In this document: piece after piece, positions 1 through 64,000 of the stretch
Numbering within the stretch: position 1 is the stretch's first letter
Layout: each line of letters starts with the position of its first letter
Assembly: GCA_009377815.1 (NCBI GenBank)
Contig: WHTI01000001.1
Location: 20,357-84,356 of the forward strand
From: Actinomycetota bacterium
GTDB lineage: Bacteria > Actinomycetota > CADDZG01 > WHSQ01
DNA length: 64,000 nt
Reading direction: 5' to 3'
Notes under the pieces: generated by a model
Told to the model about the DNA's origin: nothing
Databases searched by the model: none
Seen by the model: the letters and a program-made list of their open reading frames with translations, nothing else
Translations under genes and position numbers: made by a program

Positions 1-36
1 CGACACCGAGCGCCCCTCCCCCCAGAGTCGCTAGCC

Positions 37-603
37 ATGGCTGAGGTTTTGCTGTTCCATCATGCACAGGGGCTGACGGAGGGGTGCCGCGCGTTCGCCG
101 ATGAGGTCCGCGCCGCCGGTCACACGGTTCATGTTCCGGACCTCTACGAGGGGAAGACCTTCGACGACCTCGATGACGGGGTTGCCCACGCGAGAGAGGT
201 CGGCTTCGAGAACGTCATGGAGCGTGGTCGTCTGGCCGCCGAGGGTCTGTCCAACGAGATGGTCTATGCCGGGTTCTCGCTCGGGGTGATGTCGGCGCAG
301 TTGCTGGCCCAGACGCGTCCCGGCGCGAAGGGTGCGCTGCTGTTGCATGGCGCGATCCCGACGTCCGAGTTCGGGGGTCCGTGGCCGGCCGGCGTCCCGC
401 TCCAGATCCACACGATGGATGCAGACGACTGGGGTGACGCCGAGACCGCTCGCGAGCTCGACGACGAGATCGAGAGCGCGGAGGTGTTCCTGTACCCCGG
501 CGATCAACACCTGTTCACCGACAACAGCCTAGCCGCTTACGACGCCGGTGCGGCGAAGCTGCTTATGCAGCGCGTGCTCAGCTTCCTCGACGGGATCGAG
601 TAG
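37..603 (+). CDS. dienelactone hydrolase family protein
   Basis: 188-aa ORF with alpha/beta-hydrolase layout, a nucleophile-elbow-like GFSLG and a C-terminal GDQHLF His region. Matches my recollection of DLH-family proteins. G/C-rich third positions in this frame. Confidence 0.7.
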   Translation: MAEVLLFHHAQGLTEGCRAFADEVRAAGHTVHVPDLYEGKTFDDLDDGVAHAREVGFENVMERGRLAAEGLSNEMVYAGFSLGVMSAQLLAQTRPGAKGALLLHGAIPTSEFGGPWPAGVPLQIHTMDADDWGDAETARELDDEIESAEVFLYPGDQHLFTDNSLAAYDAGAAKLLMQRVLSFLDGIE

Positions 604-1206
604 CTACTTCCCGGGTTTGGGGTCCAGGTCCTTCAGGCCGTTCCAGGCCAGGTTAACGAGATGCGCGGTGACCACCTTGCGGCTTGGCTTGCCGGAGTCG
701 AGCCACCACTGGCCCACGAGGGCGACCATGCCGACGAGCGCCTGCGAGTACAACGGCGCCAGTTTGGGATCGAAGCCACGGGTTTTGAACTCCTCGGTGA
801 AGACGTACTCGACCTGGGAGGCGATGTCGCCGATCACCGACGCCAGGCTCCCGGTCTTGCTGGCGACGGGTGAATCCCGTACCAGGATCCGGAAGCCGTC
901 TTGCTCCTCCTCGATGTAGGTGAGGAACGTGTTGGCCGCGGCTTCGAGCTTCGCCCTCGGCGAGTCCTGGTTCAACTCGCCTTCGAACCGGGAGAGCAGT
1001 CGTTGCACCTCACGATCGACAACCACCGCGTAGAGGCCTTCTTTGCCCCCGAAGTGTTCGTAGATGACTGGTTTAGTGATCCCCGCGCGCTGGGCGATCT
1101 CTTCGATCGAGGCGCCCTCGAAGCCGCGCTCTGCGAACACCGTGCGTCCGACATCCAGAAGCTGCTCGCGCCGCTCCTGCCCGGTCATCCGGACGCGTCT
1201 GCTCAC
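604..1206 (-). CDS. TetR/AcrR family transcriptional regulator
   Basis: N-terminal HTH 'ERGFEGASIEEIAQRAGITKPVIYEHFGGKEGLY' is the canonical TetR signature. Lies 15 bp downstream of the desaturase on the same strand, so likely one operon. Confidence 0.9.
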   Translation of the reverse strand: MSRRVRMTGQERREQLLDVGRTVFAERGFEGASIEEIAQRAGITKPVIYEHFGGKEGLYAVVVDREVQRLLSRFEGELNQDSPRAKLEAAANTFLTYIEEEQDGFRILVRDSPVASKTGSLASVIGDIASQVEYVFTEEFKTRGFDPKLAPLYSQALVGMVALVGQWWLDSGKPSRKVVTAHLVNLAWNGLKDLDPKPGK

Positions 1207-1221
1207 CGGCTGGGTAGCGAT

Positions 1222-2169
1222 CTAGGCGGCTTTGCGGGACTCGAGTTGGGCGCTACTGGGAGCCTTGACATCTTCGACCAACCCTAGCTTCTCGAGCAGC
1301 CGGATGACGAGTGCACTGGGGTCGATCTGTCCGCGCAGGATCCCGTGACGCGCGGAGGTCGGGAATGCATGGTGGTTGTTGTGCCACGATTCACCCATCG
1401 AGAGGATCGACAGCATCCAGTTGTTCGTGGAGTGGTCGGGGGACTCGAACGGGCGCTTGCCGTAAAAGTGACAGATCGAGTTGATACTCCAGGTCACGTG
1501 GTGCAGCAGGAAGATCCGGGCAAGGCTGGCCCACAGGAACGTCATCAGCGCGGCCGCGTACGATCGCGTGATCACGAAGGCGATCATCGGCGGGAGGGCG
1601 AACGACAGGATCCCGAGCGCCGGGAACCAGCGGTTGATCTTGACCATGACCGGATCCTTCAGGAGGTCGGGCGCCCACCGCTCGGGGGAGGTCTGCTCGG
1701 GATCGAAGAGCCAACCGAGGTGCGCATGCCACAGCCCCTTGAGGATCCCCTTGATCCCTTCCTCACTCTCGACGTGGGGAGAGTGGGGGTCGCCGGCCTG
1801 GTCCGAGAACGCGTGGTGTCGTCGGTGCGTCGCGACCCACGAGATGACCGACCCCTGAAGAGACATCGAGCCGGCGATCGCGAGCACAGCTCGCGTGACC
1901 GGACGCGCCTTGAAGCTTTGGTGAGTAAGCATCCGGTGGAAGCCGATCGTCACACCGAAGCCGGTGAAGAAATAGAAGGACACGAAGAGTGATGCTTCGA
2001 GCAACCCGAGTCCGCGACCCCAAAGGGTTGCGATCGCGACCGTGAGGCCGAGGAGAGGCAAGACCGTAAGGATGAGGACCGTGAACCTCTGAACCTTGTG
2101 TCCGCCCTGGCTGAGGAGCTCGACGCCCGGAACCCTCCGTGGTGTGGCCGTGGTTCCTGCTGCTTTCAT
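1222..2169 (-). CDS. membrane fatty-acid (acyl-CoA/acyl-lipid) desaturase
   Basis: Three His boxes (HRMLTH, HRRHH, HNNHH) plus hydrophobic TM segments, the hallmark of integral-membrane desaturases (DesA3-like). Confidence 0.85.
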   Translation of the reverse strand: MKAAGTTATPRRVPGVELLSQGGHKVQRFTVLILTVLPLLGLTVAIATLWGRGLGLLEASLFVSFYFFTGFGVTIGFHRMLTHQSFKARPVTRAVLAIAGSMSLQGSVISWVATHRRHHAFSDQAGDPHSPHVESEEGIKGILKGLWHAHLGWLFDPEQTSPERWAPDLLKDPVMVKINRWFPALGILSFALPPMIAFVITRSYAAALMTFLWASLARIFLLHHVTWSINSICHFYGKRPFESPDHSTNNWMLSILSMGESWHNNHHAFPTSARHGILRGQIDPSALVIRLLEKLGLVEDVKAPSSAQLESRKAA

Positions 2170-2213
2170 CGGCTTCTCGCCGCCTTCCCACCCGGGACTT
2201 CTGTTTGCCCGGA

Positions 2214-2238
2214 GAAACTTACCGAACCGAAACCTACC
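2214..2238. promoter_or_regulatory. direct repeat GAAACTTACC-N5-GAAACCTACC in the desaturase/S8-protease divergent promoter region (candidate operator)
   Basis: Read directly: GAAACTTACC at 2214-2223 and GAAACCTACC at 2229-2238, a 15-bp period. It lies 45-69 bp upstream of the desaturase start at 2169. Function is inferred only. Confidence 0.3.
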
Positions 2239-2277
2239 ACCGCGTAAGTTCTGGGAATCCGATTACCATCGCCCCAC

Positions 2278-5172
2278 ATGACTTTCCCCCCGTACCTACG
2301 ACCCGCTCGCCTGGCCATCGCGGTCCTGATCGCAGCGGGGGCCTCATTGCTGCCTTCAACCGAGGCTCGTTCGGAGTCCCCTGCGTGGGGGGCCCAGGCA
2401 GGGGACGCGGTTCCCGGTGAGGTCGTGGTTCGTTACCGTTCCGGGGTCCCCGGAGCTTCGAGGTCGGCGGTGCGAGCCGCGGCCGGAGCGACCCTTATCG
2501 ACCGACTGCCGATCGCCCGGGTCGAGCTGATCGATGTCGGCGAAGAGGATGTCGCGGCGGCCATCGAGAGGCTCTCCGCTCGGGACGAGGTGCTCTACGC
2601 CGAGCCGAACTTCATCTACCGTGGCGCGGCGATCCCGAACGACGAGCGTTTCGAGGAGCTGTGGGGCCTGGACAACACGGGCGAGGAGATCCAGGGCCTT
2701 GGTCGTCCGGATGCCGACATCGACGCAACCGGGGCGTGGGATCTGAGCACGGGCGAGCAACCCGTTCTCGTAGGCGTCGTCGATTCGGGTGTGGCCGCCG
2801 ATCATCCGGACCTCGCACCGAACATGTGGACCAACCCCGGCGAAGCCGGCCCCGATCAAGACAATGGGCTCGACGACGATGAGAACGGATTCGTGGATGA
2901 CTTCAGGGGATGGGACTTTGTCGCGGGAGACAACTTTCCCGACGATCAGAATGGGCACGGGACTCACGTCGCTGGGACGATCGGGGCGCGCGGCGATGAT
3001 GCGTTCGGCGTCGCGGGCGTTGCATGGAACGTGAGCCTGCTTCCGATCAGGGTGCTGGCCGCCAACAACTCCGGCTCTCTTGCCGACATCGCGTCGGGGA
3101 TGGACTACGCGGGGAAGATGGGCGCAGATGTTGCGAACGTCAGCATCCAGGCGTCGTCCTTCTCCAAGTTGATGCGAGACGCCATCGCCGAGAATCCCGA
3201 CACGCTCTACGTCATCGCGGCCGGTAACGGCGGCGGCGACGGCGCCTCGGACAACAACGACAAGACGCCGACCTACCCGTGTGCGTACCCGCGGGCCAAT
3301 ATCGTCTGCGTCGCGGCGACCGACCAGAACGACCGGCTGACCGATTTCTCGAACTACGGGACCCGGACGGTAGACCTGTCCGCTCCCGGTCTGGACGTAC
3401 TCAGCGCGCAGCCCGTGTACGCCACCCCGATGAGTGAGTTCTTCGACGGAGATGACTTCGAATCCCGGTGGACGACCGGTGGGAAGAAGAACACGTGGGG
3501 AGTGGCCACGAGCATGTTCGGCGGAGCGCTCGAAGATAGCCCTGGAAAGAAGTACAAAGGCAACACCAACTCGTGGGCCGCTACCGAGCCTCCGATCGAC
3601 CTGTCCGGCGTTCGGAACTGCAGGATCTCCTACGATCTGAACCTGTCGGTTCAAGGGGGCGATCGCCTTCTCATCGAGGGCTCGGCCGACGGAACGACCT
3701 GGTCGGTCATCAACAGCTGGCATTTCCCCACCCACGGTTGGGCCTATGCGATCAAGGATGAGCTCGGAACGAGCGCGACCGGCCAGGACGCCTATCAGAT
3801 CCGATTCCGCCTCAAGACGAACGCGCAACGCCACGCTGATGGGGCGTCGATCGACAACGTGTTCCTCGAGTGCACGGGCTCCGACTACACATCCGACTCG
3901 TTCGCGTACTACAACGGGACATCGATGGCCGCTCCGCATGTCGCCGGTGCGGCCGCCCTTGCCTTCTCGGTTGCTCCCGATGCAACGGCCCTCGAGATCA
4001 AGGAGGTCCTGCTCGCGGGGGTGGACGTCCGGCCCGATCTCGTTGGGGTGGTCAAGTCCGCGGGCCGCCTCAACATCAACCGAACGCTTGCGATCCTCAC
4101 CGAGCCGCCGGGGGCAGACGGGCCGGAGGTCGTTTGCGTGCCGGGTACGGCGTTCACCCCGTCGGGGACCTCGACCGGGACCATCCTTTCCTCCACCGGC
4201 GCGGCTGTAGGCGAATTCACGAGCAGCAAGCTCGACGACTCGGCCGTATTCGATGAAGTCGACGCATCCTTCGGATCGGACGGACTTCACGTCGTTGGGG
4301 TGACTGGAGACGACCAGATCCGCTACTACGACCCCTCCGCTAGCCGGACCACGATCGAAGACCTCGAGCTGGTGCATTCGGGCGTCGCTCTGGGACTCCG
4401 GAGCGACGACGTACCGGTCGTCGGCTACCACGAGCGATTGGTCGCGGACGTTGGCGGGGTCGCTCATCTCTGCGAGGCGAACATCGTGGCCACCGGGCCC
4501 GGGTTCGATCCGCAGGTCTCCGACGTTGCCCCGATCATGGATGGGAGCTTCCGGAGCATCGACCTCGCGGTGGATCCGAGTACGGATTCGATCCACCGGG
4601 TCTTCACCCGGGGCCTGCAGCGTGATCTTCACTACGCCGTGGGATCGACCTCGAAGCAACTTGGACTGAAGAAGGTCGACGGCGTGAGGGTGGCAGCCTC
4701 TAACGGAGCCGTCGTCGTCGGGGCGCTAGTGAAACGCGACCTTCATCTCCTCAGTGGTTCGTGGACGGACTCGATCGTGGCCTCAGGGGTGCGGGCGTGG
4801 GACGTCGATATCGGCCCCGATGGGGAACCTCGGGCGGTCTGGACCAACGGCAAAGGGAAGCTTCGCCTCCTCAACGGCCGGCGCGTGATCAAGCTCGACT
4901 GGCGTGCGACCGAGGTCGCGCTCGCGGTCGGGCCGGACGGGATGCTGCACGTCGCGGTCGGAACCGCGTACCCGAACTGCAAGGGATTCGGGTGCTGGAA
5001 GGTGGGCTATCTCCAGAAGGCTCCCGGCTCCCCGGCCGCCAAGACCAAACTGGATGGCACTACCGGATACGTGACGTCGCTCGCGATCGCCGTGGATCCG
5101 GACGAGGTGGCGATCGTCTACGGAGACCCGTCGAGCACCGGCCACCTGATAGTGCGGAGAGCCGACTACTAG
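2278..5172 (+). CDS. secreted S8 (subtilisin-like) serine peptidase with long C-terminal extension
   Basis: Catalytic motifs VGVVDSGV (Asp), HGTHVAGTI (His) and GTSMAAPHVAGAAAL (Ser). N-terminal signal peptide and propeptide-like region. About 330 extra C-terminal residues of unknown fold. Confidence 0.9.
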   Translation: MTFPPYLRPARLAIAVLIAAGASLLPSTEARSESPAWGAQAGDAVPGEVVVRYRSGVPGASRSAVRAAAGATLIDRLPIARVELIDVGEEDVAAAIERLSARDEVLYAEPNFIYRGAAIPNDERFEELWGLDNTGEEIQGLGRPDADIDATGAWDLSTGEQPVLVGVVDSGVAADHPDLAPNMWTNPGEAGPDQDNGLDDDENGFVDDFRGWDFVAGDNFPDDQNGHGTHVAGTIGARGDDAFGVAGVAWNVSLLPIRVLAANNSGSLADIASGMDYAGKMGADVANVSIQASSFSKLMRDAIAENPDTLYVIAAGNGGGDGASDNNDKTPTYPCAYPRANIVCVAATDQNDRLTDFSNYGTRTVDLSAPGLDVLSAQPVYATPMSEFFDGDDFESRWTTGGKKNTWGVATSMFGGALEDSPGKKYKGNTNSWAATEPPIDLSGVRNCRISYDLNLSVQGGDRLLIEGSADGTTWSVINSWHFPTHGWAYAIKDELGTSATGQDAYQIRFRLKTNAQRHADGASIDNVFLECTGSDYTSDSFAYYNGTSMAAPHVAGAAALAFSVAPDATALEIKEVLLAGVDVRPDLVGVVKSAGRLNINRTLAILTEPPGADGPEVVCVPGTAFTPSGTSTGTILSSTGAAVGEFTSSKLDDSAVFDEVDASFGSDGLHVVGVTGDDQIRYYDPSASRTTIEDLELVHSGVALGLRSDDVPVVGYHERLVADVGGVAHLCEANIVATGPGFDPQVSDVAPIMDGSFRSIDLAVDPSTDSIHRVFTRGLQRDLHYAVGSTSKQLGLKKVDGVRVAASNGAVVVGALVKRDLHLLSGSWTDSIVASGVRAWDVDIGPDGEPRAVWTNGKGKLRLLNGRRVIKLDWRATEVALAVGPDGMLHVAVGTAYPNCKGFGCWKVGYLQKAPGSPAAKTKLDGTTGYVTSLAIAVDPDEVAIVYGDPSSTGHLIVRRADY

Positions 5173-6017
5173 CCCTTCGCCGATCCCTTCTTCTCGAGCT
5201 GAACGGTTTCTTCGAGGCTCATCGATCCGAACTCGGGGAACAACGAGCGCCTCCGCTGGTAGATCCATAGGAACAGATCGGCCGCGGTCGACGCCGGAAA
5301 GGCATCCTTCAGACCCTCGCGCTTGATCGTTGTGACCGTGGGGAGATAGACGTTCTCGTACCAGTCGGCAGCGACCTCCTCGACCGGAACGACCACACCG
5401 CGCTCTCGCATCATGTGGTGTCCGTGGACCTGGACGAGCTCGAGCAGTTCCACGTAACCGTTGGGGAAGGTGAACCAGATGTCGGCCTCCGGATGGACGG
5501 CGGCCAGGCCGCTCTCTTCCATGAACAACGAATGTTGTTCGAGCTCGATCAACTCGCCGATGTCCGCATCGTCAGGGATCGGGAAGCGCGGCCTGAGTTC
5601 GGTGACCTCGGCGTCGATCATCTCGGTGCCGTTCTGCTTGGCGACCGCGACCCGGTGGTGGCCGTCCAGGACGAAGTAGTTCCGACCCACCTTGTACGCA
5701 ACGATGGGGGGATAGTCACCCTCCTGGTAGGTCTTCTCGATCTTCCTCCAGCGCTCCTTCAGTTCGTCCTTTCGAGGGAGGAAGTCCTTGTCGAAGTCGC
5801 CTGGCCGCCCCACCGTTCCGGTGATATCGGCGACCGGGATCGCACGGATCCCGACGTAGGTGCGCTCGAACAGTCGGACCTTCCGCTCGACGTCCTCAAG
5901 CGTAGGAAGCGCGGCCCTCGGTCCGCGTCGCCGAACGAGATGAGCCATGCGCTTGTAGATCTCCCGCCGCCGGGCTCGCTCGAAGGTCGAATCGATCGGA
6001 AGTCGGTCCCACCTCAT
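5169..6017 (-). CDS. ParB/Srx-fold N-terminal domain protein, function unknown
   Basis: 'YFVLDGHHRVAVAKQNG' matches the ParB-like nuclease/NTPase-fold core. About 140 aa of uncharacterised C-terminal domain. Its start overlaps the stop of the metallophosphoesterase gene (6014..6664) by 4 nt. Confidence 0.6.
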   Translation of the reverse strand: MRWDRLPIDSTFERARRREIYKRMAHLVRRRGPRAALPTLEDVERKVRLFERTYVGIRAIPVADITGTVGRPGDFDKDFLPRKDELKERWRKIEKTYQEGDYPPIVAYKVGRNYFVLDGHHRVAVAKQNGTEMIDAEVTELRPRFPIPDDADIGELIELEQHSLFMEESGLAAVHPEADIWFTFPNGYVELLELVQVHGHHMMRERGVVVPVEEVAADWYENVYLPTVTTIKREGLKDAFPASTAADLFLWIYQRRRSLFPEFGSMSLEETVQLEKKGSAKG

Positions 6018-6664
6018 CGACCTTCCACCTCCAAGAGTCGATAGCCAACCGCGTTGATCACCGTGGTGACCCCAGCTTTCAGATCGGGCCGCTTGTTCCC
6101 GTGCGGATGGATGTGACCATGTACGAAGAAACGAGGCCGGATCGCCCGGACCAAACGCCGGAAGGACTGGAAGCCGCGGTGGGCCTTGTCGTCGTCATCA
6201 CCCCAACCTCGGGCCGGGGCGTGGGCGATCAGGAGATCTACCGGTCGACCTCGCAACGCCGCCAAACGGGCCTTGATCTCGAGCTTCAACGAACGCCATC
6301 TCATCTGAGACTCGGTGTACTGGAACGGACCATTGTTGTAGCGGGGCGATCCTCCGAGGCCGGCGATCCTGAGGCCTGCAACCTCCACGATGCGACCGTC
6401 TGCAGGGATGCCGCACGAGTACACCGGATCCGGTTGGGCGAGCACCGGGGCGAATTCGAAACGATCGTCGATGTTCTTCGGAAGGGTGCGGTCATGGTTC
6501 CCCGGCACCCAGACCAATGGAACCATGAGTTCGTTCATGACATCCTCGAGGTAATCGTGCGGAAGGTCTCCACAGGAGACAACCAGGTCAACGTCGAGGT
6601 CGCCGAACATCTTTCGGTACCCCTCACCGAGAACCTCGTCCGAGATGGCAAGCACGCGGGTCAT
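6014..6664 (-). CDS. metallophosphoesterase
   Basis: Calcineurin-like phosphoesterase motifs GDLPHD, VPGNHD and GHIHPHG. Translationally coupled to the ParB-like gene. Confidence 0.8.
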   Translation of the reverse strand: MTRVLAISDEVLGEGYRKMFGDLDVDLVVSCGDLPHDYLEDVMNELMVPLVWVPGNHDRTLPKNIDDRFEFAPVLAQPDPVYSCGIPADGRIVEVAGLRIAGLGGSPRYNNGPFQYTESQMRWRSLKLEIKARLAALRGRPVDLLIAHAPARGWGDDDDKAHRGFQSFRRLVRAIRPRFFVHGHIHPHGNKRPDLKAGVTTVINAVGYRLLEVEGR

Positions 6665-6708
6665 GCATCCAGACTACGAGAGGTGAGCGGGTCTGAAACA
6701 CTTGGAGC

Positions 6709-8274
6709 ATGGAATGGTGGCAAGAAGGCGTCCTGTATCAGATCTATCCACGCTCGTTCCGGGACACGAACGGGGACGGGGTGGGTGACCTCAGGGGGAT
6801 CATCGAAGGGTTGGACCACCTCGAATGGTTGGGGGTCGATGGGGTGTGGGTCAATCCCATCCATCCGTCGCCCAACGACGACTGGGGCTACGACGTCTCG
6901 GCCTACAAGGATGTTCACCCGGAGCTCGGCACGATGGAGGACTTCGAGGAGTTGATCGACGACGCCGCCCGGCGGGGGATCAGGATCCTCCTCGACCTCG
7001 TTCCCAACCACACCTCGAGCGCCCATCCGTGGTTCGTCGATGCCCTGTCGGGCCGCGACGCGAAGCATCGTGATTGGTACGTGTGGTCGGATCCCAAGCC
7101 CGACGGCTCGCCGCCGAACAACTGGCTGAGCATGTTCGGCGGTAGCGCATGGGAGTTCGATGAACCTTCAGGTCAGTACTACCTCCACAACTTCCTCGAC
7201 TCTCAGGCCGACCTCGATTGGTGGAACGAGGAGGTCCGGGAGGCGATCGACGACGTCCTCAGGTTCTGGTTCGACAAGGGGGTCGCCGGATTCAGGATCG
7301 ACGTCGCCAACTCGGTGATCAAGGATCGAGACCTTCGGGACAATCCTCCGACCACCGACGACGACCACCTCGAGATCCAGAGGATCGGCCAACGCCCGAT
7401 GTATTCGATGAATCGGCCCGAGGTCCACGAGATCCTGCGGCGGTGGCGGAAGGTCGCTAGAGAGGCCGATCCGCCCCGGATGCTGGTGGGGGAGACCTAC
7501 GTGCTCGACCTCGGGGTCCTCGCGTCCTACTACGGAACCGGAGACGAACTCGACCTCGCCTTCAACTTCCCGATGTTCTTCACGGCGCTCGACGGCGAGG
7601 CGATGAAGACGACCGTCGAGCAGACCTTCGATCACCTGAGTGAAGACTCCTGGCCCGTTTGGACGGGGTCCAACCACGACGGCTTGAGGTTCCCCAGCCG
7701 TTGGTGTGACGGCGACGAGCGCAAGATCAGGATTGCGTTGATGATGCTGCTCACCTTGCGCGGGACGCCGTTCCTCTATTACGGGGACGAGATCGGGATG
7801 ACCAACGTCGATATCACCCGGGAGCAACTGAAGGATCCGGTGGGGATCCGCTTCTTCCCCGAGAACCCGGGCCGAGACCCAGGCCGGACCCCGATGCAAT
7901 GGTCGGCCGATGACGGCGCTGGATTCACCAAGCCGGACGTGAGCCCCTGGCTTCCCCTCGGCGATCATCGCTCGGTGAACGTCGCCGATCAGCGATCCGA
8001 CGGTGGATCGATCCTCAACTTCACCCGAGACCTGATCCATCTGCGCCGCCGTTCCGAAGACCTGCGGTCGGGCGAGCAGTCGAGCATCGCATCGCCGACC
8101 GGCACGTTCGTCTATCGCCGCGGGGTCAGCACCGTGGTCGTTCTTAACATGACGGACGCGCCGAACTCGTTCGACGTTGACGGTGAGGTGCTCGTCACCT
8201 CGACCGGACGTGCGCTTGAGGCCGGCCCCCTGGAACTCGATCCCTTCGAAGGAGCGATCGTCACTCAGTCTTAG
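6709..8274 (+). CDS. GH13 alpha-glucosidase / oligo-1,6-glucosidase-like
   Basis: GH13 conserved regions: LYQIYPRSF, DLVPNHTS, GFRIDVANS (nucleophile Asp region), VGETY (acid/base Glu) and GSNHD. Confidence 0.85.
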   Translation: MEWWQEGVLYQIYPRSFRDTNGDGVGDLRGIIEGLDHLEWLGVDGVWVNPIHPSPNDDWGYDVSAYKDVHPELGTMEDFEELIDDAARRGIRILLDLVPNHTSSAHPWFVDALSGRDAKHRDWYVWSDPKPDGSPPNNWLSMFGGSAWEFDEPSGQYYLHNFLDSQADLDWWNEEVREAIDDVLRFWFDKGVAGFRIDVANSVIKDRDLRDNPPTTDDDHLEIQRIGQRPMYSMNRPEVHEILRRWRKVAREADPPRMLVGETYVLDLGVLASYYGTGDELDLAFNFPMFFTALDGEAMKTTVEQTFDHLSEDSWPVWTGSNHDGLRFPSRWCDGDERKIRIALMMLLTLRGTPFLYYGDEIGMTNVDITREQLKDPVGIRFFPENPGRDPGRTPMQWSADDGAGFTKPDVSPWLPLGDHRSVNVADQRSDGGSILNFTRDLIHLRRRSEDLRSGEQSSIASPTGTFVYRRGVSTVVVLNMTDAPNSFDVDGEVLVTSTGRALEAGPLELDPFEGAIVTQS

Positions 8275-8855
8275 TGGGCGTGACCGTCCTCGCAGGCTGC
8301 CACCTGCTCCGCGTCGCAGAAGTCGTCACCCTTGCCGCCGTTGGCCGAGTCGTTCCCCTTGAGGCCGTAGAGCTGGTCGTCGCCGCCCATACCCCACATG
8401 AGATCGTCTCCGTCGCCGCCCTCGGCACCATCGTGGCCGGGACCGGCGTACAGACGGTCATTGCCTTCGAGGCCGAAGAGAGCGTCGCTGCCGCGGCCTG
8501 CCCTGATCGTGTCGTGGCCCCGTTCGCCGTACAGCTCGTCCGGCCCGTCTTGGCCCAGGAGCAGGTCGGAACCCCGGCCGCCCCTGATCACGTCGCGCCC
8601 GTCCTCCCCGTGGATCTCGTCCCGACCCCGGCCCCCGCAGAGGAAGTCGTCTCCTCCGCGGCCGAAGATGACGTCGTGCCCACCCAACGAGTGGATGATG
8701 TCGTCGCCCGGCGTCCCATAGATGACGTCGGCGCCATCCGTGCCCACCGCGGCAACGAGCCCTTCGCACCGAACCCCACTACCGGCGACGACGCCGGGAA
8801 CGGATGCGACGACGGTAAGAAGACCCACCGAAACGAGCATCACCGCACGAGACAT
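8271..8855 (-). CDS. secreted calcium-binding protein with RTX-type (GGxGxD) nonapeptide repeats
   Basis: N-terminal signal peptide MSRAVMLVSVGLLTVVASVPGVVAG. After it come about 15 consecutive 9-residue repeats of the form G-x-x-G-x-D-x-[LI]-x (e.g. GGRGRDEIH, GGRGSDLLL, GLEGNDRLY). Confidence 0.75.
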   Translation of the reverse strand: MSRAVMLVSVGLLTVVASVPGVVAGSGVRCEGLVAAVGTDGADVIYGTPGDDIIHSLGGHDVIFGRGGDDFLCGGRGRDEIHGEDGRDVIRGGRGSDLLLGQDGPDELYGERGHDTIRAGRGSDALFGLEGNDRLYAGPGHDGAEGGDGDDLMWGMGGDDQLYGLKGNDSANGGKGDDFCDAEQVAACEDGHAH

Positions 8856-8944
8856 GCGGAGAAACTACCTTCAATTCCACGGAGGCTCGAAGTACACTCC
8901 GGCTCCACCACCTCGCGAGAGGTCCACAGACAAAGGGGTCATAC

Positions 8945-9544
8945 GTGTCAGCTCTTCTCACCCAGAACCAGTTCTTCGTGAATCAGAAGGTCAAGCTCAT
9001 CGAGCTTACGAACGAGTACAAGATCCGCGATGAGGCCGGAACCGATATCGGGATGATCCGCGAAGAGGGTCAGTCCAAGCTCAAGAAAGTGGCGCGCTTC
9101 GCCACGAACCTGGACTCGATGATGACCCACAGGTACGGGATCTACGACGCCGACGGGACCAAGGTGGTGTCACTGGTCCGTCCTCGTGCTTTCGTGTTCT
9201 CGAAGGTTCTGGTGCAGGACGCCGGCGACCAGGAGGTCGGCCGGATCGAGCAGGCTCGCAAGGTCTTCAAGAAGGTCAGGTTCTCTGTGGTCGGAACCGG
9301 CGGCGAAGAGCTGGCGGCGATCCAAGCGGAGAACTGGCGCGCGTGGAACTTCACCATCACCGGACCCAACGAGCAGCCGCTTGGACGCATCACCAAGAAC
9401 TGGGGCGGGTCGGTCAAGGAGATCTTCACCACCGCGGACAACTACATGGTCGAGATCGACCCCAGCGTGTCGGGCAACCTGAGACTGCTGCTGGTTGCGG
9501 CCGCCTGTGGCATCGACACCGCGATCAAACAGAACGACAAGTAG
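8945..9544 (+). CDS. phospholipid scramblase-related (LURP-one-like) family protein
   Basis: 199 aa. 'NQKVKLIELTNEYKIRDEAG' and 'ENWRAWNFTI...TTADNYMVEI' match my recollection of bacterial Scramblase-family proteins. Starts with GTG. Confidence 0.65.
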   Translation: MSALLTQNQFFVNQKVKLIELTNEYKIRDEAGTDIGMIREEGQSKLKKVARFATNLDSMMTHRYGIYDADGTKVVSLVRPRAFVFSKVLVQDAGDQEVGRIEQARKVFKKVRFSVVGTGGEELAAIQAENWRAWNFTITGPNEQPLGRITKNWGGSVKEIFTTADNYMVEIDPSVSGNLRLLLVAAACGIDTAIKQNDK

Positions 9545-9556
9545 ATCGGGGAACCT

Positions 9557-10138
9557 TCAGGCCCCCTTGTTCTCCCGCTCCCACCGGCGTTCCGAGAGGT
9601 GATCGGCGATGCCGATCCCGGTGAACGGGAACATGGGGGCCGGTAGCAGGGCGACCGAGCCCAGTATCCGCACCAGTACGAAGGTATAGGCGGCCGCGGC
9701 GGTAACCGCGATGGCGCGTGCCCGCCAGTTGTGCGGCTCGTCGGATCTGAGGGCGACCACGCCTCCGGCTCCTACGCCGGCGACGATGCCGGTGACGCCG
9801 TCCGCCGTCAGCGCGGAGGCGATCATGCCGACCAGGATCGACAGGCCCATCGCCTTGAGCACGGCCCCCGGTGCCCGCGGGTGTTCGGACAGGAAGGCGA
9901 GAGCGATGAAGACGAACGGGATCAGCGCGAGACCGAGCGCGAGCGCCGCGCCGGGGGCCGGGGCATCGTCGACCTTCGAGTCGGCCGCGCCGGCTACCAG
10001 CCCGGCGAGGATCGACCAGTAGGCAGGCACGAGCAGCAACGTTGCGATGAGGATCGCTCGCCACTTCTTCTGGGGAGGCAGCGGTTCCATCCCGCCGGTG
10101 CCTCGTCCCGGTCGGGCCCCCGGTTTTCTGACCACCAC
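9557..10138 (-). CDS. hypothetical multi-pass membrane protein (last gene of the sugar ABC operon)
   Basis: Four or five hydrophobic helices. Lies 7 bp downstream of the MalG-like permease on the same strand. The start could instead be the internal ATG at 10090. Confidence 0.5.
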   Translation of the reverse strand: MVVRKPGARPGRGTGGMEPLPPQKKWRAILIATLLLVPAYWSILAGLVAGAADSKVDDAPAPGAALALGLALIPFVFIALAFLSEHPRAPGAVLKAMGLSILVGMIASALTADGVTGIVAGVGAGGVVALRSDEPHNWRARAIAVTAAAAYTFVLVRILGSVALLPAPMFPFTGIGIADHLSERRWERENKGA

Positions 10139-10144
10139 GATGCC

Positions 10145-11113
10145 TTAACCCTTGACTGAACCGGCGGTGAGGCCTCGAACGAAGTAGCGCTGCAGCGAGA
10201 AGAACACCGCCAGTGGAAGAGACATCGAGATGAAGGCCGCGGAGGTGAGGAGATGCCAGTTCTCGCCGCGCGAACCAACCAGGTCGGCCAGCGCGATGGT
10301 CAGCACTCGCACCTCCTGTGTCCCTCCGAGGAACACGTAAGCGACCAAGAAGTCGTTCCACACCCAGAGGAACTGGAAGATGCCGAACGCAGCCAGTGCC
10401 GGCACGGACAGCGGGATCACGAGCCGCCAGAAGATAGTGAAATGGTCGGCCCCGTCGATCTTCGCTGATTCGATGATCGAGGAAGGCAGGGAGCCGATGT
10501 AATTCCTGAGCAGATAGACGGCAAGCGGCAAGCCGAAGCCCGTGTGTGCCAGCCACACCGCCATAAACGTCCCGACGAGGTTCATATCCGGGATGATCTT
10601 CATCGTGCCGAGGCTCGCTCCTCCCGTGAACAGCTTGAGGATCGGGATCAGCGCCATCTGCAGCGGCACCACGAGAAGGCCGACCACCAGCACGAACATC
10701 AGATGCCGGCCGCGGAACTCCATCCAAGAGAACGCGTATGCCGCGAATGCGGCGATCGTGATCGGGATGATCGTGGACGGAACAGCGACGGCGACCGTGT
10801 TGAGGAAGGCATTGGCGAATCCTCCGGTGTCCAGTGCAAGACGGTAGTTCTCGACGGTCCACTGCCCATCTTCGAAGGGCTTCGTAAGAGCGGTCCACCA
10901 ACCGGTGGTGTCGACGAGCGTCTCGGGCCGGAAGGAACTGATCAGCACGCCCAGCGTAGGAATGATCCAGATCAGGACCACGACCAAGATGGTGATCCGA
11001 ACGAACCACCCGGTCTTCTTCTCACCCACTCCCTTCGAGTCGGGCGGCGCGACGCCGAACACTTCCTCCGTGGTGGCGCCAGGTTCGGCCGCGGGGATCG
11101 GTGCGCCGGTCAT
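10145..11113 (-). CDS. carbohydrate ABC transporter permease (MalG-like)
   Basis: EAA loop 'ESAKIDGADHFTIFWRLVIPLSVPAL'. Six TM pattern. 4-nt overlap with the upstream permease. Confidence 0.9.
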   Translation of the reverse strand: MTGAPIPAAEPGATTEEVFGVAPPDSKGVGEKKTGWFVRITILVVVLIWIIPTLGVLISSFRPETLVDTTGWWTALTKPFEDGQWTVENYRLALDTGGFANAFLNTVAVAVPSTIIPITIAAFAAYAFSWMEFRGRHLMFVLVVGLLVVPLQMALIPILKLFTGGASLGTMKIIPDMNLVGTFMAVWLAHTGFGLPLAVYLLRNYIGSLPSSIIESAKIDGADHFTIFWRLVIPLSVPALAAFGIFQFLWVWNDFLVAYVFLGGTQEVRVLTIALADLVGSRGENWHLLTSAAFISMSLPLAVFFSLQRYFVRGLTAGSVKG

Positions 11114-12258
11114 CGCGTTGCCTCCTGCTCCCGGAACCTACGGATGTTCCACACCATCACGGGGATGACGACGAGGAACAGGATCACCGCGATGGCACCA
11201 CCCCGGCCGTTGTTATCGAGGATGAAGAACCACTTGATCATCCGTTCTGCCATGACTTCTGTTCCTCCGGCATCGGGATTCCCCATGACGAAGACGATGT
11301 CGAAGACCTTCAGTGCGTTGATGACCATGTACGTCGTCACCACGACGATCGTCGGGAGGATCGACGGGATCAGGATGCGCCGGAACACCTGGAATTCAGA
11401 GGCCCCGTCGATCCGCGCTGCCTCGATGATCTCCTCGGGAACGGATTTGATCGCGGCCGAAAGAACGACCATGGCGAAACCGGTCTGCATCCAGACCAAG
11501 ATGACCATGAGTAAGAGGTTGTTCCACGGCTGTTGCTGGATCCAGGGAACCGGATCCTTGCCCAACCCGATCATGATCCCGTTCAGTAGCCCGATGTTCG
11601 TCCCGAAACCCTCGGGTCGGAAGCTGTACATGAATCTCCACACGACCGCAGCGCCGATGAACGAGATCGCCATCGGGAGGAAGATCATCGATTTGGCAAC
11701 CGCTTCGCCATGACGCAGGCGGTCGGCGAGAGTGGCAAAGACCAGGCCGATGCTCACGCCGAACAGCGGGACGATGATGATCCACCCGAGGGTATTTCGG
11801 ATCGACCGCAGCATGCTGGGATCGCTGAACACGAACTTGTAGTTCTCGAGGCCGACGAAGGTTTCGGAGCGCGCGTCCTTGAGGCTGATCACTATCGTGT
11901 TGATGACCGGGTAGATAAGGAACACGGACAGGATCACGATGGCGGGCCCGATGAACAGATACGGGCGCACGCCTTCCCGGAAGCGAGGTGGGAGCCAGTC
12001 GACCGCCCGGTTCATGGCCCAGTAGAGGAAGAAAACCCCGCCGCCGCCTACGAGGATGGCGACCAGCACGACCAACATCCGGTTGGCGTCCTGGTCGCGC
12101 AGATACTCGAGGGTGACCGAGAGCAGGAAGAACGCTGCGATCGGAACGGCTACGGCAAGGGCCAGCCGCAGAAGGGGCATGCCGGGACGTTCGGCCGAAG
12201 GCGTGCTTTCGGTGTGGGTCGCGTCCGGGTCCGGCTGCTCCTCGGTCGATAGGTTCAA
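11110..12258 (-). CDS. carbohydrate ABC transporter permease (MalF-like)
   Basis: EAA loop 'EAARIDGASEFQVFRRILIPSILPTI'. Multi-TM. Confidence 0.9.
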   Translation of the reverse strand: MNLSTEEQPDPDATHTESTPSAERPGMPLLRLALAVAVPIAAFFLLSVTLEYLRDQDANRMLVVLVAILVGGGGVFFLYWAMNRAVDWLPPRFREGVRPYLFIGPAIVILSVFLIYPVINTIVISLKDARSETFVGLENYKFVFSDPSMLRSIRNTLGWIIIVPLFGVSIGLVFATLADRLRHGEAVAKSMIFLPMAISFIGAAVVWRFMYSFRPEGFGTNIGLLNGIMIGLGKDPVPWIQQQPWNNLLLMVILVWMQTGFAMVVLSAAIKSVPEEIIEAARIDGASEFQVFRRILIPSILPTIVVVTTYMVINALKVFDIVFVMGNPDAGGTEVMAERMIKWFFILDNNGRGGAIAVILFLVVIPVMVWNIRRFREQEATR

Positions 12259-12354
12259 ACCCCGTGCCCCCCTTCACGCTTAGAACAACTCGGTAGTGCG
12301 GGAGCGGCCGCCGAAGCGGCCGCTCCCTTAGAACCGTTCGCTAGTCGACCTTGG

Positions 12355-13671
12355 TTACTCCGCCGGCCAGCTGGCTTCGATCTCGTCCAGGACACCCTGC
12401 AACGAGTCCGGGCCATTCTGCATGTACTTCACCATGCCGGTCCAGAAGCTTCCGGCACCGACCGCCGACGGCATCATGTCGGATGCGTCGAATCGTCCGG
12501 TGTCGTTGGCCAGTGCGTCCGTGAGGACCGCCGACGCGTCCGCAAGGATCGAGTTGGCGTAACAGTCCGGTCCGACATCGATGTTCGGAGAGATGCGAGA
12601 GGTCGCAGTGATTCCACCCTGCGCACACTGCAGCTCCTCGCCGGCGAACGCCTCGACGAACTCCTTGACCTCAGGTGCGTCCCTGAAGATCACGGACAGC
12701 TCGCCCGCGAACAGGGTCCCTTCCTGATCGATCGGAGGCAGCGGGAACCAGTCGTAGTCCACGCCTGATTCGGTGCCCTCGGGGAAGAACGCGTTGATGA
12801 AGCTGGCCTGACGGTGCAGCCAGCACTTCGGTGGGTCATCGAACATCGGGCCCGGCGCGTCGCCGAAGTTGATGGCGACCGTCTGGTCCGCTCCCCCGAG
12901 GACGTATCCGTCGGCGAACATCACGTCACCGAAGGTCTCGGCAGCCGTTACGACCGCAGGGTCGTTGAACGGGATCGCATGCGTGACCCACTGGTCGTAA
13001 ACATCTGCACCGGCGGTGCGAAGCATGATGTCTTCCATCCAGTCCGTCGCCGGCCAGCCGGTGGCGGTGTCGCTCTCGAAGCCGACGCACCACGGGGTGC
13101 TGCCGTCGGCAAGGATCTGGTCACTCAGAGCCAGGAGCTCGTCCCACGTCGTGGGAACCGTGTAGCCCGCTTCGTCGAAGGCGGCCTTCGGGTACCAGAC
13201 CATGCTCTTGAGGTTGATGTTGGTCGGCACGCCGTAGTGCTCGCCCTCGAACTCACCGAGAGACATGAAGTACTCGCCGAACTGAGCTTCCATCGCGCCG
13301 ACGTCCATGCCCAGATCCTCGAGCGAAACTGCGTCGCCCGAGCGAGCGAGTTCGATGACGGCACCCGGCTGCGGATACATCATCACGTCTGGTGGGTTCC
13401 CGCCCTCGATCCGGATCTTCGCCTGCGCTTCGAAGTCTCCCGAGGTCTCGATCGTCGCCTGGTACTCAGCGTCGGCGTTGATCAACTCCTCGATGATCCC
13501 CTGAAGGGCTTCTCCTTCTTCGGGCTCCATGGCGTTGAAGACACTGACGGTTCCGGTGTTGGCAGAGCTTTCGTCATCCCCGCCGCCACCCCCGCCATTG
13601 TCATCATCGCCGCCGCAAGCCGCGCCCAAAAGGACAACGGCAAGCAGAAGCCCCATGATCTTAAAACGCAT
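12355..13671 (-). CDS. sugar ABC transporter substrate-binding lipoprotein
   Basis: Start moved to the ATG at 13671, which is preceded by GGGAGGAACC. Lipobox 'LLGAAC|GGDDD' followed by a Gly/Asp-rich linker. Family-1 solute-binding protein length. Confidence 0.9.
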   Translation of the reverse strand: MRFKIMGLLLAVVLLGAACGGDDDNGGGGGGDDESSANTGTVSVFNAMEPEEGEALQGIIEELINADAEYQATIETSGDFEAQAKIRIEGGNPPDVMMYPQPGAVIELARSGDAVSLEDLGMDVGAMEAQFGEYFMSLGEFEGEHYGVPTNINLKSMVWYPKAAFDEAGYTVPTTWDELLALSDQILADGSTPWCVGFESDTATGWPATDWMEDIMLRTAGADVYDQWVTHAIPFNDPAVVTAAETFGDVMFADGYVLGGADQTVAINFGDAPGPMFDDPPKCWLHRQASFINAFFPEGTESGVDYDWFPLPPIDQEGTLFAGELSVIFRDAPEVKEFVEAFAGEELQCAQGGITATSRISPNIDVGPDCYANSILADASAVLTDALANDTGRFDASDMMPSAVGAGSFWTGMVKYMQNGPDSLQGVLDEIEASWPAE

Positions 13672-13761
13672 GGTTCCTCCCTTTTCGTGCTCGAATTCAC
13701 CAACTCTTGGACTAAACGTCCCCCGGCCCCCTAGGAGATTCAAGGTCCATGTGGCCCTTGA

Positions 13762-14985
<1,224 letters not shown>

Positions 14986-15097
14986 ATGTCTCCCCGTCCC
15001 ATCGCTTGAATGGAGATTTGATACTCACCCAGACCGAGCAGTATCGCAAGTTGCCCTGCTTGTATGCTCGGAACAGAACCTCTCGCAAAGGAAAGCC

Positions 15098-17545
15098 CTG
15101 ACGCGTTTCGGAAGTTTCGACGACGAGGCCCGCGAATATGTGATCTCGCGCCCTGATACGCCGCTTCCCTGGATCAACTTCCTCGGGAGCGAGGACTTCT
15201 TCGGCCTCATCTCCAACACGGCCGGTGGATACTCCTTCTTTCGCGACGCGCGATTGCGACGACTCACCCGATATCGGTACAACACTCCCTCTCAGGACGG
15301 CGGCGGTCGCTACTTGTACGTCCGTGACGCCGATGGCGACTGCTGGTCACCCGCCTGGCAGCCGATGCGCCGCGAGTTAGAGGACTACCGCTGTCGCCAT
15401 GGCCTCGGTTACACCTCGATCGGAGCGAGCCGCGGTGGGATCGAGGCCGAGACCCTCTATCTCGTGCCGTTGGGAGAGACCCTCGAGATCTGGCACACGA
15501 CGGTGACCAATCACCGTGACCAGGCGGCTTCGATCAGCCTGTTCGGTGCGGTCGAGTTCTGCCTCTGGGACGCCTGGGATGACCAGACCAACTTCCAGCG
15601 AAACCTCTCGATCGGCGAGGTCGAGGTGGCCGGCGGGGTCATCTTTCACAAGACCGAGTACCGGGAACGCCGGGACCACTTCGCCTACCTCGCCTGTTCC
15701 GAGGAGACGGTCGGGTTCGACACCCAGCGGGAGGATTTCCTCGGCCCCTACCGGGGATGGGACCGGCCCCTGGCCGTCGAGGCCGGGCGCTGCACGGACT
15801 CGATCGCCCACGGCTGGTCGCCGATCGGGGCCCACCAGGTCGACCTGACCCTCGAGCCGGGAGAGACTCGCACCGTCAACTTCGTCCTTGGTTACTGGGC
15901 CAACCCGGCGGCTTCGAAGTTCGATCCGCCCGATTCCCAGACCATCAACAAGGAGCTCGTCCGGCCCGTCATCGACCGCTACCTGCGCGATGAAGAGATC
16001 GAGGCAGCCCGAGGACGCCTGGCCGACCACTGGTCGGCGTTGCTCGGTGGGCTCCAGGTATCGATCCCGAACGAGCACGCCAACCGAATGGTGAACATCT
16101 GGAATGCGTACCAGTGCATGGTCACCTTCAACCTTTCACGCTCGGCGTCTTTCTTCGAGTCGGGAGTAGGGCGGGGGATGGGGTTCCGCGATTCGAACCA
16201 GGATCTTCTGGGTTTCGTCCACATGATCCCGGAGCGTGCGCGGGAACGGATCCTCGACATCAGCGCGACACAGTTGCCTACCGGTGGCGCGTGGCATCAG
16301 TACCAACCCTTGACGAAACGAGGCAACGACGCGGTCGGTTCGGGCTTCAACGACGATCCGCACTGGTTGATCCTTGCGGTCATCGCGTACCTGAAGGAAA
16401 CAGGAGATCACGGGATCCTCGACGAGCTCGTGCCCTATGACAACGAAGCGGGTTCGGAGACTCTTCTTTACGAGCACCTGCAGCGAGCGCTGCGCTACAC
16501 GATCGATCGACTAGGTCCACACGGACTGCCACTGATAGGTCGCGCCGACTGGAACGACTGTTTGAACCTCAACGTCTTCTCGGAGACGCCGGGTGACTCT
16601 TTCCAAACCGCGGAGAACCGCGCCGGAGGCGTCGCCGAATCCGTCTTCATCGCGGGTCTCTTTGTGCTCACTTCGGATGAGATGGCTAATCTCGCCGAGC
16701 GACGCGGGCATCCGGACGAAGCGGAGGACTATCGTCTCGAGCGCAAGAAGATGATCGCGGCGGTGAACGAGTACGGATGGGACGGCGCCTGGTTCCGGCG
16801 GGCCTACGACTACTACGGCGACGTGATCGGCTCGGCAAGCAATGAAGAAGGCAAGATCTATGTCGAGTCGCAGGGCATCTGCATCCTGGCCGGTCTCGGC
16901 CTCGAGGACGGGAAAGCGGAGCGCGCACTGGCGTCGGTGGCCGAGCATCTCGCGACGCCCCATGGGATCGTCCTTCACCAGCCGGCGTACACGAGGTACT
17001 ACCTCGAACTCGGGGAGATGGGGTCCTATCCGCCTGGATACAAGGAGAACGCCGGAATCTTCTGCCACACGAACCCGTGGGTCATGATCGCCGAAACATT
17101 GGCGGGGAACGACGATCGGGCGTTCGACTACTACCTGCGGATCAATCCCTCGGCCCGTGAAGAGATCAGCGACGTGCACCGCTGCGAGCCCTACGTCTAC
17201 GCGCAGATGATCGCCGGCAAGGACGCGGCCGCCCCCGGGGAAGCCAAAAACTCGTGGCTGTCCGGTTCGGCGGCGTGGAACTTCGTCGCGATCACGCAGC
17301 ACATCCTCGGGATCATACCGGAGTACGACGGACTGCGGATCGATCCCCACGTTCCCACCGATTGGGGCGACTTCCATATGACCCGGAGGTTCCGAGGCGC
17401 CACCTACGAGATCAACGTCACCAAGCCTCAGGGGGCCCGGGCGCGGGCCACAAAGATCGTCGTGGACGGCCGCCCGATCGACGGAAACCTGGTCCCCCAG
17501 GCCCCCGCGGGCTCGACCGTCCGAGTTGAGGTTTCTGCCGGATAG
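15098..17545 (+). CDS. GH94 disaccharide phosphorylase (cellobiose/chitobiose-phosphorylase family)
   Basis: 'RPDTPLPWINFLG' and overall length fit GH94. The conserved N-terminus 'xxRFGSFDDEAREYVI' is encoded upstream of the first canonical start (GTG 15140). I therefore place the start at CTG 15098, 5 nt after AAGGA (15088-15092). The frame is open back to at least 15002. Confidence 0.8.
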   Translation: MTRFGSFDDEAREYVISRPDTPLPWINFLGSEDFFGLISNTAGGYSFFRDARLRRLTRYRYNTPSQDGGGRYLYVRDADGDCWSPAWQPMRRELEDYRCRHGLGYTSIGASRGGIEAETLYLVPLGETLEIWHTTVTNHRDQAASISLFGAVEFCLWDAWDDQTNFQRNLSIGEVEVAGGVIFHKTEYRERRDHFAYLACSEETVGFDTQREDFLGPYRGWDRPLAVEAGRCTDSIAHGWSPIGAHQVDLTLEPGETRTVNFVLGYWANPAASKFDPPDSQTINKELVRPVIDRYLRDEEIEAARGRLADHWSALLGGLQVSIPNEHANRMVNIWNAYQCMVTFNLSRSASFFESGVGRGMGFRDSNQDLLGFVHMIPERARERILDISATQLPTGGAWHQYQPLTKRGNDAVGSGFNDDPHWLILAVIAYLKETGDHGILDELVPYDNEAGSETLLYEHLQRALRYTIDRLGPHGLPLIGRADWNDCLNLNVFSETPGDSFQTAENRAGGVAESVFIAGLFVLTSDEMANLAERRGHPDEAEDYRLERKKMIAAVNEYGWDGAWFRRAYDYYGDVIGSASNEEGKIYVESQGICILAGLGLEDGKAERALASVAEHLATPHGIVLHQPAYTRYYLELGEMGSYPPGYKENAGIFCHTNPWVMIAETLAGNDDRAFDYYLRINPSAREEISDVHRCEPYVYAQMIAGKDAAAPGEAKNSWLSGSAAWNFVAITQHILGIIPEYDGLRIDPHVPTDWGDFHMTRRFRGATYEINVTKPQGARARATKIVVDGRPIDGNLVPQAPAGSTVRVEVSAG

Positions 17546-17577
17546 GTCCGCTACTGGGGAAGTAAGTAGTTCTGACG

Positions 17578-17976
17578 ATGTACTCCCGCCTCGGGAAGAC
17601 CGATAACAGGGGCATGAACCGTCCCGTGGTGCTGATCATCGAAGACGATCCTTCGATGCAGGAGATCATGGCCGCCATGTTCGAAGACCATGGCGGCTTC
17701 CGCATCGGAGGCGTCGGCCAGAACGGCTTCGAAGGAGCCATGCTCGCCTGCGATCTCGAACCCGACCTCGTCGTCCTCGATTACTGCATGCCGCGCTGGG
17801 ACGGTGACCGCACCGCGATCTTCATCCGCGAGCAGTGTCCCGGCCTCAAGATCATCGCCTTCTCCGCGGCTCTCCAGACGTGCCCCGAGTGGGCCGACGA
17901 TTTCCTCGACAAGACCCGGATCGAGGATCTGGTTCCTCTGGCCGAGCACCTCTGCGCCGCAGCTCTTAGCCGCTGA
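17578..17976 (+). CDS. stand-alone response-regulator receiver (CheY-like)
   Basis: 'VVLIIEDDPSM' acidic pocket, phospho-acceptor 'LVVLDYCMP', 'IIAFSA' and 'FLDK' Lys are all present. There is no output domain and no kinase nearby. The start could be the ATG at 17614. Confidence 0.75.
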   Translation: MYSRLGKTDNRGMNRPVVLIIEDDPSMQEIMAAMFEDHGGFRIGGVGQNGFEGAMLACDLEPDLVVLDYCMPRWDGDRTAIFIREQCPGLKIIAFSAALQTCPEWADDFLDKTRIEDLVPLAEHLCAAALSR

Positions 17977-17994
17977 ACCTAGTGCGGCGGCACC

Positions 17995-19155
17995 CTAGAG
18001 GCGTTCGATGATGATGGCCATGCCCTGGCCCCCGCCGACGCACATCGTCTCGAGCCCGAAGGTCTTGTCGGTGTCCCGGAGCTGGTTGATGAGGGTCCCC
18101 ATGATGCGAGCTCCGGTCATCCCGTATGGATGACCGATCGCGATCGCCCCACCGTTCGGATTGAAGCGGTCGTCGAACGGATCCATCCCGACCTCACGGC
18201 ACACGGGGATGACCTGAGCGGCGAAGGCTTCGTTGAGTTCCATGACATCGATGTCGCCGATCGACATGCCGGTCTGCTTGAGGACTCTCCGTACCGCCTC
18301 GATCGGTCCGACGCCCATGATCTCCGGCTCGATCCCCGAGACCGACGACGCGACGATACGAGCCAGGGGAGTGACGCCGAGCTGCTCGGCGCGCTCGGCG
18401 CTCATCACGACCACCGCGGCGGCACCGTCGTTGAGGGGGCACGAGTTCCCGGCGGTCACGACACCGCTGGGGTCGAATGCCGGCGCCAGCGTCTGTAGCT
18501 TCTCGAAGCTCGACGAGGCACGCGGGCCGTCGTCCTTCTCAACCACGGTCCCTTCCGAGTTCGTAAACGGAGAGATCTCCCAGTCGAAGAACCCGCGCTC
18601 CTGCGCCGCAACCGCGCGTTCCTGGCTGCGCTGCGCGAAGCGATCCATCTCGTCGCGCTCGACGCCGTACTTCTTGGCGACGTTCTCCGCGGTCATGCCC
18701 ATCGGGATGTAGACGTTCGCGATCGGTGCGTCGTCGCCGAACAGGCTCGGATGGAGTTCTTCCATGTCCTTGGGGTAGCCGTCGACCTGGCTGATCGACT
18801 CGACACCACCGGAAACGAACACGTCGCCCTCGCCGGCCTTGATCGCGTGGAACGCCATGCGGATCGTTTGCGTGGACGACGCGCAGAAGCGGTTCACGGT
18901 CGTGCCGGGAACGTGTTGCGGGAGTTCGGCAAGAAGGGCGGCTCGACGCCCGAGGTTCATGCCCTGCTTCGCCTCGGGAAAGCCGCATCCGATCATGACG
19001 TCGACGACCTCACCGGGATCGACCTCGGGGACCTTCGCAAGGGCTTCCTTGATCGCGAACGCCATGAGGTCATCGGGCCGGTCGCCTACGAGGGAGCCCT
19101 TCTTGGCTCGTCCCACCGGCGTGCGGGCAACGGAAACGATCACTGCTTCGGCCAT
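17995..19155 (-). CDS. acetyl-CoA C-acetyltransferase (thiolase II)
   Basis: 'VNRFCASS' active-site Cys region, 'NEAFAAQ', 'NPNGGAIAIGHPYGMTGAR' and C-terminal 'CVGGGQGMA'. Confidence 0.9.
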   Translation of the reverse strand: MAEAVIVSVARTPVGRAKKGSLVGDRPDDLMAFAIKEALAKVPEVDPGEVVDVMIGCGFPEAKQGMNLGRRAALLAELPQHVPGTTVNRFCASSTQTIRMAFHAIKAGEGDVFVSGGVESISQVDGYPKDMEELHPSLFGDDAPIANVYIPMGMTAENVAKKYGVERDEMDRFAQRSQERAVAAQERGFFDWEISPFTNSEGTVVEKDDGPRASSSFEKLQTLAPAFDPSGVVTAGNSCPLNDGAAAVVVMSAERAEQLGVTPLARIVASSVSGIEPEIMGVGPIEAVRRVLKQTGMSIGDIDVMELNEAFAAQVIPVCREVGMDPFDDRFNPNGGAIAIGHPYGMTGARIMGTLINQLRDTDKTFGLETMCVGGGQGMAIIIERL

Positions 19156-19230
19156 CTCGAGGCTCCTTCCTAACGGCCCTTACGGCCGGGTCACCGTGGA
19201 GCGAGCGAGCCTAACTGGTTGCATCGGTAA

Positions 19231-19250
19231 CCGGTCGTCTCGACGACCGG
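19231..19250 (-). terminator. stem-loop downstream of the DivIVA-like gene
   Basis: Perfect 8-bp stem CCGGTCGT/ACGACCGG with a 4-nt loop. No clear U-tract. Confidence 0.3.
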
Positions 19251-19266
19251 CCCGGAGAGGTGGGCC

Positions 19267-19992
19267 TCAGACACGAGCGTCCGCCATCGGAGCGAGGTCC
19301 TCATCGACCTTCTCCACGAGGTCCTCGAGGATGTGCTTCGAGGAGGCGAGTCGATCGATGAGTGCCCGTGTCTTGGTCCGGACCTCATCGGCTTCTTCGA
19401 ATGCGACCCGGGTGATGCTTACGGCCTCCTCACCGGCGGCGGCGAGTTGCTCTTTGGCCTGGAGCCGGGCTTCCGCGGTCATACGCTCGGCCGCGTTCAA
19501 GGCGCTCGTACGCACCTCCTCGGCCTCCCGGCGCGCATCGGTAGTGCGGGACTCCGCTTCCCTGGCCGCGTCATCGCGCACCTTGTTGGCGGTCGTCTCC
19601 GCGTTCTCGAGCATGCGGGCGATCTCGGTCCCGTAAGCCTTCATCAGCCGCTCACTCTCGGGTCGTTCGAGTTCCGCGGTCAGCTCGGCGACCGTGTCGT
19701 CCCGCCGGGCGATCTCGGCCAGTAACCGGTCGCGCTCGGCGACGAAGCCATCCCTGAGATCGAGTGTGCGTTGTTCGAGGCGGTCGACATTCGCCACGAG
19801 ATCGGAGGCGCGCCCGTCGCGATCGTCGATCTCGTCGGCGACGTGACGAAGGAAGTCCTGGACCTCCTCGCGCGCGAAGCCCCGCATCGCGTAGGGGAAG
19901 TCCCGTGCGGCGACCTCGTCACCGGTGAGGTACGGGTCGGGTTCGGACTCGACGAAAACGGGCTGCGTCACATCGATCTCGTTCGTGCTCAC
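19267..19992 (-). CDS. DivIVA domain-containing protein
   Basis: Start set to GTG 19992, preceded by GGAGGAGG. 'LTGDEVAARDFPYAMRGFAREEVQDFLRHV' matches the DivIVA N-terminal motif. The rest is coiled-coil-like, rich in Ala, Glu and Arg. Confidence 0.7.
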   Translation of the reverse strand: MSTNEIDVTQPVFVESEPDPYLTGDEVAARDFPYAMRGFAREEVQDFLRHVADEIDDRDGRASDLVANVDRLEQRTLDLRDGFVAERDRLLAEIARRDDTVAELTAELERPESERLMKAYGTEIARMLENAETTANKVRDDAAREAESRTTDARREAEEVRTSALNAAERMTAEARLQAKEQLAAAGEEAVSITRVAFEEADEVRTKTRALIDRLASSKHILEDLVEKVDEDLAPMADARV

Positions 19993-20065
19993 GTGAGCCT
20001 CCTCCGTATCGGCTGCAGCACAACGATTCTGCCACGTCCGATACACCCCTTTTGCCGGGAACCGT

Positions 20066-21049
20066 CTACGGGACCTCGATGCGCCTGACGCCCCCCATGA
20101 TGGGACCCCCGACGAACGGGTAGTAGGAGCCGCCCCAGTCGAACTCCGCATGGAAGCCGACGCCCGAGAACTCTCCATCGCGGTAGTGATAGGTGGTCCC
20201 GCATTCCCCCGGGCTGGTCGTGCCAGCGGCAGTCGCCGAGAACGAGAACTCACCCTCCAGGTCGGGCTCGGCCCCGGTCCCGGTCGTGTCGACGCTTCCA
20301 CTACTCAGGTCGTCGGCCAACTGGACCGCGCTCCCGGGCACCTTAGCCGTCACGCGGTGAGTAAGGCTCGTATTCGGGGTCACCTGATCGATCATGAGGA
20401 GACTTACCCGGGCCTTGCCCTTCGATTTCCTGGCGTCGATGACGAAGTCGTTGCCGCTGACGGCCATCACGCGTTGGACTTCGGGGCACTCGGGATCGAC
20501 CGGCTGGCATTGGAAGTTCGCGCTGGTCGCGGTCAGCTTCGCCTTGATCTTGCGGATCTTGATAGTGCCGAAGGGATCGCTGCCGGTCTTGAACTTGAGG
20601 ATCCCCGAGAGTTCATGCTCGACCGAGTACTTCTTGCCGCTGCAACCCTCGATCTTCCGCTCGTTAACGGCACTGGCCGGTACCTTGCTCGATAGCATCG
20701 CCTTGCCGAATCCGCCGTCGAAGGGCATTTCGATCGTGACCTTCCTCAGGGAGTCACTGATCTTCACAGCCCCCTTTTCTCCGCGGAAGTCCCCGGAGTG
20801 AACCTGCGGGGCGTTGTCCAGCTGAAGGTGGAGGACCGACCCATTGCTCTTGTACGCGAAGCCGGACAGTTTGTAGCCGCCCCCTACCCTGACCGACTTT
20901 AGATCGAGGGATCGGTTGACGGTCTTGGTCGCCGCTCCTCCCGCGTCGGAGCGCTCGATCCCGGCGAGTGCCGGCGCTGCCGGTGCGAGACCCGCGAGCA
21001 GCAAGGTCGTCAGTACTGCCGCGATGCGTCTGGGTCCGCTTCTTCCCAC
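20066..21049 (-). CDS. secreted hypothetical protein
   Basis: Start set to GTG 21049, about 8 nt downstream of GGGAGG. Signal peptide 'RRIAAVLTTLLLAGLAPAAPALA'. I recognise no motif. Confidence 0.55.
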   Translation of the reverse strand: MGRSGPRRIAAVLTTLLLAGLAPAAPALAGIERSDAGGAATKTVNRSLDLKSVRVGGGYKLSGFAYKSNGSVLHLQLDNAPQVHSGDFRGEKGAVKISDSLRKVTIEMPFDGGFGKAMLSSKVPASAVNERKIEGCSGKKYSVEHELSGILKFKTGSDPFGTIKIRKIKAKLTATSANFQCQPVDPECPEVQRVMAVSGNDFVIDARKSKGKARVSLLMIDQVTPNTSLTHRVTAKVPGSAVQLADDLSSGSVDTTGTGAEPDLEGEFSFSATAAGTTSPGECGTTYHYRDGEFSGVGFHAEFDWGGSYYPFVGGPIMGGVRRIEVP

Positions 21050-21298
21050 CGCCGTACCTCCCTCTCCACTGAGGGCGACGCCGCCCTGGCCATTCACAAA
21101 GTAAAGGGAGATCGGCTTCTTGACCAGTGCGCTATCGCGTAAGTCTCGTCCACATCCAGAGCGCCCCTGCGCGGGGAGCGCAAGGCGCGAGGAGTCGGGC
21201 GTACCGGGGAGTACGTACGCGACGAGCAACGCTGCGATCGTCGATGCAGGGGCGCTCTGGGGGCACGGTGATTTGCGCGATGGCGCACTACGGCGAGA

Positions 21299-23863
21299 TC
21301 AGCGGGTGAAGCGGAAGCGGAGGACCGATCGAGCGTTGGTAGGGCTCTGTTGCTCCCACAGGATGCGGTAGCGACCCGGCCTCAATGACTCCTTCAGGGC
21401 GAAGTCGGAGCGCCGGTTCAGACGATCGGTGGCGACGGTGGTCCACCCGCCCTTGACCTTCCTTTGCAGGAGTACTTCGGTACGTGTGTGCCTCGGGCGG
21501 ACCGAGCCCTTGAGGATCCGCGTTTCCGCGTTGTAGCGGCCGAGGCTGATCTTCGCCTCCACCTCGACGAGCGCGCCGTCCGACTCGCCATCGCTGCAGT
21601 TGCCCTTCGACTCGACCGCCGCGCTGTAGACGGTGCTCTCGGTTCCTTTCGCCGACGCCTTCCAGTTGTCGGAGCCGTCGGGGACGACCGTGTCGATCTT
21701 GGAGAGGCGGTCGTCCATCGTCCGGCGGTACAGCTCGACGACCACCGGAGCGGTGCAGCCGGCCTCCCTCGTCACCGTGCCCGAGAGCACGACCTTGCCG
21801 CGGTAGGGGACCAGGGTATCGGACGCATCGATGGTGACCGCCGCCCCGTCGCCCGGATCGGCCGGCTGCGGCGTATCGTCGGTGGTGGGGCTGGGACTCG
21901 GGGTGGGGGTGGGGGTGGGGGTCGGCTCCGGCTCCGGCTCGTTCGAGAACCCGGGGAGTTCGGGGACGTCGAGCATCGAGGGCGTGGCTATCAGAGGTGC
22001 CTTGGCGGTGTTGGCGTAGCGGTCTCCTACCCGGGCAGGTGCGGCCATCGGCACCAGCCATTCGGTCTGCTGGCCGTCGATCTCGGTGATCGGCTTCGGC
22101 AACATCAGGTTGTCGGTGTCGTTCGTAACGAAGTAGTGGATCCCGTGGCTGCCGAACGCTCCTTGTTTGTAAAGGCCCTCGTAGCCCTCGGGGGCCTGAC
22201 CGAAGCAGGGTCGGTCGACGTAGTCGAGCTCTCGCTCGGTCATCCACGCGTAGCTCTCGCCCGGCCACTCGCGACGCGACGGGTCGTCACCGGTGCCGTC
22301 GTCAAGACAGGCGTCGTCCCGGTAATAGGGAGTGACGAGCGGATTCTCGAGCGCGTTCGCGTTCTTGAGTTCGAACATGTAGATGAGGGACCCGCCGTCG
22401 CCGCGTCCGGCAACCTGTTCCCAGTTGAGGAACGCCAGCGGGCGAGTGAAGGTCGGGTCGGGGGCATCGAAGAACGCCGGCTCACCGAAGATGTCGTCGA
22501 TGTTGCCGACGGCCTCGTCATTGACGCCATCGATCGGCACACCCTGCTCGAGGGCCTCGTTGTAGTAGGTCCCAACCTTGTCGTGGTTGTAGTCCCACGA
22601 GGTGTAGAGCCCATCCGGCGGGATCGGGTGCACACGGACGTGGAAGCGGTAAGTGATCGTGTCCCGGTAGAACGTCTCGATCTTGGTGACGTTGGTTCCG
22701 GAGTCGGCTCCCCAGACCTCACGGATCGCGCGGACCGGTCCCGCGAGCTCTCCGAGCAGCGAGGAGTTGGCCTCCCAGTTGACCTGCTCGTCTTCGAAAC
22801 CGACCAGCGAGATCGTTGAGTCGGGACTCTGCTGGAACGCTCGTCCCTTCCAACGATCGAGGAGGTCGGGACCGTAGACGCCGGGCTGCCCCGGTTTGGC
22901 GACGCGCTTGGAGCGCACCATCCATCGTCCGGTTGCCCTCCATCGATACGCGCTCGTGCTAACGGTGACACCGTCGCGGGGGAAGCGGTCGGTGGACTCG
23001 CGCACCGATCCGTCGGGGTCGCACACCGTGCCGGAGAGGTTTGGCCCGTAGCCGGTGTTCGACGAACCGAGCTTCTCGGGGTCGTCGTCGGCGAACGAAC
23101 CGCGATCGATGTAGTCGTCGGCGTTCGCGTCGCGCTCGTAATCGACGTACCCGTTGCTCGAGTCGAACCTGGAACCGCTCTCGGTCGTGAACAGATAGAT
23201 GTGGCTCGAAGTTCCCGGTGCGAAGGGGTCGTTCAGGGTGATGTCGTACGGATCGCTGAGGGCGCCGGGCGGCGGGACCGCATCGGCGGGAGCTGCGGCG
23301 CCCGCGTCGGAGGCCATGAACGCGATCTCGTCGTCGTCATCGAGGGTCGGAACCGGATCGGCCATCGCCTCGGCCCCCTCAGGGTACGCAGCGAAGCAGT
23401 CTCCGGCGGTCTTCTTCCACGATTCGCTGTCCCACGCGTAGGTGAGCTCTTCGTCGGTGCCGGAGTAGAAGCCGAAGTCGGAGTTGGCGTTGGCGAGGAA
23501 GTAGGGGAACCGTTCGTCGACCTGGACCGGAACCTCGATGTAGCGCTTCCCGTTCCAGCGGTACGCGGCGATCGTCGCCGGATCGACGCCGGTGCGGGGA
23601 TCGGGCGGGACGGTCAGGGTTCCGTTGTGGGCGTCCCGGACGTTATCGCCGTACTCGGTCCCCGAGGGGTAGGGGTTGGCCAGGCCGGTCGCCGCGAGGC
23701 GTGACCACCCCGGCACCCGGTCCCCGGTCAGGACGACGGGTTCGACATCCCGAACCGGGGCGTCGAGCACCGACAGTTGCGCACCGCTCGTGGCGGGAAG
23801 GGCGACCAGGAGCGCGGTCACCATCGCTCCCACGCATAGAACGGCTGAGGCTCGGCGAGTCAT
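21299..23863 (-). CDS. large secreted hypothetical protein with PT-linker and C-terminal beta-sandwich-like domains
   Basis: Signal peptide 'LCVGAMVTALLVALPATSGAQ'. About 620 aa of unrecognised domain, then the linker EPEPEPTPTPTPTPSPSPTT. The roughly 200-aa tail contains 'VLLQRKVKGGWTTV...PGRYRILW' (CarboxypepD_reg/Ig-like pattern). Confidence 0.7.
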   Translation of the reverse strand: MTRRASAVLCVGAMVTALLVALPATSGAQLSVLDAPVRDVEPVVLTGDRVPGWSRLAATGLANPYPSGTEYGDNVRDAHNGTLTVPPDPRTGVDPATIAAYRWNGKRYIEVPVQVDERFPYFLANANSDFGFYSGTDEELTYAWDSESWKKTAGDCFAAYPEGAEAMADPVPTLDDDDEIAFMASDAGAAAPADAVPPPGALSDPYDITLNDPFAPGTSSHIYLFTTESGSRFDSSNGYVDYERDANADDYIDRGSFADDDPEKLGSSNTGYGPNLSGTVCDPDGSVRESTDRFPRDGVTVSTSAYRWRATGRWMVRSKRVAKPGQPGVYGPDLLDRWKGRAFQQSPDSTISLVGFEDEQVNWEANSSLLGELAGPVRAIREVWGADSGTNVTKIETFYRDTITYRFHVRVHPIPPDGLYTSWDYNHDKVGTYYNEALEQGVPIDGVNDEAVGNIDDIFGEPAFFDAPDPTFTRPLAFLNWEQVAGRGDGGSLIYMFELKNANALENPLVTPYYRDDACLDDGTGDDPSRREWPGESYAWMTERELDYVDRPCFGQAPEGYEGLYKQGAFGSHGIHYFVTNDTDNLMLPKPITEIDGQQTEWLVPMAAPARVGDRYANTAKAPLIATPSMLDVPELPGFSNEPEPEPTPTPTPTPSPSPTTDDTPQPADPGDGAAVTIDASDTLVPYRGKVVLSGTVTREAGCTAPVVVELYRRTMDDRLSKIDTVVPDGSDNWKASAKGTESTVYSAAVESKGNCSDGESDGALVEVEAKISLGRYNAETRILKGSVRPRHTRTEVLLQRKVKGGWTTVATDRLNRRSDFALKESLRPGRYRILWEQQSPTNARSVLRFRFTR
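21881..21940 (-). repeat. low-complexity Pro/Thr/Glu/Ser-linker coding repeat
   Basis: The plus strand reads (GGGGT)n/(GGCTCC)n, encoding EPEPEPTPTPTPTPSPSP on the minus strand. Confidence 0.7.
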
Positions 23864-24058
23864 TCCTTTAGGTCCTTGGCTGGTTGGGATCGTCCTGTCC
23901 CGAGATTTCGCCCCGGTCGGAGAGGTTCCTGCCGGCCCCCCTGGATTCCGCCGCCCGGCTTCAAAGATGCCTCGATTACGTAGAGGCCCGGCCCCCTTTT
24001 GTGCCGATTCTTATCCATAGTGAGTTGCATGCCGTCTTCAGATCTCAGGAGGTTCACC

Positions 24059-24439
24059 GTGGTTCTTGGTCGCAGGTTGGTAGTGGTGCTAGCGAGCACC
24101 TCGATGGTGCTGGCGTCGTTCGGCGTCGCGTCGGCCCATGAGGAGGTGGCCGACTCGAAGGTGACGATCGGGGAATCCAAGAAGGGCGTCAAAGGCAAAG
24201 TGACGTCTGAAGCTGCGTTCTGCAGCGCCCTGCGGCAGGTGAAGGTCTTCAAGGTCAAGTCAGGGAAGGACAAGAAGGTGGGCTCGGCGACGACCAACCT
24301 GAAGGGCAAGTGGTCCGTGAAGGTCCCGAACGCCAGCGGCAAGTACTACGTCAAGGTGGCGCGCACCCTGGATGATCATGACCCCTACTCCCACGTTCAT
24401 GAGTGCACCGCCGCAAAGTCCGACAAGCTGAAGATCTAG
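24059..24439 (+). CDS. small secreted protein, paralog A (single beta-sandwich; predicted N-terminal His after signal cleavage)
   Basis: Start set to GTG 24059, 6 nt after a perfect AGGAGG (24047-24052). Signal 'LVVVLASTSMVLASFGVASA|HEEV'. Clearly similar to ORF 29828..30196: GKYYVKVAR vs GRYFVKVAR, and YSHVHEC vs YGHRHNC. Confidence 0.65.
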   Translation: MVLGRRLVVVLASTSMVLASFGVASAHEEVADSKVTIGESKKGVKGKVTSEAAFCSALRQVKVFKVKSGKDKKVGSATTNLKGKWSVKVPNASGKYYVKVARTLDDHDPYSHVHECTAAKSDKLKI

Positions 24440-24466
24440 CTCCGGAGGAGCGAACCAAGGGCCGCC

Positions 24467-26311
24467 GTGAAGATCCTGAGAAGCGTCGTCGTTGCCCTGT
24501 TCGTGATCCTCGTCCTCGACGCCTGTTACACCGCGGCTCGCCTCACTCTTGAGCTGAGGTGGACCGCGTCCGCGCTAGACAAGGCGGCGACCAAACTCGA
24601 AGCCGCCAAGTTCAACAAGGCCGAGCGCGATTTCGACAGCGCGCGGACGCATGCCCGGGCTGCGGAGCGGATGACCGGACACCTCAGCTTCAATCTCTTG
24701 AGCCACCTCCCCGGGATCGGCTCGGATGTCGATGCCATCGATTCGTTGGTGGCGGCGGTCAACCACTCGGCCGATGCCGGTGTCACGGCTCTCGACGGGA
24801 TCCAGGCGATGGATCCGCACGATGAGGGCCTCGCCGGTGCCCTGTACGAAGACGGACGGGTCGACCTTGCCGCCTTCGACATGGCCCGCACCTACGTCGA
24901 TGACGCGGTTGGTCTCCTTGGAGCTGCTCGCAGAGAGGTCGCCATGGCTCCGGAGGGCAACATCCCCCCGGTGTCGCACGCGGTGGAAAAAGCAGGGGAC
25001 CGGCTCGATTCAGCGCTTGATTCCGCTCACGAAGGGGTGCGTGTCATGGAGCAGCTGCCGCGACTGCTCGGAGCGGATCGACCGCGTCACTACTTCCTCG
25101 CGTTCCAGTCGCCCAGTGAAGCGCGTGGCGGCGGGGGCCTGATCGGGTTCTACGGGATCCTCGAGGCCGACGACGGCAAGGTCGAGCTCGGACATCTGGA
25201 GCCGATCGGCGAACTGACGAACTCCAGGAAGGAGACTGCGGACGCTCCAGGATGGTTCCGCGACCTCTACGGTGGCGTCGGCGCGGTTGACGAGTGGCGA
25301 CAAGTGAACGCGTCGATCAACTTCCCAGTCGTTTCCGAAGTGATCCTCGATCGCTACCAACGCAGCACCGGGGAACAACTCGACGGCGTGATCGCGATGG
25401 ATCCCCTCGCCCTGGGTGATCTGACTCAGGGCACCGGACCGATACAGGCCGGGGCCCTCGGCAAGATCGGTCCCCGGAACGTGCGGGAGGTGCTGCTGCG
25501 TGACGTCTATCTCGACTACCAGGGCCGGCCGATCGCACAGAACCGGGCACTCAAGATCCTCGTCGATCACTTCTGGGACCGGCTGGGAGGCGGCCGGGTG
25601 GACGTCACAGGGCTCTCGGATGGCTTGAGCGATGCTGCCTCCGGTGGCCACCTCAAGATCTTCGCCGGCGACCCGGCCATCGAGGCCGCACTCGTCGATC
25701 TCGGAATCGATGGCGGGTACACCGACGAGCACTCCAACGTCCAATCCGTCTTCAACAACAACTGGTCGGCGAACAAGATCGACTACTACCTGCACCGCAC
25801 GATCGAAACCCACATCGTGCTCGATGCAAAGGGGGAGGCCACGGTGACGACAACCGCGTTGCTCTCCAACTTCGCGCCACCCGACCAGGGTGGACTGATG
25901 AGTGGGTCGCACATCGAGGGCCAGGCCGACGGGACCAACACGATGTCGTTGTTCTTCCTCATGCCGGAGGGGTCCCGCGATCCCGTGGTCACCATCGACG
26001 GCCGGCGTGATGCAGCCTTCCGCGGGCACGACGACGTCTCTCCGGTGGCGTGGACGATCGTGCGGATCCCGGCGGGGGAGGCCAGCACCGTCACCCTCAC
26101 CTACAAACTCGCCGGTGGGATCAGGGGCGGGCACTTCCCGTTCACGCTGTTCCCCCAGACGACCGTGAATCCTGACTCGTTCGAACTCACCGCCGAAGGC
26201 CCGAGCGGGCGGTTGCTCGAGATCTCGGAGATCGACGACGAGGACGGTTCCTCCGGGCAGTTGATCCGCGGCGTTCTCGATCGCGAGCGACGCTTCCGGA
26301 TCGAGCTCTAG
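24467..26311 (+). CDS. DUF4012-like membrane-anchored protein, paralog A
   Basis: N-terminal TM helix. 'YFLAFQSPSEARGGGGLIGFYGIL' and 'LDGVIAMDPLALGDL' match my recollection of the DUF4012 signature. Paralog of 30331..32172. Confidence 0.8.
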   Translation: MKILRSVVVALFVILVLDACYTAARLTLELRWTASALDKAATKLEAAKFNKAERDFDSARTHARAAERMTGHLSFNLLSHLPGIGSDVDAIDSLVAAVNHSADAGVTALDGIQAMDPHDEGLAGALYEDGRVDLAAFDMARTYVDDAVGLLGAARREVAMAPEGNIPPVSHAVEKAGDRLDSALDSAHEGVRVMEQLPRLLGADRPRHYFLAFQSPSEARGGGGLIGFYGILEADDGKVELGHLEPIGELTNSRKETADAPGWFRDLYGGVGAVDEWRQVNASINFPVVSEVILDRYQRSTGEQLDGVIAMDPLALGDLTQGTGPIQAGALGKIGPRNVREVLLRDVYLDYQGRPIAQNRALKILVDHFWDRLGGGRVDVTGLSDGLSDAASGGHLKIFAGDPAIEAALVDLGIDGGYTDEHSNVQSVFNNNWSANKIDYYLHRTIETHIVLDAKGEATVTTTALLSNFAPPDQGGLMSGSHIEGQADGTNTMSLFFLMPEGSRDPVVTIDGRRDAAFRGHDDVSPVAWTIVRIPAGEASTVTLTYKLAGGIRGGHFPFTLFPQTTVNPDSFELTAEGPSGRLLEISEIDDEDGSSGQLIRGVLDRERRFRIEL

Positions 26312-26320
26312 ACGCGACGA

Positions 26321-26341
26321 AGCCCGGCGATGAGCCGGGCT
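26321..26341. terminator. stem-loop between convergent genes
   Basis: Perfect 8-bp stem AGCCCGGC/GCCGGGCT with a 5-nt loop, 10 nt after the DUF4012-A stop. No U-tract. Confidence 0.35.
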
Positions 26342-26356
26342 CCTGGTGGTTCGGTA

Positions 26357-26593
26357 TTACCTGAGGAGGCCGTTGGTCCCCATGAGGAAGTCTTCATCGT
26401 CGCCGCGCGCCGAGCCGTCGCCGATCCCCTCGATCCCGTTGAGGTACTCGAAGTCGGCACCCCCCCGGCCCTGAGCCGACGACTTGATCCGGGCCATCTC
26501 GAGCTCCTTGAGCCACACGCGACCCTTGGCGGTCAGCCCGAAACCCGAATCCCCGAGCAGCCCTGCGGCCTTGAGCTCGTCCATCGTGGTCAT
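26357..26593 (-). CDS. small hypothetical protein (78 aa, acidic C-terminus)
   Basis: ATG 26593 is preceded by GAGGAG. G/C-rich third positions in this frame. No motif recognised. Confidence 0.45.
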   Translation of the reverse strand: MTTMDELKAAGLLGDSGFGLTAKGRVWLKELEMARIKSSAQGRGGADFEYLNGIEGIGDGSARGDDEDFLMGTNGLLR

Positions 26594-26878
26594 GTTCTTC
26601 ACTCCTCTTAAGAGATCTGTGGTGTTCCCCAGCGTTCGTTGGACCACCACGGTAGCGAACGGTTACTTGACCGTCAGGTCCGAGACCGACATCAGACAAA
26701 CACCTGGGATTTCGTTCCATACAGGGTCCTATGCATGGGAATGAACCAGGTCCAATAGGTAGAAAAGCGTATCTATTTCTCCGAAAACCCTATTGAAAGG
26801 GACCCATAAGACCTAGATGCTGGGGACATCCACCAAAGATCTAGTTGATGCCCACTCGGGGGCTTCGAAGGGAGAAAC

Positions 26879-29779
26879 ATGAACATTAGATCGCCAAAAC
26901 AGTTCTTCGCGCCGGGGCGGACACGGTCTCTGGGACTCCTAACCGCGGCGCTTTTGATCGCCGGACTGGTCCCAGCCATGTTTAGCCCCGCCAACGCGGC
27001 CGGGGTGACTCACTACGTATCGCCGGCAACCATCGGAAGTGCTCCCGGGACCGACTGTGCGACCCCCGGATACAACACCATCCAGGCCGCGATCAACGCA
27101 GCCACGGCGGGCGACATCGTCCAGGTATGTGCCGGGACCTACGGCGAAGATGTCGTCGTGAACAAGGCCGGCCTTCAGCTCCTCGGCGCCGGTATCGACA
27201 ACTCCACCATCGAGGGGCCGATCGGCGGCGGTGGCGCGACGGTTCAGATCAGTGCATCCGGCGTAGTCGTGGACGGGTTCAGCATCACGCGCACCGGCAA
27301 CACTCTGGCGGACTGGAACAACACCGAGTTGAACTTTGCCGGCGTCGCGGTTCAGGGCCTGACCGTAAACGTGGAGCTGCGGAACTCCAGGCTGTACGGG
27401 AACCGGACCGCGATCGACATCAACAACAGCAATGGGAACTCGATCTTCAACAGCATCCTCGAGAACAACCACACCGGCATGATCTTCCGAAACCAAACGG
27501 ACAACACGACGCTTACTGAGAACAGCATCGTCAACAACCGGACGGTGGGGATTCTGTTTCTGGATGCAAGTAGCGGCACGAACTCTCCTGTTCAGACGGC
27601 AGCGAACTCCACGTTCAGTAACAACAACATCTCTGGCAACTGGTACGGCGAGATCGTGGACCGCCAGTCGGGTGGCTCGCTGCCGGCTGCGGGGACCAAC
27701 CTCAAGGACTTCAGCGGCAACTGGTACGGGACAACGTCCCCGGTGGTCAGCACCGCCAACAGTGCCGAGCCGGGCTATGCAGCACTGATTCCCGTGAGTG
27801 CAGGTGGAACGGCAACTGACCCGGGGGGGCAGCCCGACATCGCGGGGCCTGCCTCGGCGAACTTCGACTACACACCGCTCTTGGGGTCCGGTACAGACAC
27901 TGCCGGGACCACCGGCTTCCAGGGGGACTTTTCCTCGCTGTATGTCGATGCTGCTTCGGCACAAACCGGATCTGCGGAGCCGATTCAGGAGAGCGAAGAT
28001 GTCGCGCTTCCCGGCGGCACCGTGAATCTCAAGCCGGGCACACACACCGAAGGCAACCTCGTTATTGACAAAAGCCTGACAGTGGTTGGTGTCGGCGCTG
28101 CTGAGATCCACCCGGCGGCTTCGTTCCCCAATAACAACAACGCCGGCAGTGCATGGATTCTCGTTAACCAAGGAGTCGATTTCGATCTCAGTAACGTCTC
28201 CCTCGTCGGCACCGGGTTCAGCGTCCGGCAAGGTCTTCGGTCTCACGGCAACACGACTGTGGACAGCGTCGACTTCGACTCTCTCGGGAGCCCTGGCTAC
28301 GGTGGCTTCGCGGTCATGGGTTTCGGGGGGACCGTTCCTGGCGGATTGGGGTCAGATTCACACTCTGGCGGTCTGTCCGCCAGCCACCTCACGATCACCA
28401 ACAGCACCTTCACCGACTACGGACGGGTCGGCGTGCTGATCAAGGGCACGGGATCGACCGCCACGATCTCGAACAACGTGTTTGTCGGTAAGGGGCTCGG
28501 GAACCACCTCGATTACGCGGTGGAAGTCGGGGCCGGCGGTACGGCGGACGTCTCCGATAACTCGATCAGTAACAACAGAGGCACTGCTCTAAGTGATGGC
28601 TCGACCTCTGCTGGGATCCTCGTTACGGACTATTTCGGCGGAGGGACCTCGGCGACAGTTACGGACAACGATCTCTTCGACAACTCGACCGGGATCTACC
28701 TCGGCTATCTCATCTCCGACGAGTCGAGCCTGACCGCGCACCTCAACAGGTTCGATGACAACGACAGCGCGGCGCTCAACGCCAGCGACGAGAGCGTCTT
28801 CGTCGCCGATAACAACTGGTGGGATGATCCTTCGGGACCGACCCATCTTCTGAACGCCGGCGGTATCGGGCAGCTGATCGAAGGAGACGTGGCCTTCACA
28901 CCGTGGTGTGTGAACCCAGATTGCACGACCCCGCCTCCTCCTCCGACGCCGACTCCGACACCGACGCCGACCGATCCGGGTGGTGGCGACATCGTTACGC
29001 CTCCAGGGGCGGATCCGCTTCCGGAGGGAGAGTGCAACCCTGCCACCGAGATCTGCGGCTCGACCGGTGACGATGATGCCGATGTCAACAACGGAACCGT
29101 TATCACGGGACCGGGCGAGGACCACATCGATATCGACACCGATGGGGACACCGAGCAGGTCACGGTCGACGCGGGGCCCGACAACGACACCGTCGTCCTC
29201 AATGTCGGTGAGGGTACGCCCGAAGGTACCGTCATCGAGGTCGATGGTGGCGACGGTGACGACACGATCATCGTCAACCTTCCCGAAGGCACGACCAACG
29301 TCGAGATCATCATCATCGGCGGGGACGGCGACGACACGATCACCTATCCGAACCTCGAGGGCCTCGATGGAGTGACGATCGTCACGACCACCGGCGACGG
29401 TGACGATGTTGTGAACGTTCCGCCGTCACCGGGCACGGTCCGGATCATCATCCGGCTCGGAGATGGTGCCGATGCGGTCGTCGTCAACACCGGAGTCGGT
29501 GCAGCTCCCAAGGGAGCGTCCGGCGCGGCGGTTACCGGCGGCTTCGACATCTACGGTGGAGCGGGGCGGGAACTGATCGAGGGCTCGACCGGCGCCGACT
29601 TCTTGTCCGGAGGCGGGGGCAGAGACTCCATCTTCGGCAAGCGTGGCGATGACGTCCTCAAGGGCGGCAAAGCCGTGGACCGTCTGTTCGGCGGCTTCGG
29701 CGACGACACGATCTACGGTGGTAAGGGGAAAGACGTTGCGAAGGGTGGCCCTGGAAACGATCAGCTGATCGGCATCTAG
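26879..29779 (+). CDS. secreted right-handed parallel beta-helix protein with PT-linker and C-terminal RTX-type Ca-binding repeats
   Basis: Signal peptide. 'GYNTIQAAINAATAGDIVQVCAGTYGEDVVV' plus many Asn-rich 'NNxI/NNxG' turns give a pectate-lyase/NosD-type beta-helix, apparently in two blocks. Linker PPPPPTPTPTPTPT, then Asp/Gly/Thr-rich repeats. The C-terminus reads 'GGGGRDSIFGKRGDDVLKGGKAVDRLFGGFGDDTIYGGKGKDVAKGGPGNDQLIG'. Confidence 0.8.
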   Translation: MNIRSPKQFFAPGRTRSLGLLTAALLIAGLVPAMFSPANAAGVTHYVSPATIGSAPGTDCATPGYNTIQAAINAATAGDIVQVCAGTYGEDVVVNKAGLQLLGAGIDNSTIEGPIGGGGATVQISASGVVVDGFSITRTGNTLADWNNTELNFAGVAVQGLTVNVELRNSRLYGNRTAIDINNSNGNSIFNSILENNHTGMIFRNQTDNTTLTENSIVNNRTVGILFLDASSGTNSPVQTAANSTFSNNNISGNWYGEIVDRQSGGSLPAAGTNLKDFSGNWYGTTSPVVSTANSAEPGYAALIPVSAGGTATDPGGQPDIAGPASANFDYTPLLGSGTDTAGTTGFQGDFSSLYVDAASAQTGSAEPIQESEDVALPGGTVNLKPGTHTEGNLVIDKSLTVVGVGAAEIHPAASFPNNNNAGSAWILVNQGVDFDLSNVSLVGTGFSVRQGLRSHGNTTVDSVDFDSLGSPGYGGFAVMGFGGTVPGGLGSDSHSGGLSASHLTITNSTFTDYGRVGVLIKGTGSTATISNNVFVGKGLGNHLDYAVEVGAGGTADVSDNSISNNRGTALSDGSTSAGILVTDYFGGGTSATVTDNDLFDNSTGIYLGYLISDESSLTAHLNRFDDNDSAALNASDESVFVADNNWWDDPSGPTHLLNAGGIGQLIEGDVAFTPWCVNPDCTTPPPPPTPTPTPTPTDPGGGDIVTPPGADPLPEGECNPATEICGSTGDDDADVNNGTVITGPGEDHIDIDTDGDTEQVTVDAGPDNDTVVLNVGEGTPEGTVIEVDGGDGDDTIIVNLPEGTTNVEIIIIGGDGDDTITYPNLEGLDGVTIVTTTGDGDDVVNVPPSPGTVRIIIRLGDGADAVVVNTGVGAAPKGASGAAVTGGFDIYGGAGRELIEGSTGADFLSGGGGRDSIFGKRGDDVLKGGKAVDRLFGGFGDDTIYGGKGKDVAKGGPGNDQLIGI
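28931..28972 (+). repeat. Pro/Thr linker coding repeat
   Basis: (CCN ACN)n encoding PPPPPTPTPTPTPT. Confidence 0.7.
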
Positions 29780-29796
29780 GACCGCGCGAAAGAGAG

Positions 29797-29833
29797 GACC
29801 CGGCCCTCGAAGGGGGGTCGGGTCTTTCTATTT
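29797..29833. terminator. bidirectional intrinsic terminator between convergent genes
   Basis: 10-bp stem GACCCGGCCC/GGGTCGGGTC (one G-U pair) with an 8-nt loop, followed by TTTCTATTT on the plus strand and a CU-rich run on the minus strand. Confidence 0.5.
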
Positions 29834-30196
29834 CGCCTTGATCGTGCTGGAGCGAGTGCCCTTGCAGTTGTGGCGGTGCCCGTAGGGGGTGTTGAGTTTG
29901 CGGGCGACCTTCACGAAGTAGCGTCCGCGAGCGTTCTCCTTGACGATCCGGTAGCGGCCCTTCTTGTTGGTCACGTCGGAGCCGACCGCCTTGGACGGCT
30001 TCTTCTTGAAGTCCCGCATAAGGGTGACCTTCCGTCCCCGCTCGCAGCGACCTCGATCGGATGAGACCCTGCCCTTGAAGATGTCTCCGTTGTTGTTCAG
30101 CGTCACGGACGCATCTGCGGCGAACTCATGGCCGGTGGCCATCGGGCCGGGGAGCGCGGCGAGTGCCAGCGCCATGATCGGAAGGATGATCTTCAT
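29828..30196 (-). CDS. small secreted protein, paralog B (predicted N-terminal His after signal cleavage)
   Basis: Start set to ATG 30196, with GAGG 9 nt upstream. Signal 'MKIILPIMALALAALPGPMATG|HEFA'. Paralog of 24059..24439. Confidence 0.65.
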   Translation of the reverse strand: MKIILPIMALALAALPGPMATGHEFAADASVTLNNNGDIFKGRVSSDRGRCERGRKVTLMRDFKKKPSKAVGSDVTNKKGRYRIVKENARGRYFVKVARKLNTPYGHRHNCKGTRSSTIKAK

Positions 30197-30330
30197 CTTC
30201 TGAAGCCTCACGGGGTCGACCTCCCAGCCTCGAGCGGGTGCTGGTCAGCAATTCGACCTCGACGTCCCGAGTCCTGCTTGGTTCGGGAAGTTCGACGTGG
30301 TTTGCGCCGATCCCTGATTCAATCCATGGG

Positions 30331-32172
30331 GTGTTCAAGCATGGGTCGAGGAGGCTCCGGTGGGCGGCGCTCGTGGTCGCCCTCATCGTCGTCGCGCTGG
30401 TGGTCGATGGCGTCTACGTCACGCTCCGCCTCAGGTCGTCCCAGCAGGCCGCGCTCGAGGAACTGGAGGAGGCCCGGGCTGCCTTCGATGCCGAAGACTT
30501 CACCTCGACCGCGGCGAGCCTCTCGAAGGCGAGGGACGCGACCAGCGCGCTCGTGAGTCTGACCGGGCATCCCTCGTTCAGGATCGCCGCACGTCTCCCC
30601 TTCATCGGAGGCGACGCCAGGGCGATCGAGTCCCTCGGTCGTGCCGCCGACCTGTCGGTCCGGGGTGGGGTGCTGCTGGTCGACGCCCTCGATGCGGCGT
30701 CGGACGGGGACCCCGGCTCCCTGGCCGAGTCCGTCTACCGGGACGGCACGGTCCAGTTCGCAGCGATCGATCGCGCCGCTCCGCTGGTGGAGGAGGCGGC
30801 CGCCCTCTTGGCTAGGGCCGAGAGCATCCTTGAGGAGGCTCCCGATCCGAAACTCGGGTCGGTGGAGGAGGCGCTGGAGGATGCCCGTGCGGAGGTCTCC
30901 TCGGCGTCGGTATCGACCCGGCGGGTCGCCGCGCTGATGGATGCCCTTCCATCGCTCTTCGGGCGCGACGGCGTGCGTCGTTACTTCCTCGCCTTCCAAT
31001 CTCCGAGCGAAGCACGCGGGTCCGGAGGGTTCCCCGGCGTCTTCGGGATCCTGAAGGCGGAGGAGGGGCGTTTGAGCCTCGGCGCGGTCCGACCGATCGG
31101 CTCTCTCGGACTGCTGAACTCTCCGGCTTCGGTGCCGGGCTGGTATCGCGATCTCTACAGGGACGTCGGAGCGTTGCGGGATCCTCGCCAGGCCGGTTAC
31201 TCGCCGAACTTCCCCGAGGTCGCGCGCGTGTGGCTCGAGGTCTACGAAGAGAGCACCGGCAACTCCCTCGACGGGGTGATGGCGATGGACCCGATCGTGC
31301 TGTCCGAGATGACCCGCGGTACCGGACCGCTCACCGTCGACGGGTTCGCCGGATCGATCGGGCCCGACAACGCGGTTGAGGCCCTCCTCTACGACAGCTA
31401 CGTCGAGTTCCCCGATCCTGACGATCAGAACCTCTACCTCGCAGCCCTCGTCGATGCCCTATGGCAACGTCTCGGAGCCGGGGATGTGGAGGTCGGACCC
31501 CTCGCCGAGGGGCTCGGCCGGGCCACGAGAGGGCAACATCTGAAGCTGTATTCGGTCGATGACGACGTGCAGGCTGCACTTGCGGACCTCGGGGTCGACG
31601 GCGACTACGCGGCGGTGGGGCCGAACGTGCAGCTCGTTTACGGCAACAACGCCGCCGCCAACAAGGTGGATTACTTCCTCACCCGCACTATCGACACGAT
31701 CGTCGAGCTCGAGTCCGACGGCGACGCGCGCGTAACAACGCGCATCGAGCTGACCAACAACGTTCCGGCCGATGCTCCGCCCTCGATCCTGTTCGGTCCC
31801 GGGGTCGAGGGGGACCGGGCGGGCATCAACGGCATGGTCCTCTATCTCTTGATGCCCGAAGGGAGCCGGCTGACGGGCTCGAGGGTTGACGGCGACCCAA
31901 GCGAGCCATTAGCGGGCCGGGAGGGCGATCACCCGGTCGCTTACGACCTCGTCGAGATCCTCCCCTCGGAAACCTCGATCGTGGAGTTCACCTACCTGGT
32001 GCCGTCGGCGTGGGATGAGAGCGACGGGACCTTCGCCTTCGACCTCTTCCCCCAGGCGACCGCGGTTCCCGACCGGTTCTCCCTGGAGGTCCGTCCGCCC
32101 GCCGGACCGGCGCTGGTCCGCAGCGGCATCCTGGACCGGACGATCTCGGTCCGGGCAACGTTCGGGAACTGA
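30331..32172 (+). CDS. DUF4012-like membrane-anchored protein, paralog B
   Basis: The ORF is open from 30238. GTG 30331 is chosen because it lies just before the TM helix 'RLRWAALVVALIVVALVVDGV', as in paralog A. 'YFLAFQSPSEARGSGGFPGVFGIL' and 'LDGVMAMDPIVLSEM'. Confidence 0.8.
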   Translation: MFKHGSRRLRWAALVVALIVVALVVDGVYVTLRLRSSQQAALEELEEARAAFDAEDFTSTAASLSKARDATSALVSLTGHPSFRIAARLPFIGGDARAIESLGRAADLSVRGGVLLVDALDAASDGDPGSLAESVYRDGTVQFAAIDRAAPLVEEAAALLARAESILEEAPDPKLGSVEEALEDARAEVSSASVSTRRVAALMDALPSLFGRDGVRRYFLAFQSPSEARGSGGFPGVFGILKAEEGRLSLGAVRPIGSLGLLNSPASVPGWYRDLYRDVGALRDPRQAGYSPNFPEVARVWLEVYEESTGNSLDGVMAMDPIVLSEMTRGTGPLTVDGFAGSIGPDNAVEALLYDSYVEFPDPDDQNLYLAALVDALWQRLGAGDVEVGPLAEGLGRATRGQHLKLYSVDDDVQAALADLGVDGDYAAVGPNVQLVYGNNAAANKVDYFLTRTIDTIVELESDGDARVTTRIELTNNVPADAPPSILFGPGVEGDRAGINGMVLYLLMPEGSRLTGSRVDGDPSEPLAGREGDHPVAYDLVEILPSETSIVEFTYLVPSAWDESDGTFAFDLFPQATAVPDRFSLEVRPPAGPALVRSGILDRTISVRATFGN

Positions 32173-32271
32173 TCGGGAACATCCGGAAATTCCTTCGTCA
32201 CCCGGCAGGAAACCAAGCACTTTCGTCCAATACAAGCTTCACATAACGCGGCGGGCGAAGGACGTGGGGCT

Positions 32272-33117
32272 ATGCGGGCAGATCGTGCGGGCCTCGGTTC
32301 TTGGTATGGGGAGATCCTCACCGAGAACCGCCTTGGGCATGCTCCGGCCCGAGTCCCGACCCCCTCCTACCGGGTCCTCGGCACCTCGATCGCCGCCGTC
32401 GATCCCGCCCGGGCCGTCGCTCACGTCGAGGGTATGGTCCGGTCCCGCAGCCGGGGGACCATCGCCTTCTGCACCGCCTCTACCGTCCTCGCCGCACGCC
32501 GGGATCCCGATCTCCGCCGGGCGCTGACGAACTCCTCGCTGGTCAATCCGGACGGGATGCCGCTCGTGTGGCTCGGCCGCCGAGCTGGGGTCGAGCTCGA
32601 TCGTGTCTACGGGCCCGATTTCATGCTGGATCTGTTCGCGGCGACCGGATCATCGCTCCGTCACTACTTCTACGGCGGAACCCCGGGTGTGGTCGACGCG
32701 CTGGTCGAGCAATTGAGCGAGCGTTTCCCCGAGATCCAGATCGTCGGGTCCCACACTCCGGAGTTCGGATTGACCGGACGTGATGTCATCGAGGCGGACG
32801 TTGCCCGCATCAACGCCGCGGCGCCCGACATCGTTTGGATCGGTCTCGGACATCCCAAGCAAGAACTCTGGATGGAAACCCACGTGGCGAAGCTGGATGC
32901 CTCGGTCCTCGCGGGGGTCGGGGCTGCGTTCGACTACCTCTCCGGCACCAAGAAGGAAGCGCCCGAGTGGATGAAGCGCTCGGGACTCCAATGGATGCAC
33001 CGGCTGGGATCGGAACCGCGCCGTCTGTGGAAGCGCTACCTCGTGGGCAACTCGACGTTCGTGGCGTTGCTCGTCGCCGAATGGGTCCGCACGGGACGGA
33101 TGGCCCATGTGGACTGA
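32272..33117 (+). CDS. WecB/TagA/CpsF-family glycosyltransferase (ManNAc-transferase type)
   Basis: 'VNPDGMPLVWLGRRAG', 'GHPKQELWM' and 'PEWMKRSGLQWMHRL' are family signatures. 11-nt overlap with the next gene. Confidence 0.85.
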   Translation: MRADRAGLGSWYGEILTENRLGHAPARVPTPSYRVLGTSIAAVDPARAVAHVEGMVRSRSRGTIAFCTASTVLAARRDPDLRRALTNSSLVNPDGMPLVWLGRRAGVELDRVYGPDFMLDLFAATGSSLRHYFYGGTPGVVDALVEQLSERFPEIQIVGSHTPEFGLTGRDVIEADVARINAAAPDIVWIGLGHPKQELWMETHVAKLDASVLAGVGAAFDYLSGTKKEAPEWMKRSGLQWMHRLGSEPRRLWKRYLVGNSTFVALLVAEWVRTGRMAHVD

Positions 33118-34219
33118 CGTCGGAGCGCTGCTACTCATAGCCACGGTGGCGTTCGGGACCACCGCTGCTCTCACGCCGGTGGTGCGATGGGTTGCTCTCC
33201 GAGGCGGCATGTCGGACGATCCCAGCCGACGGAGGTTGCATCAGGTCACGACGCCAACGATGGGTGGGATCGCGATCCTCGCCGGTTGGCTCCTCGCCAC
33301 CGCGATCTCCGGCCGGGGAGGCGATCTCTGGGCGCTGCTCGTCTGCGCCGGGGCTCTCGGCGTCATGGGATTCATCGACGACCGCTTCCATCTCGACGAG
33401 CACCTGCGGCTGGTTCTCCAGGTTCTCATCGCCGGCTTCGCGTGGGGGCATGGCTTCGGCCTCGAACTCTTCGGAACTCCCGGACTCAACCTGATCGTGT
33501 CGCTCTTGTGGTTGGTTGGGATCACCAACGCGTTCAACTTCATGGACAACATGGATGGCCTGGCATCCGGAGCCGGAGCCGTGGCCGCTACGACCCTGGC
33601 CGCGCTGGGTCTGTTCGCCGGAGACATCGGGATCGCGTTCGTCGCCATCGCACTCGCCGGTGCGCTGGCCGGTTTCCTGCCGCACAACTTCCACCCGGCG
33701 CGCATCTTCATGGGCGATACCGGCAGCCTCCCGCTGGGCTTCGCACTCGCGGCGCTCGGGGCGCGCCTATCGACCGACGGGCTCCACCCGTTCGTGGCGA
33801 CCGCCATCCCGGTGGCGGTGCTCGGGATCTTCGTTTTCGACACCTCGCTGATGGCGATCGGAAGGGTTATCCGTCGAGAACCGGTGATCGGCGCCCGGAT
33901 GGACCACACCTCGCATCGACTGTTGGGCACGGGTCTTCCGGTGCGGGCCGTGGCGTTGCGGTTGTATCTGGTTTCGGTTCTCTACTCGACGATCGGCCTG
34001 TCGCTGGCGCTCCTGCCGGCCCAGTGGGCGGTCGCCGTCTGCACGGCAACGTTCGTGGGTAGCGCCCAGGTACTGCTCCGCCTGCTACCGCTTCCGGCCC
34101 TGGTGCGCGAGGGCGATGCTCTGGTTCCGGTGGCCGAACCCACGCCCCGGATGCCACGTTTCCGCCTGTCCGACGCCATCGAGCCGATCACCCTGTCCGA
34201 GGACGCCCTGATCGACTAG
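33107..34219 (+). CDS. MraY/WecA-family polyprenyl-phosphate HexNAc-1-phosphate transferase
   Basis: 'TPTMGGIAILAG', 'NAFNFMDNMDGLASG' and 'FMGDTGSLPLGF'. About 10 TM helices. Confidence 0.9.
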   Translation: MWTDVGALLLIATVAFGTTAALTPVVRWVALRGGMSDDPSRRRLHQVTTPTMGGIAILAGWLLATAISGRGGDLWALLVCAGALGVMGFIDDRFHLDEHLRLVLQVLIAGFAWGHGFGLELFGTPGLNLIVSLLWLVGITNAFNFMDNMDGLASGAGAVAATTLAALGLFAGDIGIAFVAIALAGALAGFLPHNFHPARIFMGDTGSLPLGFALAALGARLSTDGLHPFVATAIPVAVLGIFVFDTSLMAIGRVIRREPVIGARMDHTSHRLLGTGLPVRAVALRLYLVSVLYSTIGLSLALLPAQWAVAVCTATFVGSAQVLLRLLPLPALVREGDALVPVAEPTPRMPRFRLSDAIEPITLSEDALID

Positions 34220-34249
34220 CCCCCTACGGGGTGTCCGGTTTCGCAGTGA

Positions 34250-35737
34250 TTGCGTATTTACTTCGATTGGTCTTATGCCGACATTAGAGGGGTGAGAGGA
34301 GAGGATCGGGGCCGTCCGGCACGGTTGATCGGGGCGCTATGTGGCGCCCTTCTCGCGTTGACCCTCGCCCCGGCCGCCTCGGCCCAGGTGCTCCCCGATC
34401 TGCCCGAGTTCCCGGATCTCTGCGTCCCGGTCCCGCCCGGCGCCGACCTCCCCACGCTGGTCGACGCCTCACTGCCCGGCCAGAGCTTCTGCCTCGATGC
34501 CGGGCTCCACAGGGTCTCCAGGACGATCCGCCCGAAGGCCGACCAGAGTTTCATCGGCGCCCCCGGCGCGGTGCTCTCCGGCGCGATCTCCGTTGTTGGA
34601 TTCACCTCGACCTCGGGAGCGTTCTCCGCTCCCGCGCCCATCGTCGAACCGGTGATGCGTGGGGAGTGCCGGGATGCAACCTCCGGTCTCTGCCGCATCC
34701 CCAACACCGTGTTCGTGGACGACGTCCCGATGGTCCCGGCGCCCTCGCTCGACGAACTCGATGCCGGCGAGTCGTTCCTCGACTACGACACCGCGGCGCT
34801 CTACCTCGCCGAGGAGCCGGCGGGTTCCGAGGTCGAGGTGGCCTCGACGCCATTCGCCTTCTACGGCATCAATCTCGGAACCGGGACGCCCGGGGTGTCG
34901 ATCTCGGGCCTGGTGATCGAGAAGTTCGCCAACCTCGCCCAGTCCGGAGCCATCTCGACCTACACCGGCACCGACTGGCGGATCGAAGACAACGAGATCC
35001 GCCTCAATCATGGGTGCGGCATTTGGTCGGGTAGCGGAGCCGTGGTGAGCGGTAACTACGTCCATCACAACGGTCAGCTCGGACTCTGCGGTCAGGGCGA
35101 CTCGATCCTGGTCGAGAACAACGAGATCTCCTTCAACAACAACAAGGGGTTCGATCCGCGCTGGGAGGCCGGCGGTTCGAAGTGGGTCAACACCACCGAC
35201 CTGATCGTCCGCGGCAACCACTCGCACAACAACTACGGTCCCGGCCTCTGGACCGACATAAACAACCTGGACGTTCTCTACGACGGGAACCTGATCGAGT
35301 TCAACGAGAACGAAGGCATCCTCCACGAGATCTCCTACCGCGCCGTGATCCGCGGCAACACGATCCGGCGAAACGGACTCACCGCGTCGAAGGGCGTCGC
35401 CGGCTCCGGGATCACGATCTCAACGTCACGAGACGTGACCGTGACCGGCAACCGCATCGCCAAGAACCGCAACGGCATCCTGCTCCGCTCCGACGACCGA
35501 GGAACCGGAACGCACGGCCTCTATCTCCTCGAGAACGTCCGGGTCGCCGCCAACCGCATCCGCATGACCCGAGGCTTCACCGGCGTTCTGGGATCCGCAG
35601 CAGGCTCCTCGGTGTACTCAGGCGTCACGTTCGAAAACAACACCTACCGGGTGGGCAAGAAGAAGAAGGCCTTCCGGTGGCGAGATCGCATGCTCACCCT
35701 CCGGGGCTGGCGATCCCAAGGCAACGACCGCCCCTGA
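34250..35737 (+). CDS. secreted right-handed beta-helix repeat protein (possible glycan lyase/hydrolase/epimerase)
   Basis: Signal 'GALLALTLAPAASA|Q'. Repeated 'NxIxxNxxxGI' turns, e.g. 'GNYVHHNGQLGLCG', 'NNEISFNNNKGF', 'GNHSHNNYGPGLW', 'GNLIEFNENEGI'. Start uncertain: 34250, or GTG 34292. Confidence 0.7.
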   Translation: MRIYFDWSYADIRGVRGEDRGRPARLIGALCGALLALTLAPAASAQVLPDLPEFPDLCVPVPPGADLPTLVDASLPGQSFCLDAGLHRVSRTIRPKADQSFIGAPGAVLSGAISVVGFTSTSGAFSAPAPIVEPVMRGECRDATSGLCRIPNTVFVDDVPMVPAPSLDELDAGESFLDYDTAALYLAEEPAGSEVEVASTPFAFYGINLGTGTPGVSISGLVIEKFANLAQSGAISTYTGTDWRIEDNEIRLNHGCGIWSGSGAVVSGNYVHHNGQLGLCGQGDSILVENNEISFNNNKGFDPRWEAGGSKWVNTTDLIVRGNHSHNNYGPGLWTDINNLDVLYDGNLIEFNENEGILHEISYRAVIRGNTIRRNGLTASKGVAGSGITISTSRDVTVTGNRIAKNRNGILLRSDDRGTGTHGLYLLENVRVAANRIRMTRGFTGVLGSAAGSSVYSGVTFENNTYRVGKKKKAFRWRDRMLTLRGWRSQGNDRP

Positions 35738-35861
35738 TGCTTCAGGCTCTCAGCCACTGGTGATCCGTCCGGACCGAAAAAAGTTCAGAAATCTTCGACG
35801 ATCGCCTCGAAATGGCCCGTTTCGGGCGTCTCGTGTCACACCCCCTCGTCAGAATGAAGGG

Positions 35862-37055
35862 ATGAAAACCACCCACGAGGCCCGCGCGGTCGAGTCTCTG
35901 AAGAAGGCGAACTCGGAGCTCGAGCCGGACCTAATCTCCATCCCCGAGGCCAAGGCACGTATGAAGGACTTCATCCAGGCCCAGCGCCTGGCCGCCTTCG
36001 GGGTCGCCGCTCTGGCAGGCAAGATCGACGACGCCGAGTCCCTCGCGCGAGCTACCGGCACCTCGATAGGCAAGGCCAAGGAAACCCTGGCGACGAGCGA
36101 AGTCCTGGCCAGCTCCGCGCCGTTGAACGCAGCTCTACGCAGCGGCGAGGTGTCCTTGGATCAAGCAACCGAGATCGCTCGCGCCGAAGGTGCCGCTCCC
36201 GGCTCCGCCAAGGAGCTCCTCAAGGTCGCTAAGAAGGAGTCGTTCCACGTGCTGAGGGACGAGGCCCGCAGGACCAAGCTCGAAGCCGAGCAGCACCAGG
36301 GCCTGGCGGAGCGACAGCGGAAGGCCCGGCGGTCTTCGCATCACGCCGACGAACTCGGCATGGTCAACGTCCACCTGTCATTCGAGCCTCACATCGGAGC
36401 ACCAATCATGACTCGTGCCGAAGCCGGGGCGGAGAGGTTGGCCCGAGCCGCCAAGAAGGCAGGCGGCGAGGTGGAACCCTTCGAGCGCTATCTCGCCGAT
36501 GCCTACGCCGAACTGATCGAGGGATCGGGCAAGGGACGGGCCAAGCGCCCCGAGCTGGTGATCCTGGTCAGCCACGAGGTCGCCACGCGCGGATGGACCG
36601 AGGTTCGCAAGGGCGAGGTGTGCAAGATCCCCGGAATCGGCCCGGTAGCTCCCGAGATCGCCAAGGAGATCGCCAAAGATGCGTTCCTCAACGGCGTGTT
36701 CTACGACGGAAAGGACCTCCGTCACTTCAAGCGCTGGGGACGCTCCACCCCGGTCGAGATCAGCGTCGCCCTGGAGTTGGGCAAGGCTCCCGAGTTCAAG
36801 GGCGTCCGGTGCGTCGACTGCGGCAACAGCTTCAGGCCCCAGTTCGACCACATCGAACCGGTCGCCGCGCGGGGACCAACCGCACACTTCAACTTCGACC
36901 CGCGCTGCGACCCCTGCCACAAAGCCAAGACCGCCCGCGACCGGCGCGCCGGGAAACTCAAACCCAAGACCAAACCCAAGGCGGCGACGAGAAAACCCAA
37001 AGCCACGACCACCCGCACCCGCCGCAGCGCCACGGCGAACCCGAACGCCCCCTAG
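35862..37055 (+). CDS. DUF222-HNH endonuclease (13E12-repeat-like selfish gene)
   Basis: Start at ATG 35862, after GAAGGG. The long helical N-terminus and 'CVDCGNSFRPQFDHIEPVAARGPTAHFNFDPRCDPCHKAKT' (HNH Cys/His pattern) match actinobacterial DUF222-HNH proteins. Lys/Thr/Pro-rich basic tail. Confidence 0.8.
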   Translation: MKTTHEARAVESLKKANSELEPDLISIPEAKARMKDFIQAQRLAAFGVAALAGKIDDAESLARATGTSIGKAKETLATSEVLASSAPLNAALRSGEVSLDQATEIARAEGAAPGSAKELLKVAKKESFHVLRDEARRTKLEAEQHQGLAERQRKARRSSHHADELGMVNVHLSFEPHIGAPIMTRAEAGAERLARAAKKAGGEVEPFERYLADAYAELIEGSGKGRAKRPELVILVSHEVATRGWTEVRKGEVCKIPGIGPVAPEIAKEIAKDAFLNGVFYDGKDLRHFKRWGRSTPVEISVALELGKAPEFKGVRCVDCGNSFRPQFDHIEPVAARGPTAHFNFDPRCDPCHKAKTARDRRAGKLKPKTKPKAATRKPKATTTRTRRSATANPNAP

Positions 37056-37284
37056 TAGATCGCGCCGGTTTCCAGACAAGCGGAGCGAGCCCCCCGAGGC
37101 CGCGCCCGGAACCGATCCGCAAGGCCCGGAACGAAGCGGGCCCCCGGAGCGAACCCTCAAAACGCTCTGGGTGAGCGGAGCGGGGGCCGCTTGCTACCGG
37201 AGCCGGCCCCAGGTTCCGGCGAGCCACGACCCAGGGAGGCGGAGCGGAAGGGATTGGGCCCCCGCCGCCGTATCTCCCCTTCAA

Positions 37285-38097
37285 ATGGCGCAGACCGTCA
37301 TCTTCCTGCACGTCCCACGCACGGCCGGGACCTCGTTGGGGAGCATCCTCGGACGGCAGTACCCGAAAGGGTCGATCTACCGGGGTGGCCTCCTCAAGGA
37401 TGAGGACCTGGCGTCTTTCCGCGCGCTCGATGAGGGCCGGAGGGAAAGCCTGGCCCTGGTCGACGGCCACATGCTGTTCGGCCTCCACGAAGACATCCCC
37501 GGGGATTCGACCTACATCACGTTCCTTCGGTCTCCGGTTGATCGGGTGGTCTCGTATTTCTTCTATCTGAAGCGGCGGCCCCAGACACCGCTCAACAAGA
37601 GGATCGAATCGCAGAACCTCGATCTCCGAGCGTTCGTTGAACGAGCTGAAGCGCGTCTTCACACCCACGATGGAGCCACCAGGATGATCTCGGGCGGGGG
37701 TCTGGACGCGTTCGAGGAGGATCCGGACGGGATGCTGGAACGTGCGAAGGCCAACCTCGAGGCGTCGTTCTCATGTGTTGGATTGTCCGAACGCTTCGAC
37801 GAGTCCGTCCTTCTTCTGAAGGCGGAGCTCGGGTGGTCCCGGCCCGTGATGTACGCACGCAAGAACGTCACCGCGGCGCGTACGTCCCTCGATGATCTGA
37901 GCTCGGCGGAGCGTACCGCGATCGAACAGGTGAACCAGCACGACATGGAGCTGTACGAGTTCGCCAAGTCGTTGTTCGAACGGCGACTCGCGGCGCACAC
38001 GACGATCGACAGCGAGATCGCGCGGCTGCGGAGGATGAACGCCTTCTACCGACCGGCAGCCGGAGCGAAGGCTAGGGTCCTGGGCAGGGTCCGGTGA
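37285..38097 (+). CDS. sulfotransferase family protein (ST1)
   Basis: Start at ATG 37285. The longer ORF from 36679 overlaps the HNH gene and looks non-coding there. 5'-PSB-like 'FLHVPRTAGTS' and 3'-PB-like 'FLRSPVDRVVSYFFY' PAPS-binding motifs. Confidence 0.75.
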   Translation: MAQTVIFLHVPRTAGTSLGSILGRQYPKGSIYRGGLLKDEDLASFRALDEGRRESLALVDGHMLFGLHEDIPGDSTYITFLRSPVDRVVSYFFYLKRRPQTPLNKRIESQNLDLRAFVERAEARLHTHDGATRMISGGGLDAFEEDPDGMLERAKANLEASFSCVGLSERFDESVLLLKAELGWSRPVMYARKNVTAARTSLDDLSSAERTAIEQVNQHDMELYEFAKSLFERRLAAHTTIDSEIARLRRMNAFYRPAAGAKARVLGRVR

Positions 38098-39287
38098 GGC
38101 TGCTGGCGACCGCGTACGCGTGCGAGCCGAACCGAGGCTCGGAGCCGGGGGCGGGCTGGGCATTGGCGCGTTCCCTCGCGTCGTTCGCGGACACACACGT
38201 GATCACACGCACCGGCTACCGGGAGGCGATCGAGGCTGAGCTGCCGCACATCCCCGAGCGCGACTCGCTGCACTTCCACTACGTGCAGCTGCCGCGCCGG
38301 GCGGCGTTCTACAAGAAAGGTCAACGAGGGATCCGTCTCCACTACATATTGTGGCTCCGGGCGGCACACGCGGTAGCCAACGAATTGTCCGGCCGGCACG
38401 ACTTCGACGCTGCGTGGCACCTCACGATGGCGAACGCATGGCTCGGCTCTCCCGGGGGTCCGGATGGGATGCCGTTCATCTATGGCCCCGTCGGCGGAGG
38501 AGTGGTGCCGCCGGCCGGGCTGTTGCTCTCGCTCGGGCCGCGGGGCATGGCCTACGAAGGGACGCGTCTCGCCATGCGCGCAGGCTTCCGTTATCTGAAC
38601 CCCATGGCGCGGTCGGCCGTGAAGAGAAGCTCTGCCGTGTTGGTGCAGAATCCGGATACCGCCGCGTTCCTCCCTCGCAAACAACGAGGCAAAGCTCTCG
38701 TGTTCCAGAATGCACTGTTCCCGGGGAACCCTCCGGGCACTCGTCCCTCTGGCAGTCGTCCACGCGTTGCGTTGTTCGCGTCTCGACTGCTCGCGTGGAA
38801 GGGAGCGCATCTCGCCGTGGGCGCGCTTGAGTACGCTCCGGCCTGGCGGTTGATCATCTGCGGGGACGGACCAGACGGAGCGCGTCTGCGGCGCATCGTC
38901 GAACGTTCGCCGGCGCGGGAGCGCATCGAGCTCCGCGGCGCGGTGAGCCGGGACGAGGTGCTGCGCACGATGCGTGAGGAAGCCGGAGCATTCATCCTCC
39001 CCAGCCTCCACGACGACTCTCCGCTGGCGGTCGCCGAGGCGGTTGCCTCCGGACTTCCGGTCGTATGCCTTGACCGGGGTGGTCCGCCGATCGTTGCCGG
39101 AGGGGCGGGGATCGCGGTGGAGGCCGCCGGTCGGCGCGTGACCGAGCAGCGTCTGGCGAACGCGCTCGAGGCATCGCTGGATCTCGAGATCCCCACCGAT
39201 GAGGCGGCGCGGTTGTCACTGGCACAGGCGAGTGATCGCCTCGCAAGCATCGTCAAATCGGTGCTCAGGGAACCGGCTCCCGCATGA
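38094..39287 (+). CDS. glycosyltransferase family 4 (GT-B)
   Basis: 'RLLATAYACEPNRGSEPGAGW' N-terminus, typical of one GT4 subgroup. C-terminal 'LPSLHDDSPLAVAEAVASGLPVV' (E-x7-E region). GTGA overlap with ST1. Confidence 0.8.
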   Translation: MRLLATAYACEPNRGSEPGAGWALARSLASFADTHVITRTGYREAIEAELPHIPERDSLHFHYVQLPRRAAFYKKGQRGIRLHYILWLRAAHAVANELSGRHDFDAAWHLTMANAWLGSPGGPDGMPFIYGPVGGGVVPPAGLLLSLGPRGMAYEGTRLAMRAGFRYLNPMARSAVKRSSAVLVQNPDTAAFLPRKQRGKALVFQNALFPGNPPGTRPSGSRPRVALFASRLLAWKGAHLAVGALEYAPAWRLIICGDGPDGARLRRIVERSPARERIELRGAVSRDEVLRTMREEAGAFILPSLHDDSPLAVAEAVASGLPVVCLDRGGPPIVAGGAGIAVEAAGRRVTEQRLANALEASLDLEIPTDEAARLSLAQASDRLASIVKSVLREPAPA

Positions 39288-40354
39288 AAGTCCTCCACTT
39301 CTTCCCCCAAACCCTCACCGCCGATGGGGGCCCGGCGTTGTCGGTTCGAGGCTGGGCCCGCGGCATGGCCCGAGCTGGAGCCGAGGTATCCGTCGCGTGC
39401 GCCGGCGGGAACATGGCCGGCACCCAGGAAGGCGTGACCTTCCGGAGCGTCGCTCTCAGGGCCCGGCATTCACTGCAGTACCCCAGCGGCCTAAGGGAGC
39501 TCCTCCCCGGCCACGACGTGCTGTTCCTCCACTCCGGCTGGACGCCCTACAACCTGTGGGGGGCGAAGCTCGCCCGACGCGCCGGTGTGCCCTACGTGTT
39601 GGTCCCGCACGGCGCCTACGAGCCCGACGTGCTGGCCCGAAGCAGGGCGACCAAGCTCCTGTGGCGAACCACTTCGGAGAGGACGGTGATCGAAGGAGCG
39701 TCCGCGGTGCACATCTTCTTCGAGCAGGAGCAGCGCAACATCAGTGCAGTGGGGGCCGAGTGCCCCGTACTCGTCGCGCCCAACGCCGTCGATGTGCCCC
39801 TCGATCGGAGCTGGGACGGCGGGAGCGGCGGCTACCTCTTGTGGATCGGGCGCTACGACATCCACCACAAGGGACTCGACATCCTCATCGACGCGTTCTC
39901 TAGCCTCCCGACCCCCCGCCCCCCGCTGGTTATGCGCGGTACGGGAGAGCAAGGCCGTGCGGAACTCGAGCGCTACGCGGAGAAGCGCGGCGTGCACGAC
40001 GTCCTGATCGAGGGCCCCGTAGAGGGCGACGACAAATGGGATCACTTCTGCCGGGCGCGGGCGTTCGCCTTCGCCTCGCGGTACGACTCCCACTCGATCG
40101 CGATCATGGAGGCCGCCGCCCTCGGGGTGCCGATCGCCGCTGCGGACAACACCTACGTGGGTGAGTTTCTCGCCTCGCAGGGAGCGGCGGCCGGTGCTCC
40201 TGCCGAACCGGATGCCTTCGCGCGGGCACTCGCCGACGTCCTGTCCGAGAACGGGATCAGTTACGGGGCGACGGCCGGCTACCTGGTGCGCTCCTCGGTC
40301 TCGTGGGAGTCCTCGGCTCGCAACCTGCTGGGCCAGCTCGAGGCGGTCCTATGA
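39284..40354 (+). CDS. glycosyltransferase family 4 (GT-B)
   Basis: 'MKVLHFFPQ...GGPA' N-terminus and 'ASRYDSHSIAIMEAAALGVPI' (E-x7-E-like). ATGA overlap on both sides. Confidence 0.8.
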   Translation: MKVLHFFPQTLTADGGPALSVRGWARGMARAGAEVSVACAGGNMAGTQEGVTFRSVALRARHSLQYPSGLRELLPGHDVLFLHSGWTPYNLWGAKLARRAGVPYVLVPHGAYEPDVLARSRATKLLWRTTSERTVIEGASAVHIFFEQEQRNISAVGAECPVLVAPNAVDVPLDRSWDGGSGGYLLWIGRYDIHHKGLDILIDAFSSLPTPRPPLVMRGTGEQGRAELERYAEKRGVHDVLIEGPVEGDDKWDHFCRARAFAFASRYDSHSIAIMEAAALGVPIAAADNTYVGEFLASQGAAAGAPAEPDAFARALADVLSENGISYGATAGYLVRSSVSWESSARNLLGQLEAVL

Positions 40355-41442
40355 GACCCGCCGACATCGCTCTCGTGACTCAAAGCACCGGTGCCTTCGA
40401 TCGCATCGCTCGCTGGCTGAGCCGCGGCTTCAACGATCTTGGTGCGCGTCTCGACCTGGTCACGATCGACGGGCCATCCGGCATGGAGCATGACGGAACC
40501 ACTCGGTGGATCGGGCTCGGCCACACTCGGGCGGTGCGCTCGACCGGAGCGATCGCGTCTTACTTCCGTTCCAACCGGCCGACCCTCGCCCTCTCATCTC
40601 CGGAGTTCGTGTCCCCCTATGTCCTGTTCGCGGGACGGCGAGCACAGGTTCCCGTGATCCCATGGGAGGCGTCGTTCGTGAACTTCGGGATGTCGGAGCT
40701 CGCGCCTCGCAAACGCCTGCTCCCGACCCTGCAGAAGCGGACCTACCGGAACGCGCCGGCGGTCGCCGCGGTGTCGAGCGATCTCTTGGATCATCTGGGC
40801 GCCTTCCTCGGGACGTCACCCCCGCTCGAGCTGGTCGAGAACCCGGTGGACGTCGACGAGATCCGCTCTCTCGGGGCGCGAAAGGAGAGCAAGACCGCGG
40901 CGGTGCGTCTCGTTGCCTGTGGTCGCATCAGCGTGCACAAGGGGTACGACGTGCTGATCGAAGCCCTCGCTGAGGCCGGCGATCGTTTGGGGGACTGGGA
41001 GTTGCTCGTGCTCGGTACCGGGCCCGGACGGCGCGCCCTGCGTGAGCAGATCGTGGCCGTCGGCCTGAAGGACCGCGTTCAGATCCGCGGCGAGGTCCAG
41101 GATCCCTATCCGGCCATCGCGTCCGCCGATCTGTTCGTGCATCCAGCGCGCCGCGAGGGATTCGGGCTGGCGATCGCCGAAGCGATGGCGCTCGGCGTCC
41201 CGGTGATCTCGACGACCTGTCCGGGAGGCCCCCGGCGATTGCTTCGCGGAGGAGGCGCCGGGGTGCTCGTTCCTCCCGACGATGCCGGGGCTCTCTCGGC
41301 CGCGATCCTGGACGCGATCCGTTCTCCGACCTCCCTGGCCCCACTGGTCGAACGCGCTGCGATGGTGGTCGAGGAGTACTCACCCAAGGCGTGCGCGGAA
41401 CGGATGCTGGAGCTCGCCGACCGCTACGGGAGGCCCTCGTGA
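40351..41442 (+). CDS. glycosyltransferase family 4 (GT-B)
   Basis: 'GRISVHKGYDVLIEA' and 'HPARREGFGLAIAEAMALGVPVIST' (E-x7-E). Start at ATG 40351, overlapping the previous stop. Confidence 0.8.
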   Translation: MRPADIALVTQSTGAFDRIARWLSRGFNDLGARLDLVTIDGPSGMEHDGTTRWIGLGHTRAVRSTGAIASYFRSNRPTLALSSPEFVSPYVLFAGRRAQVPVIPWEASFVNFGMSELAPRKRLLPTLQKRTYRNAPAVAAVSSDLLDHLGAFLGTSPPLELVENPVDVDEIRSLGARKESKTAAVRLVACGRISVHKGYDVLIEALAEAGDRLGDWELLVLGTGPGRRALREQIVAVGLKDRVQIRGEVQDPYPAIASADLFVHPARREGFGLAIAEAMALGVPVISTTCPGGPRRLLRGGGAGVLVPPDDAGALSAAILDAIRSPTSLAPLVERAAMVVEEYSPKACAERMLELADRYGRPS

Positions 41443-42281
41443 ACGCGGTCCGCTGGCGATGGATGGGTTTCGGGCGACGGGTGTCGAGCGCGTTGACGGG
41501 CTACCCCCGCCTTAGGTGGCGGGTCTTCCGGTTCTTCTCGGCACTGGGTCGGCGGATGGGCCGCGCCGAGCGCCGGTGGGTCACGGTTAGATCGGGGGCC
41601 CGGTTCCGGCTCGATCTCGACGATCCGCTCCAGGAGCAACTCTTCGTCTACGGCGAGTACTCGAGGCCCGAGATCGAACGGCTCATCCGCAACCTGCGAC
41701 CCGGCGACGTGTTTGTGGACGTCGGCGCCAACATCGGTCTGTTCTCGGTCGAGATCGGCCGACACGTCGGCTCCCGGGGCCGGGTCGTGGCGATCGAACC
41801 GGCCGCCGACAGCGCTCGCCTCGCGAGCGAGCATGTCGCGATCAACGAGCTGCAGGACGTCGTTGAGGTTCACGAGTTGGCCCTGGGGGAGAGGGAGGAT
41901 CAACTCACGCTCTTCGCACCGGCCGACGATCCCCTCGATGTCGGTCGGCGATCGTTGCTCGGATCCGATGGGTCGGCGGTCGGGACCGTTGCGGTCCGCT
42001 CGCTCGACGGCCTGGTCGCTACCGGTGGTCTTGATCTCCCCGAGGTCCACGCGATCAAGATCGATGTCGAGGGCTACGAGGTGGCCGCACTGCGGGGGAT
42101 GAGGGCAACGATCGAGGGATGCCGCCCGCGCATCGTGCTCGTCGAAACGGTCATCGCGAACCTGGCCCGAGCCGGGAGCGAAGTCGTCGAGATCGACGAC
42201 CTCATGCGGTCCTTTGGGTACCGCCGGCTTCCGGGCGACCCGGAGAACGCGGCCTACGTTCCTGGGGGTTCCGATGACTGA
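41439..42281 (+). CDS. FkbM-family methyltransferase
   Basis: 'FVDVGANIGLFS' SAM-binding motif and 'IKIDVEGYEVAAL'. GTGA overlap with the upstream GT. Confidence 0.8.
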   Translation: MNAVRWRWMGFGRRVSSALTGYPRLRWRVFRFFSALGRRMGRAERRWVTVRSGARFRLDLDDPLQEQLFVYGEYSRPEIERLIRNLRPGDVFVDVGANIGLFSVEIGRHVGSRGRVVAIEPAADSARLASEHVAINELQDVVEVHELALGEREDQLTLFAPADDPLDVGRRSLLGSDGSAVGTVAVRSLDGLVATGGLDLPEVHAIKIDVEGYEVAALRGMRATIEGCRPRIVLVETVIANLARAGSEVVEIDDLMRSFGYRRLPGDPENAAYVPGGSDD

Positions 42282-43200
42282 ACTACCGTCGATCGCGCTC
42301 GTGACGCCGAACTACAACCAGGCTCATCTGATCCGGGGCGCCCTCGAATCGGTCCTCGATCAGGGGTATCCGAACCTCGAGTACGTCGTGATCGACGGTG
42401 CCAGCACCGATGGGTCGGCCGACGCGATCCGCGAGTACTCCGACCGCCTCCACTTCTGGATCTCCGAGCCGGACTCCGGCCACTACAACGCGGTCAACAA
42501 AGGCTTCGAGAAGACGACCGGCGAGATCATGGGCTACCTGAATTCCGACGACACCCTGCTTCCCGGGGCACTTGGGACCGTGGCCGAGATCTTCACTCGC
42601 TTCCCCGAGATCGAGTGGATCACAGGGTCGCACACCGCGATCGACTCGCAGGGCCGTCCGGTCGCGGTGACGCTCCCCGACGTGTGGTCGCGGTGGCACA
42701 CGATCAGCCGAAAGGTGCACCGGTTCATCCCGCAGGAGTCGACCTTCTGGCGGCGCTCGCTATGGGAGCGTGCCGGGGGAGGACTGGACGAGGCGTATCC
42801 GCTGGCTGCCGACTACGAGTTGTGGACGCGCTTCGCGACCCACGCCCAGCTTCACACGGTCTTCGCTCCCCTAGGGTGCTTCCGGTTCGTCGAGGGCCAG
42901 CGATCGGTCGCCCAACGTGACGGCTACTGGGAGGACGTCGAGAGGGTTCGCAGGAAAGTGCTCGAGGCACCGGGATCCGCCCGCGCTCTGCGGGTTGCCG
43001 ACCTTGGTCTTACGGTCACCGACGTGATCGGCCTGCGCCGCCTCCGGCGGAAGGTGAACCGAGCGCTTGGCGCACCGGCCGAGATCGTGTTCGTTCCCGA
43101 GGCGATGGAGTTCCAACGGGTCGCCGATCGATCCAGCGGAGCGCTCGGCCGGCGCATGTTCAGGGCATTCGGCGGACGGGCTGCGGGAGGTCGCTCGTGA
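42274..43200 (+). CDS. glycosyltransferase family 2
   Basis: 'IALVTPNYNQAHLIRGALESVLDQGYPNLEYVVIDGASTDGS' and 'LNSDD' (DxD). Confidence 0.85.
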   Translation: MTELPSIALVTPNYNQAHLIRGALESVLDQGYPNLEYVVIDGASTDGSADAIREYSDRLHFWISEPDSGHYNAVNKGFEKTTGEIMGYLNSDDTLLPGALGTVAEIFTRFPEIEWITGSHTAIDSQGRPVAVTLPDVWSRWHTISRKVHRFIPQESTFWRRSLWERAGGGLDEAYPLAADYELWTRFATHAQLHTVFAPLGCFRFVEGQRSVAQRDGYWEDVERVRRKVLEAPGSARALRVADLGLTVTDVIGLRRLRRKVNRALGAPAEIVFVPEAMEFQRVADRSSGALGRRMFRAFGGRAAGGRS

Positions 43201-43868
43201 AGCGGCGGCGGCGCGCGGCGCAGAGGATCGCCCAGTCCGACGCGGTTCAGCGCATCGCTCCCGGCATCCGGCGGCGCGCGATGAACGCCGCGGCTCGCCT
43301 CGTTGGGCGCGAACTGATCCATTACGACTTCGACCAGATGATCGAGCGCGGCATCGTTGAGATGGGCCGGCATTGCATCGCCCGGCCCCTGATCCGCGGG
43401 GCGTGGACCGGTGACGACAGCGAACCGAAGCTGCGGATCGGTCACTTCTGCGGCATCGCCGAGGACGCCGAGTTCCTCCTGGGGACGGAGCACCGCACCG
43501 ATCGGGTCACCACCTTCCCCCTGCGTGGAGTGCTTCACGGACAGATGGGGGTCGATGGGCCGTACACGAAGGGCGAGACCGTCGTCGGGAACGACGTGTG
43601 GATCGGCTACCGAGCGACGATCGCCTCCGGCGTCACGATCGGCAACGGAGCGGTGGTTGCGACCCGGGCCATGGTCGCCAAGGACGTGCGCCCCTACGCG
43701 ATCGTCGCGGGCAACCCGGCGCGGGAGATCCGCAGGCGGTTCACCGACGAACAGATCGAGGCGCTCGAGAAGATCGCGTGGTGGGATTGGCCCGACGAGG
43801 AGATCTCGGAACACGCCGACCTGATCTGCAGCGAGGACGTCGACGCCTTCATCGCCCGCTTCCTCTAG
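43197..43868 (+). CDS. hexapeptide-repeat O-acetyltransferase (XAT/CatB-related), copy 1
   Basis: '[68 protein letters not shown]'. Paralog of 56389..57039. Confidence 0.85.
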   Translation: MKRRRRAAQRIAQSDAVQRIAPGIRRRAMNAAARLVGRELIHYDFDQMIERGIVEMGRHCIARPLIRGAWTGDDSEPKLRIGHFCGIAEDAEFLLGTEHRTDRVTTFPLRGVLHGQMGVDGPYTKGETVVGNDVWIGYRATIASGVTIGNGAVVATRAMVAKDVRPYAIVAGNPAREIRRRFTDEQIEALEKIAWWDWPDEEISEHADLICSEDVDAFIARFL

Positions 43869-43874
43869 CTCGCA

Positions 43875-43933
43875 TGAAAATGGTACTGAGCCCCGCGTGA
43901 AAATGGTACTGAACCCCGCGTGAAAATGGTACT
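43875..43933 (+). repeat. 23-bp tandem direct repeat, about 2.6 copies (TGAAAATGGTACTGARCCCCGCG)
   Basis: Copy 1 is 43875-43897. Copy 2 is 43898-43920 with one mismatch. Copy 3 (43921-43933) is truncated and diverged. AT-rich relative to its surroundings and directly upstream of the AAA ATPase start. Confidence 0.9.
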
Positions 43934-43941
43934 CTAGGGCC

Positions 43942-45168
43942 ATGGAATACCGCCCCAGGGCCCTGGAACCACTTCTGGCAGAGCTGTTGACGGAATTGCC
44001 TGCGTTGCTCCTAGTCGGCCCTCGTGCGACCGGAAAGACGACCACGGCCGGCCGGTACGTGACTCGCGTCGTGCGTTTGGACAGGCCCGCGGAGGCCGCT
44101 GCTTTCCGTTCCGATCCCGATGCCGCCTTGAAGTCGATAGAGGGGCCCGTACTGCTGGACGAGTGGCAGGCCGTGCCTCAGGTTCTTGGCGCGGTGAAGC
44201 GGGCGGTGGATGCCGGAGCAGGACCAGGCCGGTTCCTCCTCACAGGCTCCGTCCGAGCGCAACTGGACTCTGAAACTTGGCCCGGCACTGGTCGCCTGGT
44301 CAGATTGGCGCTATTCGGAATGACCGTGCGGGAGCAACTCGACCGTTCGGGTCCGGCGTTCATCGATCGGGTGCTTGGAGGGGCAGATCTCGAGGTGCCG
44401 GCGGTTCTTCCAGACCTTCCCGGGTACATCGACCTTGCGCTCAGGAGCGGTTTCCCAGAAGCCGCTCTGTCTCTATCCGAACGGACGCGAGACCGCTGGC
44501 TCGAGAGCTATCTTGATCAACTTCTCACCCGCGATGCGATCGAGCTCGAGGGAAGACGCGATCCATCAAAACTCCGTCGCTACTTTGAAGCGTTTGCACT
44601 CAACTCCGCGGGTCTCGCCGAGGACAAGACCATCTACGACGCGGCGGGTGTGAATCACAAGACGGCAGGCGCTTACGAAGGGCTCTTGAGGGATCTCTTG
44701 ATCACCGATGCGATACCGGCGTGGGTCTCGAACCGTCTGAAAAGGTTGACCAAGGCATCGAAGCGGTACGTTGTTGACCCCGCACTCATGGCGACGGCCC
44801 TGGGGCTCGATGCGAGTGGTGTATTGCGGGAGGGAGACATCATGGGCCGCTTGCTCGACACCTTCGTGGTCGCACAACTGAGACCGGAGCTTGAGCTAGT
44901 GAGGCCGAACGCGCGCCTCCACCACCTCCGAGTCGAAGGGGGCCGCCGCGAGGTGGATCTATTGATCGAGATCGGCGGCGAACGGGTCATCGCGATCGAG
45001 GTGAAGTCCGGCGCGGCCCCTAACCGCTCCGATGCACGACACCTAGTCTGGCTCCGCGATGAGCTCGGTGATCGATTCGAGGCGGGCATCGTCTTCCATA
45101 CTGGCCCGAACGTCTACGGTCTCGACGAGAAGGTCGTCGCGGCCCCGATCTGCGCTCTCTGGGCGTAG
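43942..45168 (+). CDS. AAA+ ATPase of the AAA_14/DUF4143 type
   Basis: Walker A 'LLVGPRATGKTT' and Walker B-like 'VLLDEWQ'. The C-terminal 'REVDLLIE..GERVIAIEVKSG' restriction-endonuclease-like fold is typical of DUF4143. Many more A/T-ending codons than neighbouring genes. Confidence 0.8.
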   Translation: MEYRPRALEPLLAELLTELPALLLVGPRATGKTTTAGRYVTRVVRLDRPAEAAAFRSDPDAALKSIEGPVLLDEWQAVPQVLGAVKRAVDAGAGPGRFLLTGSVRAQLDSETWPGTGRLVRLALFGMTVREQLDRSGPAFIDRVLGGADLEVPAVLPDLPGYIDLALRSGFPEAALSLSERTRDRWLESYLDQLLTRDAIELEGRRDPSKLRRYFEAFALNSAGLAEDKTIYDAAGVNHKTAGAYEGLLRDLLITDAIPAWVSNRLKRLTKASKRYVVDPALMATALGLDASGVLREGDIMGRLLDTFVVAQLRPELELVRPNARLHHLRVEGGRREVDLLIEIGGERVIAIEVKSGAAPNRSDARHLVWLRDELGDRFEAGIVFHTGPNVYGLDEKVVAAPICALWA

Positions 45169-45175
45169 CGCAGAG

Positions 45176-45997
45176 CTAGCTGTTGAGGGTGTCGCGGCGG
45201 GCTCGCCAGACGTTGACGCGACGGCGGAGGATCCCGTAGGTCGGGTTCGTGACCTTGAAGGTTGCGATGCGGGCCTGGAACGCCGGTCCGAGGGCGGCCA
45301 GCCGCTCCTCGAACAGAGCGACGCCCTTCTCGAAGAGGATCGTGTCGAGCTGGTTCGTTGCCACGATCGCGCCCAGGGTCTCGGGATCGAGCGTCTCGAT
45401 GGCCGGGCGGTTCTGGGTGACGTTCTGGCGCTCGTAGAACACCGGTTCGTTCCACCCGAACGCCTTGCGGCACAGAAGCAGGGATTCGTCGAACCGCTCG
45501 GTGAGTCCGATCACGTCGTACCCCTCGAGGCTGGAGATGGCGCGGTCGAGAACCTCATTCGTGATGGTGCCGAAGTCGTCCATGGCGGCGCCCCCCAGGA
45601 ACCGGGTCATGCCGTTGTCGGTGTGTGTCGGGGCGACGCCCGAGGCCACGAAGTCCTTGAGCGACATGGTCGTGGCCGCGTCGTGGAGCGAGTTATCGGG
45701 ACGCCGCTTGACGAAGTGATAGAGCGACACGACCCGATCGATCGGATCTCTCAGGAAGGTCATGTAGGCGCCCTCGCCCCCCGGAAGCAGCTCGTGCACA
45801 CCGTGGGCGAAGTGACCCTTGACGATCTTGAGTCTCCTCTTGCGGTCCTCGGGGAGTGCCGTGAACCGAGCGATCTCCTCGCCGAAGAGGAGCTGCCCGG
45901 TGAACATCTCGTCCTCCGCGTACTGCTTCTTCATGATCCCGTGGAGGGTCGATCCGGCGGTCCTTGGGATGTGCAGGAACAGCACTGTGCTTGTCAT
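45176..45997 (-). CDS. sulfotransferase family protein (ST2)
   Basis: 'FLHIPRTAGST' and 'FLRDPIDRVVSLYHF'. Paralog of ST1. Start placed at ATG 45997 by homology to ST1. No clear SD is present, and the ORF is open to 46075. Confidence 0.7.
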   Translation of the reverse strand: MTSTVLFLHIPRTAGSTLHGIMKKQYAEDEMFTGQLLFGEEIARFTALPEDRKRRLKIVKGHFAHGVHELLPGGEGAYMTFLRDPIDRVVSLYHFVKRRPDNSLHDAATTMSLKDFVASGVAPTHTDNGMTRFLGGAAMDDFGTITNEVLDRAISSLEGYDVIGLTERFDESLLLCRKAFGWNEPVFYERQNVTQNRPAIETLDPETLGAIVATNQLDTILFEKGVALFEERLAALGPAFQARIATFKVTNPTYGILRRRVNVWRARRDTLNS

Positions 45998-46061
45998 ATC
46001 AGGGAGGTACGGCCTGTACTGCTGAATCCCTCCCTCGGAGGGACCGGACATTCGGGATGAA

Positions 46062-46883
46062 ATGACACAAGTCACCGTGATGGAAGCACCTCAACGATGG
46101 CCCCGACCCAGGCCGTCCACTTTCTGGCGCCATCGGGAGCTCCTGGGCTTCCTGATCCAGCGCAACATCAAGGTCCGCTACCGCCAGACGTTCGTGGGGG
46201 TGGCGTGGTCGATCCTCCAGCCACTGACGATCATGATCGTCTTCACGATCGTCTTCGGCCGGGTCGCCAAGATCCCCTCCGACGGCATCCCGTATCCCGT
46301 GTTCGTCCTTGCGGGTTTACTGCCGTGGTCCTACTTCGCCAACTCCGTGACCCTGACATCCCAGAGCATGCTGGGGAACGCCTCGTTGATCACCAAGGTG
46401 TACTTCCCGAGGATCCTCCTTCCGGCCTCCACCGTCCTAACCCCGCTGGTGGACTTTGCAGTTTCTCTGCTGCTGCTGTTCGTTCTCCTGCCGGTCTACG
46501 GCGTCGGGTTCCACCTCACGATCCTCCTGCTGCCGGTCCTGTTCCTGGCCCTCGTGTTGACCGCGTTCAGCATCTCGGTGTGGCTGGCCGCCATCAACGT
46601 CCGCTACCGGGATGTCGGTTTCGTAGTCCCGGTGCTCTTGCAGCTGTGGCTGTTCCTCACCCCAGTGATCTACCCGGGGAGACTCGTTCCCGACGGAACG
46701 CTGCGCGTCGTCTACTCCTTGAACCCGATGGTCGGGATCGTCGAACTCTTCCGCTGGGCTCTGGCCGGAGGTCCGGCCCCCGGCGCGTTCCTCCTGTCGT
46801 CGGGCATCGTGGTCCTCGCTCTCCTGTCCACCGGCTGGGTGTACTTCCTGCGCACCGAACAGACCTTCGCGGACGTCATCTGA
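46062..46883 (+). CDS. ABC-2 type polysaccharide export permease (Wzm/TagG-like)
   Basis: 'RELLGFLIQRNIKVRYRQTFVGVAWSILQPL' ABC-2 signature. Six TM helices. Confidence 0.85.
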   Translation: MTQVTVMEAPQRWPRPRPSTFWRHRELLGFLIQRNIKVRYRQTFVGVAWSILQPLTIMIVFTIVFGRVAKIPSDGIPYPVFVLAGLLPWSYFANSVTLTSQSMLGNASLITKVYFPRILLPASTVLTPLVDFAVSLLLLFVLLPVYGVGFHLTILLLPVLFLALVLTAFSISVWLAAINVRYRDVGFVVPVLLQLWLFLTPVIYPGRLVPDGTLRVVYSLNPMVGIVELFRWALAGGPAPGAFLLSSGIVVLALLSTGWVYFLRTEQTFADVI

Positions 46884-48133
46884 TGGGCACACCGGCGATC
46901 GAGGTCCAGGCCGTATCGAAGCGTTACGTCCTGGGACGTGAAGCCCACCGGTCGTGGACCTTCCGTGACGATCTCGTCGCCCGCCTCACCGGCTGGAAGA
47001 AGGGGGCCGAGGCACGCGCGCGCAGAGAACTCTGGGCTCTTGAGGACGTTTCGTTCGACGTTGCCCCGGGCGAGGCAATCGCGCTGATCGGGCGCAACGG
47101 TGCCGGGAAGTCGACCGCGCTGAAGATCATGTCGCGCATCACGCATCCAACCTCCGGCCGCGTGATCGTGCGCGGACGCGTCGGCTCGTTGCTCGAGGTC
47201 GGAACCGGATTTCACCCGGAACTCACCGGGCGGGAGAACGTGTTCATGAACGGCGCCATCCTTGGGATGAGCCGTGCCGAGATCGTTTCCAAGTTCGATG
47301 AGATCGTCGCGTTCTCGGGCCTGGAGAGATTCATCGACACTCCGGTCAAGCGCTACTCGAGCGGGATGCAGATGCGACTGGCATTCAGCGTCGCCGCCCA
47401 CCTCGACCCGGAGGTGATGCTGGTCGACGAGGTCCTGGCGGTCGGGGACCAGGAGTTCCAGAACAAATGCTTCGGACGCATGAGCGAGATCGGACGCGAG
47501 GGACGCACGGTCGTCTTCATCAGCCACAACATGGGCGCGGTCAAGCGCCTCTGTAGCCGATCGGTACTGCTGAACGGGGGCCGGGTGATCGCCGACGGGC
47601 CGACCCCAGAGGTGATGCAGACCTATTTCGACCTCATCGTTCCGAACGAGGAAGCGACGCTCGCAGACACCTCCGGCCCCCGGCTCGTGTCGTGGTCGGT
47701 GGACTCTCCCGACGCCGGAACCGGCCACGCGGTGATGAGCGGCGACAAGTGCAGCTTCTCGTTCGTCGCGAACATCCCCCGAGAACTACGCCACGTCCAC
47801 GCCAAGCTCGAGCTCTATTCCTCCGACGGGATCCTGGCGATGGCGACCTCCAGCATGGGACCGGACGGTTCATTCACCGATCTGCGCGAGGGACGCGCGG
47901 AGGTCATCGTCGATCTTCCCAGCCTCCCCGTGACACCGGGTCTGTACCAGCTGCACCTGTCACTGATCCAACGGGGTGAGGGCACGATCGAGTCGTGGCA
48001 CGTGCAGCCCGGCCTCCGCGTGCTCGACGACCGGCCGATCGAAGAGGACTTCAGGAACGTGGGGCTGCTCAATCTGGACGCCCGGACGACGCTTCGATCG
48101 GGGATAGACGGCCCGGCCGAGCCGAGCGCGTGA
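46883..48133 (+). CDS. polysaccharide ABC exporter ATP-binding protein (Wzt/TagH-like) with ~170-aa C-terminal extension
   Basis: Start at ATG 46883 (TGATG overlap). Walker A GRNGAGKST, signature YSSGMQMRL, Walker B MLVDEVLAVGD. A further domain of about 170 aa follows the NBD. Confidence 0.9.
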   Translation: MGTPAIEVQAVSKRYVLGREAHRSWTFRDDLVARLTGWKKGAEARARRELWALEDVSFDVAPGEAIALIGRNGAGKSTALKIMSRITHPTSGRVIVRGRVGSLLEVGTGFHPELTGRENVFMNGAILGMSRAEIVSKFDEIVAFSGLERFIDTPVKRYSSGMQMRLAFSVAAHLDPEVMLVDEVLAVGDQEFQNKCFGRMSEIGREGRTVVFISHNMGAVKRLCSRSVLLNGGRVIADGPTPEVMQTYFDLIVPNEEATLADTSGPRLVSWSVDSPDAGTGHAVMSGDKCSFSFVANIPRELRHVHAKLELYSSDGILAMATSSMGPDGSFTDLREGRAEVIVDLPSLPVTPGLYQLHLSLIQRGEGTIESWHVQPGLRVLDDRPIEEDFRNVGLLNLDARTTLRSGIDGPAEPSA

Positions 48134-49092
48134 TGTCACAGCCACTCGTATCGATAGTCACCCCCGTGCTGAACCGCGCCTCGGTGATCGGTGCGTGCCT
48201 CGGATCGGTCGCGGCGCAGGACTACCCGAACATCGAGCACATCGTTGTGGACGGCGGCTCAACCGATGGAACCCTCGAAGTCATCGAGTCGTTCGCCCGC
48301 CCCGGATTCCGGTACGTGAGCGAGCCTGACGGCGGGATGTACGAGGCGATCAACAAGGGCCTAGCGATGGCGAAGGGAGAGATCCTCTGCTACCTGAACA
48401 GTGACGACCTCTACCTCCCCTACAGCGTGACCGCGGCGGTCGAGGGCCTCGCCGGTGCCGATCTCGTCTATGGGGATCTCGGCGTGATCGACACGGGGGC
48501 CGGTCGCGCGACCTTCTATCCGCAGTTCTACCGGCGCTTCGATCTGAACCACTACACCCACCTCGCGACCCTGGCGCAGCCGACGGTCTTCTGGCGACGG
48601 TCGGTGAGCGAGAGGATCGGCCCATTCGATGCCGGCTACCGGCTCCTCGGTGACTGCGACTACTGGATCAGGGCGGGCGCGGACGGAGCCCGGATCAGGC
48701 ACCTCGACGAGATCCTCGCGATCGAGGTCGAGCATCCCGGCACGCTGCGGCAGGTACACCCTCTGAAGCTCGACGAGGAGTTCGCGCGCCTCCGGATGCA
48801 GCACACACCCATCGTTGGAGCGCCGAAGGGCGCGCTCCGACACGCCTTGGTGCGTAGGGCGCGCTGGCGGCTCTACCAGTGGAGGTTCATCCTCTCGGCG
48901 GCCGCCTCCGAGCCGCGCCGGTGGTCTCGGTTCATGTCGCTGCTCCGAGAGGGCGAAGTCCCGGTGCGGCGTGGCGGACTGCTCTGGTTCCTGCTTCCCC
49001 AGATCCTTCGACCGGCCGACGCCTCGTTGCTCGATGCCGGTGCTCTGCGGCGAACGCTTGACGACCGGATGAGCTATGACCCGGCCGCGTAG
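48133..49092 (+). CDS. glycosyltransferase family 2
   Basis: 'VSIVTPVLNRASVIGACLGSVAAQDYPNIEHIVVDGGSTDGT' and 'LNSDD'. TGATG overlap with wzt. Confidence 0.85.
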   Translation: MSQPLVSIVTPVLNRASVIGACLGSVAAQDYPNIEHIVVDGGSTDGTLEVIESFARPGFRYVSEPDGGMYEAINKGLAMAKGEILCYLNSDDLYLPYSVTAAVEGLAGADLVYGDLGVIDTGAGRATFYPQFYRRFDLNHYTHLATLAQPTVFWRRSVSERIGPFDAGYRLLGDCDYWIRAGADGARIRHLDEILAIEVEHPGTLRQVHPLKLDEEFARLRMQHTPIVGAPKGALRHALVRRARWRLYQWRFILSAAASEPRRWSRFMSLLREGEVPVRRGGLLWFLLPQILRPADASLLDAGALRRTLDDRMSYDPAA

Positions 49093-50446
49093 CGAGGTCG
49101 CACTTCCTAGTGCAATCGGGATGCTCCCATTCCTGCTGCCCCTCTACGCCGCGGCCGTCGTGGCCCTGAAGCTCACCGGCGCCGTCTCGGAATCGCAGGC
49201 GGCGATGGCGTTGGTCGCTCCGGTCGCTCCTGTCTTGATCGTGTGGCGTCCGGGGTGGTTCTTGTGCCTCTTGCTTGCGGTGCCGCCCGGCCTCGTCGCC
49301 CTCACCCCGCTGGGACGGCCGGATCTGCTGATGGTCGTGCTGGCCGGTCTCCTCGTCTTCCGGCTCCTCATGGGAGGGCGCGTGCGGATCCCAGGGGTGC
49401 TGCTTCCGTTCCTCCTCCTGCTCGGGGTCGCGGCCTTCATGTCCGGGGCTCAGGGTGGTGTCGCCACGTCGATCGCGTCTCGGGTCCTGGAGTTGTTCCT
49501 CTACTACGGACTTCTCTCGATCGCGGCTCATTCCTTGGTCGGTGATGAGGAACTCGCACCGCGAACGATCGTCACCGCGCTCGCGCTCGGCGCCCTCGGA
49601 ACCGTGATCGTGCTCGGGTTCCAGACGGGTGCCTCGCCCTCGGGATTCGTGCTGAACGGAGGCGACGCGCCTCCTCGTCCCGGACTGCTCGGTTACCGCA
49701 CCCACTTCGGTTATCTGATGGCGATCGGGCTGGCGGTAGCGTTGCCCAGAGCCCTGGAGCGACCGCGAGGAGCGTTGAGATGGCGTGTCGCGGTCGGACT
49801 CTTCGCCCTGTTCGCCCTCCTCTCGTTCACCCGCGGCGCGTGGGTGGCCGCCATCCTCATGGCTGTCCCGATGCTGTGGTCGACCCGCCGGCGCGGAGCG
49901 CTGGTCGTGGCCCTCTGCGCGGTCGCGATACTGGTCACCATCCCGCGCGTGTCGGAACGGGTCACCGGTGGGGCCCGGGGCGATCTCGCGACCGCGGTCA
50001 TGAGCAGTGAGTTCACCTCCGGTCGCACGCGGTTGTGGAGCGCGATGGCGAGCGAGGCATCCGACGGGTTTCCGTGGGGCAACGGGTTCGGACACGTGTG
50101 GTCGCTCTCGGCGGAACGCCTCTTCGGTAGCTCGGCGAGCTTCGGAGACGGAACCGTCGTTTACCCCCACAATGACTTCCTCTTCTGGGCGGTGGATCTC
50201 GGATTCCCGGGGATCCTTCTCTTCGGTCTGCTCTGGATCGGAGTAGCGCTAGCCCTTGCCCAGGCGCGTGGCTCGCTGCCGCGCCCTGAGTGGTTCGCTT
50301 TTCTGGGGATCGCCATAACGATGCTGATCGCGTCCCTCGTCGACAATGGGATCTTCATCCGGTCACTCGGCGAGCCGTTCTTCGTGACACTCGGTGTCCT
50401 CGCCGCCTTCACCGGTGGACGGGAGGTGACGCGGCGATGGACGTGA
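49076..50446 (+). CDS. O-antigen ligase / Wzy_C-domain polymerase-like membrane protein
   Basis: Multi-TM. 'LLSFTRGAWVAAILMAV' and 'PHNDFLFWAVDLGFPGILLF' resemble the Wzy_C/O-antigen-ligase loop and helix. Confidence 0.75.
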   Translation: MTRPRSEVALPSAIGMLPFLLPLYAAAVVALKLTGAVSESQAAMALVAPVAPVLIVWRPGWFLCLLLAVPPGLVALTPLGRPDLLMVVLAGLLVFRLLMGGRVRIPGVLLPFLLLLGVAAFMSGAQGGVATSIASRVLELFLYYGLLSIAAHSLVGDEELAPRTIVTALALGALGTVIVLGFQTGASPSGFVLNGGDAPPRPGLLGYRTHFGYLMAIGLAVALPRALERPRGALRWRVAVGLFALFALLSFTRGAWVAAILMAVPMLWSTRRRGALVVALCAVAILVTIPRVSERVTGGARGDLATAVMSSEFTSGRTRLWSAMASEASDGFPWGNGFGHVWSLSAERLFGSSASFGDGTVVYPHNDFLFWAVDLGFPGILLFGLLWIGVALALAQARGSLPRPEWFAFLGIAITMLIASLVDNGIFIRSLGEPFFVTLGVLAAFTGGREVTRRWT

Positions 50447-51261
50447 GCGTTCTGACCCCGTCGTTCGGCTACGCCCGGTTCATCAGTGATGCGATCAGAA
50501 GCGTGGTGCTCCAAGAGAGTCTGAAAGTGGAGCACGTGATCCAGGATGGAGCGTCCACCGATGGGACCACCGACGTTTTGGACCGGTACGGATCGCTCGG
50601 CTGGGTGAGTGAGCCCGACACCGGCCAGTCGCAAGCTTTGAACCGGGCCCTCGCGCGGGCCGGTGGTCGGTGGATCGCCTGGCTCAACGCCGACGAGTTC
50701 TATCTTCCCGGCGCCCTGGCGCGACTGGTCGAGGAGGGAGATCGCTCGGGAGCGGACCTCGTCTATGGGGATGCGGTGTTCTGCGACGAGCACGGCCGGT
50801 TCCTCCGAGGGCTGCCGCAACATCGGTTCTCGCCCTTCGTCCTGCAGCACTATGGGCCCTATATCTCTTCGTGCGCCATGATCGTCCGGCGTGAGGCTCT
50901 CGAGGATCGTCCCTTCGACGAGTCGCTCCGGGTCGTGATGGATCATGACCTCTACCTGTCGTTGGCGGCGAACGGGGGCCGGATCCGGTACGTCGCCGGC
51001 GGGGTCGGGGTGTTCCGGGTCCACGATGAGAGGGTCACCTCGGGACCCGAAGACGACTACCGGGACGAACGCGAGAAGCTCGCGGCGCGCTACGGGTTCT
51101 CTACCGGATCACTCAGCCGGTTCGCGGGGCGAGGTCTGCACCGGTTGCTGAAGCTGACCTCCGGCGCCTACTTCCGGCAGATGTCGTCGCGCCGACGGCG
51201 CGGCGCAGACCTCAGATGGTTCGAAGAAGCGGCGCATCCCCGCGCCGACGTGACGCCGTAA
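50437..51261 (+). CDS. glycosyltransferase family 2
   Basis: 'VSVLTPSFGYARFISDAIRSVVLQESLKVEHVIQDGASTDGT' and 'LNADE'. 10-nt overlap with the upstream gene. Confidence 0.8.
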   Translation: MDVSVLTPSFGYARFISDAIRSVVLQESLKVEHVIQDGASTDGTTDVLDRYGSLGWVSEPDTGQSQALNRALARAGGRWIAWLNADEFYLPGALARLVEEGDRSGADLVYGDAVFCDEHGRFLRGLPQHRFSPFVLQHYGPYISSCAMIVRREALEDRPFDESLRVVMDHDLYLSLAANGGRIRYVAGGVGVFRVHDERVTSGPEDDYRDEREKLAARYGFSTGSLSRFAGRGLHRLLKLTSGAYFRQMSSRRRRGADLRWFEEAAHPRADVTP

Positions 51262-52396
51262 GGGCCCCGTAAAGAGCTTCCAGTTCCCGCCGGTGGGCCG
51301 AAGCGCCATAGGTGTCGGTTACCGCTCGAAGGCCGGCGGTCCCCAGTTCCTCGCAACGGGACGTGTCGTTCTGCAGATGACGGATCGCAACCGCGAGCAA
51401 GGTCGCGTCTCCGGTGGGGAACGCAAGGCCCGCTCCGGTGGCGACGAGCTCGCGCAGACCTCCGTTCGATGCCGCGATGAGGGGGCGGCCCAGTGCCATC
51501 GCCTCGAGCGCGGACAGCGGTGCGTTCTCGTCCCACAACGACGGCACGACCACGTAGCGAGCGTCCTCCACCAGGGACCGGGCATCCTGCTCCGGCACCA
51601 TCCCTGCGAAGCGCACCCCCCGCAGGCCGAGGCGAGCGGCGCGATCGACCAGCGCGCCGTGTTCGGGCCCGGTTCCCGCGATCACGAACGGGGGATCGTC
51701 CGCCCCCCGGAGAGCGTCGATCAGTACGTCCACACCCTTCTCGGGGACCAACCGGCCGAGGTAGAGGCCGTAGCTTCCCGCGGCACTCGTCGCCCTGGGC
51801 TCCTCGTTGATGAAGTTGGGGATCGTTGCGATCCGGCCGGCTCCGATCCCCCATGACAGAAGTCGTTCCCGCATGAATCTGCTCGGAGCGATGAACGCGT
51901 CGACGTGTCGTTCGAGGCGCAGTCCGACCCGATGCATCCACAGGGCACCGGCGTAGCCGGCGGCCTGGGTTCGGGTTGGGAAGCATCCGTGCATCAACGA
52001 GTGTGCGTAGTTCCCACCTAGACAGCGCGTGCAGTTCTTACCTTCGGTGAACATGAGGCCGTTCGGGCACCGCAACCTGAAGTTGTGGATCGTCTGGATC
52101 AGCGGGGTCTTCGTTCGCCGGCACGCGAGATGAACCGCAGGACCGAACGCGGGATACGGGTTGTGGAGGTGGACGATGTCGGGGCCGAACGACGAGATCG
52201 CGTCCACAACCTCGCCGACGGCGGCTCGGGAGTAAGCCATCGCCGCCGCGGTCCGGGCCTTCTGAGGGAGGTGGGTGTTGCTCCGTTCGAGGAGCTGGAC
52301 GTCGTGCTGCTTGCCCAGCAGCTCCATCTGGCGCTCGACGTACCGGTTCTCACCACCGGGAAGGCGGTGGAACGCGTGTGCGATCAGGATCCGCAT
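51212..52396 (-). CDS. glycosyltransferase family 4 (GT-B)
   Basis: 'MRILIAHAFHRLPGGENRYV' and 'VPSLWDENAPLSALEAMALGRPLIAS' (E-x7-E). Confidence 0.8.
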   Translation of the reverse strand: MRILIAHAFHRLPGGENRYVERQMELLGKQHDVQLLERSNTHLPQKARTAAAMAYSRAAVGEVVDAISSFGPDIVHLHNPYPAFGPAVHLACRRTKTPLIQTIHNFRLRCPNGLMFTEGKNCTRCLGGNYAHSLMHGCFPTRTQAAGYAGALWMHRVGLRLERHVDAFIAPSRFMRERLLSWGIGAGRIATIPNFINEEPRATSAAGSYGLYLGRLVPEKGVDVLIDALRGADDPPFVIAGTGPEHGALVDRAARLGLRGVRFAGMVPEQDARSLVEDARYVVVPSLWDENAPLSALEAMALGRPLIAASNGGLRELVATGAGLAFPTGDATLLAVAIRHLQNDTSRCEELGTAGLRAVTDTYGASAHRRELEALYGALTASRRRGDAPLLRTI

Positions 52397-52399
52397 TGA

Positions 52400-54205
52400 C
52401 TAGCGGGCGCCGGCGCGACCGCGGAGGAGCCTCAGCTTGTCCCCGGAAGCAACTCCGTTGCCCCCGTTGAGTGACGGCTGGTAGCCGTAGCCGGGCTGCT
52501 TGTAGGGGTGATAGCCGGTCCCCGGGCGCGCGATCCCATTGACCACGATGCCGGTGACGTCACAGCCAACCTGAGCGAGTTCCCGGACCGCGTTCTGTTC
52601 GGTGTCGCGATCAGCGCGACGGGAGTCCATCACGAGCAGGGCCTGCGGGATGCGGGAGGCGAGAACGGTTGCGTCGGCGACCGGAAGGATCGGCGCGGAG
52701 TCAACGATGACGAAGTCGAAGTTCTCTTCCAGAGCGCCGATCAGCTTGGTCATCCGAACGGAAGACAGGAGTTCCGCCGGGTTGGCCACCAGCGGCCCCG
52801 ATGGGATGACCAAGAGGTTGGCGACCGACGGACCCCACGTGAGGTTCTCGATGCTCAGTGCTCCCGAGTTTGTCAGCCATTGAGACAGACCCTGCCCCTC
52901 GGCCGGGATGTTGAAGAAGGATTCGATCGCAGGGCGCCTCAGGTCGGCCGAGAGGAGAACCGTTCGGGCTCCGATCTGTGCGAGGCCGACCGCGAGGTTG
53001 ACTGCGGTGGTGGTCTTCCCCTCACCGGCGCCTGCGCTGCTGATGAGAAGCGACTTGAACCCGGATCGATGCGCAAGGGCTTCGACGTTGATCCGCAGAC
53101 TCCGGTAAGACTCACTGGCTGCTCCGTACGGATCGGCGATCAGTGGGATAGCGGAGGCACGGTCCTTGCGTGCGACCTTGAAATGGGGGATCGCTGCCAA
53201 GACCGGAGCGCCTATGGCCGTCTCGAAGTCGCCTCGACTCCGGAGCCGGTCGTCGAGCCGGTGCCTCAGGAATGCCGCCCCGATCCCCGTGATCAGACCG
53301 ATGAGCAGTCCGAAGATCGCATCGTTCCGGTGGTTCGGGGATGAGGGGTGGAGCGATTCGCCGGCGGGCTGAATGATCCGGCCGCCTCCGAGGGCGATCG
53401 CACGATCGGGCTGAAGGTCTTCGAGTTCCTGCTGGAGGATCCCGAGGCGGGCGAGAAGCGAGGCACGCTCACCCTGAAACACCGACCGTTCGTCTTCGTC
53501 CCCGCGCTTGCTCGCGTCATCGATCTCCGCGTTCACGGTGGTCAGCTGACGCTCGACGTTGTCGATCCGATCGCGGATAGACTCTTGCGCGCCGAGGATC
53601 CGCTCGAGCACCTGCTCCTGTTGGTACGTGATGTAAGCCTGCGCGAATCCGTTCGCGAGTCGCGCGGCGCGTTCCGGAGACGATGCCGAGTACCCGACCT
53701 CGATGACCTCACTGTCGGGCACCGGTTGCACGGACAAGCCGGCAAGCAGCGAAGCGGGAGGCTCGTCCAGTCCGAGTTCGCTCGCCACGAGCGATGCAAC
53801 GGAGGTCGAGCGGATCAACTCACTTTCGGTTTGCAGGTTCGGCTCGGCCGGGGCGGAGTCGGGAGTCAACTGCAGCGGCTCGACCAGCACCCTGGCGCGC
53901 GATGAGTAGATCTCGGACCGCGAGTAAGAGATGCCGAGTGCGACCCCGGTGCAGAGGATGGCCGCGAACAACACGAGCCATTTCCGAGACCACAGGATGG
54001 CGAGTGACTCACGCAGGTCTACCGGTTGCTGAGACGTGGTGTCCCTCCAGGCGAGCGGGCTTTCTATCTTTCGATACAAGTTCGCTGTACCGGCCCGAAC
54101 TCCTCCACAGAGGCTCCCAAGTAAAGTAAGCAGATGAAGGTTGGAGTGGTCGGAATCGGACATGTGGGACTTCCCACCGCGTCCGTACTCGCACATATCG
54201 GACAC
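52400..54205 (-). CDS. polysaccharide co-polymerase / BY-kinase fusion (Wzz domain + CpsD/CapB-type tyrosine autokinase)
   Basis: Wzz-like 'LRESLAILWSRKWLVLFAAIL'. Walker A 'SAGAGEGKTTTAVNLA', A' 'VLLSADLRRP', Walker B 'FVIVDSAPILP'. Tyr-rich tail 'YHPYKQPGYGYQ'. The real start is probably internal (e.g. TTG 54079), because 54134-54205 overlaps the divergent ugd. Confidence 0.85.
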   Translation of the reverse strand: MSDMCEYGRGGKSHMSDSDHSNLHLLTLLGSLCGGVRAGTANLYRKIESPLAWRDTTSQQPVDLRESLAILWSRKWLVLFAAILCTGVALGISYSRSEIYSSRARVLVEPLQLTPDSAPAEPNLQTESELIRSTSVASLVASELGLDEPPASLLAGLSVQPVPDSEVIEVGYSASSPERAARLANGFAQAYITYQQEQVLERILGAQESIRDRIDNVERQLTTVNAEIDDASKRGDEDERSVFQGERASLLARLGILQQELEDLQPDRAIALGGGRIIQPAGESLHPSSPNHRNDAIFGLLIGLITGIGAAFLRHRLDDRLRSRGDFETAIGAPVLAAIPHFKVARKDRASAIPLIADPYGAASESYRSLRINVEALAHRSGFKSLLISSAGAGEGKTTTAVNLAVGLAQIGARTVLLSADLRRPAIESFFNIPAEGQGLSQWLTNSGALSIENLTWGPSVANLLVIPSGPLVANPAELLSSVRMTKLIGALEENFDFVIVDSAPILPVADATVLASRIPQALLVMDSRRADRDTEQNAVRELAQVGCDVTGIVVNGIARPGTGYHPYKQPGYGYQPSLNGGNGVASGDKLRLLRGRAGAR

Positions 54206-55459
54206 GAGGTCACTGCGATCGATTCCGATCGGCAGAAACTCGAGGCTCTGCGGGCCGGCGATCTGCCCTACTTCGAGCCGGGGCTCGCCGAACTCGTCGA
54301 CGAGGGGCGGGCCAACGGCCGGCTGAAGTTCGTCACCGACTTCGAGGATCTCGTGGCCGGAGCCGAGGTGGTCTTCGTGTGTGTCGGAACGCCCCCTCGG
54401 TCCTCCGGGGGAGCCAATCTCCTCGCAGTAGAGAAGGCCGCGCGGGCGGTTGCCGAGGTCGCCGACGGACGCGTCGTGGTGGCCGAGAAGAGCACGGTTC
54501 CTGCGGGGACCGCCGAACGGGTCGCCCGGACGCTCGATCGCTACCGGCGATCGGCGGAGTTCCTCGTCGTTTCGAATCCCGAGTTCCTCAGGGAAGGCAG
54601 CGCGGTCAACGACTCTCTCACTCCCGACCGGATCCTGGTGGGGGCCGAGTCGCCGGAAGCGCTCGAGGTCATGAAGCGCCTCTACTCACCTCTGATCGAG
54701 AAGGGTGCCCGGTGGATCGCAACCGATCTCCGCACTGCCGAGTTAGCCAAGCACGCGTGCAATGCGTTCTTGGCCCTGAAGGTCTCCTACATCAACGCTC
54801 TGGCTCGCATCTGCGAGCTGTCGTCGGCGGATGTGACCGACGTTGCGGAGATCATGGGATCGGATCCACGCATCGGCCCGGCGTTCCTCGATGCAGGCAT
54901 CGGTTACGGCGGCTATTGCTTCCCGAAGGACCTGGCGGCGTTCGACCGGCTCGCCCGGCAACTCGGCTACGAGTTCCCACTGCTCGGCGAGATAGCGCGC
55001 ATCAACGATGAGGCCCTACAAGCTGCGTTCGACAAGATCGAGACCGCGCTCTGGAATCTCGAGGAGAAGCGCGTTGCGTTACTCGGCCTGTCGTTCAAGC
55101 CCGGGACCAGTGACACGAGGTTGTCGCCGTCGCTGGAACTCGCACGCAAGTTGATCGCGGCCGGTGCCACCGTGTGCGGATACGACCCGGCGGCAGGGTC
55201 CGTGGCAGCGAGCGAGGTTGACGGGATCGAAGTGGTGGACGACCTTTACGAGGTGTTCAAGGGGGCCGACTGCGCGGTGATCTGCACCGCGTGGGACGAG
55301 TTCAAGACCATCGATCTCGCCCGGGCACGGCAAGCGATGGCAATCCCGATCCTGGTCGATGGACGCAACCTCCTCGATGGCGGCGCGGTTGCCGCCCAAG
55401 GGTTCACCTACATCCCCACCGGCCGGAGCGGTCTCGAGCCCGACCCCACAGCTCGATGA
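54134..55459 (+). CDS. ugd: UDP-glucose 6-dehydrogenase family protein
   Basis: '[16 protein letters not shown]' Rossmann fold, catalytic '[10 protein letters not shown]', '[13 protein letters not shown]'. Confidence 0.9.
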
Positions 55460-56385
55460 GGGCGGTCGTTACCGGCGGCAGCGGGTTCCTCGGCTCCCAT
55501 CTCTGTCGCAGGTTGCTCGCCGAAGGTCTCGAGGTCGCCTGTCTCGACTCCATGCTCACCGGGGTCCCCGCGAACGTCGCGGAGCTCGAGAAGGAGCCCG
55601 GTTTCTCCCTTCAGCGGGTGGACGTCACCGACGAGCTGCAGGTTGACGGATCCATGGATTGGATCTTCCACTTCGCGTCGCCCGCGTCGCCTCCCGACTA
55701 TCTCGAGTACCCCATCGAGACCCTCAAGGTGGGGGCGATCGGAACCTGGAGGGCTCTGGGCCTGGCCCGGGCCAAGGGCGCGGGACTTCTGCTGGCGTCG
55801 ACCTCGGAGGTCTACGGCGATCCGGAGATCCACCCGCAGCCCGAGAGCTACTGGGGGAATGTGAACCCGATCGGTCCCCGAGGTGTGTACGACGAGGCGA
55901 AGCGCTACGCGGAGGCGATGACCACCGCGTATCACCACAAGCACGGAGTCCCGATCCGGATCGTGAGGATCTTCAACACCTACGGCCCCCGGATGCGCCG
56001 CCGCGACGGACGAGCGGTCCCCAACTTCATCTCGCAGGCGATGGACGGGGACCCCCTCACCGTCCACGGCGACGGTTCGCAAACGCGGTCGCTCTGCTAC
56101 GTGGACGACCTCATGGAAGGGATCTGGAGATTGCTGAACTCCGATATCGCGACGCCGGTGAACATCGGGAATCCCGAAGAGGTCACCGTGCTCGCGCTGG
56201 CGGAGTCGATCAGGGACCTAACGGGCTCGGCTTCCGAGATCGTGTTCCAGCCCCGGCCTCAAGACGACCCCGAGGTCCGATGCCCGGACATCACTCTTGC
56301 CAGGACGCGACTGGGATGGGAGCCGAGGGTCCCGTTGTCCGAGGGCCTCGACCGCACGATCGACTGGGCGCGTACCGGCTGGTAG
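55456..56385 (+). CDS. UDP-glucuronate decarboxylase (UDP-xylose synthase) type SDR
   Basis: '[13 protein letters not shown]' and '[39 protein letters not shown]' match UXS-type enzymes closely. ATGA overlap with ugd. Confidence 0.85.
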
Positions 56386-56388
56386 GTG

Positions 56389-57039
56389 CTACTCGGTCTT
56401 GTCGTACTCGCCGATGAACTCGTCGATCCGTTCGCTCATGAGGAGATCGGAGTTGTCGGCGATCCTCTTGTCGGGCCAATCCCACCAACGGATCCGCAAG
56501 AGCGCTTCGACCTGTTCGTCGGTGAAACGGCGCTTGATCTCGCGCGCCGGGTTCCCGACCATGACCGCGTAGGGCCTTACATCCTTGGCGATAACGGCCC
56601 CCGCCCCGATCACCGCGCCGTCGCCGATCGTGACGCCCGAAAGGATCTTGGCCGCGAACCCGACCCACACGTCGCTGCCGAGGACGATGTTTCCCTTGCT
56701 GAATGGGCCGTCGATGCCCCGCGGCCCGCGGTCGTAGATCATCCGCAGAGGTAGGTGGGCGATCCAGTCGGAGCGGTGCTCCGATCCGGGCATGAACTCA
56801 CTGTCGTTGGCGCAGCCGGAGAAGTTGCCGATGATGACTTTCGCCTTGACCCCGGCGTCCTTGTAGTAGTGAACGAACGGCCGGCCGATGAAATGGCGAC
56901 CGGTTTCGATGGCGCCGAGCTCGACGAGACGATCGAAGTCGAGATACGCGACCTCACGGCCGAGCATCCTCTGGTAGGCCCCAACGCCCGCCGTCCGAAG
57001 CCTCCGCTTCAACCGTTGCTTGATCCCCATGGGCGACAT
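56389..57039 (-). CDS. hexapeptide-repeat O-acetyltransferase (XAT/CatB-related), copy 2
   Basis: '[70 protein letters not shown]'. Confidence 0.85.
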
Positions 57040-57098
57040 TCTTACCTGCTCCGGACTCCGAGGCCACAGGCGAGGTAGGGCTCGGCTACGCTCCGTCG

Positions 57099-57890
57099 AT
57101 GGAGAGAGCGAAGAGAACCGCTTTGATCACCGGCGCCTCTGGCGGTATCGGCGAGGCCCTGGCGCGCGAATGTGCGGGGGCCGGGATGAACGTCGTGCTC
57201 GTCGCTCGGAGCGAAGACAGGCTGAAGGCGCTCGGCGAGCAGCTGTCGGGCGAGCACGGCATCAGTGCGACACCCGTCGCTACCGATCTCAGCGATGCCG
57301 ACGCGCCGCCGGCGATCAAAAGGGCTCTCGAGGCCTCGGGAATCACCGTCGACGTGTTGATCAACAACGCGGGCTTCGCAACCTTCGGACCGTTCGTCGA
57401 GACGGATGCATCGGAAGAACTCGATGAGATTCAACTCAATGTGACCGCCCTCACGCATCTGACGAAGCTGTTCGCTCCAGGGATGGTCGAGCGCGGCTGG
57501 GGGAGGGTGATGAACGTTGCGTCGACCGCCGCGTTCCAGCCCGGTCCCCTGATGGCGGTCTATTACGCGACCAAGGCCTACGTCCTGTCGTTCTCGGAGG
57601 CGCTGAGTGAGGAGATGAGGGGCACCGGGGTGACCGTCACGGCGTTCTGTCCGGGTCCGACCGCATCTGGGTTCCAGGCGCGCGCTGCGATGGAGGACTC
57701 TAAGCTCGTCCTCGGCCGGAAGATGCCGGATGCGGCGACCGTGGCCGCGGACGGCTTCAAGGCGATGATGGCCGGGAAGCCGGTCTACATCCACGGCCTC
57801 CGGAACCGCCTCATCGCACAATCGATCAGGTTCTCACCGCGCGCACTCGTGCGGCCGATGGTCAAACGCCTGCAGGAGCGCGTCCACTAG
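57099..57890 (+). CDS. short-chain dehydrogenase/reductase (classical SDR)
   Basis: '[15 protein letters not shown]', 'NNAG' and 'YYATKAYV' (YxxxK). Confidence 0.85.
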
Positions 57891-57906
57891 TTGTGCACTA
57901 GTTGTG
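57885..57906. repeat. 11-bp tandem duplication CACTAGTTGTG x2 spanning both convergent stop codons
   Basis: Copy 1 (57885-57895) contains the SDR stop TAG at 57888-57890. Copy 2 (57896-57906) contains the propeller-gene stop CTA at 57898-57900. Confidence 0.85.
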
Positions 57907-59196
57907 CAGCGGTCCCCTGAAGAAGACCGTGCTGTTGTTGCCGAGTTCGTCGTCGAGGACGTTCGACGCGAAGGTGTCGAACGCAACGAAACGGCCGTCG
58001 CCCGATATCGTGCCCTCTGGAGCTCCGGAATCGAGATCCGAACCGTCGAACGTGCGGCTGACGAGCTTCATCTTCTTGGTCTTGCGGTCGTACCAATACA
58101 TGTCGGCCACGCCGTTGTCGTCGCCCTGCACGAGGTTCGTGGCGAATGAGCTGAAGGTGACGTACCGACCGTTGTAGGACAGTGCTCCTGCGTAGGCAGC
58201 GCTGCTGTTGTCCGAGGGCGCTCCGCCTACTCCTTTGGTTATGAGCCTCGTCTTGCCTCCCGTCATGCTGCGGACCCAGATCTCCTCGTAGACTCCACTG
58301 GTTCCTGGAGCGAACGTCGTCGCCGACATGAACGTAACGACACTCCCGTCCCTTGAGATGGCTGCGTGGTGGCTCGTCTGGTCTCCATGGACTCCGCTTG
58401 TCGAAATGCTCGCTAGCGTTGTCTCTCCCGTCTTGAGGTTGTGTACGAAGACGTCGTAGGTGCTGTTGCTGTCGTCGGCGACGAGATTGTCGGCGCCCGA
58501 GGAAAAGACAACGTGACCGGTGTCGGCGACAGAGGGAACCTCGCTGGAGCCGTTGCTTTCGAGACCGCTCGAATCCACGCTTACTCGAGTGGTGGTCTGC
58601 TTCTTCCGATCGCGGACGAAGATATCGACCAGGCCGTTGGCATCGTTCGGTACCAGGTCGTCGGAGAGGGAGGCGAATGCAACGTAGCGCCCGTTGGGTG
58701 AGATGGAAGCCTGCATCCCACCGTCATCAGCCTGCGTCTCTGACGAACTGATGCTGACCCTCTTGGTCTTCCCCGATCTGCGGTCGTGGACGAAGACATC
58801 CACAGTGTTGTTGTCGTCGAAGGGAACCAGGGTGTCGCTGCTCGCCTCGAATACAACGAGGCGCCCGTTGGCCGAGATCTCCGGGCCGAATGCGAAGTTC
58901 CCTCCGGTATTGCCTCCGTCCGGGACCGACACGATCCTGGTCTTGCCCGACTTCCGGTTCCTCACGTAGATATCGAAGATCATTGAGTTGTCGTCCGTCG
59001 CCACGAGCTTCTGTTCGGTTTCGAACGCCACGAACTTCCCGTTCTGGGAGACGGATCGCTTCCATGCGTACGCGTCCCCGGCCACCTGCTAGCCCTGGGA
59101 GTTGACGCTGATCCTCCGGGTCTTCGCCTTGGGGGCCGCGTGGATGGGCGCGACTGCAACGAGTCCGATGAGCAGGACGGATACACCAACACGCAT
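57898..59196 (-). pseudogene. secreted PD40/TolB-like beta-propeller repeat protein interrupted by an in-frame TAG
   Basis: ATG 59196 follows AGGAGG and opens 'MRVGVSVLLIGLVAVAPIHAAPKAKTRRISVNSQG'. A TAG at 59089-59091 is in frame: (59196-57898+1)=1299=3x433. The frame continues 'QVAGDAYAWKRSVSQNGKFVAFE...' with about 8 repeats of '[IV]S.[ND]G+.V.F.S....L...D.N...D[IV]FV.[DN]...G.T..[IV]S'. Confidence 0.7.
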
Positions 59197-59283
59197 GGGC
59201 TTCACGAGGCCTCCTGGCTCCGACTATCGAAGGGGAGAGTGTCCCTAAGCAGAGCGAGTTTGTCCATAGCAGGACAATCAGCC

Positions 59284-61870
59284 TCAATCGGCTGGCGCTT
59301 CACTCACCACCGCGGCGGCGGCCTCCAGCCTCGTGGCCGCCCCGGTCTTGCGCATCGCGTTGCGTATCAAGGTCTCCACCGTTGACGGAGCGATCTGGAG
59401 CTCCGCGGCGATCTCCTTGGTGGGAGAACCGGCGGCGACGAGACCGAGGACCTCACGCTCTCGGGCGGTGATCCGACCGACGGCGGGGGCCCGCGAGGGA
59501 CGGGAGAGGCCCGCCTCACGTGCCGCCTTCCGGATCCGTCGCAGCAACGGCTCGTAGTGGCACTCTTCCGCGATCTTCTCGGCCTCGAGGAGACTCGCTC
59601 TGGCACCGGCGATGTCTCCCAACTTCGTCAGGGCGAGACCGGCGCCGAGGCGGCATCTCACCGTGCGCGCCTCCCACACCCCGCCCCATCGGACGCGGGC
59701 CATGTTGAACATCTCGACCGGATCGTCTCCTGGGCCCCCGCCGGTAATAGCCGCGAGCGCGGCGCGCTCGAAGTAGGCGGGCTCGAGGTAGTCGAGAACG
59801 GGGGTCGGCCTCGGGGTACGCGACCGGGAGGCCGAGTTCCATCCGGGCCCAATCGGCCTCGAGCTGAGCCACCGCTCGCCCCGGACCCCTTGGTATCTCC
59901 TCGAGTGGAATCGCGATCACTGCTTCGGGGTCCCCGTGTAGCCAATGGTAGCGGGTCATGGCACTGGCAACCTCCCCGCGGGCCCGCCGGTCGACGGCAC
60001 AAGCCTCGAGAACGGCGAAGCGCGCCCTGGCGCGCTCGAACATGCCCAGCTCCGCGAGGCAGGCGACCAGCACACCTTCGGCGCGCGGACGCAAGGTGCC
60101 CATCGGAGTGTCCCGGTCGAGGAGGGTCTCGAGTTCATCCACGGCTCCGAAGTATCTCCCGCTCGTCATCAGGTGGCTAAGAACCGCCTCAACCCGGAAT
60201 CCGATCTCCCAGTTGCCCAGGTCCTCGGAGTTGGCGCGCCATGCCATCGCGAGCGCCAGAGCCTGACCGTCGTCGCTCCGCTTCTGGGTGAAGAAGAGCT
60301 GGATGAGTTCGACCGCGGCCAGGAACTCGTTGATGAGGTCGCCCTCGACCTGAGCTTGCTGCATCGACTCGGTAAGCAACCCTTGGGCTCCCGGTTCCCC
60401 CGCGTTCATCAACGCGACCCCGGCGACCCGGAGAGCCCGGTCGACCTCGACGTCCTTCTTTCGAGCGACATCGACGAGCCGGAGGTACCTCGCGACATCC
60501 GCACCGAACGGGACCTCCGACACGTCGGCCTCTGCGTGCCGGAGGTGCAAGCGGGTCTCGAGCGTCGAGTCGTCACCGCCGACCAGGCCCAGCCCTTCGT
60601 TCGCGAACCGAGCGGCCTCCTCGAACCGACCGATCGACATCAGCGCCCAGGAGCGATGGTGAAGGACCGTGGCTCGCTCTTCCGGGGATCGATCGATGAC
60701 CCGGTCGAGGATCTCGAGCCCCTCCTTCACCCGACCAGCATCGAGCAGCGCCTTCGATGCTTCGAGTTGTAGTTCGGTCGAGGTTCCTTCGGGGGCATTG
60801 TTCGCGGCCAGCTTCAGCAGCCGCGCGCGCTGGCCCGGTTGCGGTGCCTCAGCCATCGCCTCGATCGCGGTCCGGTGGGCCTCGTCGAAACGCTGCGCCG
60901 CGGCGAGGTGGACCGCAGCTTCCGCCGGGTCATCGAGTCGATCGGCGATCTCCCCGTGCAGCGCGATCTTTCTGTCGTCGTCGATCGACTCCGCGATGGA
61001 TTCCGCGATCAAGGCGTGCTCGATCCGGAGGAGTCCCTTCTCCAGATAGACGAAGCCGGAGGCGAGAACGTCTTCCACGGACCCGGTAAGGAGGTGTTCA
61101 TCGGCCGGCCGTCCGAGAAGGCTCAAGGTCTCGACCGCGTGTCGGGTCTCGTCACTAAGGAGCTCCAGTCGCGCACTCACCGAATCGCCGAGATTCGTGG
61201 CTCTCGCTTCGGCGAGGGCGCGGATCACCAGTGGGTTCCCCCGCGCTCCCCGAACGACATCCTCCAGTTCCTTGCCGCTGAGGGATCCATTGAGGCCGGT
61301 GGCGAGCCGGCGAGCGTCGTCGGGATCGAGGGGCGGGAGCTCGACGATCGCGCAATCGCTGGCTTCCAGCGCGGCGCCCACCGATCCCGAACCGCCCGCG
61401 TCTCGGGTGGTCACGAGCATCCGCATCCTCCGAGCGAGAACCGGCAGCGCTGCCAGAGTCTCCTCGTCCGCCCAGTGGAGGTCTTCGATCACGAGGACCC
61501 CGGCTCCCACGATCGCGGCCATCTTGGCGGCGATCGCCGTGCCGTCGCCGGCAAGATCGAGCCCCACGGCCCGCTTCAGGGGGAGGTAGGAGATGTGCGA
61601 CAGGGTTGGAAGGGCCCCACCTCGGCGTGAGGGGAGCCCGGTCGCCGATATGGCGGCGCCGGCCACGGTCGTCTTGCCGATCCCCGGGGCCCCCACGATC
61701 GCTACGGGCCGTTCCCTAGCGCGCAGCCGGGCGGCGATGTCGGCGATGTCGTCGGAGCGCCCCAGCAGCATGGGGGGATCGTACCCGCACCGGGACGAAT
61801 GTGGCGCAGATTGGGGATGAGAACCGGACCTTCGGCCCGTTAGGTTCGAGTCACTAAGCGTGCGCATCAT
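59284..61870 (-). pseudogene. LAL/MalT-type regulator (AAA ATPase + TPR-like + LuxR HTH) split by a frameshift
   Basis: N-terminal part (ORF 59516..61870) carries Walker A 'VAIVGAPGIGKTT' and Walker B 'VLVIEDLHWAD'. The C-terminal LuxR HTH 'ITAREREVLGLVAAGSPTKEIAAELQIAPSTVETLIRNAMRKTGA' lies in another frame (59284..59712, open upstream past 59870). The frames switch at the G5 run 59800-59804. The likely true start is ATG 61771. Confidence 0.75.
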
Positions 61871-62183
61871 TGGGGAATCGCTGTTCTGGGGGGACGATGC
61901 ATCGGAGCCACCAAGTGGTACGTAGCGCGCTGCGAACCGCGGTACGCTCGCTTGCCTTGCCCGTGGCTCAAGAGCAGAGACTGTACTTCCTGCTCGATGA
62001 GGCCCACCTCGGTTTCTTGGACGGGCGGGTCGCCGAAGGCATCGTCATGCTCCGGAGGTTCTCGTTCACGGTGGATTCGGTCGCGAGATCCCACCGCCGT
62101 CCGGCGCGGGTGCTCGAGCGCGAGACTCCTTTCGATCGCTTGTCTCAGGCGCGCCGGGGGCGTCCCGAGCCCCGGCTGATCCA

Positions 62184-62732
62184 CTAGGGCTTCCTCCAGC
62201 GGGCGAGTCTTCTCCGTAGCAGCGTCACCGCTTCGGCATTGGTCTTGACGTTCAGCTCCTCGCGGGCGCTGGCCAGCAAGCGATCGGCGGTCCGTCGGGA
62301 TCGATTGATGCGCGTCGCCGCCTGACCCACGGTCGAGCCGGTCGCGAGGTACTCGATCAACTCGAGTTGCTCCTCGCTGAGCTTGAGGATGGGGGATAGC
62401 TCCTCCTCGTTCCGGAGCTCGATCAACCCCACCCGTCGGAGATCGTGAAGGAAGCTTCTCCTCGTACTCGCATCGCATCGCAGGACCGCCACGAGGCCGG
62501 CGCCGCGGGCGACCGACAACAGTGCCGCCGACACATCCGCCGGTTCCTCGATGAAACCGGTGCACACGACCTGGCGCGCGCTCACCTCCCAACCCTCCGG
62601 CCCGAGATCGAAGCCTTCCAGGCGGTTCCAACCTGCCGCGACCACCTCGGCGACGGTGGAACGGAAGAGATCGTCGTCCTCGTGCTCGATCACGATCAAT
62701 GGCCTCATGGCAACGATTGTGGCGCACATCAT
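62184..62732 (-). CDS. small LuxR/GerE-type HTH protein with degenerate receiver-like N-terminal domain
   Basis: 'LSEEQLELIEYLATGSTVGQAATRINRSRRTADRLLASAREELNVKTNAEAV' fits the GerE HTH pattern. The N-terminal 'RPLIVIEHEDDD' is receiver-like. Start is ambiguous (62732 or 62708). Confidence 0.6.
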   Translation of the reverse strand: MMCATIVAMRPLIVIEHEDDDLFRSTVAEVVAAGWNRLEGFDLGPEGWEVSARQVVCTGFIEEPADVSAALLSVARGAGLVAVLRCDASTRRSFLHDLRRVGLIELRNEEELSPILKLSEEQLELIEYLATGSTVGQAATRINRSRRTADRLLASAREELNVKTNAEAVTLLRRRLARWRKP

Positions 62733-62765
62733 CGGTCCGTCGCACCCGGTCGTTAGTTTGGGTCC

Positions 62766-63329
62766 ATGCTCCGGAAACTGTTGCTCAGCTTCGCCCTCAT
62801 CCTCTCCGCCTGCGGTGCGGAGATCGATCTCTCGATCCAGGCACCCGCGACCTTCTCCCGCGAGCCCGGGGGATACGAGACCGCGACCGTCACCCGTGTG
62901 GTTGACGGCGACACCCTCGTGGTCGACATCACGGCCCGCTCCGACGGTCCCGGTGCGGGCCTCGCTCCGATCGGTGGCGATCAGCGGGTCCGGCTGATCG
63001 GGATCGACACGCCGGAGTCGGTCGATCCCCGGCGTCCGGTCGGCTGCTTCGGCAAGGAGTCGTCCGCGGCGACCGCAGCGTTGGTCGAGGGGGCCGAAGT
63101 TCGTCTAGTCAAGGACGTGGAGGAGTCCGACTCCTTCGACCGGTTGTTGCGCTACGTCTATCTCGGCGACGAGATGGTCAACGCCCGCCTGGTCGTCAAC
63201 GGCTACGCGACCGCCTTCACCTATCCGCCCAACGTTCGCTGGTCCGAGTTATTCGTGCAGTTGGAACGAGAAGCAAGGGAGGGAGCTCGGGGGCTCTGGT
63301 CTATGGAGTCGTGTAACGGTAAGCCCTGA
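62766..63329 (+). CDS. thermonuclease (SNase-like) lipoprotein
   Basis: Lipobox 'LILSAC|G'. 'VVDGDTLVV', 'VRLIGIDTPES', 'DRLLRYVYL' and 'NARLVVNGYA' are staphylococcal-nuclease-fold motifs. Confidence 0.85.
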   Translation: MLRKLLLSFALILSACGAEIDLSIQAPATFSREPGGYETATVTRVVDGDTLVVDITARSDGPGAGLAPIGGDQRVRLIGIDTPESVDPRRPVGCFGKESSAATAALVEGAEVRLVKDVEESDSFDRLLRYVYLGDEMVNARLVVNGYATAFTYPPNVRWSELFVQLEREAREGARGLWSMESCNGKP

Positions 63330-63475
63330 AGGTGCTCTTCTGATGCCGCCACTCAGCCATTGGGTGGCGGGGCTTGACGGCCCCGAGCACAGCGAAATGG
63401 AGGCCGTTCTTAGCCGGTAAAGCATCCCAGTGCGGTCAGAGGATTGAAACTTTGGAATGTCTCTAGACTCCTGGT

Positions 63476-64000
63476 GTGTCAGTCCACATCCAATTGCTCG
63501 GCAAGCCCCGACTTCAGGTAGGGAATGACCATGCGCTAAATGGGCGCAAACCCTGGGGACTTCTTGCCTATCTGCTCCTGGAACCGGATCCGATCTCACG
63601 ACGCGAGACTGCGGGATTGCTGTGCGGAGAGGCCGACGACCCGGCAGCAGCATTCCGGTGGGCTCTCTTTCAGATCAGGAAGTCACTTTCCCCCGCCCTC
63701 GAGATCGAGGACAGGGATGGAGTGCTCGTGATCAGCCGCCAGACCGGCATGATTGTTGATGCCGAGCGTCTCTTGACGGGAAGCCTCGATGTCGCCGAGA
63801 TCCTTGCGATCTCCGATAGCGAGCTGCTTGCCGGGCACGACTTCCCTTCAGCCCCGATGTTCGAGTCGTGGTTATCCATGCAACGATCACGCGTGGCGTC
63901 TGCCTTCGTTGATTCATCGCGTTGGGCCGCGACTGCTCTTATCGCCAGCGATCCCGACTCCGCGCTGCGGCTCGTCCGCCGCGCTCTGACTGTGGACCCC
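63476..64000 (+). CDS. SARP/AfsR-family regulator (OmpR-type DNA-binding + BTAD), 3'-truncated by the window edge
   Basis: Not in the supplied ORF track because there is no stop before the window end. GTG 63476 opens 'VSVHIQLLGKPRLQVGNDHALNGRKPWGLLAYLLLEPDPISRRETAGLLCGEADDPAAAFRWALFQIRKSL...FESWLSMQR', the SARP N-terminal pattern. Open for 175 codons to 64000. Visibly lower GC3 than the rest of the window. Confidence 0.75.
   Translation, partial: MSVHIQLLGKPRLQVGNDHALNGRKPWGLLAYLLLEPDPISRRETAGLLCGEADDPAAAFRWALFQIRKSLSPALEIEDRDGVLVISRQTGMIVDAERLLTGSLDVAEILAISDSELLAGHDFPSAPMFESWLSMQRSRVASAFVDSSRWAATALIASDPDSALRLVRRALTVDP

What the first reader, a model, noticed from the sequence alone, without database searches (positions are those of the whole stretch)
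23999..32172. Duplicated two-gene module (small secreted protein + DUF4012-like protein) bracketing a giant beta-helix/RTX exoprotein, next to a glycan locus
Two copies of the same gene pair lie 5 kb apart.

- Module A: 24059-24439 (+) and 24467-26311 (+).
- Module B: 29828-30196 (-) and 30331-32172 (+).

The large proteins share long near-identical blocks. Examples are RHYFLAFQSPSEARGGGGLIGFYGILEADDGKVELG vs RRYFLAFQSPSEARGSGGFPGVFGILKAEEGRLSLG, and LDGVIAMDPLALGDLTQGTGPI vs LDGVMAMDPIVLSEMTRGTGPL. Both have one N-terminal TM helix. The small proteins are also mutual paralogs.

Between the modules sit only a 78-aa ORF and the 966-aa exoprotein. The TagA/WecA-initiated glycan locus starts directly downstream. 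To my knowledge DUF4012 has no assigned function. A conserved partnership with a dedicated small secreted protein, duplicated around a surface protein, suggests an uncharacterised envelope-assembly or glycan-processing machine.
Basis: partly seen in the sequence, partly recalled or inferred. Interest (0 to 1): 0.75.

Follow-up and report, generated by a model that had tools for sequence, protein, structure and literature searches.

The report
Paired LCP-like wall enzyme, metal-binding partner
Two diverged copies of a gene pair sit at the head of a cell-wall sugar-polymer locus: a small secreted protein with a predicted three-histidine metal site, and a membrane-anchored DUF4012 protein whose core fold resembles the enzymes that attach such polymers to the wall, which gives this uncharacterised family a first testable function.

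Summary
There are two DUF4012 genes (42% identical) and two small signal-peptide genes (35% identical), with no DNA-level repeat, so this is not an assembly artefact.

- **Pairing:** it is lineage-specific. 16 of 25 loci in one unclassified Actinomycetota clade have it, and 0 of 54 distant DUF4012 loci do. Partners co-diverge (r=0.80, Mantel p≈2e-4).
- **Exoprotein:** the giant beta-helix/RTX protein is variable cargo. It is absent between the modules in relatives L001, L008 and L009.

New findings:
- **DUF4012 fold:** the core, folded alone (pLDDT 91), matches only LCP (LytR-CpsA-Psr) glycopolymer transferases in the PDB. The top 20 hits are all LCP, at TM 0.31-0.48.
- **Supporting context:** the domain layout parallels LCP. 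The genes abut TagA and WecA linkage-unit genes. GT4-DUF4012 fusions exist. No canonical LCP gene lies in the window.
- **Caveat:** sequence profiles show no LCP homology (hhalign probability about 0.1%), so the link is fold-level only.
- **Small protein:** it belongs to a large family with no Pfam model (427 clusters at E≤1e-10). An A-x-A signal-peptidase site is followed directly by His, and an H-x-H-x-C motif co-varies with that His (76 both, 24 neither, 6 discordant). This looks like a histidine-brace-type metal site.

Best reading: an LCP-like glycopolymer transferase with a metal-binding accessory protein.

The parts
24059..24439 (+). Small secreted protein A (126 aa). Signal peptide ending ASA, then His as the predicted first mature residue. 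Invariant Cys55 and Cys116, and a Y-x-H-x-H-x-C motif.
   Evidence: ORF. Paralogy to B. Family and motif. Only sub-threshold CarboxypepD_reg-like similarity in relatives.
24467..26311 (+). DUF4012-A (614 aa). N-terminal TM helix, helical domain (to about residue 200), alpha/beta core (about 205-420) and C-terminal beta-sandwich (424-614). It starts 27 bp after small-A.
   Evidence: Pfam PF13196, E 2.6e-29. AF2 pLDDT 91, pTM 0.87. Core-only model matches LCP proteins.
26357..26650 (-). Conserved small ORF (97 aa from the GTG; 78 aa from the ATG at 26593). No signal peptide and no family hit. It lies between the modules in all close relatives.
   Evidence: no hits. Conserved in L001, L003, L004, L007, L008 and L009.
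26879..29779 (+). 966-aa secreted beta-helix (NosD-like) protein with C-terminal RTX repeats. It is variable cargo and not a conserved part of the module.
   Evidence: Pfam Beta_helix, NosD and HemolysinCabind. Absent between the modules in L001, L008 and L009; a related gene follows orf97 in L007.
29828..30196 (-). Small secreted protein B (122 aa). Signal peptide ending ATG, then His, with the same Cys pair and H-x-H-x-C motif. It is divergent from DUF4012-B, with 134 bp between the two starts.
30331..32172 (+). DUF4012-B (613 aa from the GTG at 30331; the ORF is open from 30238).
   Evidence: Pfam PF13196, E 1e-30. 42% identical to A. Start supported by the L001 orthologue.
32272..33117 (+). 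WecG/TagA-family glycosyltransferase, the second linkage-unit enzyme.
   Evidence: PF03808, E 4.7e-56. Conserved directly after DUF4012-B in L001, L008 and L009.
33107..34219 (+). WecA/TagO-type polyprenyl-phosphate sugar-1-phosphate transferase (GT4 family), the initiating enzyme.
   Evidence: PF00953, E 1.2e-34. The same domain is fused to DUF4012 in P0105 and P0121.

Best explanation
Each module encodes a membrane-anchored, outward-facing DUF4012 enzyme. Its conserved alpha/beta core has an LCP-like (LytR-CpsA-Psr-like) fold.

Proposed mechanism (inferred):
1. The adjacent WecA/TagA-initiated pathway builds a polyprenyl-pyrophosphate-linked glycopolymer, and the ABC transporter exports it.
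2. DUF4012 takes this polymer and transfers it, with its phosphate, onto a cell-envelope acceptor such as peptidoglycan. This is the last step of wall-glycopolymer assembly, and no canonical LCP gene is present in this locus to perform it.

In this Actinomycetota lineage each DUF4012 gene has a dedicated small secreted beta-sandwich partner. After signal-peptide cleavage its N-terminal His, together with a C-terminal H-x-H, is predicted to form a histidine-brace-type metal site. The partner's exact role (metal delivery, redox chemistry on the glycan, or adaptor) is not resolved. The two modules are an old duplication of the whole pair, probably serving two polymers or two acceptors.

Shown: family membership, paralogy, synteny, co-divergence, fold resemblance, motif covariation.
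Inferred: catalytic activity, substrate, metal binding, physical interaction.
For: - **Fold:** the core-only AF2 model (pLDDT 91.2, pTM 0.89) gives PDB Foldseek hits whose top 20 are all LCP proteins: 3pe5, 3okz, 3owq, Cps2A (2xxp, 2xxq, 3tfl, 3tep, 3tel, 4de8), LytR 8qty, TagV 6uf3, LcpA 6uex, TagU 6uf6 and others. Probability is 0.63-1.00 (most at least 0.92), TMq 0.31-0.48, best E 2e-4. The next family, the Hsp70 NBD, has probability of 0.14 or less.
- **Architecture:** TM anchor, accessory domain, extracellular core and C-terminal domain match the LCP layout described in PMC7831098.
- **Context:** DUF4012-B sits directly before TagA and WecA. GT4(WecA-like)-DUF4012 fusion proteins P0105 and P0121 lie in glycan loci. 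DUF4012 lies next to the priming glycosyltransferase and wzz in the B. longum EPS cluster, and next to Wzz or BY-kinase genes in L089, L016 and L023.
- **Missing ligase:** the 64-kb window has a complete ABC-transporter glycopolymer pathway but no LCP ORF. No LCP ORF was detected within 10 kb of any DUF4012 gene in 91 sources, using a profile built from only four Firmicute LCP sequences.
- **Conserved residues:** invariant or near-invariant polar residues are compatible with Mg/phosphate chemistry: R207, E218, R220, D306, D312, K437, D439.
- **Partner:** adjacent in 16 of 25 clade loci, plus L090. Mirror-tree r=0.80, Mantel p≈2e-4.
- **Metal site:** A-x-A then His in 81 of 106 stand-alone family members. 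N-terminal His and HxH co-occur (76 both, 24 neither, 6 discordant; Fisher p 7e-18). Internal repeats in giant proteins never carry HxHxC (0 of 25).
Against: - No sequence-level link to LCP. hhalign of DUF4012 against a 4-sequence and a 110-sequence LCP alignment gives probability about 0.1%. No PF03816 hit appears in 60 members even at E≤10. No PDB sequence hit.
- TM scores of 0.31-0.48 with rmsd of about 8-9 Å or worse are in the twilight zone.
- I could not superpose active sites. DUF4012 has fewer conserved Arg residues than the LCP arginine cluster.
- About 4 of 10 Pfam-annotated DUF4012 neighbourhoods are not glycan loci (L086, L090, L098, L099).
- The genome may encode LCP enzymes outside the window.
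- The small partner is absent from most DUF4012 lineages, so it cannot be essential to DUF4012 function in general.
- The small protein's structure was not predicted here, and its metal binding is untested.
- The covariation statistic is not corrected for phylogeny.
Confidence: 0.45

Rival explanations
1. DUF4012 is a non-catalytic scaffold or co-polymerase-like auxiliary protein. Its long N-terminal helical domain would organise export or chain-length control together with Wzz/BY-kinase, and the LCP resemblance would be a generic alpha/beta sandwich similarity.
For: - Long helical bundle covering residues 1-200.
- Frequent adjacency to Wzz or BY-kinase genes.
- No sequence homology to LCP.
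- TM below 0.5.
Against: - The most conserved part is the alpha/beta core, not the helical domain. It carries invariant charged residues (E218, R220, D312, K437, D439), which is typical of an active site.
- The Foldseek hits are exclusive to one enzyme family.
Confidence: 0.22
2. DUF4012 is an extracytoplasmic enzyme acting on the same lipid-linked glycan, but as a hydrolase or releasing enzyme (pyrophosphatase, glycan trimming, or release of free EPS) and not as a wall ligase.
For: - LCP enzymes themselves show pyrophosphatase activity (PMC7831098).
- DUF4012 occurs in EPS and capsule loci where the polymer may be released.
- The window also has a Wzy_C/O-antigen-ligase-like gene that could do the ligation.
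Against: No positive evidence distinguishes hydrolysis from transfer. The absence of LCP in the locus leaves the ligation step unassigned.
Confidence: 0.15
3. The small protein and DUF4012 are only syntenic in one lineage and are not functionally coupled. The small protein would be an independent metal-handling or surface beta-sandwich protein.
For: - The small family is large (2310 clusters at E≤1e-3) and is mostly found without a demonstrated DUF4012 neighbour.
- 0 of 54 distant DUF4012 loci have it.
- Some clade loci have unrelated small secreted ORFs in the same position.
Against: - The pair is kept through an old duplication, in two different orientations: same strand with a 27-bp gap, and divergent.
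- It recurs in divergent orientation in the metagenome locus L095.
- Co-divergence r=0.80.
- Adjacency is far above chance for a gene present only a few times per genome.
Confidence: 0.15

Closest known systems
LCP (LytR-CpsA-Psr) glycopolymer phosphotransferases (Cps2A, TagT/U/V, S. aureus LcpA, M. tuberculosis Lcp1)
   Same: - N-terminal TM anchor, accessory domain, extracellular alpha/beta core and optional C-terminal domain.
- The core fold is the only significant PDB match.
- Encoded beside WecA/TagO and TagA linkage-unit genes and in capsule or EPS loci.
   Different: - No detectable sequence or profile similarity.
- The conserved motifs differ: FQSPSEARGxGG and LDGVIAMDP, against the LCP Arg/Asp cluster.
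- It has a large helical N-domain and an M1-aminopeptidase/ribophorin-like beta-sandwich C-domain.
- Activity is untested.
Pfam DUF4012 (PF13196), for example BL105A_0406 in the Bifidobacterium longum 105-A EPS cluster
   Same: Both large proteins are bona fide members. The glycan-locus context is the same as in B. longum.
   Different: This lineage has two paralogs, each with a dedicated small secreted partner. No function or fold assignment was found in the searchable literature.
Histidine-brace and N-terminal-His metalloproteins (LPMOs, CopC, YcnI, the PmoB CuB site, DUF4198, 'anglerases')
   Same: - A His directly follows the signal-peptidase site, with further conserved His residues (here H-x-H). 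From my own knowledge, PmoB CuB uses His33, His137 and His139.
- Small secreted beta-sandwich.
- The rationale that an N-terminal His marks a metal site comes from PMC12537917 and PMC10952591.
   Different: - No Pfam hit to CopC, YcnI, LPMO or DUF4198 even at E≤10.
- The H-x-H is followed by a disulfide Cys.
- The partner is a DUF4012 protein, not a copper transporter.
- Metal identity and binding are untested.
CarboxypepD_reg / transthyretin-like beta-sandwich domains
   Same: Weak sub-threshold matches (P0004 E 2e-4, small-B E 0.019). The family profile also picks up repeats of this type in giant proteins.
   Different: The matches are below the Pfam gathering score. The stand-alone secreted form has the Cys pair and the 3-His motif, which the repeats lack (0 of 25).

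Membership tests
Pfam DUF4012 (PF13196) | Match to the family HMM above the gathering score (28 bits) | tested here: met
   103.0 bits for A and 107.6 bits for B, full-length match to the 144-position model. All 60 aligned homologs match.
LCP (LytR-CpsA-Psr, PF03816) | Sequence or profile match to the LCP domain | tested here: not met
   No PF03816 hit in 60 DUF4012 members at E≤10. hhalign probability about 0.1% against a 4-sequence and a 110-sequence LCP alignment.
LCP (LytR-CpsA-Psr, PF03816) | Alpha-beta-alpha core fold with a five-stranded sheet | tested here: inconclusive
   The top 20 Foldseek PDB hits of the core model are all LCP (probability 0.63-1.00, most at least 0.92), but TMq is 0.31-0.48 and rmsd is about 8-9 Å or worse.
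LCP (LytR-CpsA-Psr, PF03816) | N-terminal membrane anchor with an extracytoplasmic catalytic domain, plus an optional accessory and C-terminal domain | tested here: met
   Single N-terminal hydrophobic helix, helical accessory domain, core and beta-sandwich. LCP layout as described in PMC7831098.
LCP (LytR-CpsA-Psr, PF03816) | Hydrophobic polyprenyl tunnel capped by conserved Arg and Asp residues, and Mg-dependent pyrophosphatase or transferase activity | not testable with these tools
DUF4012 has invariant R207, E218, R220, D312, K437 and D439, but their geometry is unknown.
LCP (LytR-CpsA-Psr, PF03816) | Genomic association with polyprenyl-PP-linked glycopolymer pathways | tested here: met
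   Adjacent to TagA and WecA. GT4 fusions exist. 6 of 10 annotated neighbourhoods are glycan loci.
Histidine-brace-type secreted metalloproteins | His as the first residue of the mature protein (directly after the signal-peptidase site) | tested here: met
   A-x-A then His in both window copies and in 81 of 106 stand-alone family members. Position -3 is Ala in 63 of 81 and position -1 is Ala in 72 of 81. Cleavage is predicted, not measured.
Histidine-brace-type secreted metalloproteins | Additional conserved metal-ligand His that co-varies with His1 | tested here: met
   The H-x-H-x-C motif is present together with the N-terminal His in 76, both are absent in 24, and 6 are discordant. 0 of 25 internal repeats carry it.
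Histidine-brace-type secreted metalloproteins | Metal (Cu or Ni) binding, with the three His residues close together in the fold | not tested
CopC (PF04234) / YcnI (DUF1775) / LPMO / DUF4198 | Match to the respective family model | tested here: not met
   No such hits at E≤10. NCBIfam has no hits either.
RTX / beta-helix exoproteins (the 966-aa gene) | Right-handed beta-helix repeats plus GGxGxD nonapeptide repeats | tested here: met
   Beta_helix 67.6 bits, NosD 41.6 bits, HemolysinCabind 54.2 bits. Repeat families D1 and D2.

The most novel reading that the evidence does not exclude
DUF4012 is a previously unrecognised second family of cell-envelope glycopolymer transferases. It would be an LCP-fold relative diverged beyond sequence recognition, or a convergent analogue. 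It is widespread in Actinomycetota, Chloroflexi, Cyanobacteria and CPR bacteria. In one lineage it works as a two-component enzyme with a new histidine-brace (probably copper) protein, which would link metal or redox chemistry to the final step of wall-polymer attachment.
Probability: 0.2. Interest if true: 0.8.

Novelty: new variant of a known kind. Interest (0 to 1): 0.6.

Why it matters
LCP enzymes are the only known ligases that attach teichoic acids, capsules and arabinogalactan to Gram-positive walls, and they are drug targets.

- **DUF4012:** it is a widespread family found in EPS and capsule loci, including those of bifidobacteria, with no assigned function. An LCP-like fold, LCP-like topology and linkage-unit gene context give it a concrete biochemical hypothesis. 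That hypothesis can be tested in cultivable hosts such as Bifidobacterium, Gordonia and Microbacterium.
- **Small partner:** it defines a large family of secreted proteins with no Pfam model and an N-terminal-His plus H-x-H site. This adds a candidate to the growing set of histidine-brace-type metalloproteins, in this case tied to envelope glycan assembly.

Tried and rejected
- **Assembly duplication:** rejected. There is no DNA repeat, the proteins are 35-42% identical, and both copies are conserved in relatives.
- **Universal DUF4012 partner:** rejected. 0 of 54 distant loci have the small protein.
- **Exoprotein as part of the module:** rejected. It is absent in L001, L008 and L009.
- **Whole-protein Foldseek:** it gave only partial hits at TM about 0.2 to beta-sandwich-rich proteins (M1 aminopeptidases, ribophorin I, ITIH1, lpg2210). 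I read these as matches to the C-terminal beta-sandwich, and they are not informative about function.
- **PDB sequence searches:** the DUF4012 and small-protein profiles found nothing significant.
- **Sequence-level LCP homology:** negative three ways.
- **The search for related loci on the small-protein alignments:** failed three times because no conserved stretch was available. I replaced it with a hand-made degenerate DNA motif, which found only 6 metagenome loci.
- **Extended stop-to-stop ORFs in Ilumatobacteraceae loci:** these are not WecA fusions by phmmer.
- **The '142-aa upstream ORF' in L099:** this is only the N-terminus of a frameshifted DUF4012.
- **The JGI name 'FlgD' for P0001:** no family scan supports it.
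Full report
**What is there.** The window is about 64% GC. Its DUF4012-A protein is 100% identical to an NCBI entry from an 'Actinobacteria bacterium' MAG (P0005).
- DUF4012-A (24467-26311) and DUF4012-B (30331-32172) match Pfam PF13196 at 103 and 108 bits against a 28-bit cut-off. They are 42% identical over 579 residues.
- The small proteins (24059-24439 + and 29828-30196 -) are 35% identical (E 2e-23). They match no Pfam or NCBIfam model.
- No DNA repeat connects the modules, so this is an old duplication and not an assembly artefact.
- Module A is co-directional with a 27-bp gap. Module B is divergent, with 134 bp between the two starts.

**Surroundings.** Downstream lies a complete glycopolymer locus:
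- TagA/WecG, a WecA-type GT4 and a 495-aa beta-helix protein;
- two sulfotransferases, five GT1/GT4-type and three GT2 glycosyltransferases, an FkbM methyltransferase and acyltransferases;
- an ABC-2 permease with its ATPase, a Wzy_C-like protein and a Wzz/BY-kinase;
- UDP-glucose dehydrogenase and an epimerase.

No canonical LCP ORF was found anywhere in the 64 kb with an HMM built from four PDB LCP sequences.

**Is the two-gene module conserved?** The DUF4012 homolog search returned 138 proteins at E≤1e-5. A genome scan gave 79 DUF4012 loci. An iterated HMM for the small protein, run over all ORFs of these loci, gave these results:
- A homolog is present in 16 of 25 loci of the close clade, which consists of unclassified Actinomycetota MAGs with DUF4012 at 35% identity or more. 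In 15 of them it lies immediately upstream on the same strand. In L023 a Wzz-like gene separates the two.
- No homolog is present in any of 54 loci from Ilumatobacteraceae and other Acidimicrobiia, Gordonia, Williamsia, Mycobacteriales, Microbacterium, Leifsonia, Bifidobacterium, Coriobacteriia or Patescibacteria.
- Clade loci without it have other small signal-peptide ORFs (L010, L012, L027, L028) or a Wzz-like gene (L016) in that position.
- L090 adds one more same-strand pair.

For the reciprocal test I used a degenerate DNA motif for the small protein. It found six metagenome loci. DUF4012 lies within 1.5 kb in two of them (L093 convergent, L095 divergent like module B). Two are negative (L092, L094) and two are too short to judge.

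Across 17 pairs, identities among small proteins track identities among their DUF4012 partners (Pearson r=0.80, Mantel p≈2e-4). A-type and B-type modules form separate orthologous groups across L003, L007, L008 and L009. The pair is therefore a real, co-inherited and co-duplicated module, but a lineage-specific one.

**Is the exoprotein part of it?** No. In L001, L008 and L009 (65-91% identical orthologues) the gene order is small-A, DUF4012-A, orf97(-), small-B(-), DUF4012-B, TagA, WecA, beta-helix, sulfotransferase. There is no 966-aa gene. L007 has a related beta-helix gene after orf97. The inter-module site is therefore a variable cargo position. The conserved element there is the 78/97-aa orf97, which has no family hit.

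**What DUF4012 looks like.**
- AlphaFold2 with a 60-sequence alignment gives a confident model (pLDDT 91, pTM 0.87). It has an N-terminal TM helix, a helical bundle to about residue 200, an alpha/beta core (about 205-420, which includes the Pfam region) and a beta-sandwich (424-614).
- Whole-model Foldseek returns only partial matches at TM about 0.2 to M1 aminopeptidases, ribophorin I, ITIH1 and lpg2210. I attribute these to the beta-sandwich, although the tool does not report the aligned range.
- Folding the core alone (pLDDT 91.2, pTM 0.89) and searching the PDB gives a clear pattern. The 20 best hits are all LCP proteins: 3pe5, 3okz, 3owq, 3nro, Cps2A in six entries, LytR 8qty, TagV 6uf3 and 3nxh, LcpA 6uex and TagU 6uf6. 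TagT (6mps, 6mpt, 6uf5) and 3qfi appear further down. Probability is 0.63-1.00 (most at least 0.92) and TMq is 0.31-0.48. The next family, the Hsp70 NBD, has probability of 0.14 or less.
- The overall layout of TM anchor, accessory domain, extracellular core and C-terminal domain is the LCP layout described in PMC7831098.

**Limits of the LCP link.** It is fold-level only.
- hhalign of the DUF4012 alignment against LCP alignments (four PDB sequences; 110 homologs) gives probability about 0.1%.
- None of 60 DUF4012 proteins hits PF03816, even at E≤10.
- TM below 0.5 is the twilight zone, and I could not inspect a superposition.
- By eye, the order of secondary-structure elements and the positions of two motifs look parallel. 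The first is a strand followed by a loop carrying acidic and Arg residues (RYLLAFQSPSEARGxGG). The second is a strand ending in Asp followed by a helix (LDGVIAMDPxAL). This is my own impression, not a test.

I therefore do not file DUF4012 as an LCP family member. I propose that it works like one.

**Context supporting that mechanism.**
- DUF4012-B directly precedes TagA and WecA. From established knowledge, TagO/WecA plus TagA make the polyprenyl-PP-GlcNAc-ManNAc linkage unit, which is the donor end that LCP enzymes recognise (TagA and LCP papers listed).
- Two proteins, P0105 and P0121, fuse a WecA-type GT4 domain to a full DUF4012. Both lie in glycan loci.
- In B. longum 105-A, DUF4012 lies between the priming glycosyltransferase and wzz. 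From my own knowledge, this is the position CpsA (an LCP) occupies in streptococcal cps operons.
- 6 of 10 Pfam-annotated neighbourhoods are glycan loci (plus the window). Four are not.
- No canonical LCP gene was detected within 10 kb of any DUF4012 gene sampled. That profile came from only four Firmicute LCP sequences, so divergent actinobacterial LCPs could have been missed.
- Invariant or near-invariant residues (R207, Y209, E218, R220, G223, G224, D306, D312, K437, D439) suit a phosphate/Mg site. They do not reproduce the LCP arginine cluster.

**The small protein.**
- A word-indexed search found only four relatives. A full profile search of 1.84 billion representatives found 2310 clusters at E≤1e-3 and 427 at E≤1e-10. 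Most are stand-alone proteins of 115-140 aa. A few are tandem, and some hits are repeats inside 3000-5000-aa proteins.
- Pfam gives only sub-threshold CarboxypepD_reg and Ig-like hits, which is consistent with a transthyretin-like beta-sandwich.
- In 106 sequences (the stand-alone top hits plus the two window copies), two Cys residues are essentially invariant (C55 in 106 of 106; C116 in 104 of 106).
- 81 of the 106 have His directly after a canonical A-x-A signal-peptidase site.
- 76 of those also have H-x-H two residues before the second Cys. 24 have neither feature and 6 are discordant (Fisher p 7e-18, not corrected for phylogeny).
- Internal repeats of the giant proteins cannot have a free N-terminus, and none carries HxHxC (0 of 25).
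- Both window copies have the full motif.
- An N-terminal His plus further His ligands is the signature of histidine-brace-type sites. Examples are LPMO, CopC, YcnI and DUF4198 (PMC10952591 and PMC12537917). From my own knowledge, the PmoB CuB site uses an N-terminal His plus an H-x-H.
- The family is not CopC, YcnI, LPMO or DUF4198 by Pfam.
- Metal binding and the geometry of the site remain predictions.

**Synthesis.** The most likely reading (confidence about 0.45) is as follows.
- Each module is an LCP-like, membrane-anchored glycopolymer transferase, paired in this lineage with a secreted metal-binding accessory protein.
- The modules sit at the head of a WecA/TagA-initiated, ABC-exported locus for a sulfated and methylated glycopolymer.
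- The two modules plausibly serve two donors or two acceptors.

Rivals:
- a non-catalytic scaffold or co-polymerase role (0.22);
- a hydrolase or releasing enzyme instead of a ligase (0.15);
- synteny without functional coupling of the small protein (0.15).

**Novelty and interest.**
- DUF4012 itself is a known but uncharacterised Pfam family noted in EPS loci.
- I found no statement of an LCP-like fold or of the small partner in the searchable literature.
- The case is best classed as a new variant of a known kind, LCP-type wall-polymer transferases, together with a new candidate family of N-terminal-His metalloproteins.
- I set interest at 0.6. The hypotheses are concrete and testable, but they rest on twilight-zone fold similarity and sequence motifs.

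Noticed in passing
window 24059-24439 (+) and 29828-30196 (-); family members P0125-P0273: The small secreted proteins define a large family with no Pfam or NCBIfam model (2310 clusters at E≤1e-3). An A-x-A signal-peptidase site is followed directly by His. There is an invariant Cys pair and a co-varying H-x-H-x-C motif. This makes the family a candidate histidine-brace-type metalloprotein.
   Followed up: partly
window 26357-26650 (-): A 78/97-aa ORF without a signal peptide and without any family hit is conserved between the two modules in all close relatives (L001, L003, L004, L007, L008, L009). It could be a cytoplasmic regulator of the modules.
   Followed up: partly
window 21299-23863 (-) and 20066-21229 (-): An 854-aa secreted protein with no Pfam hit is conserved divergently upstream of small-A in L001, L003, L007 and L009. 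Its L003/L004 orthologue hits the small-protein HMM only weakly (E 0.0015) in its C-terminal region. A 387-aa secreted protein with no Pfam hit follows it. Both may belong to the same envelope system.
   Followed up: partly
window 35760-37055 (+): A 431-aa protein with a C-terminal HNH endonuclease motif sits between the 495-aa beta-helix gene and the sulfotransferase. It is absent at that position in L001, L008 and L009, so it looks like a mobile insertion in the glycan locus.
   Followed up: partly
L006 10001-12898 (P0105) and L097 8001-10889 (P0121): Single polypeptides fuse a WecA/MraY-type GT4 domain (PF00953) to a full-length DUF4012. Both lie in glycan loci with Wzy_C, ABC exporter, epimerase and glycosyltransferase genes.
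   Followed up: yes
window 34250-35737 (+) and 26879-29779 (+): The locus has two secreted right-handed beta-helix (NosD-like) proteins. The 495-aa one is conserved after WecA in relatives and may be a polymer-modifying or depolymerising enzyme. The 966-aa one carries RTX repeats and is variable.
   Followed up: partly
window 8271-8855 (-): A short ORF of about 194 aa, made almost entirely of RTX-type calcium-binding repeats, matches the C-terminus of the 966-aa protein (E 1e-16).
   Followed up: no
L049, L052, L084, L099, L046, L037: Other actinobacterial lineages also carry two DUF4012 genes within about 10 kb, without the small partner. Duplication of DUF4012 is therefore recurrent.
   Followed up: no
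L010 9534-9800, L027 7822-8205, L012 9230-9610, L028 8956-9360: Close-clade loci that lack the His-motif protein have unrelated small signal-peptide ORFs immediately upstream of DUF4012. Two of them (L010 and L027) are similar to each other, with a 'PPGC-KAK-KYGKKPKKNCP' stretch. The slot for a small secreted partner may be conserved even when the occupant changes.
   Followed up: no
window 36679-38097 (+), 45176-46075 (-), 41391-42281 (+): Two Gal-3-O-sulfotransferase-like genes and an FkbM methyltransferase lie in an ABC-transporter-type glycan locus. This suggests a sulfated, methyl-capped wall polymer, which is unusual for Actinomycetota.
   Followed up: no

Follow-up and report, generated by a model that had tools for sequence, protein, structure and literature searches.

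The polysaccharide locus described here raises the question of how an ABC exporter of the Wzm/Wzt type comes to stand together with a Wzy_C membrane protein and a BY-kinase, and with no flippase. The locus, from an uncultured soil actinobacterium, lies in a stretch of 64,000 nucleotides, hereafter the window, and was compared with homologous loci numbered with the prefix L. A sequence-only reading had noticed the combination and offered two explanations, interleaved pathways or an ABC-dependent pathway which had recruited a co-polymerase and a ligase-like protein. The combination proved to be real, being colinear in three close relatives (L001, L002, L084) and in the distant locus L169. The merged kind of explanation fitted these relatives better, while the direction of recruitment appeared to be the opposite. 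The region is one integrated and conserved locus type, an actinobacterial Wzy-polymerase/BY-kinase/DUF4012 heteropolysaccharide locus with Wzm-Wzt in place of Wzx. Tentatively, and with slightly less than even confidence, we propose that the exporter feeds WzyC.

Gene content and extent of the locus

Pfam scans recovered every component of the earlier list at its position. The near-total glycan content claimed for 32272-57890 was also borne out, since 22 of the 24 ORFs are glycan genes, with strain-specific insertions accounting for the remaining pair. The features, including three to the left of this interval, were as follows.

24467..26311 (+): DUF4012 protein a, PF13196 E 2.6e-29; N-terminal membrane anchor and large extracytoplasmic domain
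26879..29779 (+): secreted 966-aa protein with beta-helix/NosD, cadherin-like and RTX regions (Pfam Beta_helix, NosD, HemolysinCabind)
30238..32172 (+): DUF4012 protein b, PF13196 E 1e-30; start possibly 30331
32272..33117 (+): WecG/TagA/CpsF-family glycosyltransferase ("TagA"), PF03808 E 4.7e-56
33107..34219 (+): WecA/MraY-family polyprenyl-phosphate HexNAc-1-P transferase (priming enzyme), PF00953 E 1.2e-34
34250..35737 (+): right-handed beta-helix protein, secreted or anchored, Beta_helix and NosD
35760..37055 (+): weak-HNH protein, 431 aa, HNH E 2e-4; strain-specific insertion outside the pathway
37285..38097 (+): cytoplasmic sulfotransferase ST1, Gal-3-O_sulfotr E 5.6e-16 and Sulfotransfer_2
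38094..39287 (+): GT4a, Pfam GT4; member of the conserved repeat-unit glycosyltransferase set
39284..40354 (+): GT4b, Pfam GT4
40351..41442 (+): GT4c, Pfam GT4; ATGA overlap with GT4b
41439..42281 (+): FkbM-family SAM methyltransferase, PF05050 E 3.9e-22 and a weak RfbT match; start 41439 or 41463
42274..43200 (+): GT2a, PF00535; conserved set
43197..43868 (+): hexapeptide-repeat acyltransferase AT1, Hexapep; 57% orthologue in L169
43942..45168 (+): AAA_14/DUF4143 ATPase (Pfam); strain-specific insertion outside the pathway
45176..45997 (-): sulfotransferase ST2, Gal-3-O_sulfotr and Sulfotransfer_2
46062..46883 (+): Wzm, ABC-2 permease, PF01061 E 3.7e-19
46883..48133 (+): Wzt, with NBD (residues ~1-250) and divergent Wzt_C carbohydrate-binding domain (residues ~263-370)
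48133..49092 (+): GT2b, PF00535; start overlaps the Wzt stop (TGATG)
49076..50446 (+): WzyC, Wzy_C-family polytopic membrane protein, PF04932 E 4.2e-13
50437..51261 (+): GT2c, PF00535; start overlaps the WzyC stop
51212..52396 (-): GT4d, Pfam GT4; conserved set, orthologues at 34-48%
52400..54079 (-): fused PCP-2-type co-polymerase/BY-kinase, Wzz, GNVR and AAA_31; start TTG 54079 or ATG 54163
54134..55459 (+): Ugd, UDP-glucose 6-dehydrogenase with all three UDPG_MGDP_dh domains; divergent from the BY-kinase gene
55456..56385 (+): UXS, UDP-glucuronate decarboxylase; ATGA overlap with ugd
56389..57039 (-): hexapeptide acyltransferase AT2, Hexapep; 50% identical to AT1 (cross-hits)
57099..57890 (+): short-chain dehydrogenase, adh_short E 3.7e-47; conserved at the locus edge

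The right edge, 57890, is the point where homology to L002 stops, and the short-chain dehydrogenase ending there is 86% identical in that locus. Since the two DUF4012 genes go with the BY-kinase, the functional locus probably reaches ~24.0 kb on the left. Membership of the 966-aa secreted protein, which has an N-terminal hydrophobic segment and is a candidate glycan-processing enzyme, is uncertain. None of the colinear relatives (L001, L002, L084) has either of the non-glycan ORFs; at the HNH-protein insertion L001 and L002 have ~50 bp against 1.5 kb here. The AAA_14/DUF4143 ATPase matches the PADLOC candidate defence gene PDC-S01 (PDLC04790, E 3.7e-100), and three 23-bp tandem repeats were seen upstream of its gene.

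The lack of Wzx/MOP, LCP and Tyr phosphatase reported earlier holds across the 64 kb. Pfam scans of the whole window found no Wzx/MOP, LCP, PHPT or Tyr-phosphatase, and six-frame tblastn with proteins of the relatives gave no match to Wzx, PHPT or LMW-PTP at E < 0.4. No other polytopic membrane protein was present in 20-62 kb.

Priming and precursor supply

The wecA-family gene, whose product has at least nine hydrophobic segments, overlaps the TagA stop by 11 nt. The TagA-type enzyme would act next, as the second enzyme to work on this lipid-linked primer. The pair had been taken as a sign of wall teichoic acid, and this leads to a reading in which a TagO/TagA linkage unit and TagGH-like export are completed by LCP attachment encoded elsewhere, Wzy_C and the kinase being bystanders or relics. 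The two overlapping genes do lie upstream of glycosyltransferase genes and an ABC-2 exporter, and the Wzt NBD matches TagH/TarH (E 1e-49). However, the TagA-family protein passes only the superfamily cut-off (TIGR00696) and fails the TarA and WecG equivalogs, with 83.8 bits against a TarA cut-off of 350. Its orthologues occur at 52-53% in L167, L168 and L169, and TagA orthologues sit in Wzx/Wzy loci; WecA-family genes adjoin BY-kinase genes in 13 of 83 homologous loci. Neither a Glyphos_transf (TagB/F) gene nor LCP was found by Pfam in the 64 kb, and purifying selection acts on both WzyC and the kinase, which are retained in L169 or L167. TagO/TagA priming is also part of Wzy-like SCWP models (PMC6030368). 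Judged from sequence, the pair is not specific to wall teichoic acid. The teichoic-acid reading is largely refuted by the TarA score, the purifying selection and the TagA orthologues in Wzx/Wzy loci, and we consider it very improbable.

As for precursors, UXS is genuine, matching human UXS1 (2B69) with E 6.3e-108 as against 6e-37 for the next family.

The exporter occupies the flippase position

In a family of actinobacterial Wzx/Wzy EPS loci, nine window genes are represented by orthologues at 34-57%, namely those for the TagA-like enzyme, GT4a, GT2a, GT2b, GT2c, GT4d, Wzy_C, the BY-kinase and DUF4012, and among the Wzx-type loci the fullest set is that of L167. Orthologues of GT4a were found at 43-50% in L083, L167 and L169, of GT2a at 54% in L168 and L169, and of GT2c at 47-56% in all loci of the family. 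Orthologues of GT2b (48-57%) lie directly 3' of Wzx in L083, L165, L167 and L170, where the order is Wzx, GT2b, Wzy_C and the Wzx proteins are 38-51% identical to one another; in L169 the GT2b orthologue lies directly 3' of Wzt. The slot 5' of GT2b is taken by Wzm-Wzt in the window, in L001, in L002/L084 and in the distant L169. The exporter and GT2b genes are coupled in both arrangements, by the TGATG overlap in the window and by 4-nt overlaps in L083, L167 and L169, and in the window overlapping stop and start codons run through Wzt-GT2b-WzyC-GT2c, which we read as one operon.

Wzm is 61% identical to its L169 counterpart and has a dN/dS of 0.058. The Wzt NBD matches A. aeolicus Wzt with E 9e-64. 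The divergent Wzt C-terminus scored 52.6 bits against a leave-out HMM; of 21 C-termini homologous to it, 19 matched PF14524, and a profile of these homologues matched 8DKY and 6O14 (E ~4e-20).

L169 shares 16 genes with the window (38-61%), and it has the same ABC variant and the same extra block of two sulfotransferases, GT4b, GT4c, FkbM and acetyltransferase. In its 21 kb there is no Wzx, and no BY-kinase or DUF4012 was seen. Outside this locus family the combination is rare: Wzm/Wzt was present in 0 of 83 loci with BY-kinase homologues, and BY-kinase or WzyC in 0 of 77 other loci with Wzt homologues. These comparisons suggest that in a Wzy-type locus Wzx gave way to Wzm-Wzt and an accessory block, and not that an ABC locus recruited a co-polymerase. 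The tree of GT2b, WzyC and GT2c was star-like and does not separate one swap from several.

WzyC, the BY-kinase and DUF4012

The Wzy_C and BY-kinase genes are intact and under purifying selection, with dN/dS of 0.134 for WzyC and 0.147 for the kinase, taken at dS ~0.55 and similar to those of the glycosyltransferases. Together with the colinearity in relatives, this means that the combination of Wzm/Wzt, Wzy_C and BY-kinase is no accident of neighbourhood or decay. The kinase scored 151.5 bits against TIGR01007 (cut-off 108); its P-loop Walker A, A' and B motifs and a tail cluster of four Tyr are conserved. DUF4012 had been proposed as the missing attachment step. Instead, it recurrently neighbours BY-kinase/Wzz in actinobacterial Wzx/Wzy EPS loci, as in B. 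longum 105-A (PMC5412050), and thus belongs to the Wzy-type set. DUF4012 protein b is 36-49% identical to the DUF4012 proteins encoded next to BY-kinases in L080, L081, L093 and L167, and protein a has one N-terminal hydrophobic segment.

WzyC is a probable polymerase, with a ligase role as the lesser possibility. The latter would make the pathway purely ABC-dependent, WzyC moving the capped polymer in the manner of WaaL/PglL onto an acceptor, be it lipid, protein or wall, and the kinase acting only as a regulator, e.g., of Ugd. The AF2 model (pLDDT 90) matched WaaL 7TPG best (Foldseek E 4.6e-8), with the SEDS proteins RodA and FtsW next, and the subfamily profile matched 7TPG, the only solved relative, with E 8e-13. 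Among 52 subfamily sequences R253 and R317 never vary, while H365 is kept in at least 90%. WzyC further has the ligase motif H-N-x9-G-x2-G. In both E. coli and B. subtilis Ugd is a substrate of BY-kinases, and here ugd and the kinase gene are divergently arranged. The slg cluster of Geobacillus has a Wzy_C oligosaccharyltransferase alongside Wzm/Wzt and a 2-O-methyl cap (PMC2943079), and WzyC can be likened to WsaB, proposed to do the same transfer for the S-layer glycan. However, fold and motifs are common to Wzy and WaaL and cannot tell them apart, the PDB matches included no Wzy polymerase for a direct comparison, and no acceptor candidate was identified. In L167 the orthologous Wzy_C is the sole candidate polymerase of a complete Wzx/PCP-kinase/PHPT locus, so the subfamily is most simply one of polymerases. 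We hold the ligase alternative to be improbable.

Tailoring genes and the accessory block

A block of GT4b, GT4c, FkbM methyltransferase, two sulfotransferases, acetyltransferase and beta-helix protein travels with the exporter. Clear orthologues of GT4b (42%) and GT4c (46%) were found only in the ABC-variant L169, with weak 30% matches in L168, partial for GT4b. FkbM, a candidate non-reducing-end cap or terminator enzyme, has a 44% orthologue in L169 and none called in the Wzx-type loci L083, L165, L167, L168 and L170; FkbM-like genes lie directly 3' of Wzt in L004, L035, L037 and L066. ST1 (dN/dS 0.085 against L001) contains PRTAGTS and RSPVDRVVS, which we take to be putative PAPS-binding motifs. 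Orthologues of ST2 occur at 38-41% in L169 and at 35% beside the Wzy_C gene in L166. The beta-helix protein at 34250..35737 (79% identical in L001, 44% in L169) is a candidate glycanase, lyase or epimerase.

Gene content divides cleanly into a set with Wzx-type orthologues and a set with clear orthologues only in ABC-variant loci, as expected if two parallel lines shared one WecA primer. GT4b, GT4c, FkbM, Wzm and Wzt would then make a methyl-capped polymer in the cytoplasm and export it whole, and the TagA-like enzyme, GT4a, GT2a-c, GT4d, WzyC, BY-kinase and DUF4012 would make a repeat-unit polymer with a Wzx encoded elsewhere. The products may be separate, or joined extracellularly, as with the dual-chain polysaccharides in the walls of lactococci and enterococci. 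L168 holds the Wzy module with neither exporter on its 11.7-kb contig, so the module can go without a linked exporter, and the family does include cases of unlinked exporters. The ABC set resembles the E. coli O8/O9a scheme, in which WecA and GT4 transferases are combined with a methyltransferase that terminates the chain and with a binding domain on Wzt (PMC3482155, PMC9445017). Firmicutes have loci mixing ABC and Wzx/Wzy (PMC9574508, PMC7188991). Against two lines, the site from which Wzx was lost must be the very one at which Wzm-Wzt came in, and Wzx must have remained unlinked in both of two lineages differing by 40-60% in protein sequence; no Wzx lies within the 64 kb, and the overlaps from Wzt to GT2c read as one operon. 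We judge two lines possible but on balance unlikely.

Proposed pathway and comparison with known systems

In the integrated reading, which we prefer, WecA would load HexNAc-1-P onto polyprenyl phosphate, and the TagA-family enzyme with GT4a, GT2a, GT2b, GT2c, GT4d, GT4b and GT4c would build a lipid-linked glycan in the cytoplasm, UDP-GlcA and UDP-Xyl being supplied by Ugd and UXS. Sulfation, acetylation and methylation would take place on the cytoplasmic face. The Wzt C-terminal domain may read the methyl group or another terminal modification, and the lipid-linked glycan would cross the membrane via Wzm-Wzt. Outside, WzyC would link the exported units into longer chains, or pass them to an acceptor, with the membrane-anchored BY-kinase/co-polymerase and its DUF4012 partners exerting control. 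Ugd, whose gene faces that of the kinase, may be tuned by it as well.

To our knowledge, no Wzm/Wzt-type exporter has been characterised that feeds a Wzy polymerase. Where a Wzt with a binding domain has been studied, the polymers it exports are already complete and capped and need no Wzy (PMC9445017, PMC3482155). GT4b, GT4c, FkbM and Wzm-Wzt have the look of a self-sufficient capped-polymer module, which counts against our reading. In this locus the operon position that Wzx has in a polymerase/tyrosine-kinase pathway is filled by an ATP-driven exporter normal to another assembly route.

Gene content and conservation of the glycan locus

The G+C content of the window is approximately 64-66%, and in each stretch third-position GC identified a single coding frame. 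Pfam scans of the ORFs selected in this way reproduced the gene list of the sequence-only reading, as listed below.

Table. Genes of the glycan locus and the non-glycan ORFs within it
32272-33117, WecG/TagA/CpsF-family glycosyltransferase (TagA), priming; overlaps the WecA gene
33107-34219, WecA/MraY-family transferase (WecA), priming
34250-35737, secreted beta-helix protein
35760-37055, non-glycan ORF, weak-HNH protein
37285-38097 (+), sulfotransferase ST1
43942-45168, non-glycan ORF, AAA_14/DUF4143 protein
45176-45997 (-), sulfotransferase ST2
46062-46883, Wzm
46883-48133, Wzt
49076-50446, Wzy_C protein (WzyC)
52400-54079 or 54163 (-), fused Wzz/GNVR/P-loop BY-kinase
54134-55459, Ugd
55456-56385, UXS
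57099-57890, short-chain dehydrogenase, locus edge
Further genes by Pfam: four GT4 (GT4a-d) and three GT2 (GT2a-c) glycosyltransferases, one FkbM methyltransferase, two hexapeptide acyltransferases

The UXS is genuine, as its match to human UXS1 (E 6e-108) lies far above other SDR families; exact look-up of the window Ugd gave no record. Wzx/MOP, PHPT, LCP and phosphotyrosine phosphatase were not found by Pfam in the ORFs scanned across the 64 kb. With the relatives' Wzx, PHPT and LMW-PTP as queries, six-frame tblastn found none of them in the window, and four Wzx queries from the locus family described below had no tblastn match at E<0.1 in the window, in the close-relative contigs L001, L002 and L084, or in the more distant locus L169. 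The only polytopic membrane proteins within 20-62 kb are WecA, Wzm and WzyC, in addition to the bitopic kinase.

When Wzt was used as a query against one genome per species, it was found at 96% identity in the uncultured Actinomycetes MAG MFD04212.bin.2.127. L001 and L002 are contigs of this MAG and L084 is a further contig; all relatives compared here are metagenomic. The three contigs are colinear with 34.1-57.9 kb of the window at 80-86% nucleotide identity, and lack exactly two window ORFs, both non-glycan. The right boundary placed earlier at 57890 coincides with the point where L002 homology stops. Near Wzm/Wzt the protein identity of L002 is low and the matches are fragmented, which was treated as poor assembly quality and not as biology. 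Between the window and L001 (dS ~0.55), dN/dS was 0.134 for WzyC, 0.147 for the BY-kinase, 0.040 for Wzt and 0.058 for Wzm, and ranged from 0.07 to 0.27 for the glycosyltransferases and ST1. Decay of the Wzy_C or kinase genes is rejected on the values of 0.13-0.15 together with the intact motifs of both proteins, so that the Wzy-type genes show neither decay nor relaxed selection.

Strain-specific insertions and flanking genes

At 43874-45168 the AAA_14/DUF4143 gene lies between an acetyltransferase gene and ST2 and is absent from all colinear relatives. Its product corresponds in full length to the PADLOC candidate anti-phage gene PDC-S01 (E 3.7e-100), and three tandem repeats of ~23 bp (TGAAAATGGTACTGARCCCCGCG) are situated directly 5' of the start codon. 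The other ORF, 35760-37055, is a strain-specific insertion within the operon that separates the beta-helix gene from ST1, and L001 has ~50 bp at this site instead; the protein of 431 aa showed a weak C-terminal HNH motif only, and no NCBIfam or PADLOC match.

Table. Features outside the main gene set
8271-8855 (-), secreted protein with RTX calcium-binding repeats
20066-21229 (-), secreted protein, 387 aa
21299-23863 (-), secreted protein, 854 aa
23999-24439 (+), small Lys-rich secreted protein, adjoins a DUF4012 gene
26879-29779 (+), secreted protein with RTX calcium-binding repeats
29828-30211 (-), small Lys-rich secreted protein, adjoins a DUF4012 gene
57898-59085 (-), PD40/Kelch-like beta-propeller gene, between the dehydrogenase and STAND genes
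59516-61870 (-), STAND-type AAA_16/NB-ARC/TPR protein, just downstream of the locus

RTX repeats are unusual for Gram-positive-type genomes. No Pfam or NCBIfam match was obtained for the 387-aa and 854-aa secreted proteins, whose genes lie immediately upstream of the first DUF4012 gene; the 854-aa protein contains a Pro/Thr-rich linker, and both may be part of the surface-glycan region. The two Lys-rich proteins, likewise with no Pfam match, are paralogues, and the presence of one beside each DUF4012 gene suggests a duplicated two-gene unit. At the beta-propeller site L084 has only ~240 bp, a further strain-specific difference at the edge of the locus. The STAND protein has an orthologue in L084 (3582-6074, 83%), with a GerE (LuxR) DNA-binding domain. 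By analogy with the STAND regulator XssQ, which activates the sulfated-EPS cluster of Synechocystis (PMC8205485), the window protein may be a regulator of the locus.

The BY-kinase and DUF4012

The kinase scored 151.5 bits with TIGR01007, above the 108-bit cut-off. Its Walker A, A' and B motifs (GEGKT, SADLRRP, VDSAP) are conserved, and four Tyr are present in the tail, GYHPYKQPGYGY. The co-polymerase part has Wzz and GNVR domains and a coiled region flanked by two hydrophobic segments. No LMW-PTP or PHP phosphatase is linked to the kinase in the window; LMWPc is present in the relatives L080, L093 and L123. Kinase orthologues in close relatives are 89-100% identical, while all other relatives are at 47% or below. 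Three of these relatives are found in ordinary Wzx/Wzy loci: L080 with Wzx, glycosyltransferases, PHPT, kinase, DUF4012 and LMW-PTP; L081 with DUF4012, kinase, Wzy_C, Wzx, GT4 genes and FkbM; and L082 with Ugd, kinase, PHPT and Wzy_C.

Together with 80 loci from a metagenome scan these three made up a set of 83 kinase loci, in which the kinase was accompanied by DUF4012 in 19, a WecA-family gene in 13, PHPT in 11, and Wzm or Wzt in none. In 17 loci the kinase was flanked by at least 2.5 kb on each side; six of these had DUF4012 and none an ABC exporter. Conversely, none of 77 other Wzt loci had a kinase or WzyC homologue. Bifidobacterium longum 105-A has the order priming glycosyltransferase, DUF4012, wzz, glycosyltransferases, wzy, wzx (PMC5412050). 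DUF4012 thus goes with the kinase, and its earlier proposed role as the missing attachment or processing step gives way to this grouping. In a single-sequence search of DUF4012b, the second of the two window proteins, no match was obtained among PDB sequences.

The Wzy_C protein

WzyC matched PF04932 in Pfam and is a member of a small subfamily, with 48 cluster representatives at E<=1e-30 in an exhaustive search; a word-indexed homologue search reached just 4-5 relatives. A single-sequence search against PDB sequences gave no match. The AF2 model, built from a 52-sequence alignment, had a pLDDT of 90 and a pTM of 0.89, and Foldseek ranked the WaaL ligase 7TPG first, followed by the SEDS polymerases RodA and FtsW. 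The subfamily profile also aligned full-length with WaaL 7TPG. R253 and R317 are invariant, and H365-N-D occurs in at least 90% of the alignment. This fold and the Arg/Arg/His residues are common to Und-PP-donor enzymes, and polymerase and ligase are not separable by them. The context of the orthologues argues for a predicted polymerase role, since the Wzy_C protein of L167, a complete Wzx/PCP-kinase/PHPT locus, is the sole polymerase candidate there. A ligase role for WzyC, of the kind proposed for Geobacillus WsaB (PMC2943079), is considered unlikely.

The Wzm-Wzt exporter

Wzm (PF01061, E 3.7e-19) and Wzt (PF00005, E 4.3e-21) are encoded together, and the junctions Wzm/Wzt and Wzt/GT2b are both TGATG, with a one-nucleotide overlap. 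The best PDB sequence match of the Wzt NBD was the O-antigen Wzt of Aquifex aeolicus (8DKU, 6AN5; E ~9e-64), followed by TagH/TarH. Approximately 165 residues of Wzt lie C-terminal to the NBD. This C-terminus alone gave no match to PF14524 (Wzt_C) at E<=0.01, while 19 of 21 homologous Wzt C-termini matched this family. The profile of the homologous C-termini matches the solved binding domains of A. aeolicus and Raoultella Wzt (8DKY, 6O14, 5HNO), and the window C-terminus scored 52.6 bits against a profile that left out the window and L001 sequences. Based on these matches and scores, the window Wzt belongs to the carbohydrate-binding (capped) subclass; in studied systems, a Wzt with a C-terminal binding domain recognises the modified chain end (PMC9445017, PMC3482155). 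Several unrelated Wzt loci (L004, L035, L037, L066) have an FkbM-like gene immediately after Wzt. The window FkbM methyltransferase is a candidate chain terminator and has an orthologue in L169. A recent foreign origin of Wzm-Wzt was rejected on base composition, as 46-48 kb has a GC of 0.638, similar to the whole window.

One operon position holds either exporter

The contexts of seven members of the WzyC subfamily, combined with reciprocal BLAST, gave a family of orthologous loci, in which nine window genes have orthologues at 34-57% in L167, L168, L165 and L083.

Table. Genes in loci of the family, with identity to the window
L167 (Wzx form): GT4a 49%, GT2c 47%, Wzx, GT2b 50%, Wzy_C 35%, GT4d 34%, TagA 52%, methyltransferase, DUF4012 40%, kinase 42%, PHPT
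L083, L165, L170 (Wzx form): Wzx, GT2b, Wzy_C in order, then GT2c and GT4d in variable order
L168: GT2a, GT2b, Wzy_C, GT2c, GT4d, TagA, Wzz; no exporter on the 11.7-kb contig
L166: Wzy_C adjoins a sulfotransferase
L169 (ABC form, 268-kb contig): GT4a 43%, two sulfotransferases 38-41%, GT4b 42%, GT4c 46%, FkbM 44%, acetyltransferase 57%, GT2a 54%, Wzm 61%, Wzt 52% (weak Wzt_C match), GT2b 55%, Wzy_C 40%, GT2c 56%, GT4d 48%, TagA 52%, beta-helix 44%

The comparison shows one slot, directly upstream of GT2b-Wzy_C and overlapping the GT2b start, which holds either exporter: an orthologous Wzx in four loci, and Wzm-Wzt in the window, L001, L002/L084 and L169. The family Wzx proteins are mutually orthologous at 38-51%. 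Further overlaps in the window are 17 nt for GT2b/WzyC and 10 nt for WzyC/GT2c. GT4b, GT4c, FkbM and the acetyltransferase had clear orthologues only in ABC-form loci, with weak GT4b/GT4c matches of 30% in L168, and sulfotransferases were seen both in the ABC form and in L166. Kinase and DUF4012 were absent from the 21 kb examined of L169. The neighbour-joining tree of GT2b, WzyC and GT2c was star-like and grouped the ABC variants as a clade with 21% support, so that one exporter swap is indistinguishable from several.

Interpretation of the mixed locus

In the textbook view, the Wzx/Wzy route polymerises repeat units outside the cell, the ABC route makes and caps the polymer inside and then exports it, and the two are separate. 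The hybrid locus proposed by the sequence-only reading was right in substance, with its internal lines to be drawn anew: the TagA/WecA pair does not mark a teichoic-acid pathway, DUF4012 is placed with the kinase, and it is Wzm-Wzt and the accompanying block that are foreign to the Wzy-type core.

The TagA/WecA pair had been taken as a teichoic-acid signature. TagA scored 83.8 bits against the TarA equivalog NF041710, far from the 350-bit cut-off, and passed the superfamily model TIGR00696 alone, while its orthologues are standing members of Wzx-type loci. Among the window ORFs scanned there was no Pfam match to Glyphos_transf (CDP-glycerol/ribitol primase or polymerase) or to an LCP ligase. 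Priming by TagO/TagA is likewise a feature of Wzy-like SCWP models (PMC6030368). Wall-teichoic-acid identity is rejected on the missed TarA cut-off and the occurrence of TagA orthologues in Wzx/Wzy loci, and a looser teichoic-acid-like reading is hardly credible.

Cytoplasmic polymerisation of the ABC type needs no Wzy or PCP-2, and the operon set of the window has an intact, selected Wzy_C and BY-kinase/PCP. We tentatively favour, at close to an even chance, that the ABC exporter took over the role of the flippase and that WzyC, the kinase and DUF4012 act on the exported product. In favour of this are the like-for-like replacement in the slot with the GT2b overlap kept, the absence of Wzx from two deeply diverged ABC-form loci, and the continuing selection on the Wzy-type genes. 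Alternatively, a self-contained ABC module for a capped polymer could stand beside a Wzy module served by an unlinked Wzx. Mixed loci of this kind exist in lactococci and enterococci (PMC9574508, PMC7188991). In favour of this second reading are the O8/O9a-like completeness of GT4b-GT4c-FkbM-Wzm-Wzt, the Wzy module of L168 without any linked exporter, and the fact that no characterised precedent is known for takeover of the flippase role. Two parallel lines are considered the less likely of the two readings.

If the exporter did replace the flippase, the route would be a mixed one, with decorated lipid-linked units or blocks exported by the ABC transporter and then polymerised by Wzy outside the cytoplasm, and it may be favoured for heavily sulfated units. 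That Wzm-Wzt with its binding domain is the translocase for a Wzy/PCP-BY-kinase machine, with Wzx and Wzm-Wzt as interchangeable cassettes for one slot, is conceivable and is put forward with some reserve. The orthologous locus family itself exists in two forms, differing mainly in the exporter occupying one operon position. Should the ABC form be self-sufficient, exporters would be exchangeable in evolution before the Wzy polymerase and the tyrosine-kinase co-polymerase; the two forms would be a natural pair in which to ask about the substrate needs of Wzx and Wzm-Wzt, and glyco-engineers would gain possible export for units that Wzx refuses. DUF4012, an uncharacterised family, becomes tied more firmly to the BY-kinase systems of monoderm bacteria.

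Predicted product and sulfation

Judged from the gene content, Ugd and UXS predict GlcA and Xyl in the product, WecA and the TagA-family glycosyltransferase a HexNAc-based reducing end, and the two acyltransferases and one methyltransferase an acidic, sulfated, O-acetylated and O-methylated heteropolysaccharide. The sequences PRTAG(T/S) and R(S/D)P-x-DRVVS, present in both cytoplasmic sulfotransferases, are taken to be putative PAPS-binding motifs. In other lineages, too, the WzyC subfamily occurs together with sulfotransferases of the ST1/ST2 family (35-41% identity), namely in L166 (1508-2371) and L169 (720-2304), so sulfation seems to be a recurrent trait of the locus family and not a peculiarity of the window. 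Sulfotransferases within EPS clusters were called a cyanobacterial peculiarity in 2021 (PMC8205485), and the first proposal of them in an actinomycete Wzx/Wzy cluster came in 2026 (PMC13390465). The window locus would be the ABC-linked counterpart and a second example for actinomycete sulfated exopolysaccharides, a very recent suggestion.

Comparison with known systems

Actinobacterial Wzx/Wzy EPS loci (B. longum 105-A, PMC5412050; L167, L165, L083) share with the window a core of a priming transferase, DUF4012 beside Wzz/BY-kinase, several GT2/GT4 enzymes and a single Wzy_C. The window and L169 differ from them by having no Wzx, and Wzm-Wzt with a binding domain in the Wzx slot. Compared to L167 the window has WecA in place of PHPT, and compared to the group as a whole it adds GT4b, GT4c, FkbM, sulfotransferases and an acetyltransferase, with no linked phosphatase.

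The E. coli O8/O9a and A. aeolicus WzmWzt systems (PMC3482155, PMC9445017) are alike in WecA-type priming, cytoplasmic GT4 enzymes, a candidate terminator methyltransferase, the Wzm ABC-2 permease and a Wzt_C-type domain. Unlike the window, they have no Wzy polymerase and no PCP-2/BY-kinase, and in their diderm envelope WaaL uses lipid A-core as the acceptor. The window binding domain, unlike the O8/O9a type, is too divergent for a Pfam match alone, and a coiled-coil WbdD-like ruler is not evident in the window.

Rhamnose-rich wall polysaccharide loci of Lactococcus, Enterococcus and Streptococcus (PMC9574508, PMC7188991) are, like the window, Gram-positive with TagO/WecA priming. They likewise mix an ABC-exported backbone with Wzx/Wzy-type assembly of side chains or decorations. 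These loci of Firmicutes have rhamnan chemistry and their own flippase for the Wzy-type branch, and are not known to have a BY-kinase/DUF4012 pair.

The slg cluster of Geobacillus stearothermophilus (PMC2943079) shares the Gram-positive Wzm/Wzt, the overlapping wzm-wzt-glycosyltransferase genes and a Wzy_C-domain protein. Its chains end in 2-O-methyl, which Wzt is predicted to read, and WsaB acts after export (PMC2943079) as an O-oligosaccharyltransferase on the S-layer protein. The slg cluster is without BY-kinase, DUF4012 and sulfotransferases, whereas the orthologues of the window Wzy_C work with Wzx and PCP-kinase in sister loci.

Sulfotransferases are also carried by xss of Synechocystis (synechan, PMC8205485) and wps-1 of Actinoplanes missouriensis (PMC13390465), both repeat-unit EPS clusters with Wzy and PCP. 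Like the window, they have two cytoplasmic sulfotransferases and a methyltransferase embedded in the cluster. Sulfation has been chemically shown for synechan only, while in the window it is read from the genes. A STAND-type regulator is located nearby in both the window and xss; the difference lies in the exporter, as xss and wps-1 use Wzx and the window uses Wzm-Wzt.

Follow-up and report, generated by a model that had tools for sequence, protein, structure and literature searches.

Does a glycan locus in an actinobacterial genome encode two sulfotransferases that modify the polymer it exports? The question arises from two ORFs in a 64,000-nucleotide stretch of an Actinomycetota metagenome-assembled genome (MAG; hereafter the window, GC 64.7%): ST1 (37285-38097, + strand, 270 aa) and ST2 (45176-45997, − strand, 273 aa). 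A sequence-only reading had named them paralogous PAPS-type sulfotransferases within an ABC-exported glycan locus. Translating both intervals reproduced the coordinates and motifs quoted there, namely a 5'-phosphosulfate-binding (PSB) loop at residues 7-17 of each protein (FLHVPRTAGTS in ST1 and FLHIPRTAGST in ST2) and a 3'-phosphate-binding (3'-PB) motif (FLRSPVDRVVSYFFY in ST1 and FLRDPIDRVVSLYHF in ST2). The paralogy also held (41% identity over 257 aligned residues, E 2e-66); we rejected a recent tandem duplication as its source because the two proteins are only 41% identical and their genes lie 7 kb apart. Both proteins are predicted to lack a signal peptide and transmembrane segment, since the PSB loop begins at residue 7. 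In our view the two genes likely encode active carbohydrate O-sulfotransferases that use PAPS, belong to the Sulfotransfer_2 / Gal-3-O-ST / HS-2-O/6-O-ST lineage and work as soluble proteins in the cytoplasm, where they would sulfate the locus glycan before export. The evidence for sulfotransferases consists of family membership and fold, of residues conserved across the family, of the neighboring genes and of the retention of both genes in a sister genome.

To place the two proteins we used Pfam profiles with the curated gathering cut-offs as thresholds, and this search, which the sequence-only reading had proposed as a check, put both in sulfotransferase families: ST1 scored 59.8 bits against PF06990 (Gal-3-O_sulfotr, cut-off 27) and 30.3 bits against PF03567 (Sulfotransfer_2, cut-off 22), and ST2 scored 41.6 and 30.3 bits against the same two profiles. 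A scan of NCBIfam returned no family model naming either protein. In searches of the PDB, a single-sequence query matched HS6ST3 (E 1.7e-5) and HS2OST (E 4e-4), and a family-profile query matched the same two enzymes with E values of 6e-18 and 1.2e-14, respectively. The AlphaFold (AF2) model of ST1 (pLDDT 89.9, pTM 0.88) has a strand at residues 4-8 followed by a helix at residues 15-25 around the PSB loop. With this model as the Foldseek query, the best PDB match was HS2OST (E 8e-9, TM 0.63-0.66), HS6ST was also found, and all 11 matches with E<=1e-3 were PAPS sulfotransferases.

Conservation of individual residues follows the same pattern. In an 18-sequence family alignment, H9, G15, G61, H62, H68, R82, P84, R87 and S90 were invariant; four of these (R82, P84, R87 and S90) are among the PAPS-binding residues whose conservation had been raised as a check on the assignment, and they were retained in 18/18 sequences. 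R82 and S90 are the Arg and Ser of the 3'-PB element of ST1, which in PAPS-dependent sulfotransferases lie on a strand and at the beginning of the next helix, respectively; they align with the HS2OST segment 'RDPIERLVS'. In the family profile, G61-H62 aligns with the HGH of HS2OST, in which chain residue 444 corresponds to His142 by an offset that we derived here. We take His142 to be the catalytic base of HS2OST, which makes His62 the candidate catalytic His of ST1. Sequence and model together place ST1 and ST2 in the PAPS-type sulfotransferase family.

The PSB loop departs from the canonical pattern at one position. Where the canonical catalytic Lys of the pattern P-K-x-G-[ST]-[ST] would stand, both ST1 (P11-R12-T-A-G-T-S) and ST2 carry Arg; the motif that the sequence-only reading reported is thus present in both proteins, but the replacement of its Lys had gone unflagged. 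Among the top 120 homologues this position is Lys in ~114 and Arg in ~6. We counted the substitution against an active sulfotransferase, and it is the starting point for the reading that we hold to be the least likely: that the change from Lys to Arg disables both enzymes, or that the organism makes no PAPS, and that the genes are recent passengers from another phylum. On the first of these points, Arg is functional at the same PSB-loop position in tyrosylprotein sulfotransferases (PMC10951654) and occurs in those ~6 of 120 homologues, from which we judge it compatible with catalysis. The Arg-type loop recurs within one clade of the family, and ST1 and ST2 fall in this clade in a neighbor-joining tree with very long branches. 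The remaining catalytic and PAPS-binding residues are all invariant, which also argues against loss of function.

On the second point, Pfam scans of ~50 ORFs of the 64-kb window gave no match to ATP-sulfurylase, APS_kinase or PAPS_reduct, in agreement with the earlier remark that PAPS-synthesis genes are missing from it. We counted this absence, too, against an active sulfotransferase. Many Actinomycetota assimilate sulfate via APS, without making PAPS. Elsewhere in the family, genes for PAPS synthesis do lie near sulfotransferase homologues, in two phyla other than Actinomycetota: in an Acidobacteriota locus (L034) a bifunctional ATP-sulfurylase/APS-kinase gene ends ~100-135 bp upstream of the homologue, depending on the start codon, and in a second locus (L035) a CysN-CysC fusion lies ~8 kb away. 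The screen that found these two used an approximate E. coli CysC query, and both matches were kept after Pfam confirmation.

The third point, recent arrival from another phylum, draws on two observations. Outside the sister MAG the nearest relatives of ST1 and ST2 reach only ~40% identity, and most of them are from Chloroflexota, Cyanobacteria and Verrucomicrobiota, which fits a horizontal origin, and two selfish-looking insertions interrupt the locus. Against it, both ORFs are intact, with a strong codon bias in line with that of the host (GC3 0.80 in ST1, 0.89 in ST2). We rejected a horizontally acquired compositional island, given that GC content and skew are flat over the locus and its codon bias is that of the host. 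In the sister MAG both sulfotransferase genes and the gene order are kept, and the ST proteins are 90-92% identical to those of the window while the locus DNA is only 83-87% identical, a difference that points to purifying selection.

If the enzymes are active, the surrounding genes bear on what they would modify. The sequence-only reading had described an ABC-exported glycan locus in an actinobacterium, and both parts were sustained: Pfam scans of the locus ORFs identified Wzm, Wzt and glycosyltransferases (GTs), and neighboring proteins are identical to Actinomycetota MAG records with locus tags GEU71_*. A DUF4012 protein gene (30238-32172, +), of which a second copy lies at 24440-26311, marks the upstream limit of the locus. 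It is followed by a WecG/TagA/CpsF-family glycosyltransferase gene (32272-33117, +; PF03808 189.7 bits; MPZ67933), predicted to add the second sugar of a linkage unit, and by a Glycos_transf_4 gene (33107-34219, +; PF00953 120 bits) for a WecA/TagO-like polyprenyl-phosphate sugar-1-phosphate transferase, the predicted priming enzyme. These TagA/WecG-type and TagO/WecA-type genes are adjacent and overlap. Next comes a gene for a right-handed beta-helix protein (34250-35737, +), which in the sister MAG lies directly upstream of ST1. In the window the two are separated by a 1.5-kb insertion (35732-37248, +) that is not in the sister locus and contains a 431-aa ORF (35760-37055), which weakly matches an HNH nuclease. 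ST1 starts ~80 bp after the beta-helix gene in the sister genome; in the window, the insertion is the cause of the 229-bp gap that precedes ST1.

The deposited annotation of this stretch differs from ours. The interval bounded by the TagO-like gene and the leading GT4 gene has three ORFs (beta-helix, HNH and ST1) and only two accessions (MPZ67935 and MPZ67936), so one of the ORFs may have been left unannotated in the deposited record. An exact-sequence look-up of the ST1 and ST2 proteins found no identical record, a probable reason being that other start codons were chosen in the deposited annotation.

ST1 heads a run of seven overlapping genes, as had been proposed. Downstream of it are three GT4 genes (38094-39287, 39284-40354 and 40351-41442, all +), each with a 4-nt overlap with the preceding gene; an FkbM-type SAM methyltransferase gene (41439-42281, +), whose product is a candidate glycan O-methylase that possibly forms a terminal cap; a GT2 gene (42274-43200, +); and a hexapeptide-repeat acetyltransferase gene (43197-43868, +), for which an alternative start at 43281 would fit the 195-aa sister protein. 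The run is without internal stops, and its junctions are ATGA/GTGA overlaps of 4 nt, with one of 8 nt; that of ST1 with the first GT4 gene is GTGA. Between the acetyltransferase gene and ST2 lies a 1.3-kb insertion (43870-45193, +), again not in the sister locus, with an AAA_14/DUF4143 ATPase ORF (43942-45168). ST2 is divergent from wzm, as stated before, with 64 bp between them. The exporter itself consists of Wzm, the ABC-2 permease (46062-46883, +; PF01061 69.6 bits; MPZ67945), and Wzt, the 416-aa ABC ATPase (46883-48133, +; PF00005 77.7 bits). Beyond it are a GT2 gene (48133-49092, +), a Wzy_C/O-antigen-ligase-like membrane protein gene (49076-50446, +), a second GT2 gene (50290-51261, +), a GT4 gene (51212-52399, −) and a gene for a co-polymerase with a Wzz domain and a tyrosine-kinase-like P-loop domain (52400-54685, −).

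The sulfotransferase genes adjoin Wzm/Wzt and not a Wzx flippase; the window ORFs scanned contained no member of the Wzx/MOP flippase family, while the Wzy_C protein and the Wzz-kinase are present. Given these last two genes, the locus possibly makes more than one polymer, any of which may be the acceptor of ST1 and ST2. No LytR_cpsA_psr domain (LCP ligase) was found in the window ORFs scanned with Pfam; such a ligase may be encoded elsewhere, so anchoring of the polymer to the wall is a step that we infer.

Could ST1 and ST2 be true sulfotransferases that act on something else, such as a glycolipid, only the lipid-linked primer, a small molecule or a protein, with their place among glycan genes partly incidental? 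Acceptor specificity is not readable from sequence, and bacterial sulfotransferases acting on Nod factors and mycobacterial sulfolipids are well known (as cited in PMC8205485). A homologue from Thermoleophilia (P0031) stands outside any glycan cluster, and 36 of 77 homologue loci, only about one half, had GT2/GT4 genes (a lower bound from phmmer/HMM screens seeded with window proteins and not an enrichment statistic). We nonetheless think another acceptor very unlikely, because translational coupling ties ST1 to the three GT4 genes and to the methyltransferase, GT2 and acetyltransferase genes, ST2 adjoins wzm, the positions of both are kept in the sister MAG, and their nearest solved relatives work on polysaccharide chains.

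We return to the reading that we favor, sulfation of the locus glycan in the cytoplasm. Synthesis would be primed on polyprenyl-phosphate at the inner membrane face by the WecA/TagO-like and WecG/TagA-like enzymes, and the chain would be extended by the GT4 and GT2 enzymes. Decoration would also take place in the cytoplasm, where the FkbM methyltransferase may add methyl groups, the hexapeptide acetyltransferase acetyl groups, and ST1 and ST2 sulfate, at two hydroxyl positions or on two sugars. In the predicted active site of ST1, PAPS would be held by Arg12 of the PSB loop and by Arg82 and Ser90 of the 3'-PB element, and the acceptor hydroxyl would be deprotonated by His62. Wzm/Wzt would then export the finished, anionic, lipid-linked polymer to the cell envelope. 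We infer that the glycan of the locus is the acceptor, that the regiospecificities of ST1 and ST2 differ, that sulfation precedes export and that PAPS is supplied from the genome.

The position of ST2 beside the exporter raises a different role for sulfate. In this alternative, one of the enzymes (ST2, or else ST1), with or without the FkbM methyltransferase, would sulfate the non-reducing end once; elongation would stop, and the C-terminal domain of Wzt would read the sulfated, possibly methylated, terminus before export, so that sulfate would act as a chain-terminating cap that licenses export. Wzt carbohydrate-binding domains are known to read chemically modified chain termini (PMC9445017; WbdD, PMC3482155), the methyl-phosphate of E. 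coli O9a being a precedent. The C-terminal part of the window Wzt (~47573-48133) does not itself reach the PF14524 (Wzt_C) cut-off of 30.4 bits, scoring 12.1 bits (E 0.2). It is, however, 41% identical (E 1e-35) to residues 231-399 of a relative (P0141), which hold a Wzt_C match barely over the cut-off, and most relatives 50-57% identical to the window Wzt carry PF14524. These relatives came from the full-length query; the C-terminal 186 aa alone as a query found no homologue. By transitive homology, the C-terminus of the window Wzt is probably related to the Wzt_C carbohydrate-binding domain.

Further points weigh on both sides of a cap. A sulfotransferase gene occurs together with Wzm/Wzt(Wzt_C) and a methyltransferase in two further loci, from Verrucomicrobiota (L083) and Acidobacteriota (L034), which suggests that a sulfate cap could be widespread in soil bacteria. 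Substoichiometric sulfate would also explain why the repeat-unit structure of the Aeromonas salmonicida O-antigen is sulfate-free despite a sulfotransferase gene beside wzt (PMC4483657). On the other hand, the literature that we searched contained no sulfate cap for any ABC-dependent glycan, the FkbM methyltransferase is the more conventional capping candidate, and a single cap needs fewer than two sulfotransferases. A clear Wzm/Wzt pair within 10 kb of the sulfotransferase gene was found in only 8 of 79 homologue loci (likewise a lower bound from the seeded screens and not an enrichment statistic). On balance we consider a sulfate cap unlikely; if it exists, sulfate would join the chain terminators of ABC-transporter-dependent glycan assembly as a new chemical class.

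How unusual would sulfation of a bacterial glycan be? The sequence-only reading called it rare, which overstates the case: the sulfotransferase family comprises >11,000 representative clusters, sulfated capsules of marine Gram-negatives with sulfotransferase-bearing clusters are established (PMC11641403), and an actinomycete polysaccharide cluster with two sulfotransferases has been proposed (PMC13390465). The enzyme family of ST1 and ST2 is already known, is widespread in environmental bacteria and is often encoded among glycan genes. Soil phyla (Chloroflexota, Verrucomicrobiota, Acidobacteriota, Cyanobacteria and Planctomycetota) hold abundant relatives of the HS 2-O/6-O-sulfotransferases, often in multiple copies (at least two paralogues in 24 of the 79 loci) and sometimes with PAPS synthase and Wzm/Wzt exporter genes as neighbors. 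This abundance, copy number and neighborhood suggest that bacterial glycan sulfation is far commoner than the 'cyanobacteria only' of recent papers. Were the favored reading true, the locus would make a sulfated, ABC-exported, TagO/TagA-primed polymer in Actinomycetota. In the literature searched we found no chemically shown sulfated envelope polysaccharide from this phylum; an exopolysaccharide of Actinoplanes has been raised as a possibility (2026). A wall polymer that is anionic, permanently charged and free of phosphate could stand in for teichoic acids in cation binding, hydration and recognition by phages or lectins, and would draw on sulfur instead of phosphorus.

Comparison with known systems places the enzymes and the locus separately. 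The best profile matches of ST1 and ST2 are animal enzymes, HS 2-O-sulfotransferase (PDB 3F5F, 4NDZ) and 6-O-sulfotransferase (PDB 5T03, 5T05), with which they share the fold (TM 0.62-0.66), the strand-loop-helix PSB loop, the 3'-PB pattern RxPxxRxxS and the His aligned with HS2OST His142. Unlike these, ST1 and ST2 are bacterial, are ~270 aa long, have Arg and not Lys in the PSB loop and are only ~20% identical to them; lacking a membrane anchor or stem, they would act in the cytoplasm and not in the Golgi. Enzymes of this type are candidate tools for enzymatic polysaccharide sulfation.

As to export, the locus resembles the E. coli O9a/O8 and Klebsiella O12-type systems, which have Wzm/Wzt, a Wzt_C-like domain (putative in the window Wzt) and modification genes beside the transporter, and which complete the polymer in the cytoplasm; sulfate is never among the caps known in such ABC-dependent O-antigen systems, which are methyl, methyl-phosphate or Kdo (PMC9445017, PMC3482155). 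It differs from them in its TagO/TagA-like priming and in its host, an actinobacterium presumably without outer membrane or LPS. The TagO/WecA and TagA/WecG linkage-unit enzymes instead recall wall-teichoic-acid and secondary cell-wall polymer pathways, whose LCP ligase, the enzyme that attaches the polymer to peptidoglycan, was not among the window ORFs scanned. By gene position the locus is like that of ORF19 of the A. salmonicida wb(salmo) cluster, a 216-aa sulfotransferase-domain gene adjoining the exporter in an ABC-2-dependent glycan cluster (PMC4483657); since it lies beside wzt while the published O-antigen is without sulfate, it is cautionary for our reading of ST1 and ST2.

Clusters with sulfotransferase genes do make sulfated polysaccharides, as synechan (PMC8205485) and a Vibrio capsule (PMC11641403) attest. 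In Vibrio sp. KMM 8419 (PMC11641403) and Cobetia marina KMM 1449 (PMC11766843) the sulfated polymer structures are chemically solved, and their clusters, like ours, combine glycosyltransferases, an ABC transporter and sulfotransferases. They differ in that the host is a diderm whose capsule exporter is of the Kps type and in holding their own cysDNC copies, which the authors term a hallmark and the window lacks. The Actinoplanes missouriensis wps-1 cluster likewise joins two predicted sulfotransferases (WpsB and WpsH) and a methyltransferase in an actinomycete-type polysaccharide cluster; both proteins are needed for sporangium formation in this cultured, genetically tractable host, and the sulfated polysaccharide is predicted, not chemically proven (PMC13390465, 2026). 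There, assembly is of the Wzx/Wzy type and the two sulfotransferases belong to different InterPro families, whereas our locus is ABC-transporter dependent and comes from an uncultured MAG. By gene content the xss cluster of Synechocystis PCC 6803 is also similar, with two sulfotransferase genes within a bacterial extracellular-polysaccharide cluster rich in glycosyltransferases. (No Synechocystis plasmid was among the organisms named in our plasmid tblastn summary.) It uses Wzx/Wzy where the window has Wzm/Wzt and TagO/TagA-like priming, and XssA and XssE belong to different sulfotransferase subfamilies (PMC8205485) where ST1 and ST2 belong to one family; in its product, synechan, sulfate has been shown chemically at ~2 per repeat, matching the two sulfotransferase genes (PMC8205485).

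ST1 (37285-38097, +) and its paralogue ST2 (45176-45997, -) are very probably true sulfotransferases. Translation confirmed the positions and motifs quoted in the sequence-only reading: ST1 (270 aa) carries FLHVPRTAGTS and FLRSPVDRVVSYFFY, and ST2 (273 aa) carries FLHIPRTAGST and FLRDPIDRVVSLYHF. GC3 values of 0.80 (ST1) and 0.89 (ST2), in a sequence of 64.7% GC, are the codon signature of real genes, and the two proteins share 41% identity (E 2e-66). Their proposed family held in a profile search, where both exceeded the curated Pfam thresholds for Gal-3-O_sulfotr (ST1 59.8 bits, ST2 41.6 bits; cut-off 27) and Sulfotransfer_2 (30.3 bits each; cut-off 22); an NCBIfam scan of ST1 and ST2 returned no model. 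Searching the PDB with the ST1 sequence alone found heparan sulfate 6-O-sulfotransferase 3 (E 1.7e-5) and heparan sulfate 2-O-sulfotransferase (HS2OST, E 4e-4), which improved to 6e-18 and 1.2e-14 with an 18-member family profile. An AlphaFold2 model built from the family alignment was confident (pLDDT 89.9, pTM 0.88); Foldseek matched it best, among PDB structures, to heparan sulfate 6-O and 2-O sulfotransferases (E 8e-9 to 1e-7, TM 0.62-0.66), and all remaining matches at E≤1e-3 were PAPS-dependent sulfotransferases. Both proteins open straight into the first β-strand and the 5'-phosphosulfate-binding (PSB) loop; this leaves no room for a signal peptide or a membrane anchor, so they must work in the cytoplasm, the same compartment as PAPS.

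The PAPS-binding residues are conserved, as the initial reading had anticipated. In an alignment of 18 family sequences, F7, H9, G15, G61, H62, G66, H68, Y77, R82, P84, R87, and S90 are invariant, and the 3'-phosphate-binding R82 and S90 correspond to Arg and Ser in the HS2OST segment RDPIERLVS. The profile-alignment counterpart of G61-H62 is the HGH of HS2OST, which corresponds to His140-Gly-His142 because the PKTAS and RDPIERLVS alignments fix the chain offset; His142 is presumably the catalytic base of that enzyme. The PSB loop of ST1 and ST2 reads PRTAG, with Arg instead of the canonical Lys. Among the top 120 homologues this position is Lys (PKTAG) in ∼114 and Arg in about six, and a rough neighbor-joining tree, star-like with long branches, clusters ST1, ST2, and their orthologues from a sister MAG (MFD04212.bin.2.127, uncultured Actinomycetes) with other Arg-type sequences. 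Tick Arg74 and human TPST2 Arg78, which occupy this position in tyrosylprotein sulfotransferases, make contact with the 5'-phosphate, and mutating them lowers activity (PMC10951654). Because Arg works in those enzymes, we read the substitution in ST1 and ST2 as a probable subfamily variant rather than an inactivation.

Conservation also bears on whether the enzymes function. The closest relatives of ST1 (90% identity) and ST2 (92%) both lie in the sister MAG, in a colinear locus of 83-87% DNA identity with both genes in the same positions. Protein identity above DNA identity, together with intact reading frames, argues for purifying selection on ST1 and ST2, and we consider it highly improbable that they are inactive or idle. 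Outside the sister MAG the best identity drops to ≤47%. The named genome matches are chiefly from Chloroflexota, Cyanobacteria, Verrucomicrobiota, Planctomycetota, and Proteobacteria, with only two from other Actinomycetota (Thermoleophilia, Iamiaceae). An ancient horizontal origin of the genes is plausible; no compositional anomaly was seen across the locus.

Seven proteins encoded near ST1 and ST2 have exact matches among NCBI records MPZ67933 to MPZ67948 (tags GEU71_*), from a 94-kb contig of a MAG that carries the label Actinobacteria/Actinomycetota bacterium; an exact-sequence look-up of ST1 and ST2 found neither among protein records. The interval from the TagO-like gene to the first GT4 gene has three ORFs (β-helix, HNH, and ST1) but only two accessions (within MPZ67934-MPZ67937), and ST1 may be unannotated in the deposited MAG or annotated from another start. 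Relative to the sister locus, a 1.5-kb insertion (35732-37248) between the β-helix gene and ST1 carries an ORF of 431 aa (35760-37055, +) whose sole Pfam match is a marginal HNH nuclease (21.7 bits; cut-off 21.4); the ORF resembles a selfish or mobile element, and the insertion may cut ST1 off from the operon that precedes it. Another insertion (43870-45193), between the acetyltransferase gene and ST2, carries an AAA_14 plus DUF4143 ATPase (43942-45168, +); this one glycan locus has thus received two independent single-gene insertions. The sister MAG itself holds two locus versions, L002/L005 (contig_5382) and L003/L004 (contig_69943, ERZ25039516; contig_20529, MAG record). The TagO-like, β-helix, wzm, and wzt genes are fragmented and the ST2 region unrecognizable in the version on a 573-kb contig, and the same four genes are intact in the short-contig version; frameshift errors from long reads, heterogeneity among strains, or decay of a second copy could be responsible.

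By Pfam annotation, the locus begins with a DUF4012 protein (30238-32172), a WecG/TagA-family glycosyltransferase (32272-33117), a WecA/TagO-like Glycos_transf_4 protein (33107-34219), and a β-helix protein (34250-35737). ATGA/GTGA junctions bear out the overlapping seven-gene run that ST1 had been said to head: ST1, three GT4 genes (38094-41442), an FkbM methyltransferase (41439-42281), a GT2 (42274-43200), and a hexapeptide acetyltransferase (43197-43868). ST2 is indeed divergent from wzm (46062-46883), across a gap of 64 bp, and then come wzt (46883-48133), a GT2 (48133-49092), a Wzy_C-domain protein (49076-50446), a GT2 (50290-51261), a GT4 (51212-52399, -), and a Wzz plus P-loop kinase-like protein (52400-54685, -). 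Among the ∼50 window ORFs scanned there was neither a Wzx flippase nor an LCP ligase, nor, in agreement with the earlier reading, a PAPS-synthesis gene.

Other genes lie nearby. The DUF4012 protein has a paralogue (24440-26311), and there are two large right-handed β-helix (NosD-like) proteins (26849-29779 and 34250-35737), one with RTX repeats at its C terminus; a small RTX-repeat protein (8271-8864) is encoded separately. Together these suggest secreted, calcium-binding, possibly glycan-active proteins tied to the locus. Just upstream of the glycan region (19267-24010, -) are three consecutive ORFs, for a DivIVA-domain protein followed by proteins of 410 and 903 aa without a Pfam match. A 241-aa protein (8819-9544, +) belongs to the Scramblase family (PF03803, 80.8 bits), which is typical of eukaryotes. 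An ABC sugar-uptake system (two permeases, solute-binding protein, MalK-like ATPase) adjoining a GH94 cellobiose/chitobiose-phosphorylase-type enzyme (10145-17545) serves ordinary catabolism of carbohydrates and has nothing to do with the sulfotransferases.

We think it likely that the locus makes a sulfated polymer, a model built on the observed enzyme family, fold, residues, gene order, and conservation. TagO-like and TagA-like enzymes would prime the chain on polyprenyl phosphate, GT4 and GT2 enzymes would extend it at the cytoplasmic face, and O-methylation, O-acetylation, and O-sulfation, with ST1 and ST2 acting at two positions, would decorate it there before export by Wzm/Wzt. We infer the acceptor, the distinct regiospecificities of ST1 and ST2, the timing, and the availability of PAPS, and also attachment to the wall, because the window holds no LCP ligase. 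An acceptor other than polysaccharide for ST1 and ST2 appears improbable.

The exporter suggests a terminal modification. Wzt (416 aa) extends ∼170 aa beyond a bare ATPase and scores 12.1 bits, below threshold, against the carbohydrate-binding domain Wzt_C, which most of its relatives (50-57% identity over >90% of length) carry. Its C-terminal 170 residues match a segment of the protein P0141 (41% identity, E 1e-35), that holds an above-cut-off Wzt_C match. In characterized systems Wzt_C binds the chemically modified non-reducing glycan end, and export depends on binding (PMC9445017; WbdD, PMC3482155). Since the domain reads modified chain ends there, the polymer exported here probably bears a terminal cap, for which the methyltransferase is the conventional candidate enzyme and a sulfotransferase the unconventional one. 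In Aeromonas salmonicida a sulfotransferase-domain gene follows wzt and the published O-antigen structure is without sulfate (PMC4483657), which is both a hint that sulfate could serve as the cap recognized by Wzt and a real caution against our main model. We regard a terminal sulfate cap as unlikely and favor sulfation as a decoration of the chain.

Related loci place the family in similar settings. Our own seeded searches of 79 genome loci with homologues gave, as lower bounds, a strict Wzm/Wzt pair ≤10 kb from the sulfotransferase in eight, at least two paralogues in 24, and GT2/GT4 ORFs in 36 of 77. An approximate APS-kinase query matched two loci, each confirmed by Pfam; at least two genomes thus show physical linkage between the family and PAPS synthesis. 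One, in Chthoniobacterales (L035), has a CysN-CysC fusion ∼8 kb from the homologue. The other, in Pyrinomonadaceae (L034), encodes a PAPS synthase (PUA_2, ATP-sulfurylase, and APS_kinase) ending ∼100-135 bp upstream of the homologue, depending on the start codon chosen. Its order is sulfotransferase, PAPS synthase, sulfotransferase, Wzm, Wzt (with Wzt_C), methyltransferase, Sulfotransfer_3, GDP-mannose dehydratase, epimerase, and GT2. This compact "sulfation cassette" (6856-15710 of MAG DASVVT010000010.1), with its third sulfotransferase from a different family and GDP-fucose-type sugar genes following, offers a good model of how Acidobacteriota may make sulfated glycans for ABC export. With a Chthoniobacterales locus ordered glycosyltransferases, sulfotransferase, methyltransferase, unknown, Wzt (with Wzt_C), and Wzm, it indicates that a sulfotransferase-Wzm/Wzt-methyltransferase module recurs in three phyla. 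Five family ORFs lie within one 10-20 kb stretch in Candidatus Frackibacter sp. WG13 (L072) and three in a Caldilineales MAG (L073), and some proteins of 541-1250 aa fuse two to four sulfotransferase domains; the family therefore seems to include systems for sulfation at multiple sites.

The family itself is already known: Pfam curates it, and plasmid-borne relatives go by the NCBI name "sulfotransferase family 2 domain-containing protein". An exhaustive search found 11,145 representative clusters at E≤1e-3 (881 at E≤1e-30), which, with the recent literature, weakens the earlier view that bacterial glycan sulfation is rare. Chemical analysis has established that sulfotransferase-bearing clusters of Synechocystis (PMC8205485), and those of marine Vibrio and Cobetia (PMC11641403, PMC11766843), make sulfated polysaccharides, and an Actinoplanes cluster required for sporangium formation (June 2026) likewise has predicted sulfation (PMC13390465). 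Two sulfotransferases are present in both the Actinoplanes cluster and our locus, but the former is a Wzx/Wzy system whereas the latter uses Wzm/Wzt with a putative carbohydrate-binding domain. What sets the present locus apart is predicted TagO/TagA priming combined with such an exporter in Actinomycetota, together with two sulfotransferases of one putative Arg-type subfamily and no local PAPS module.
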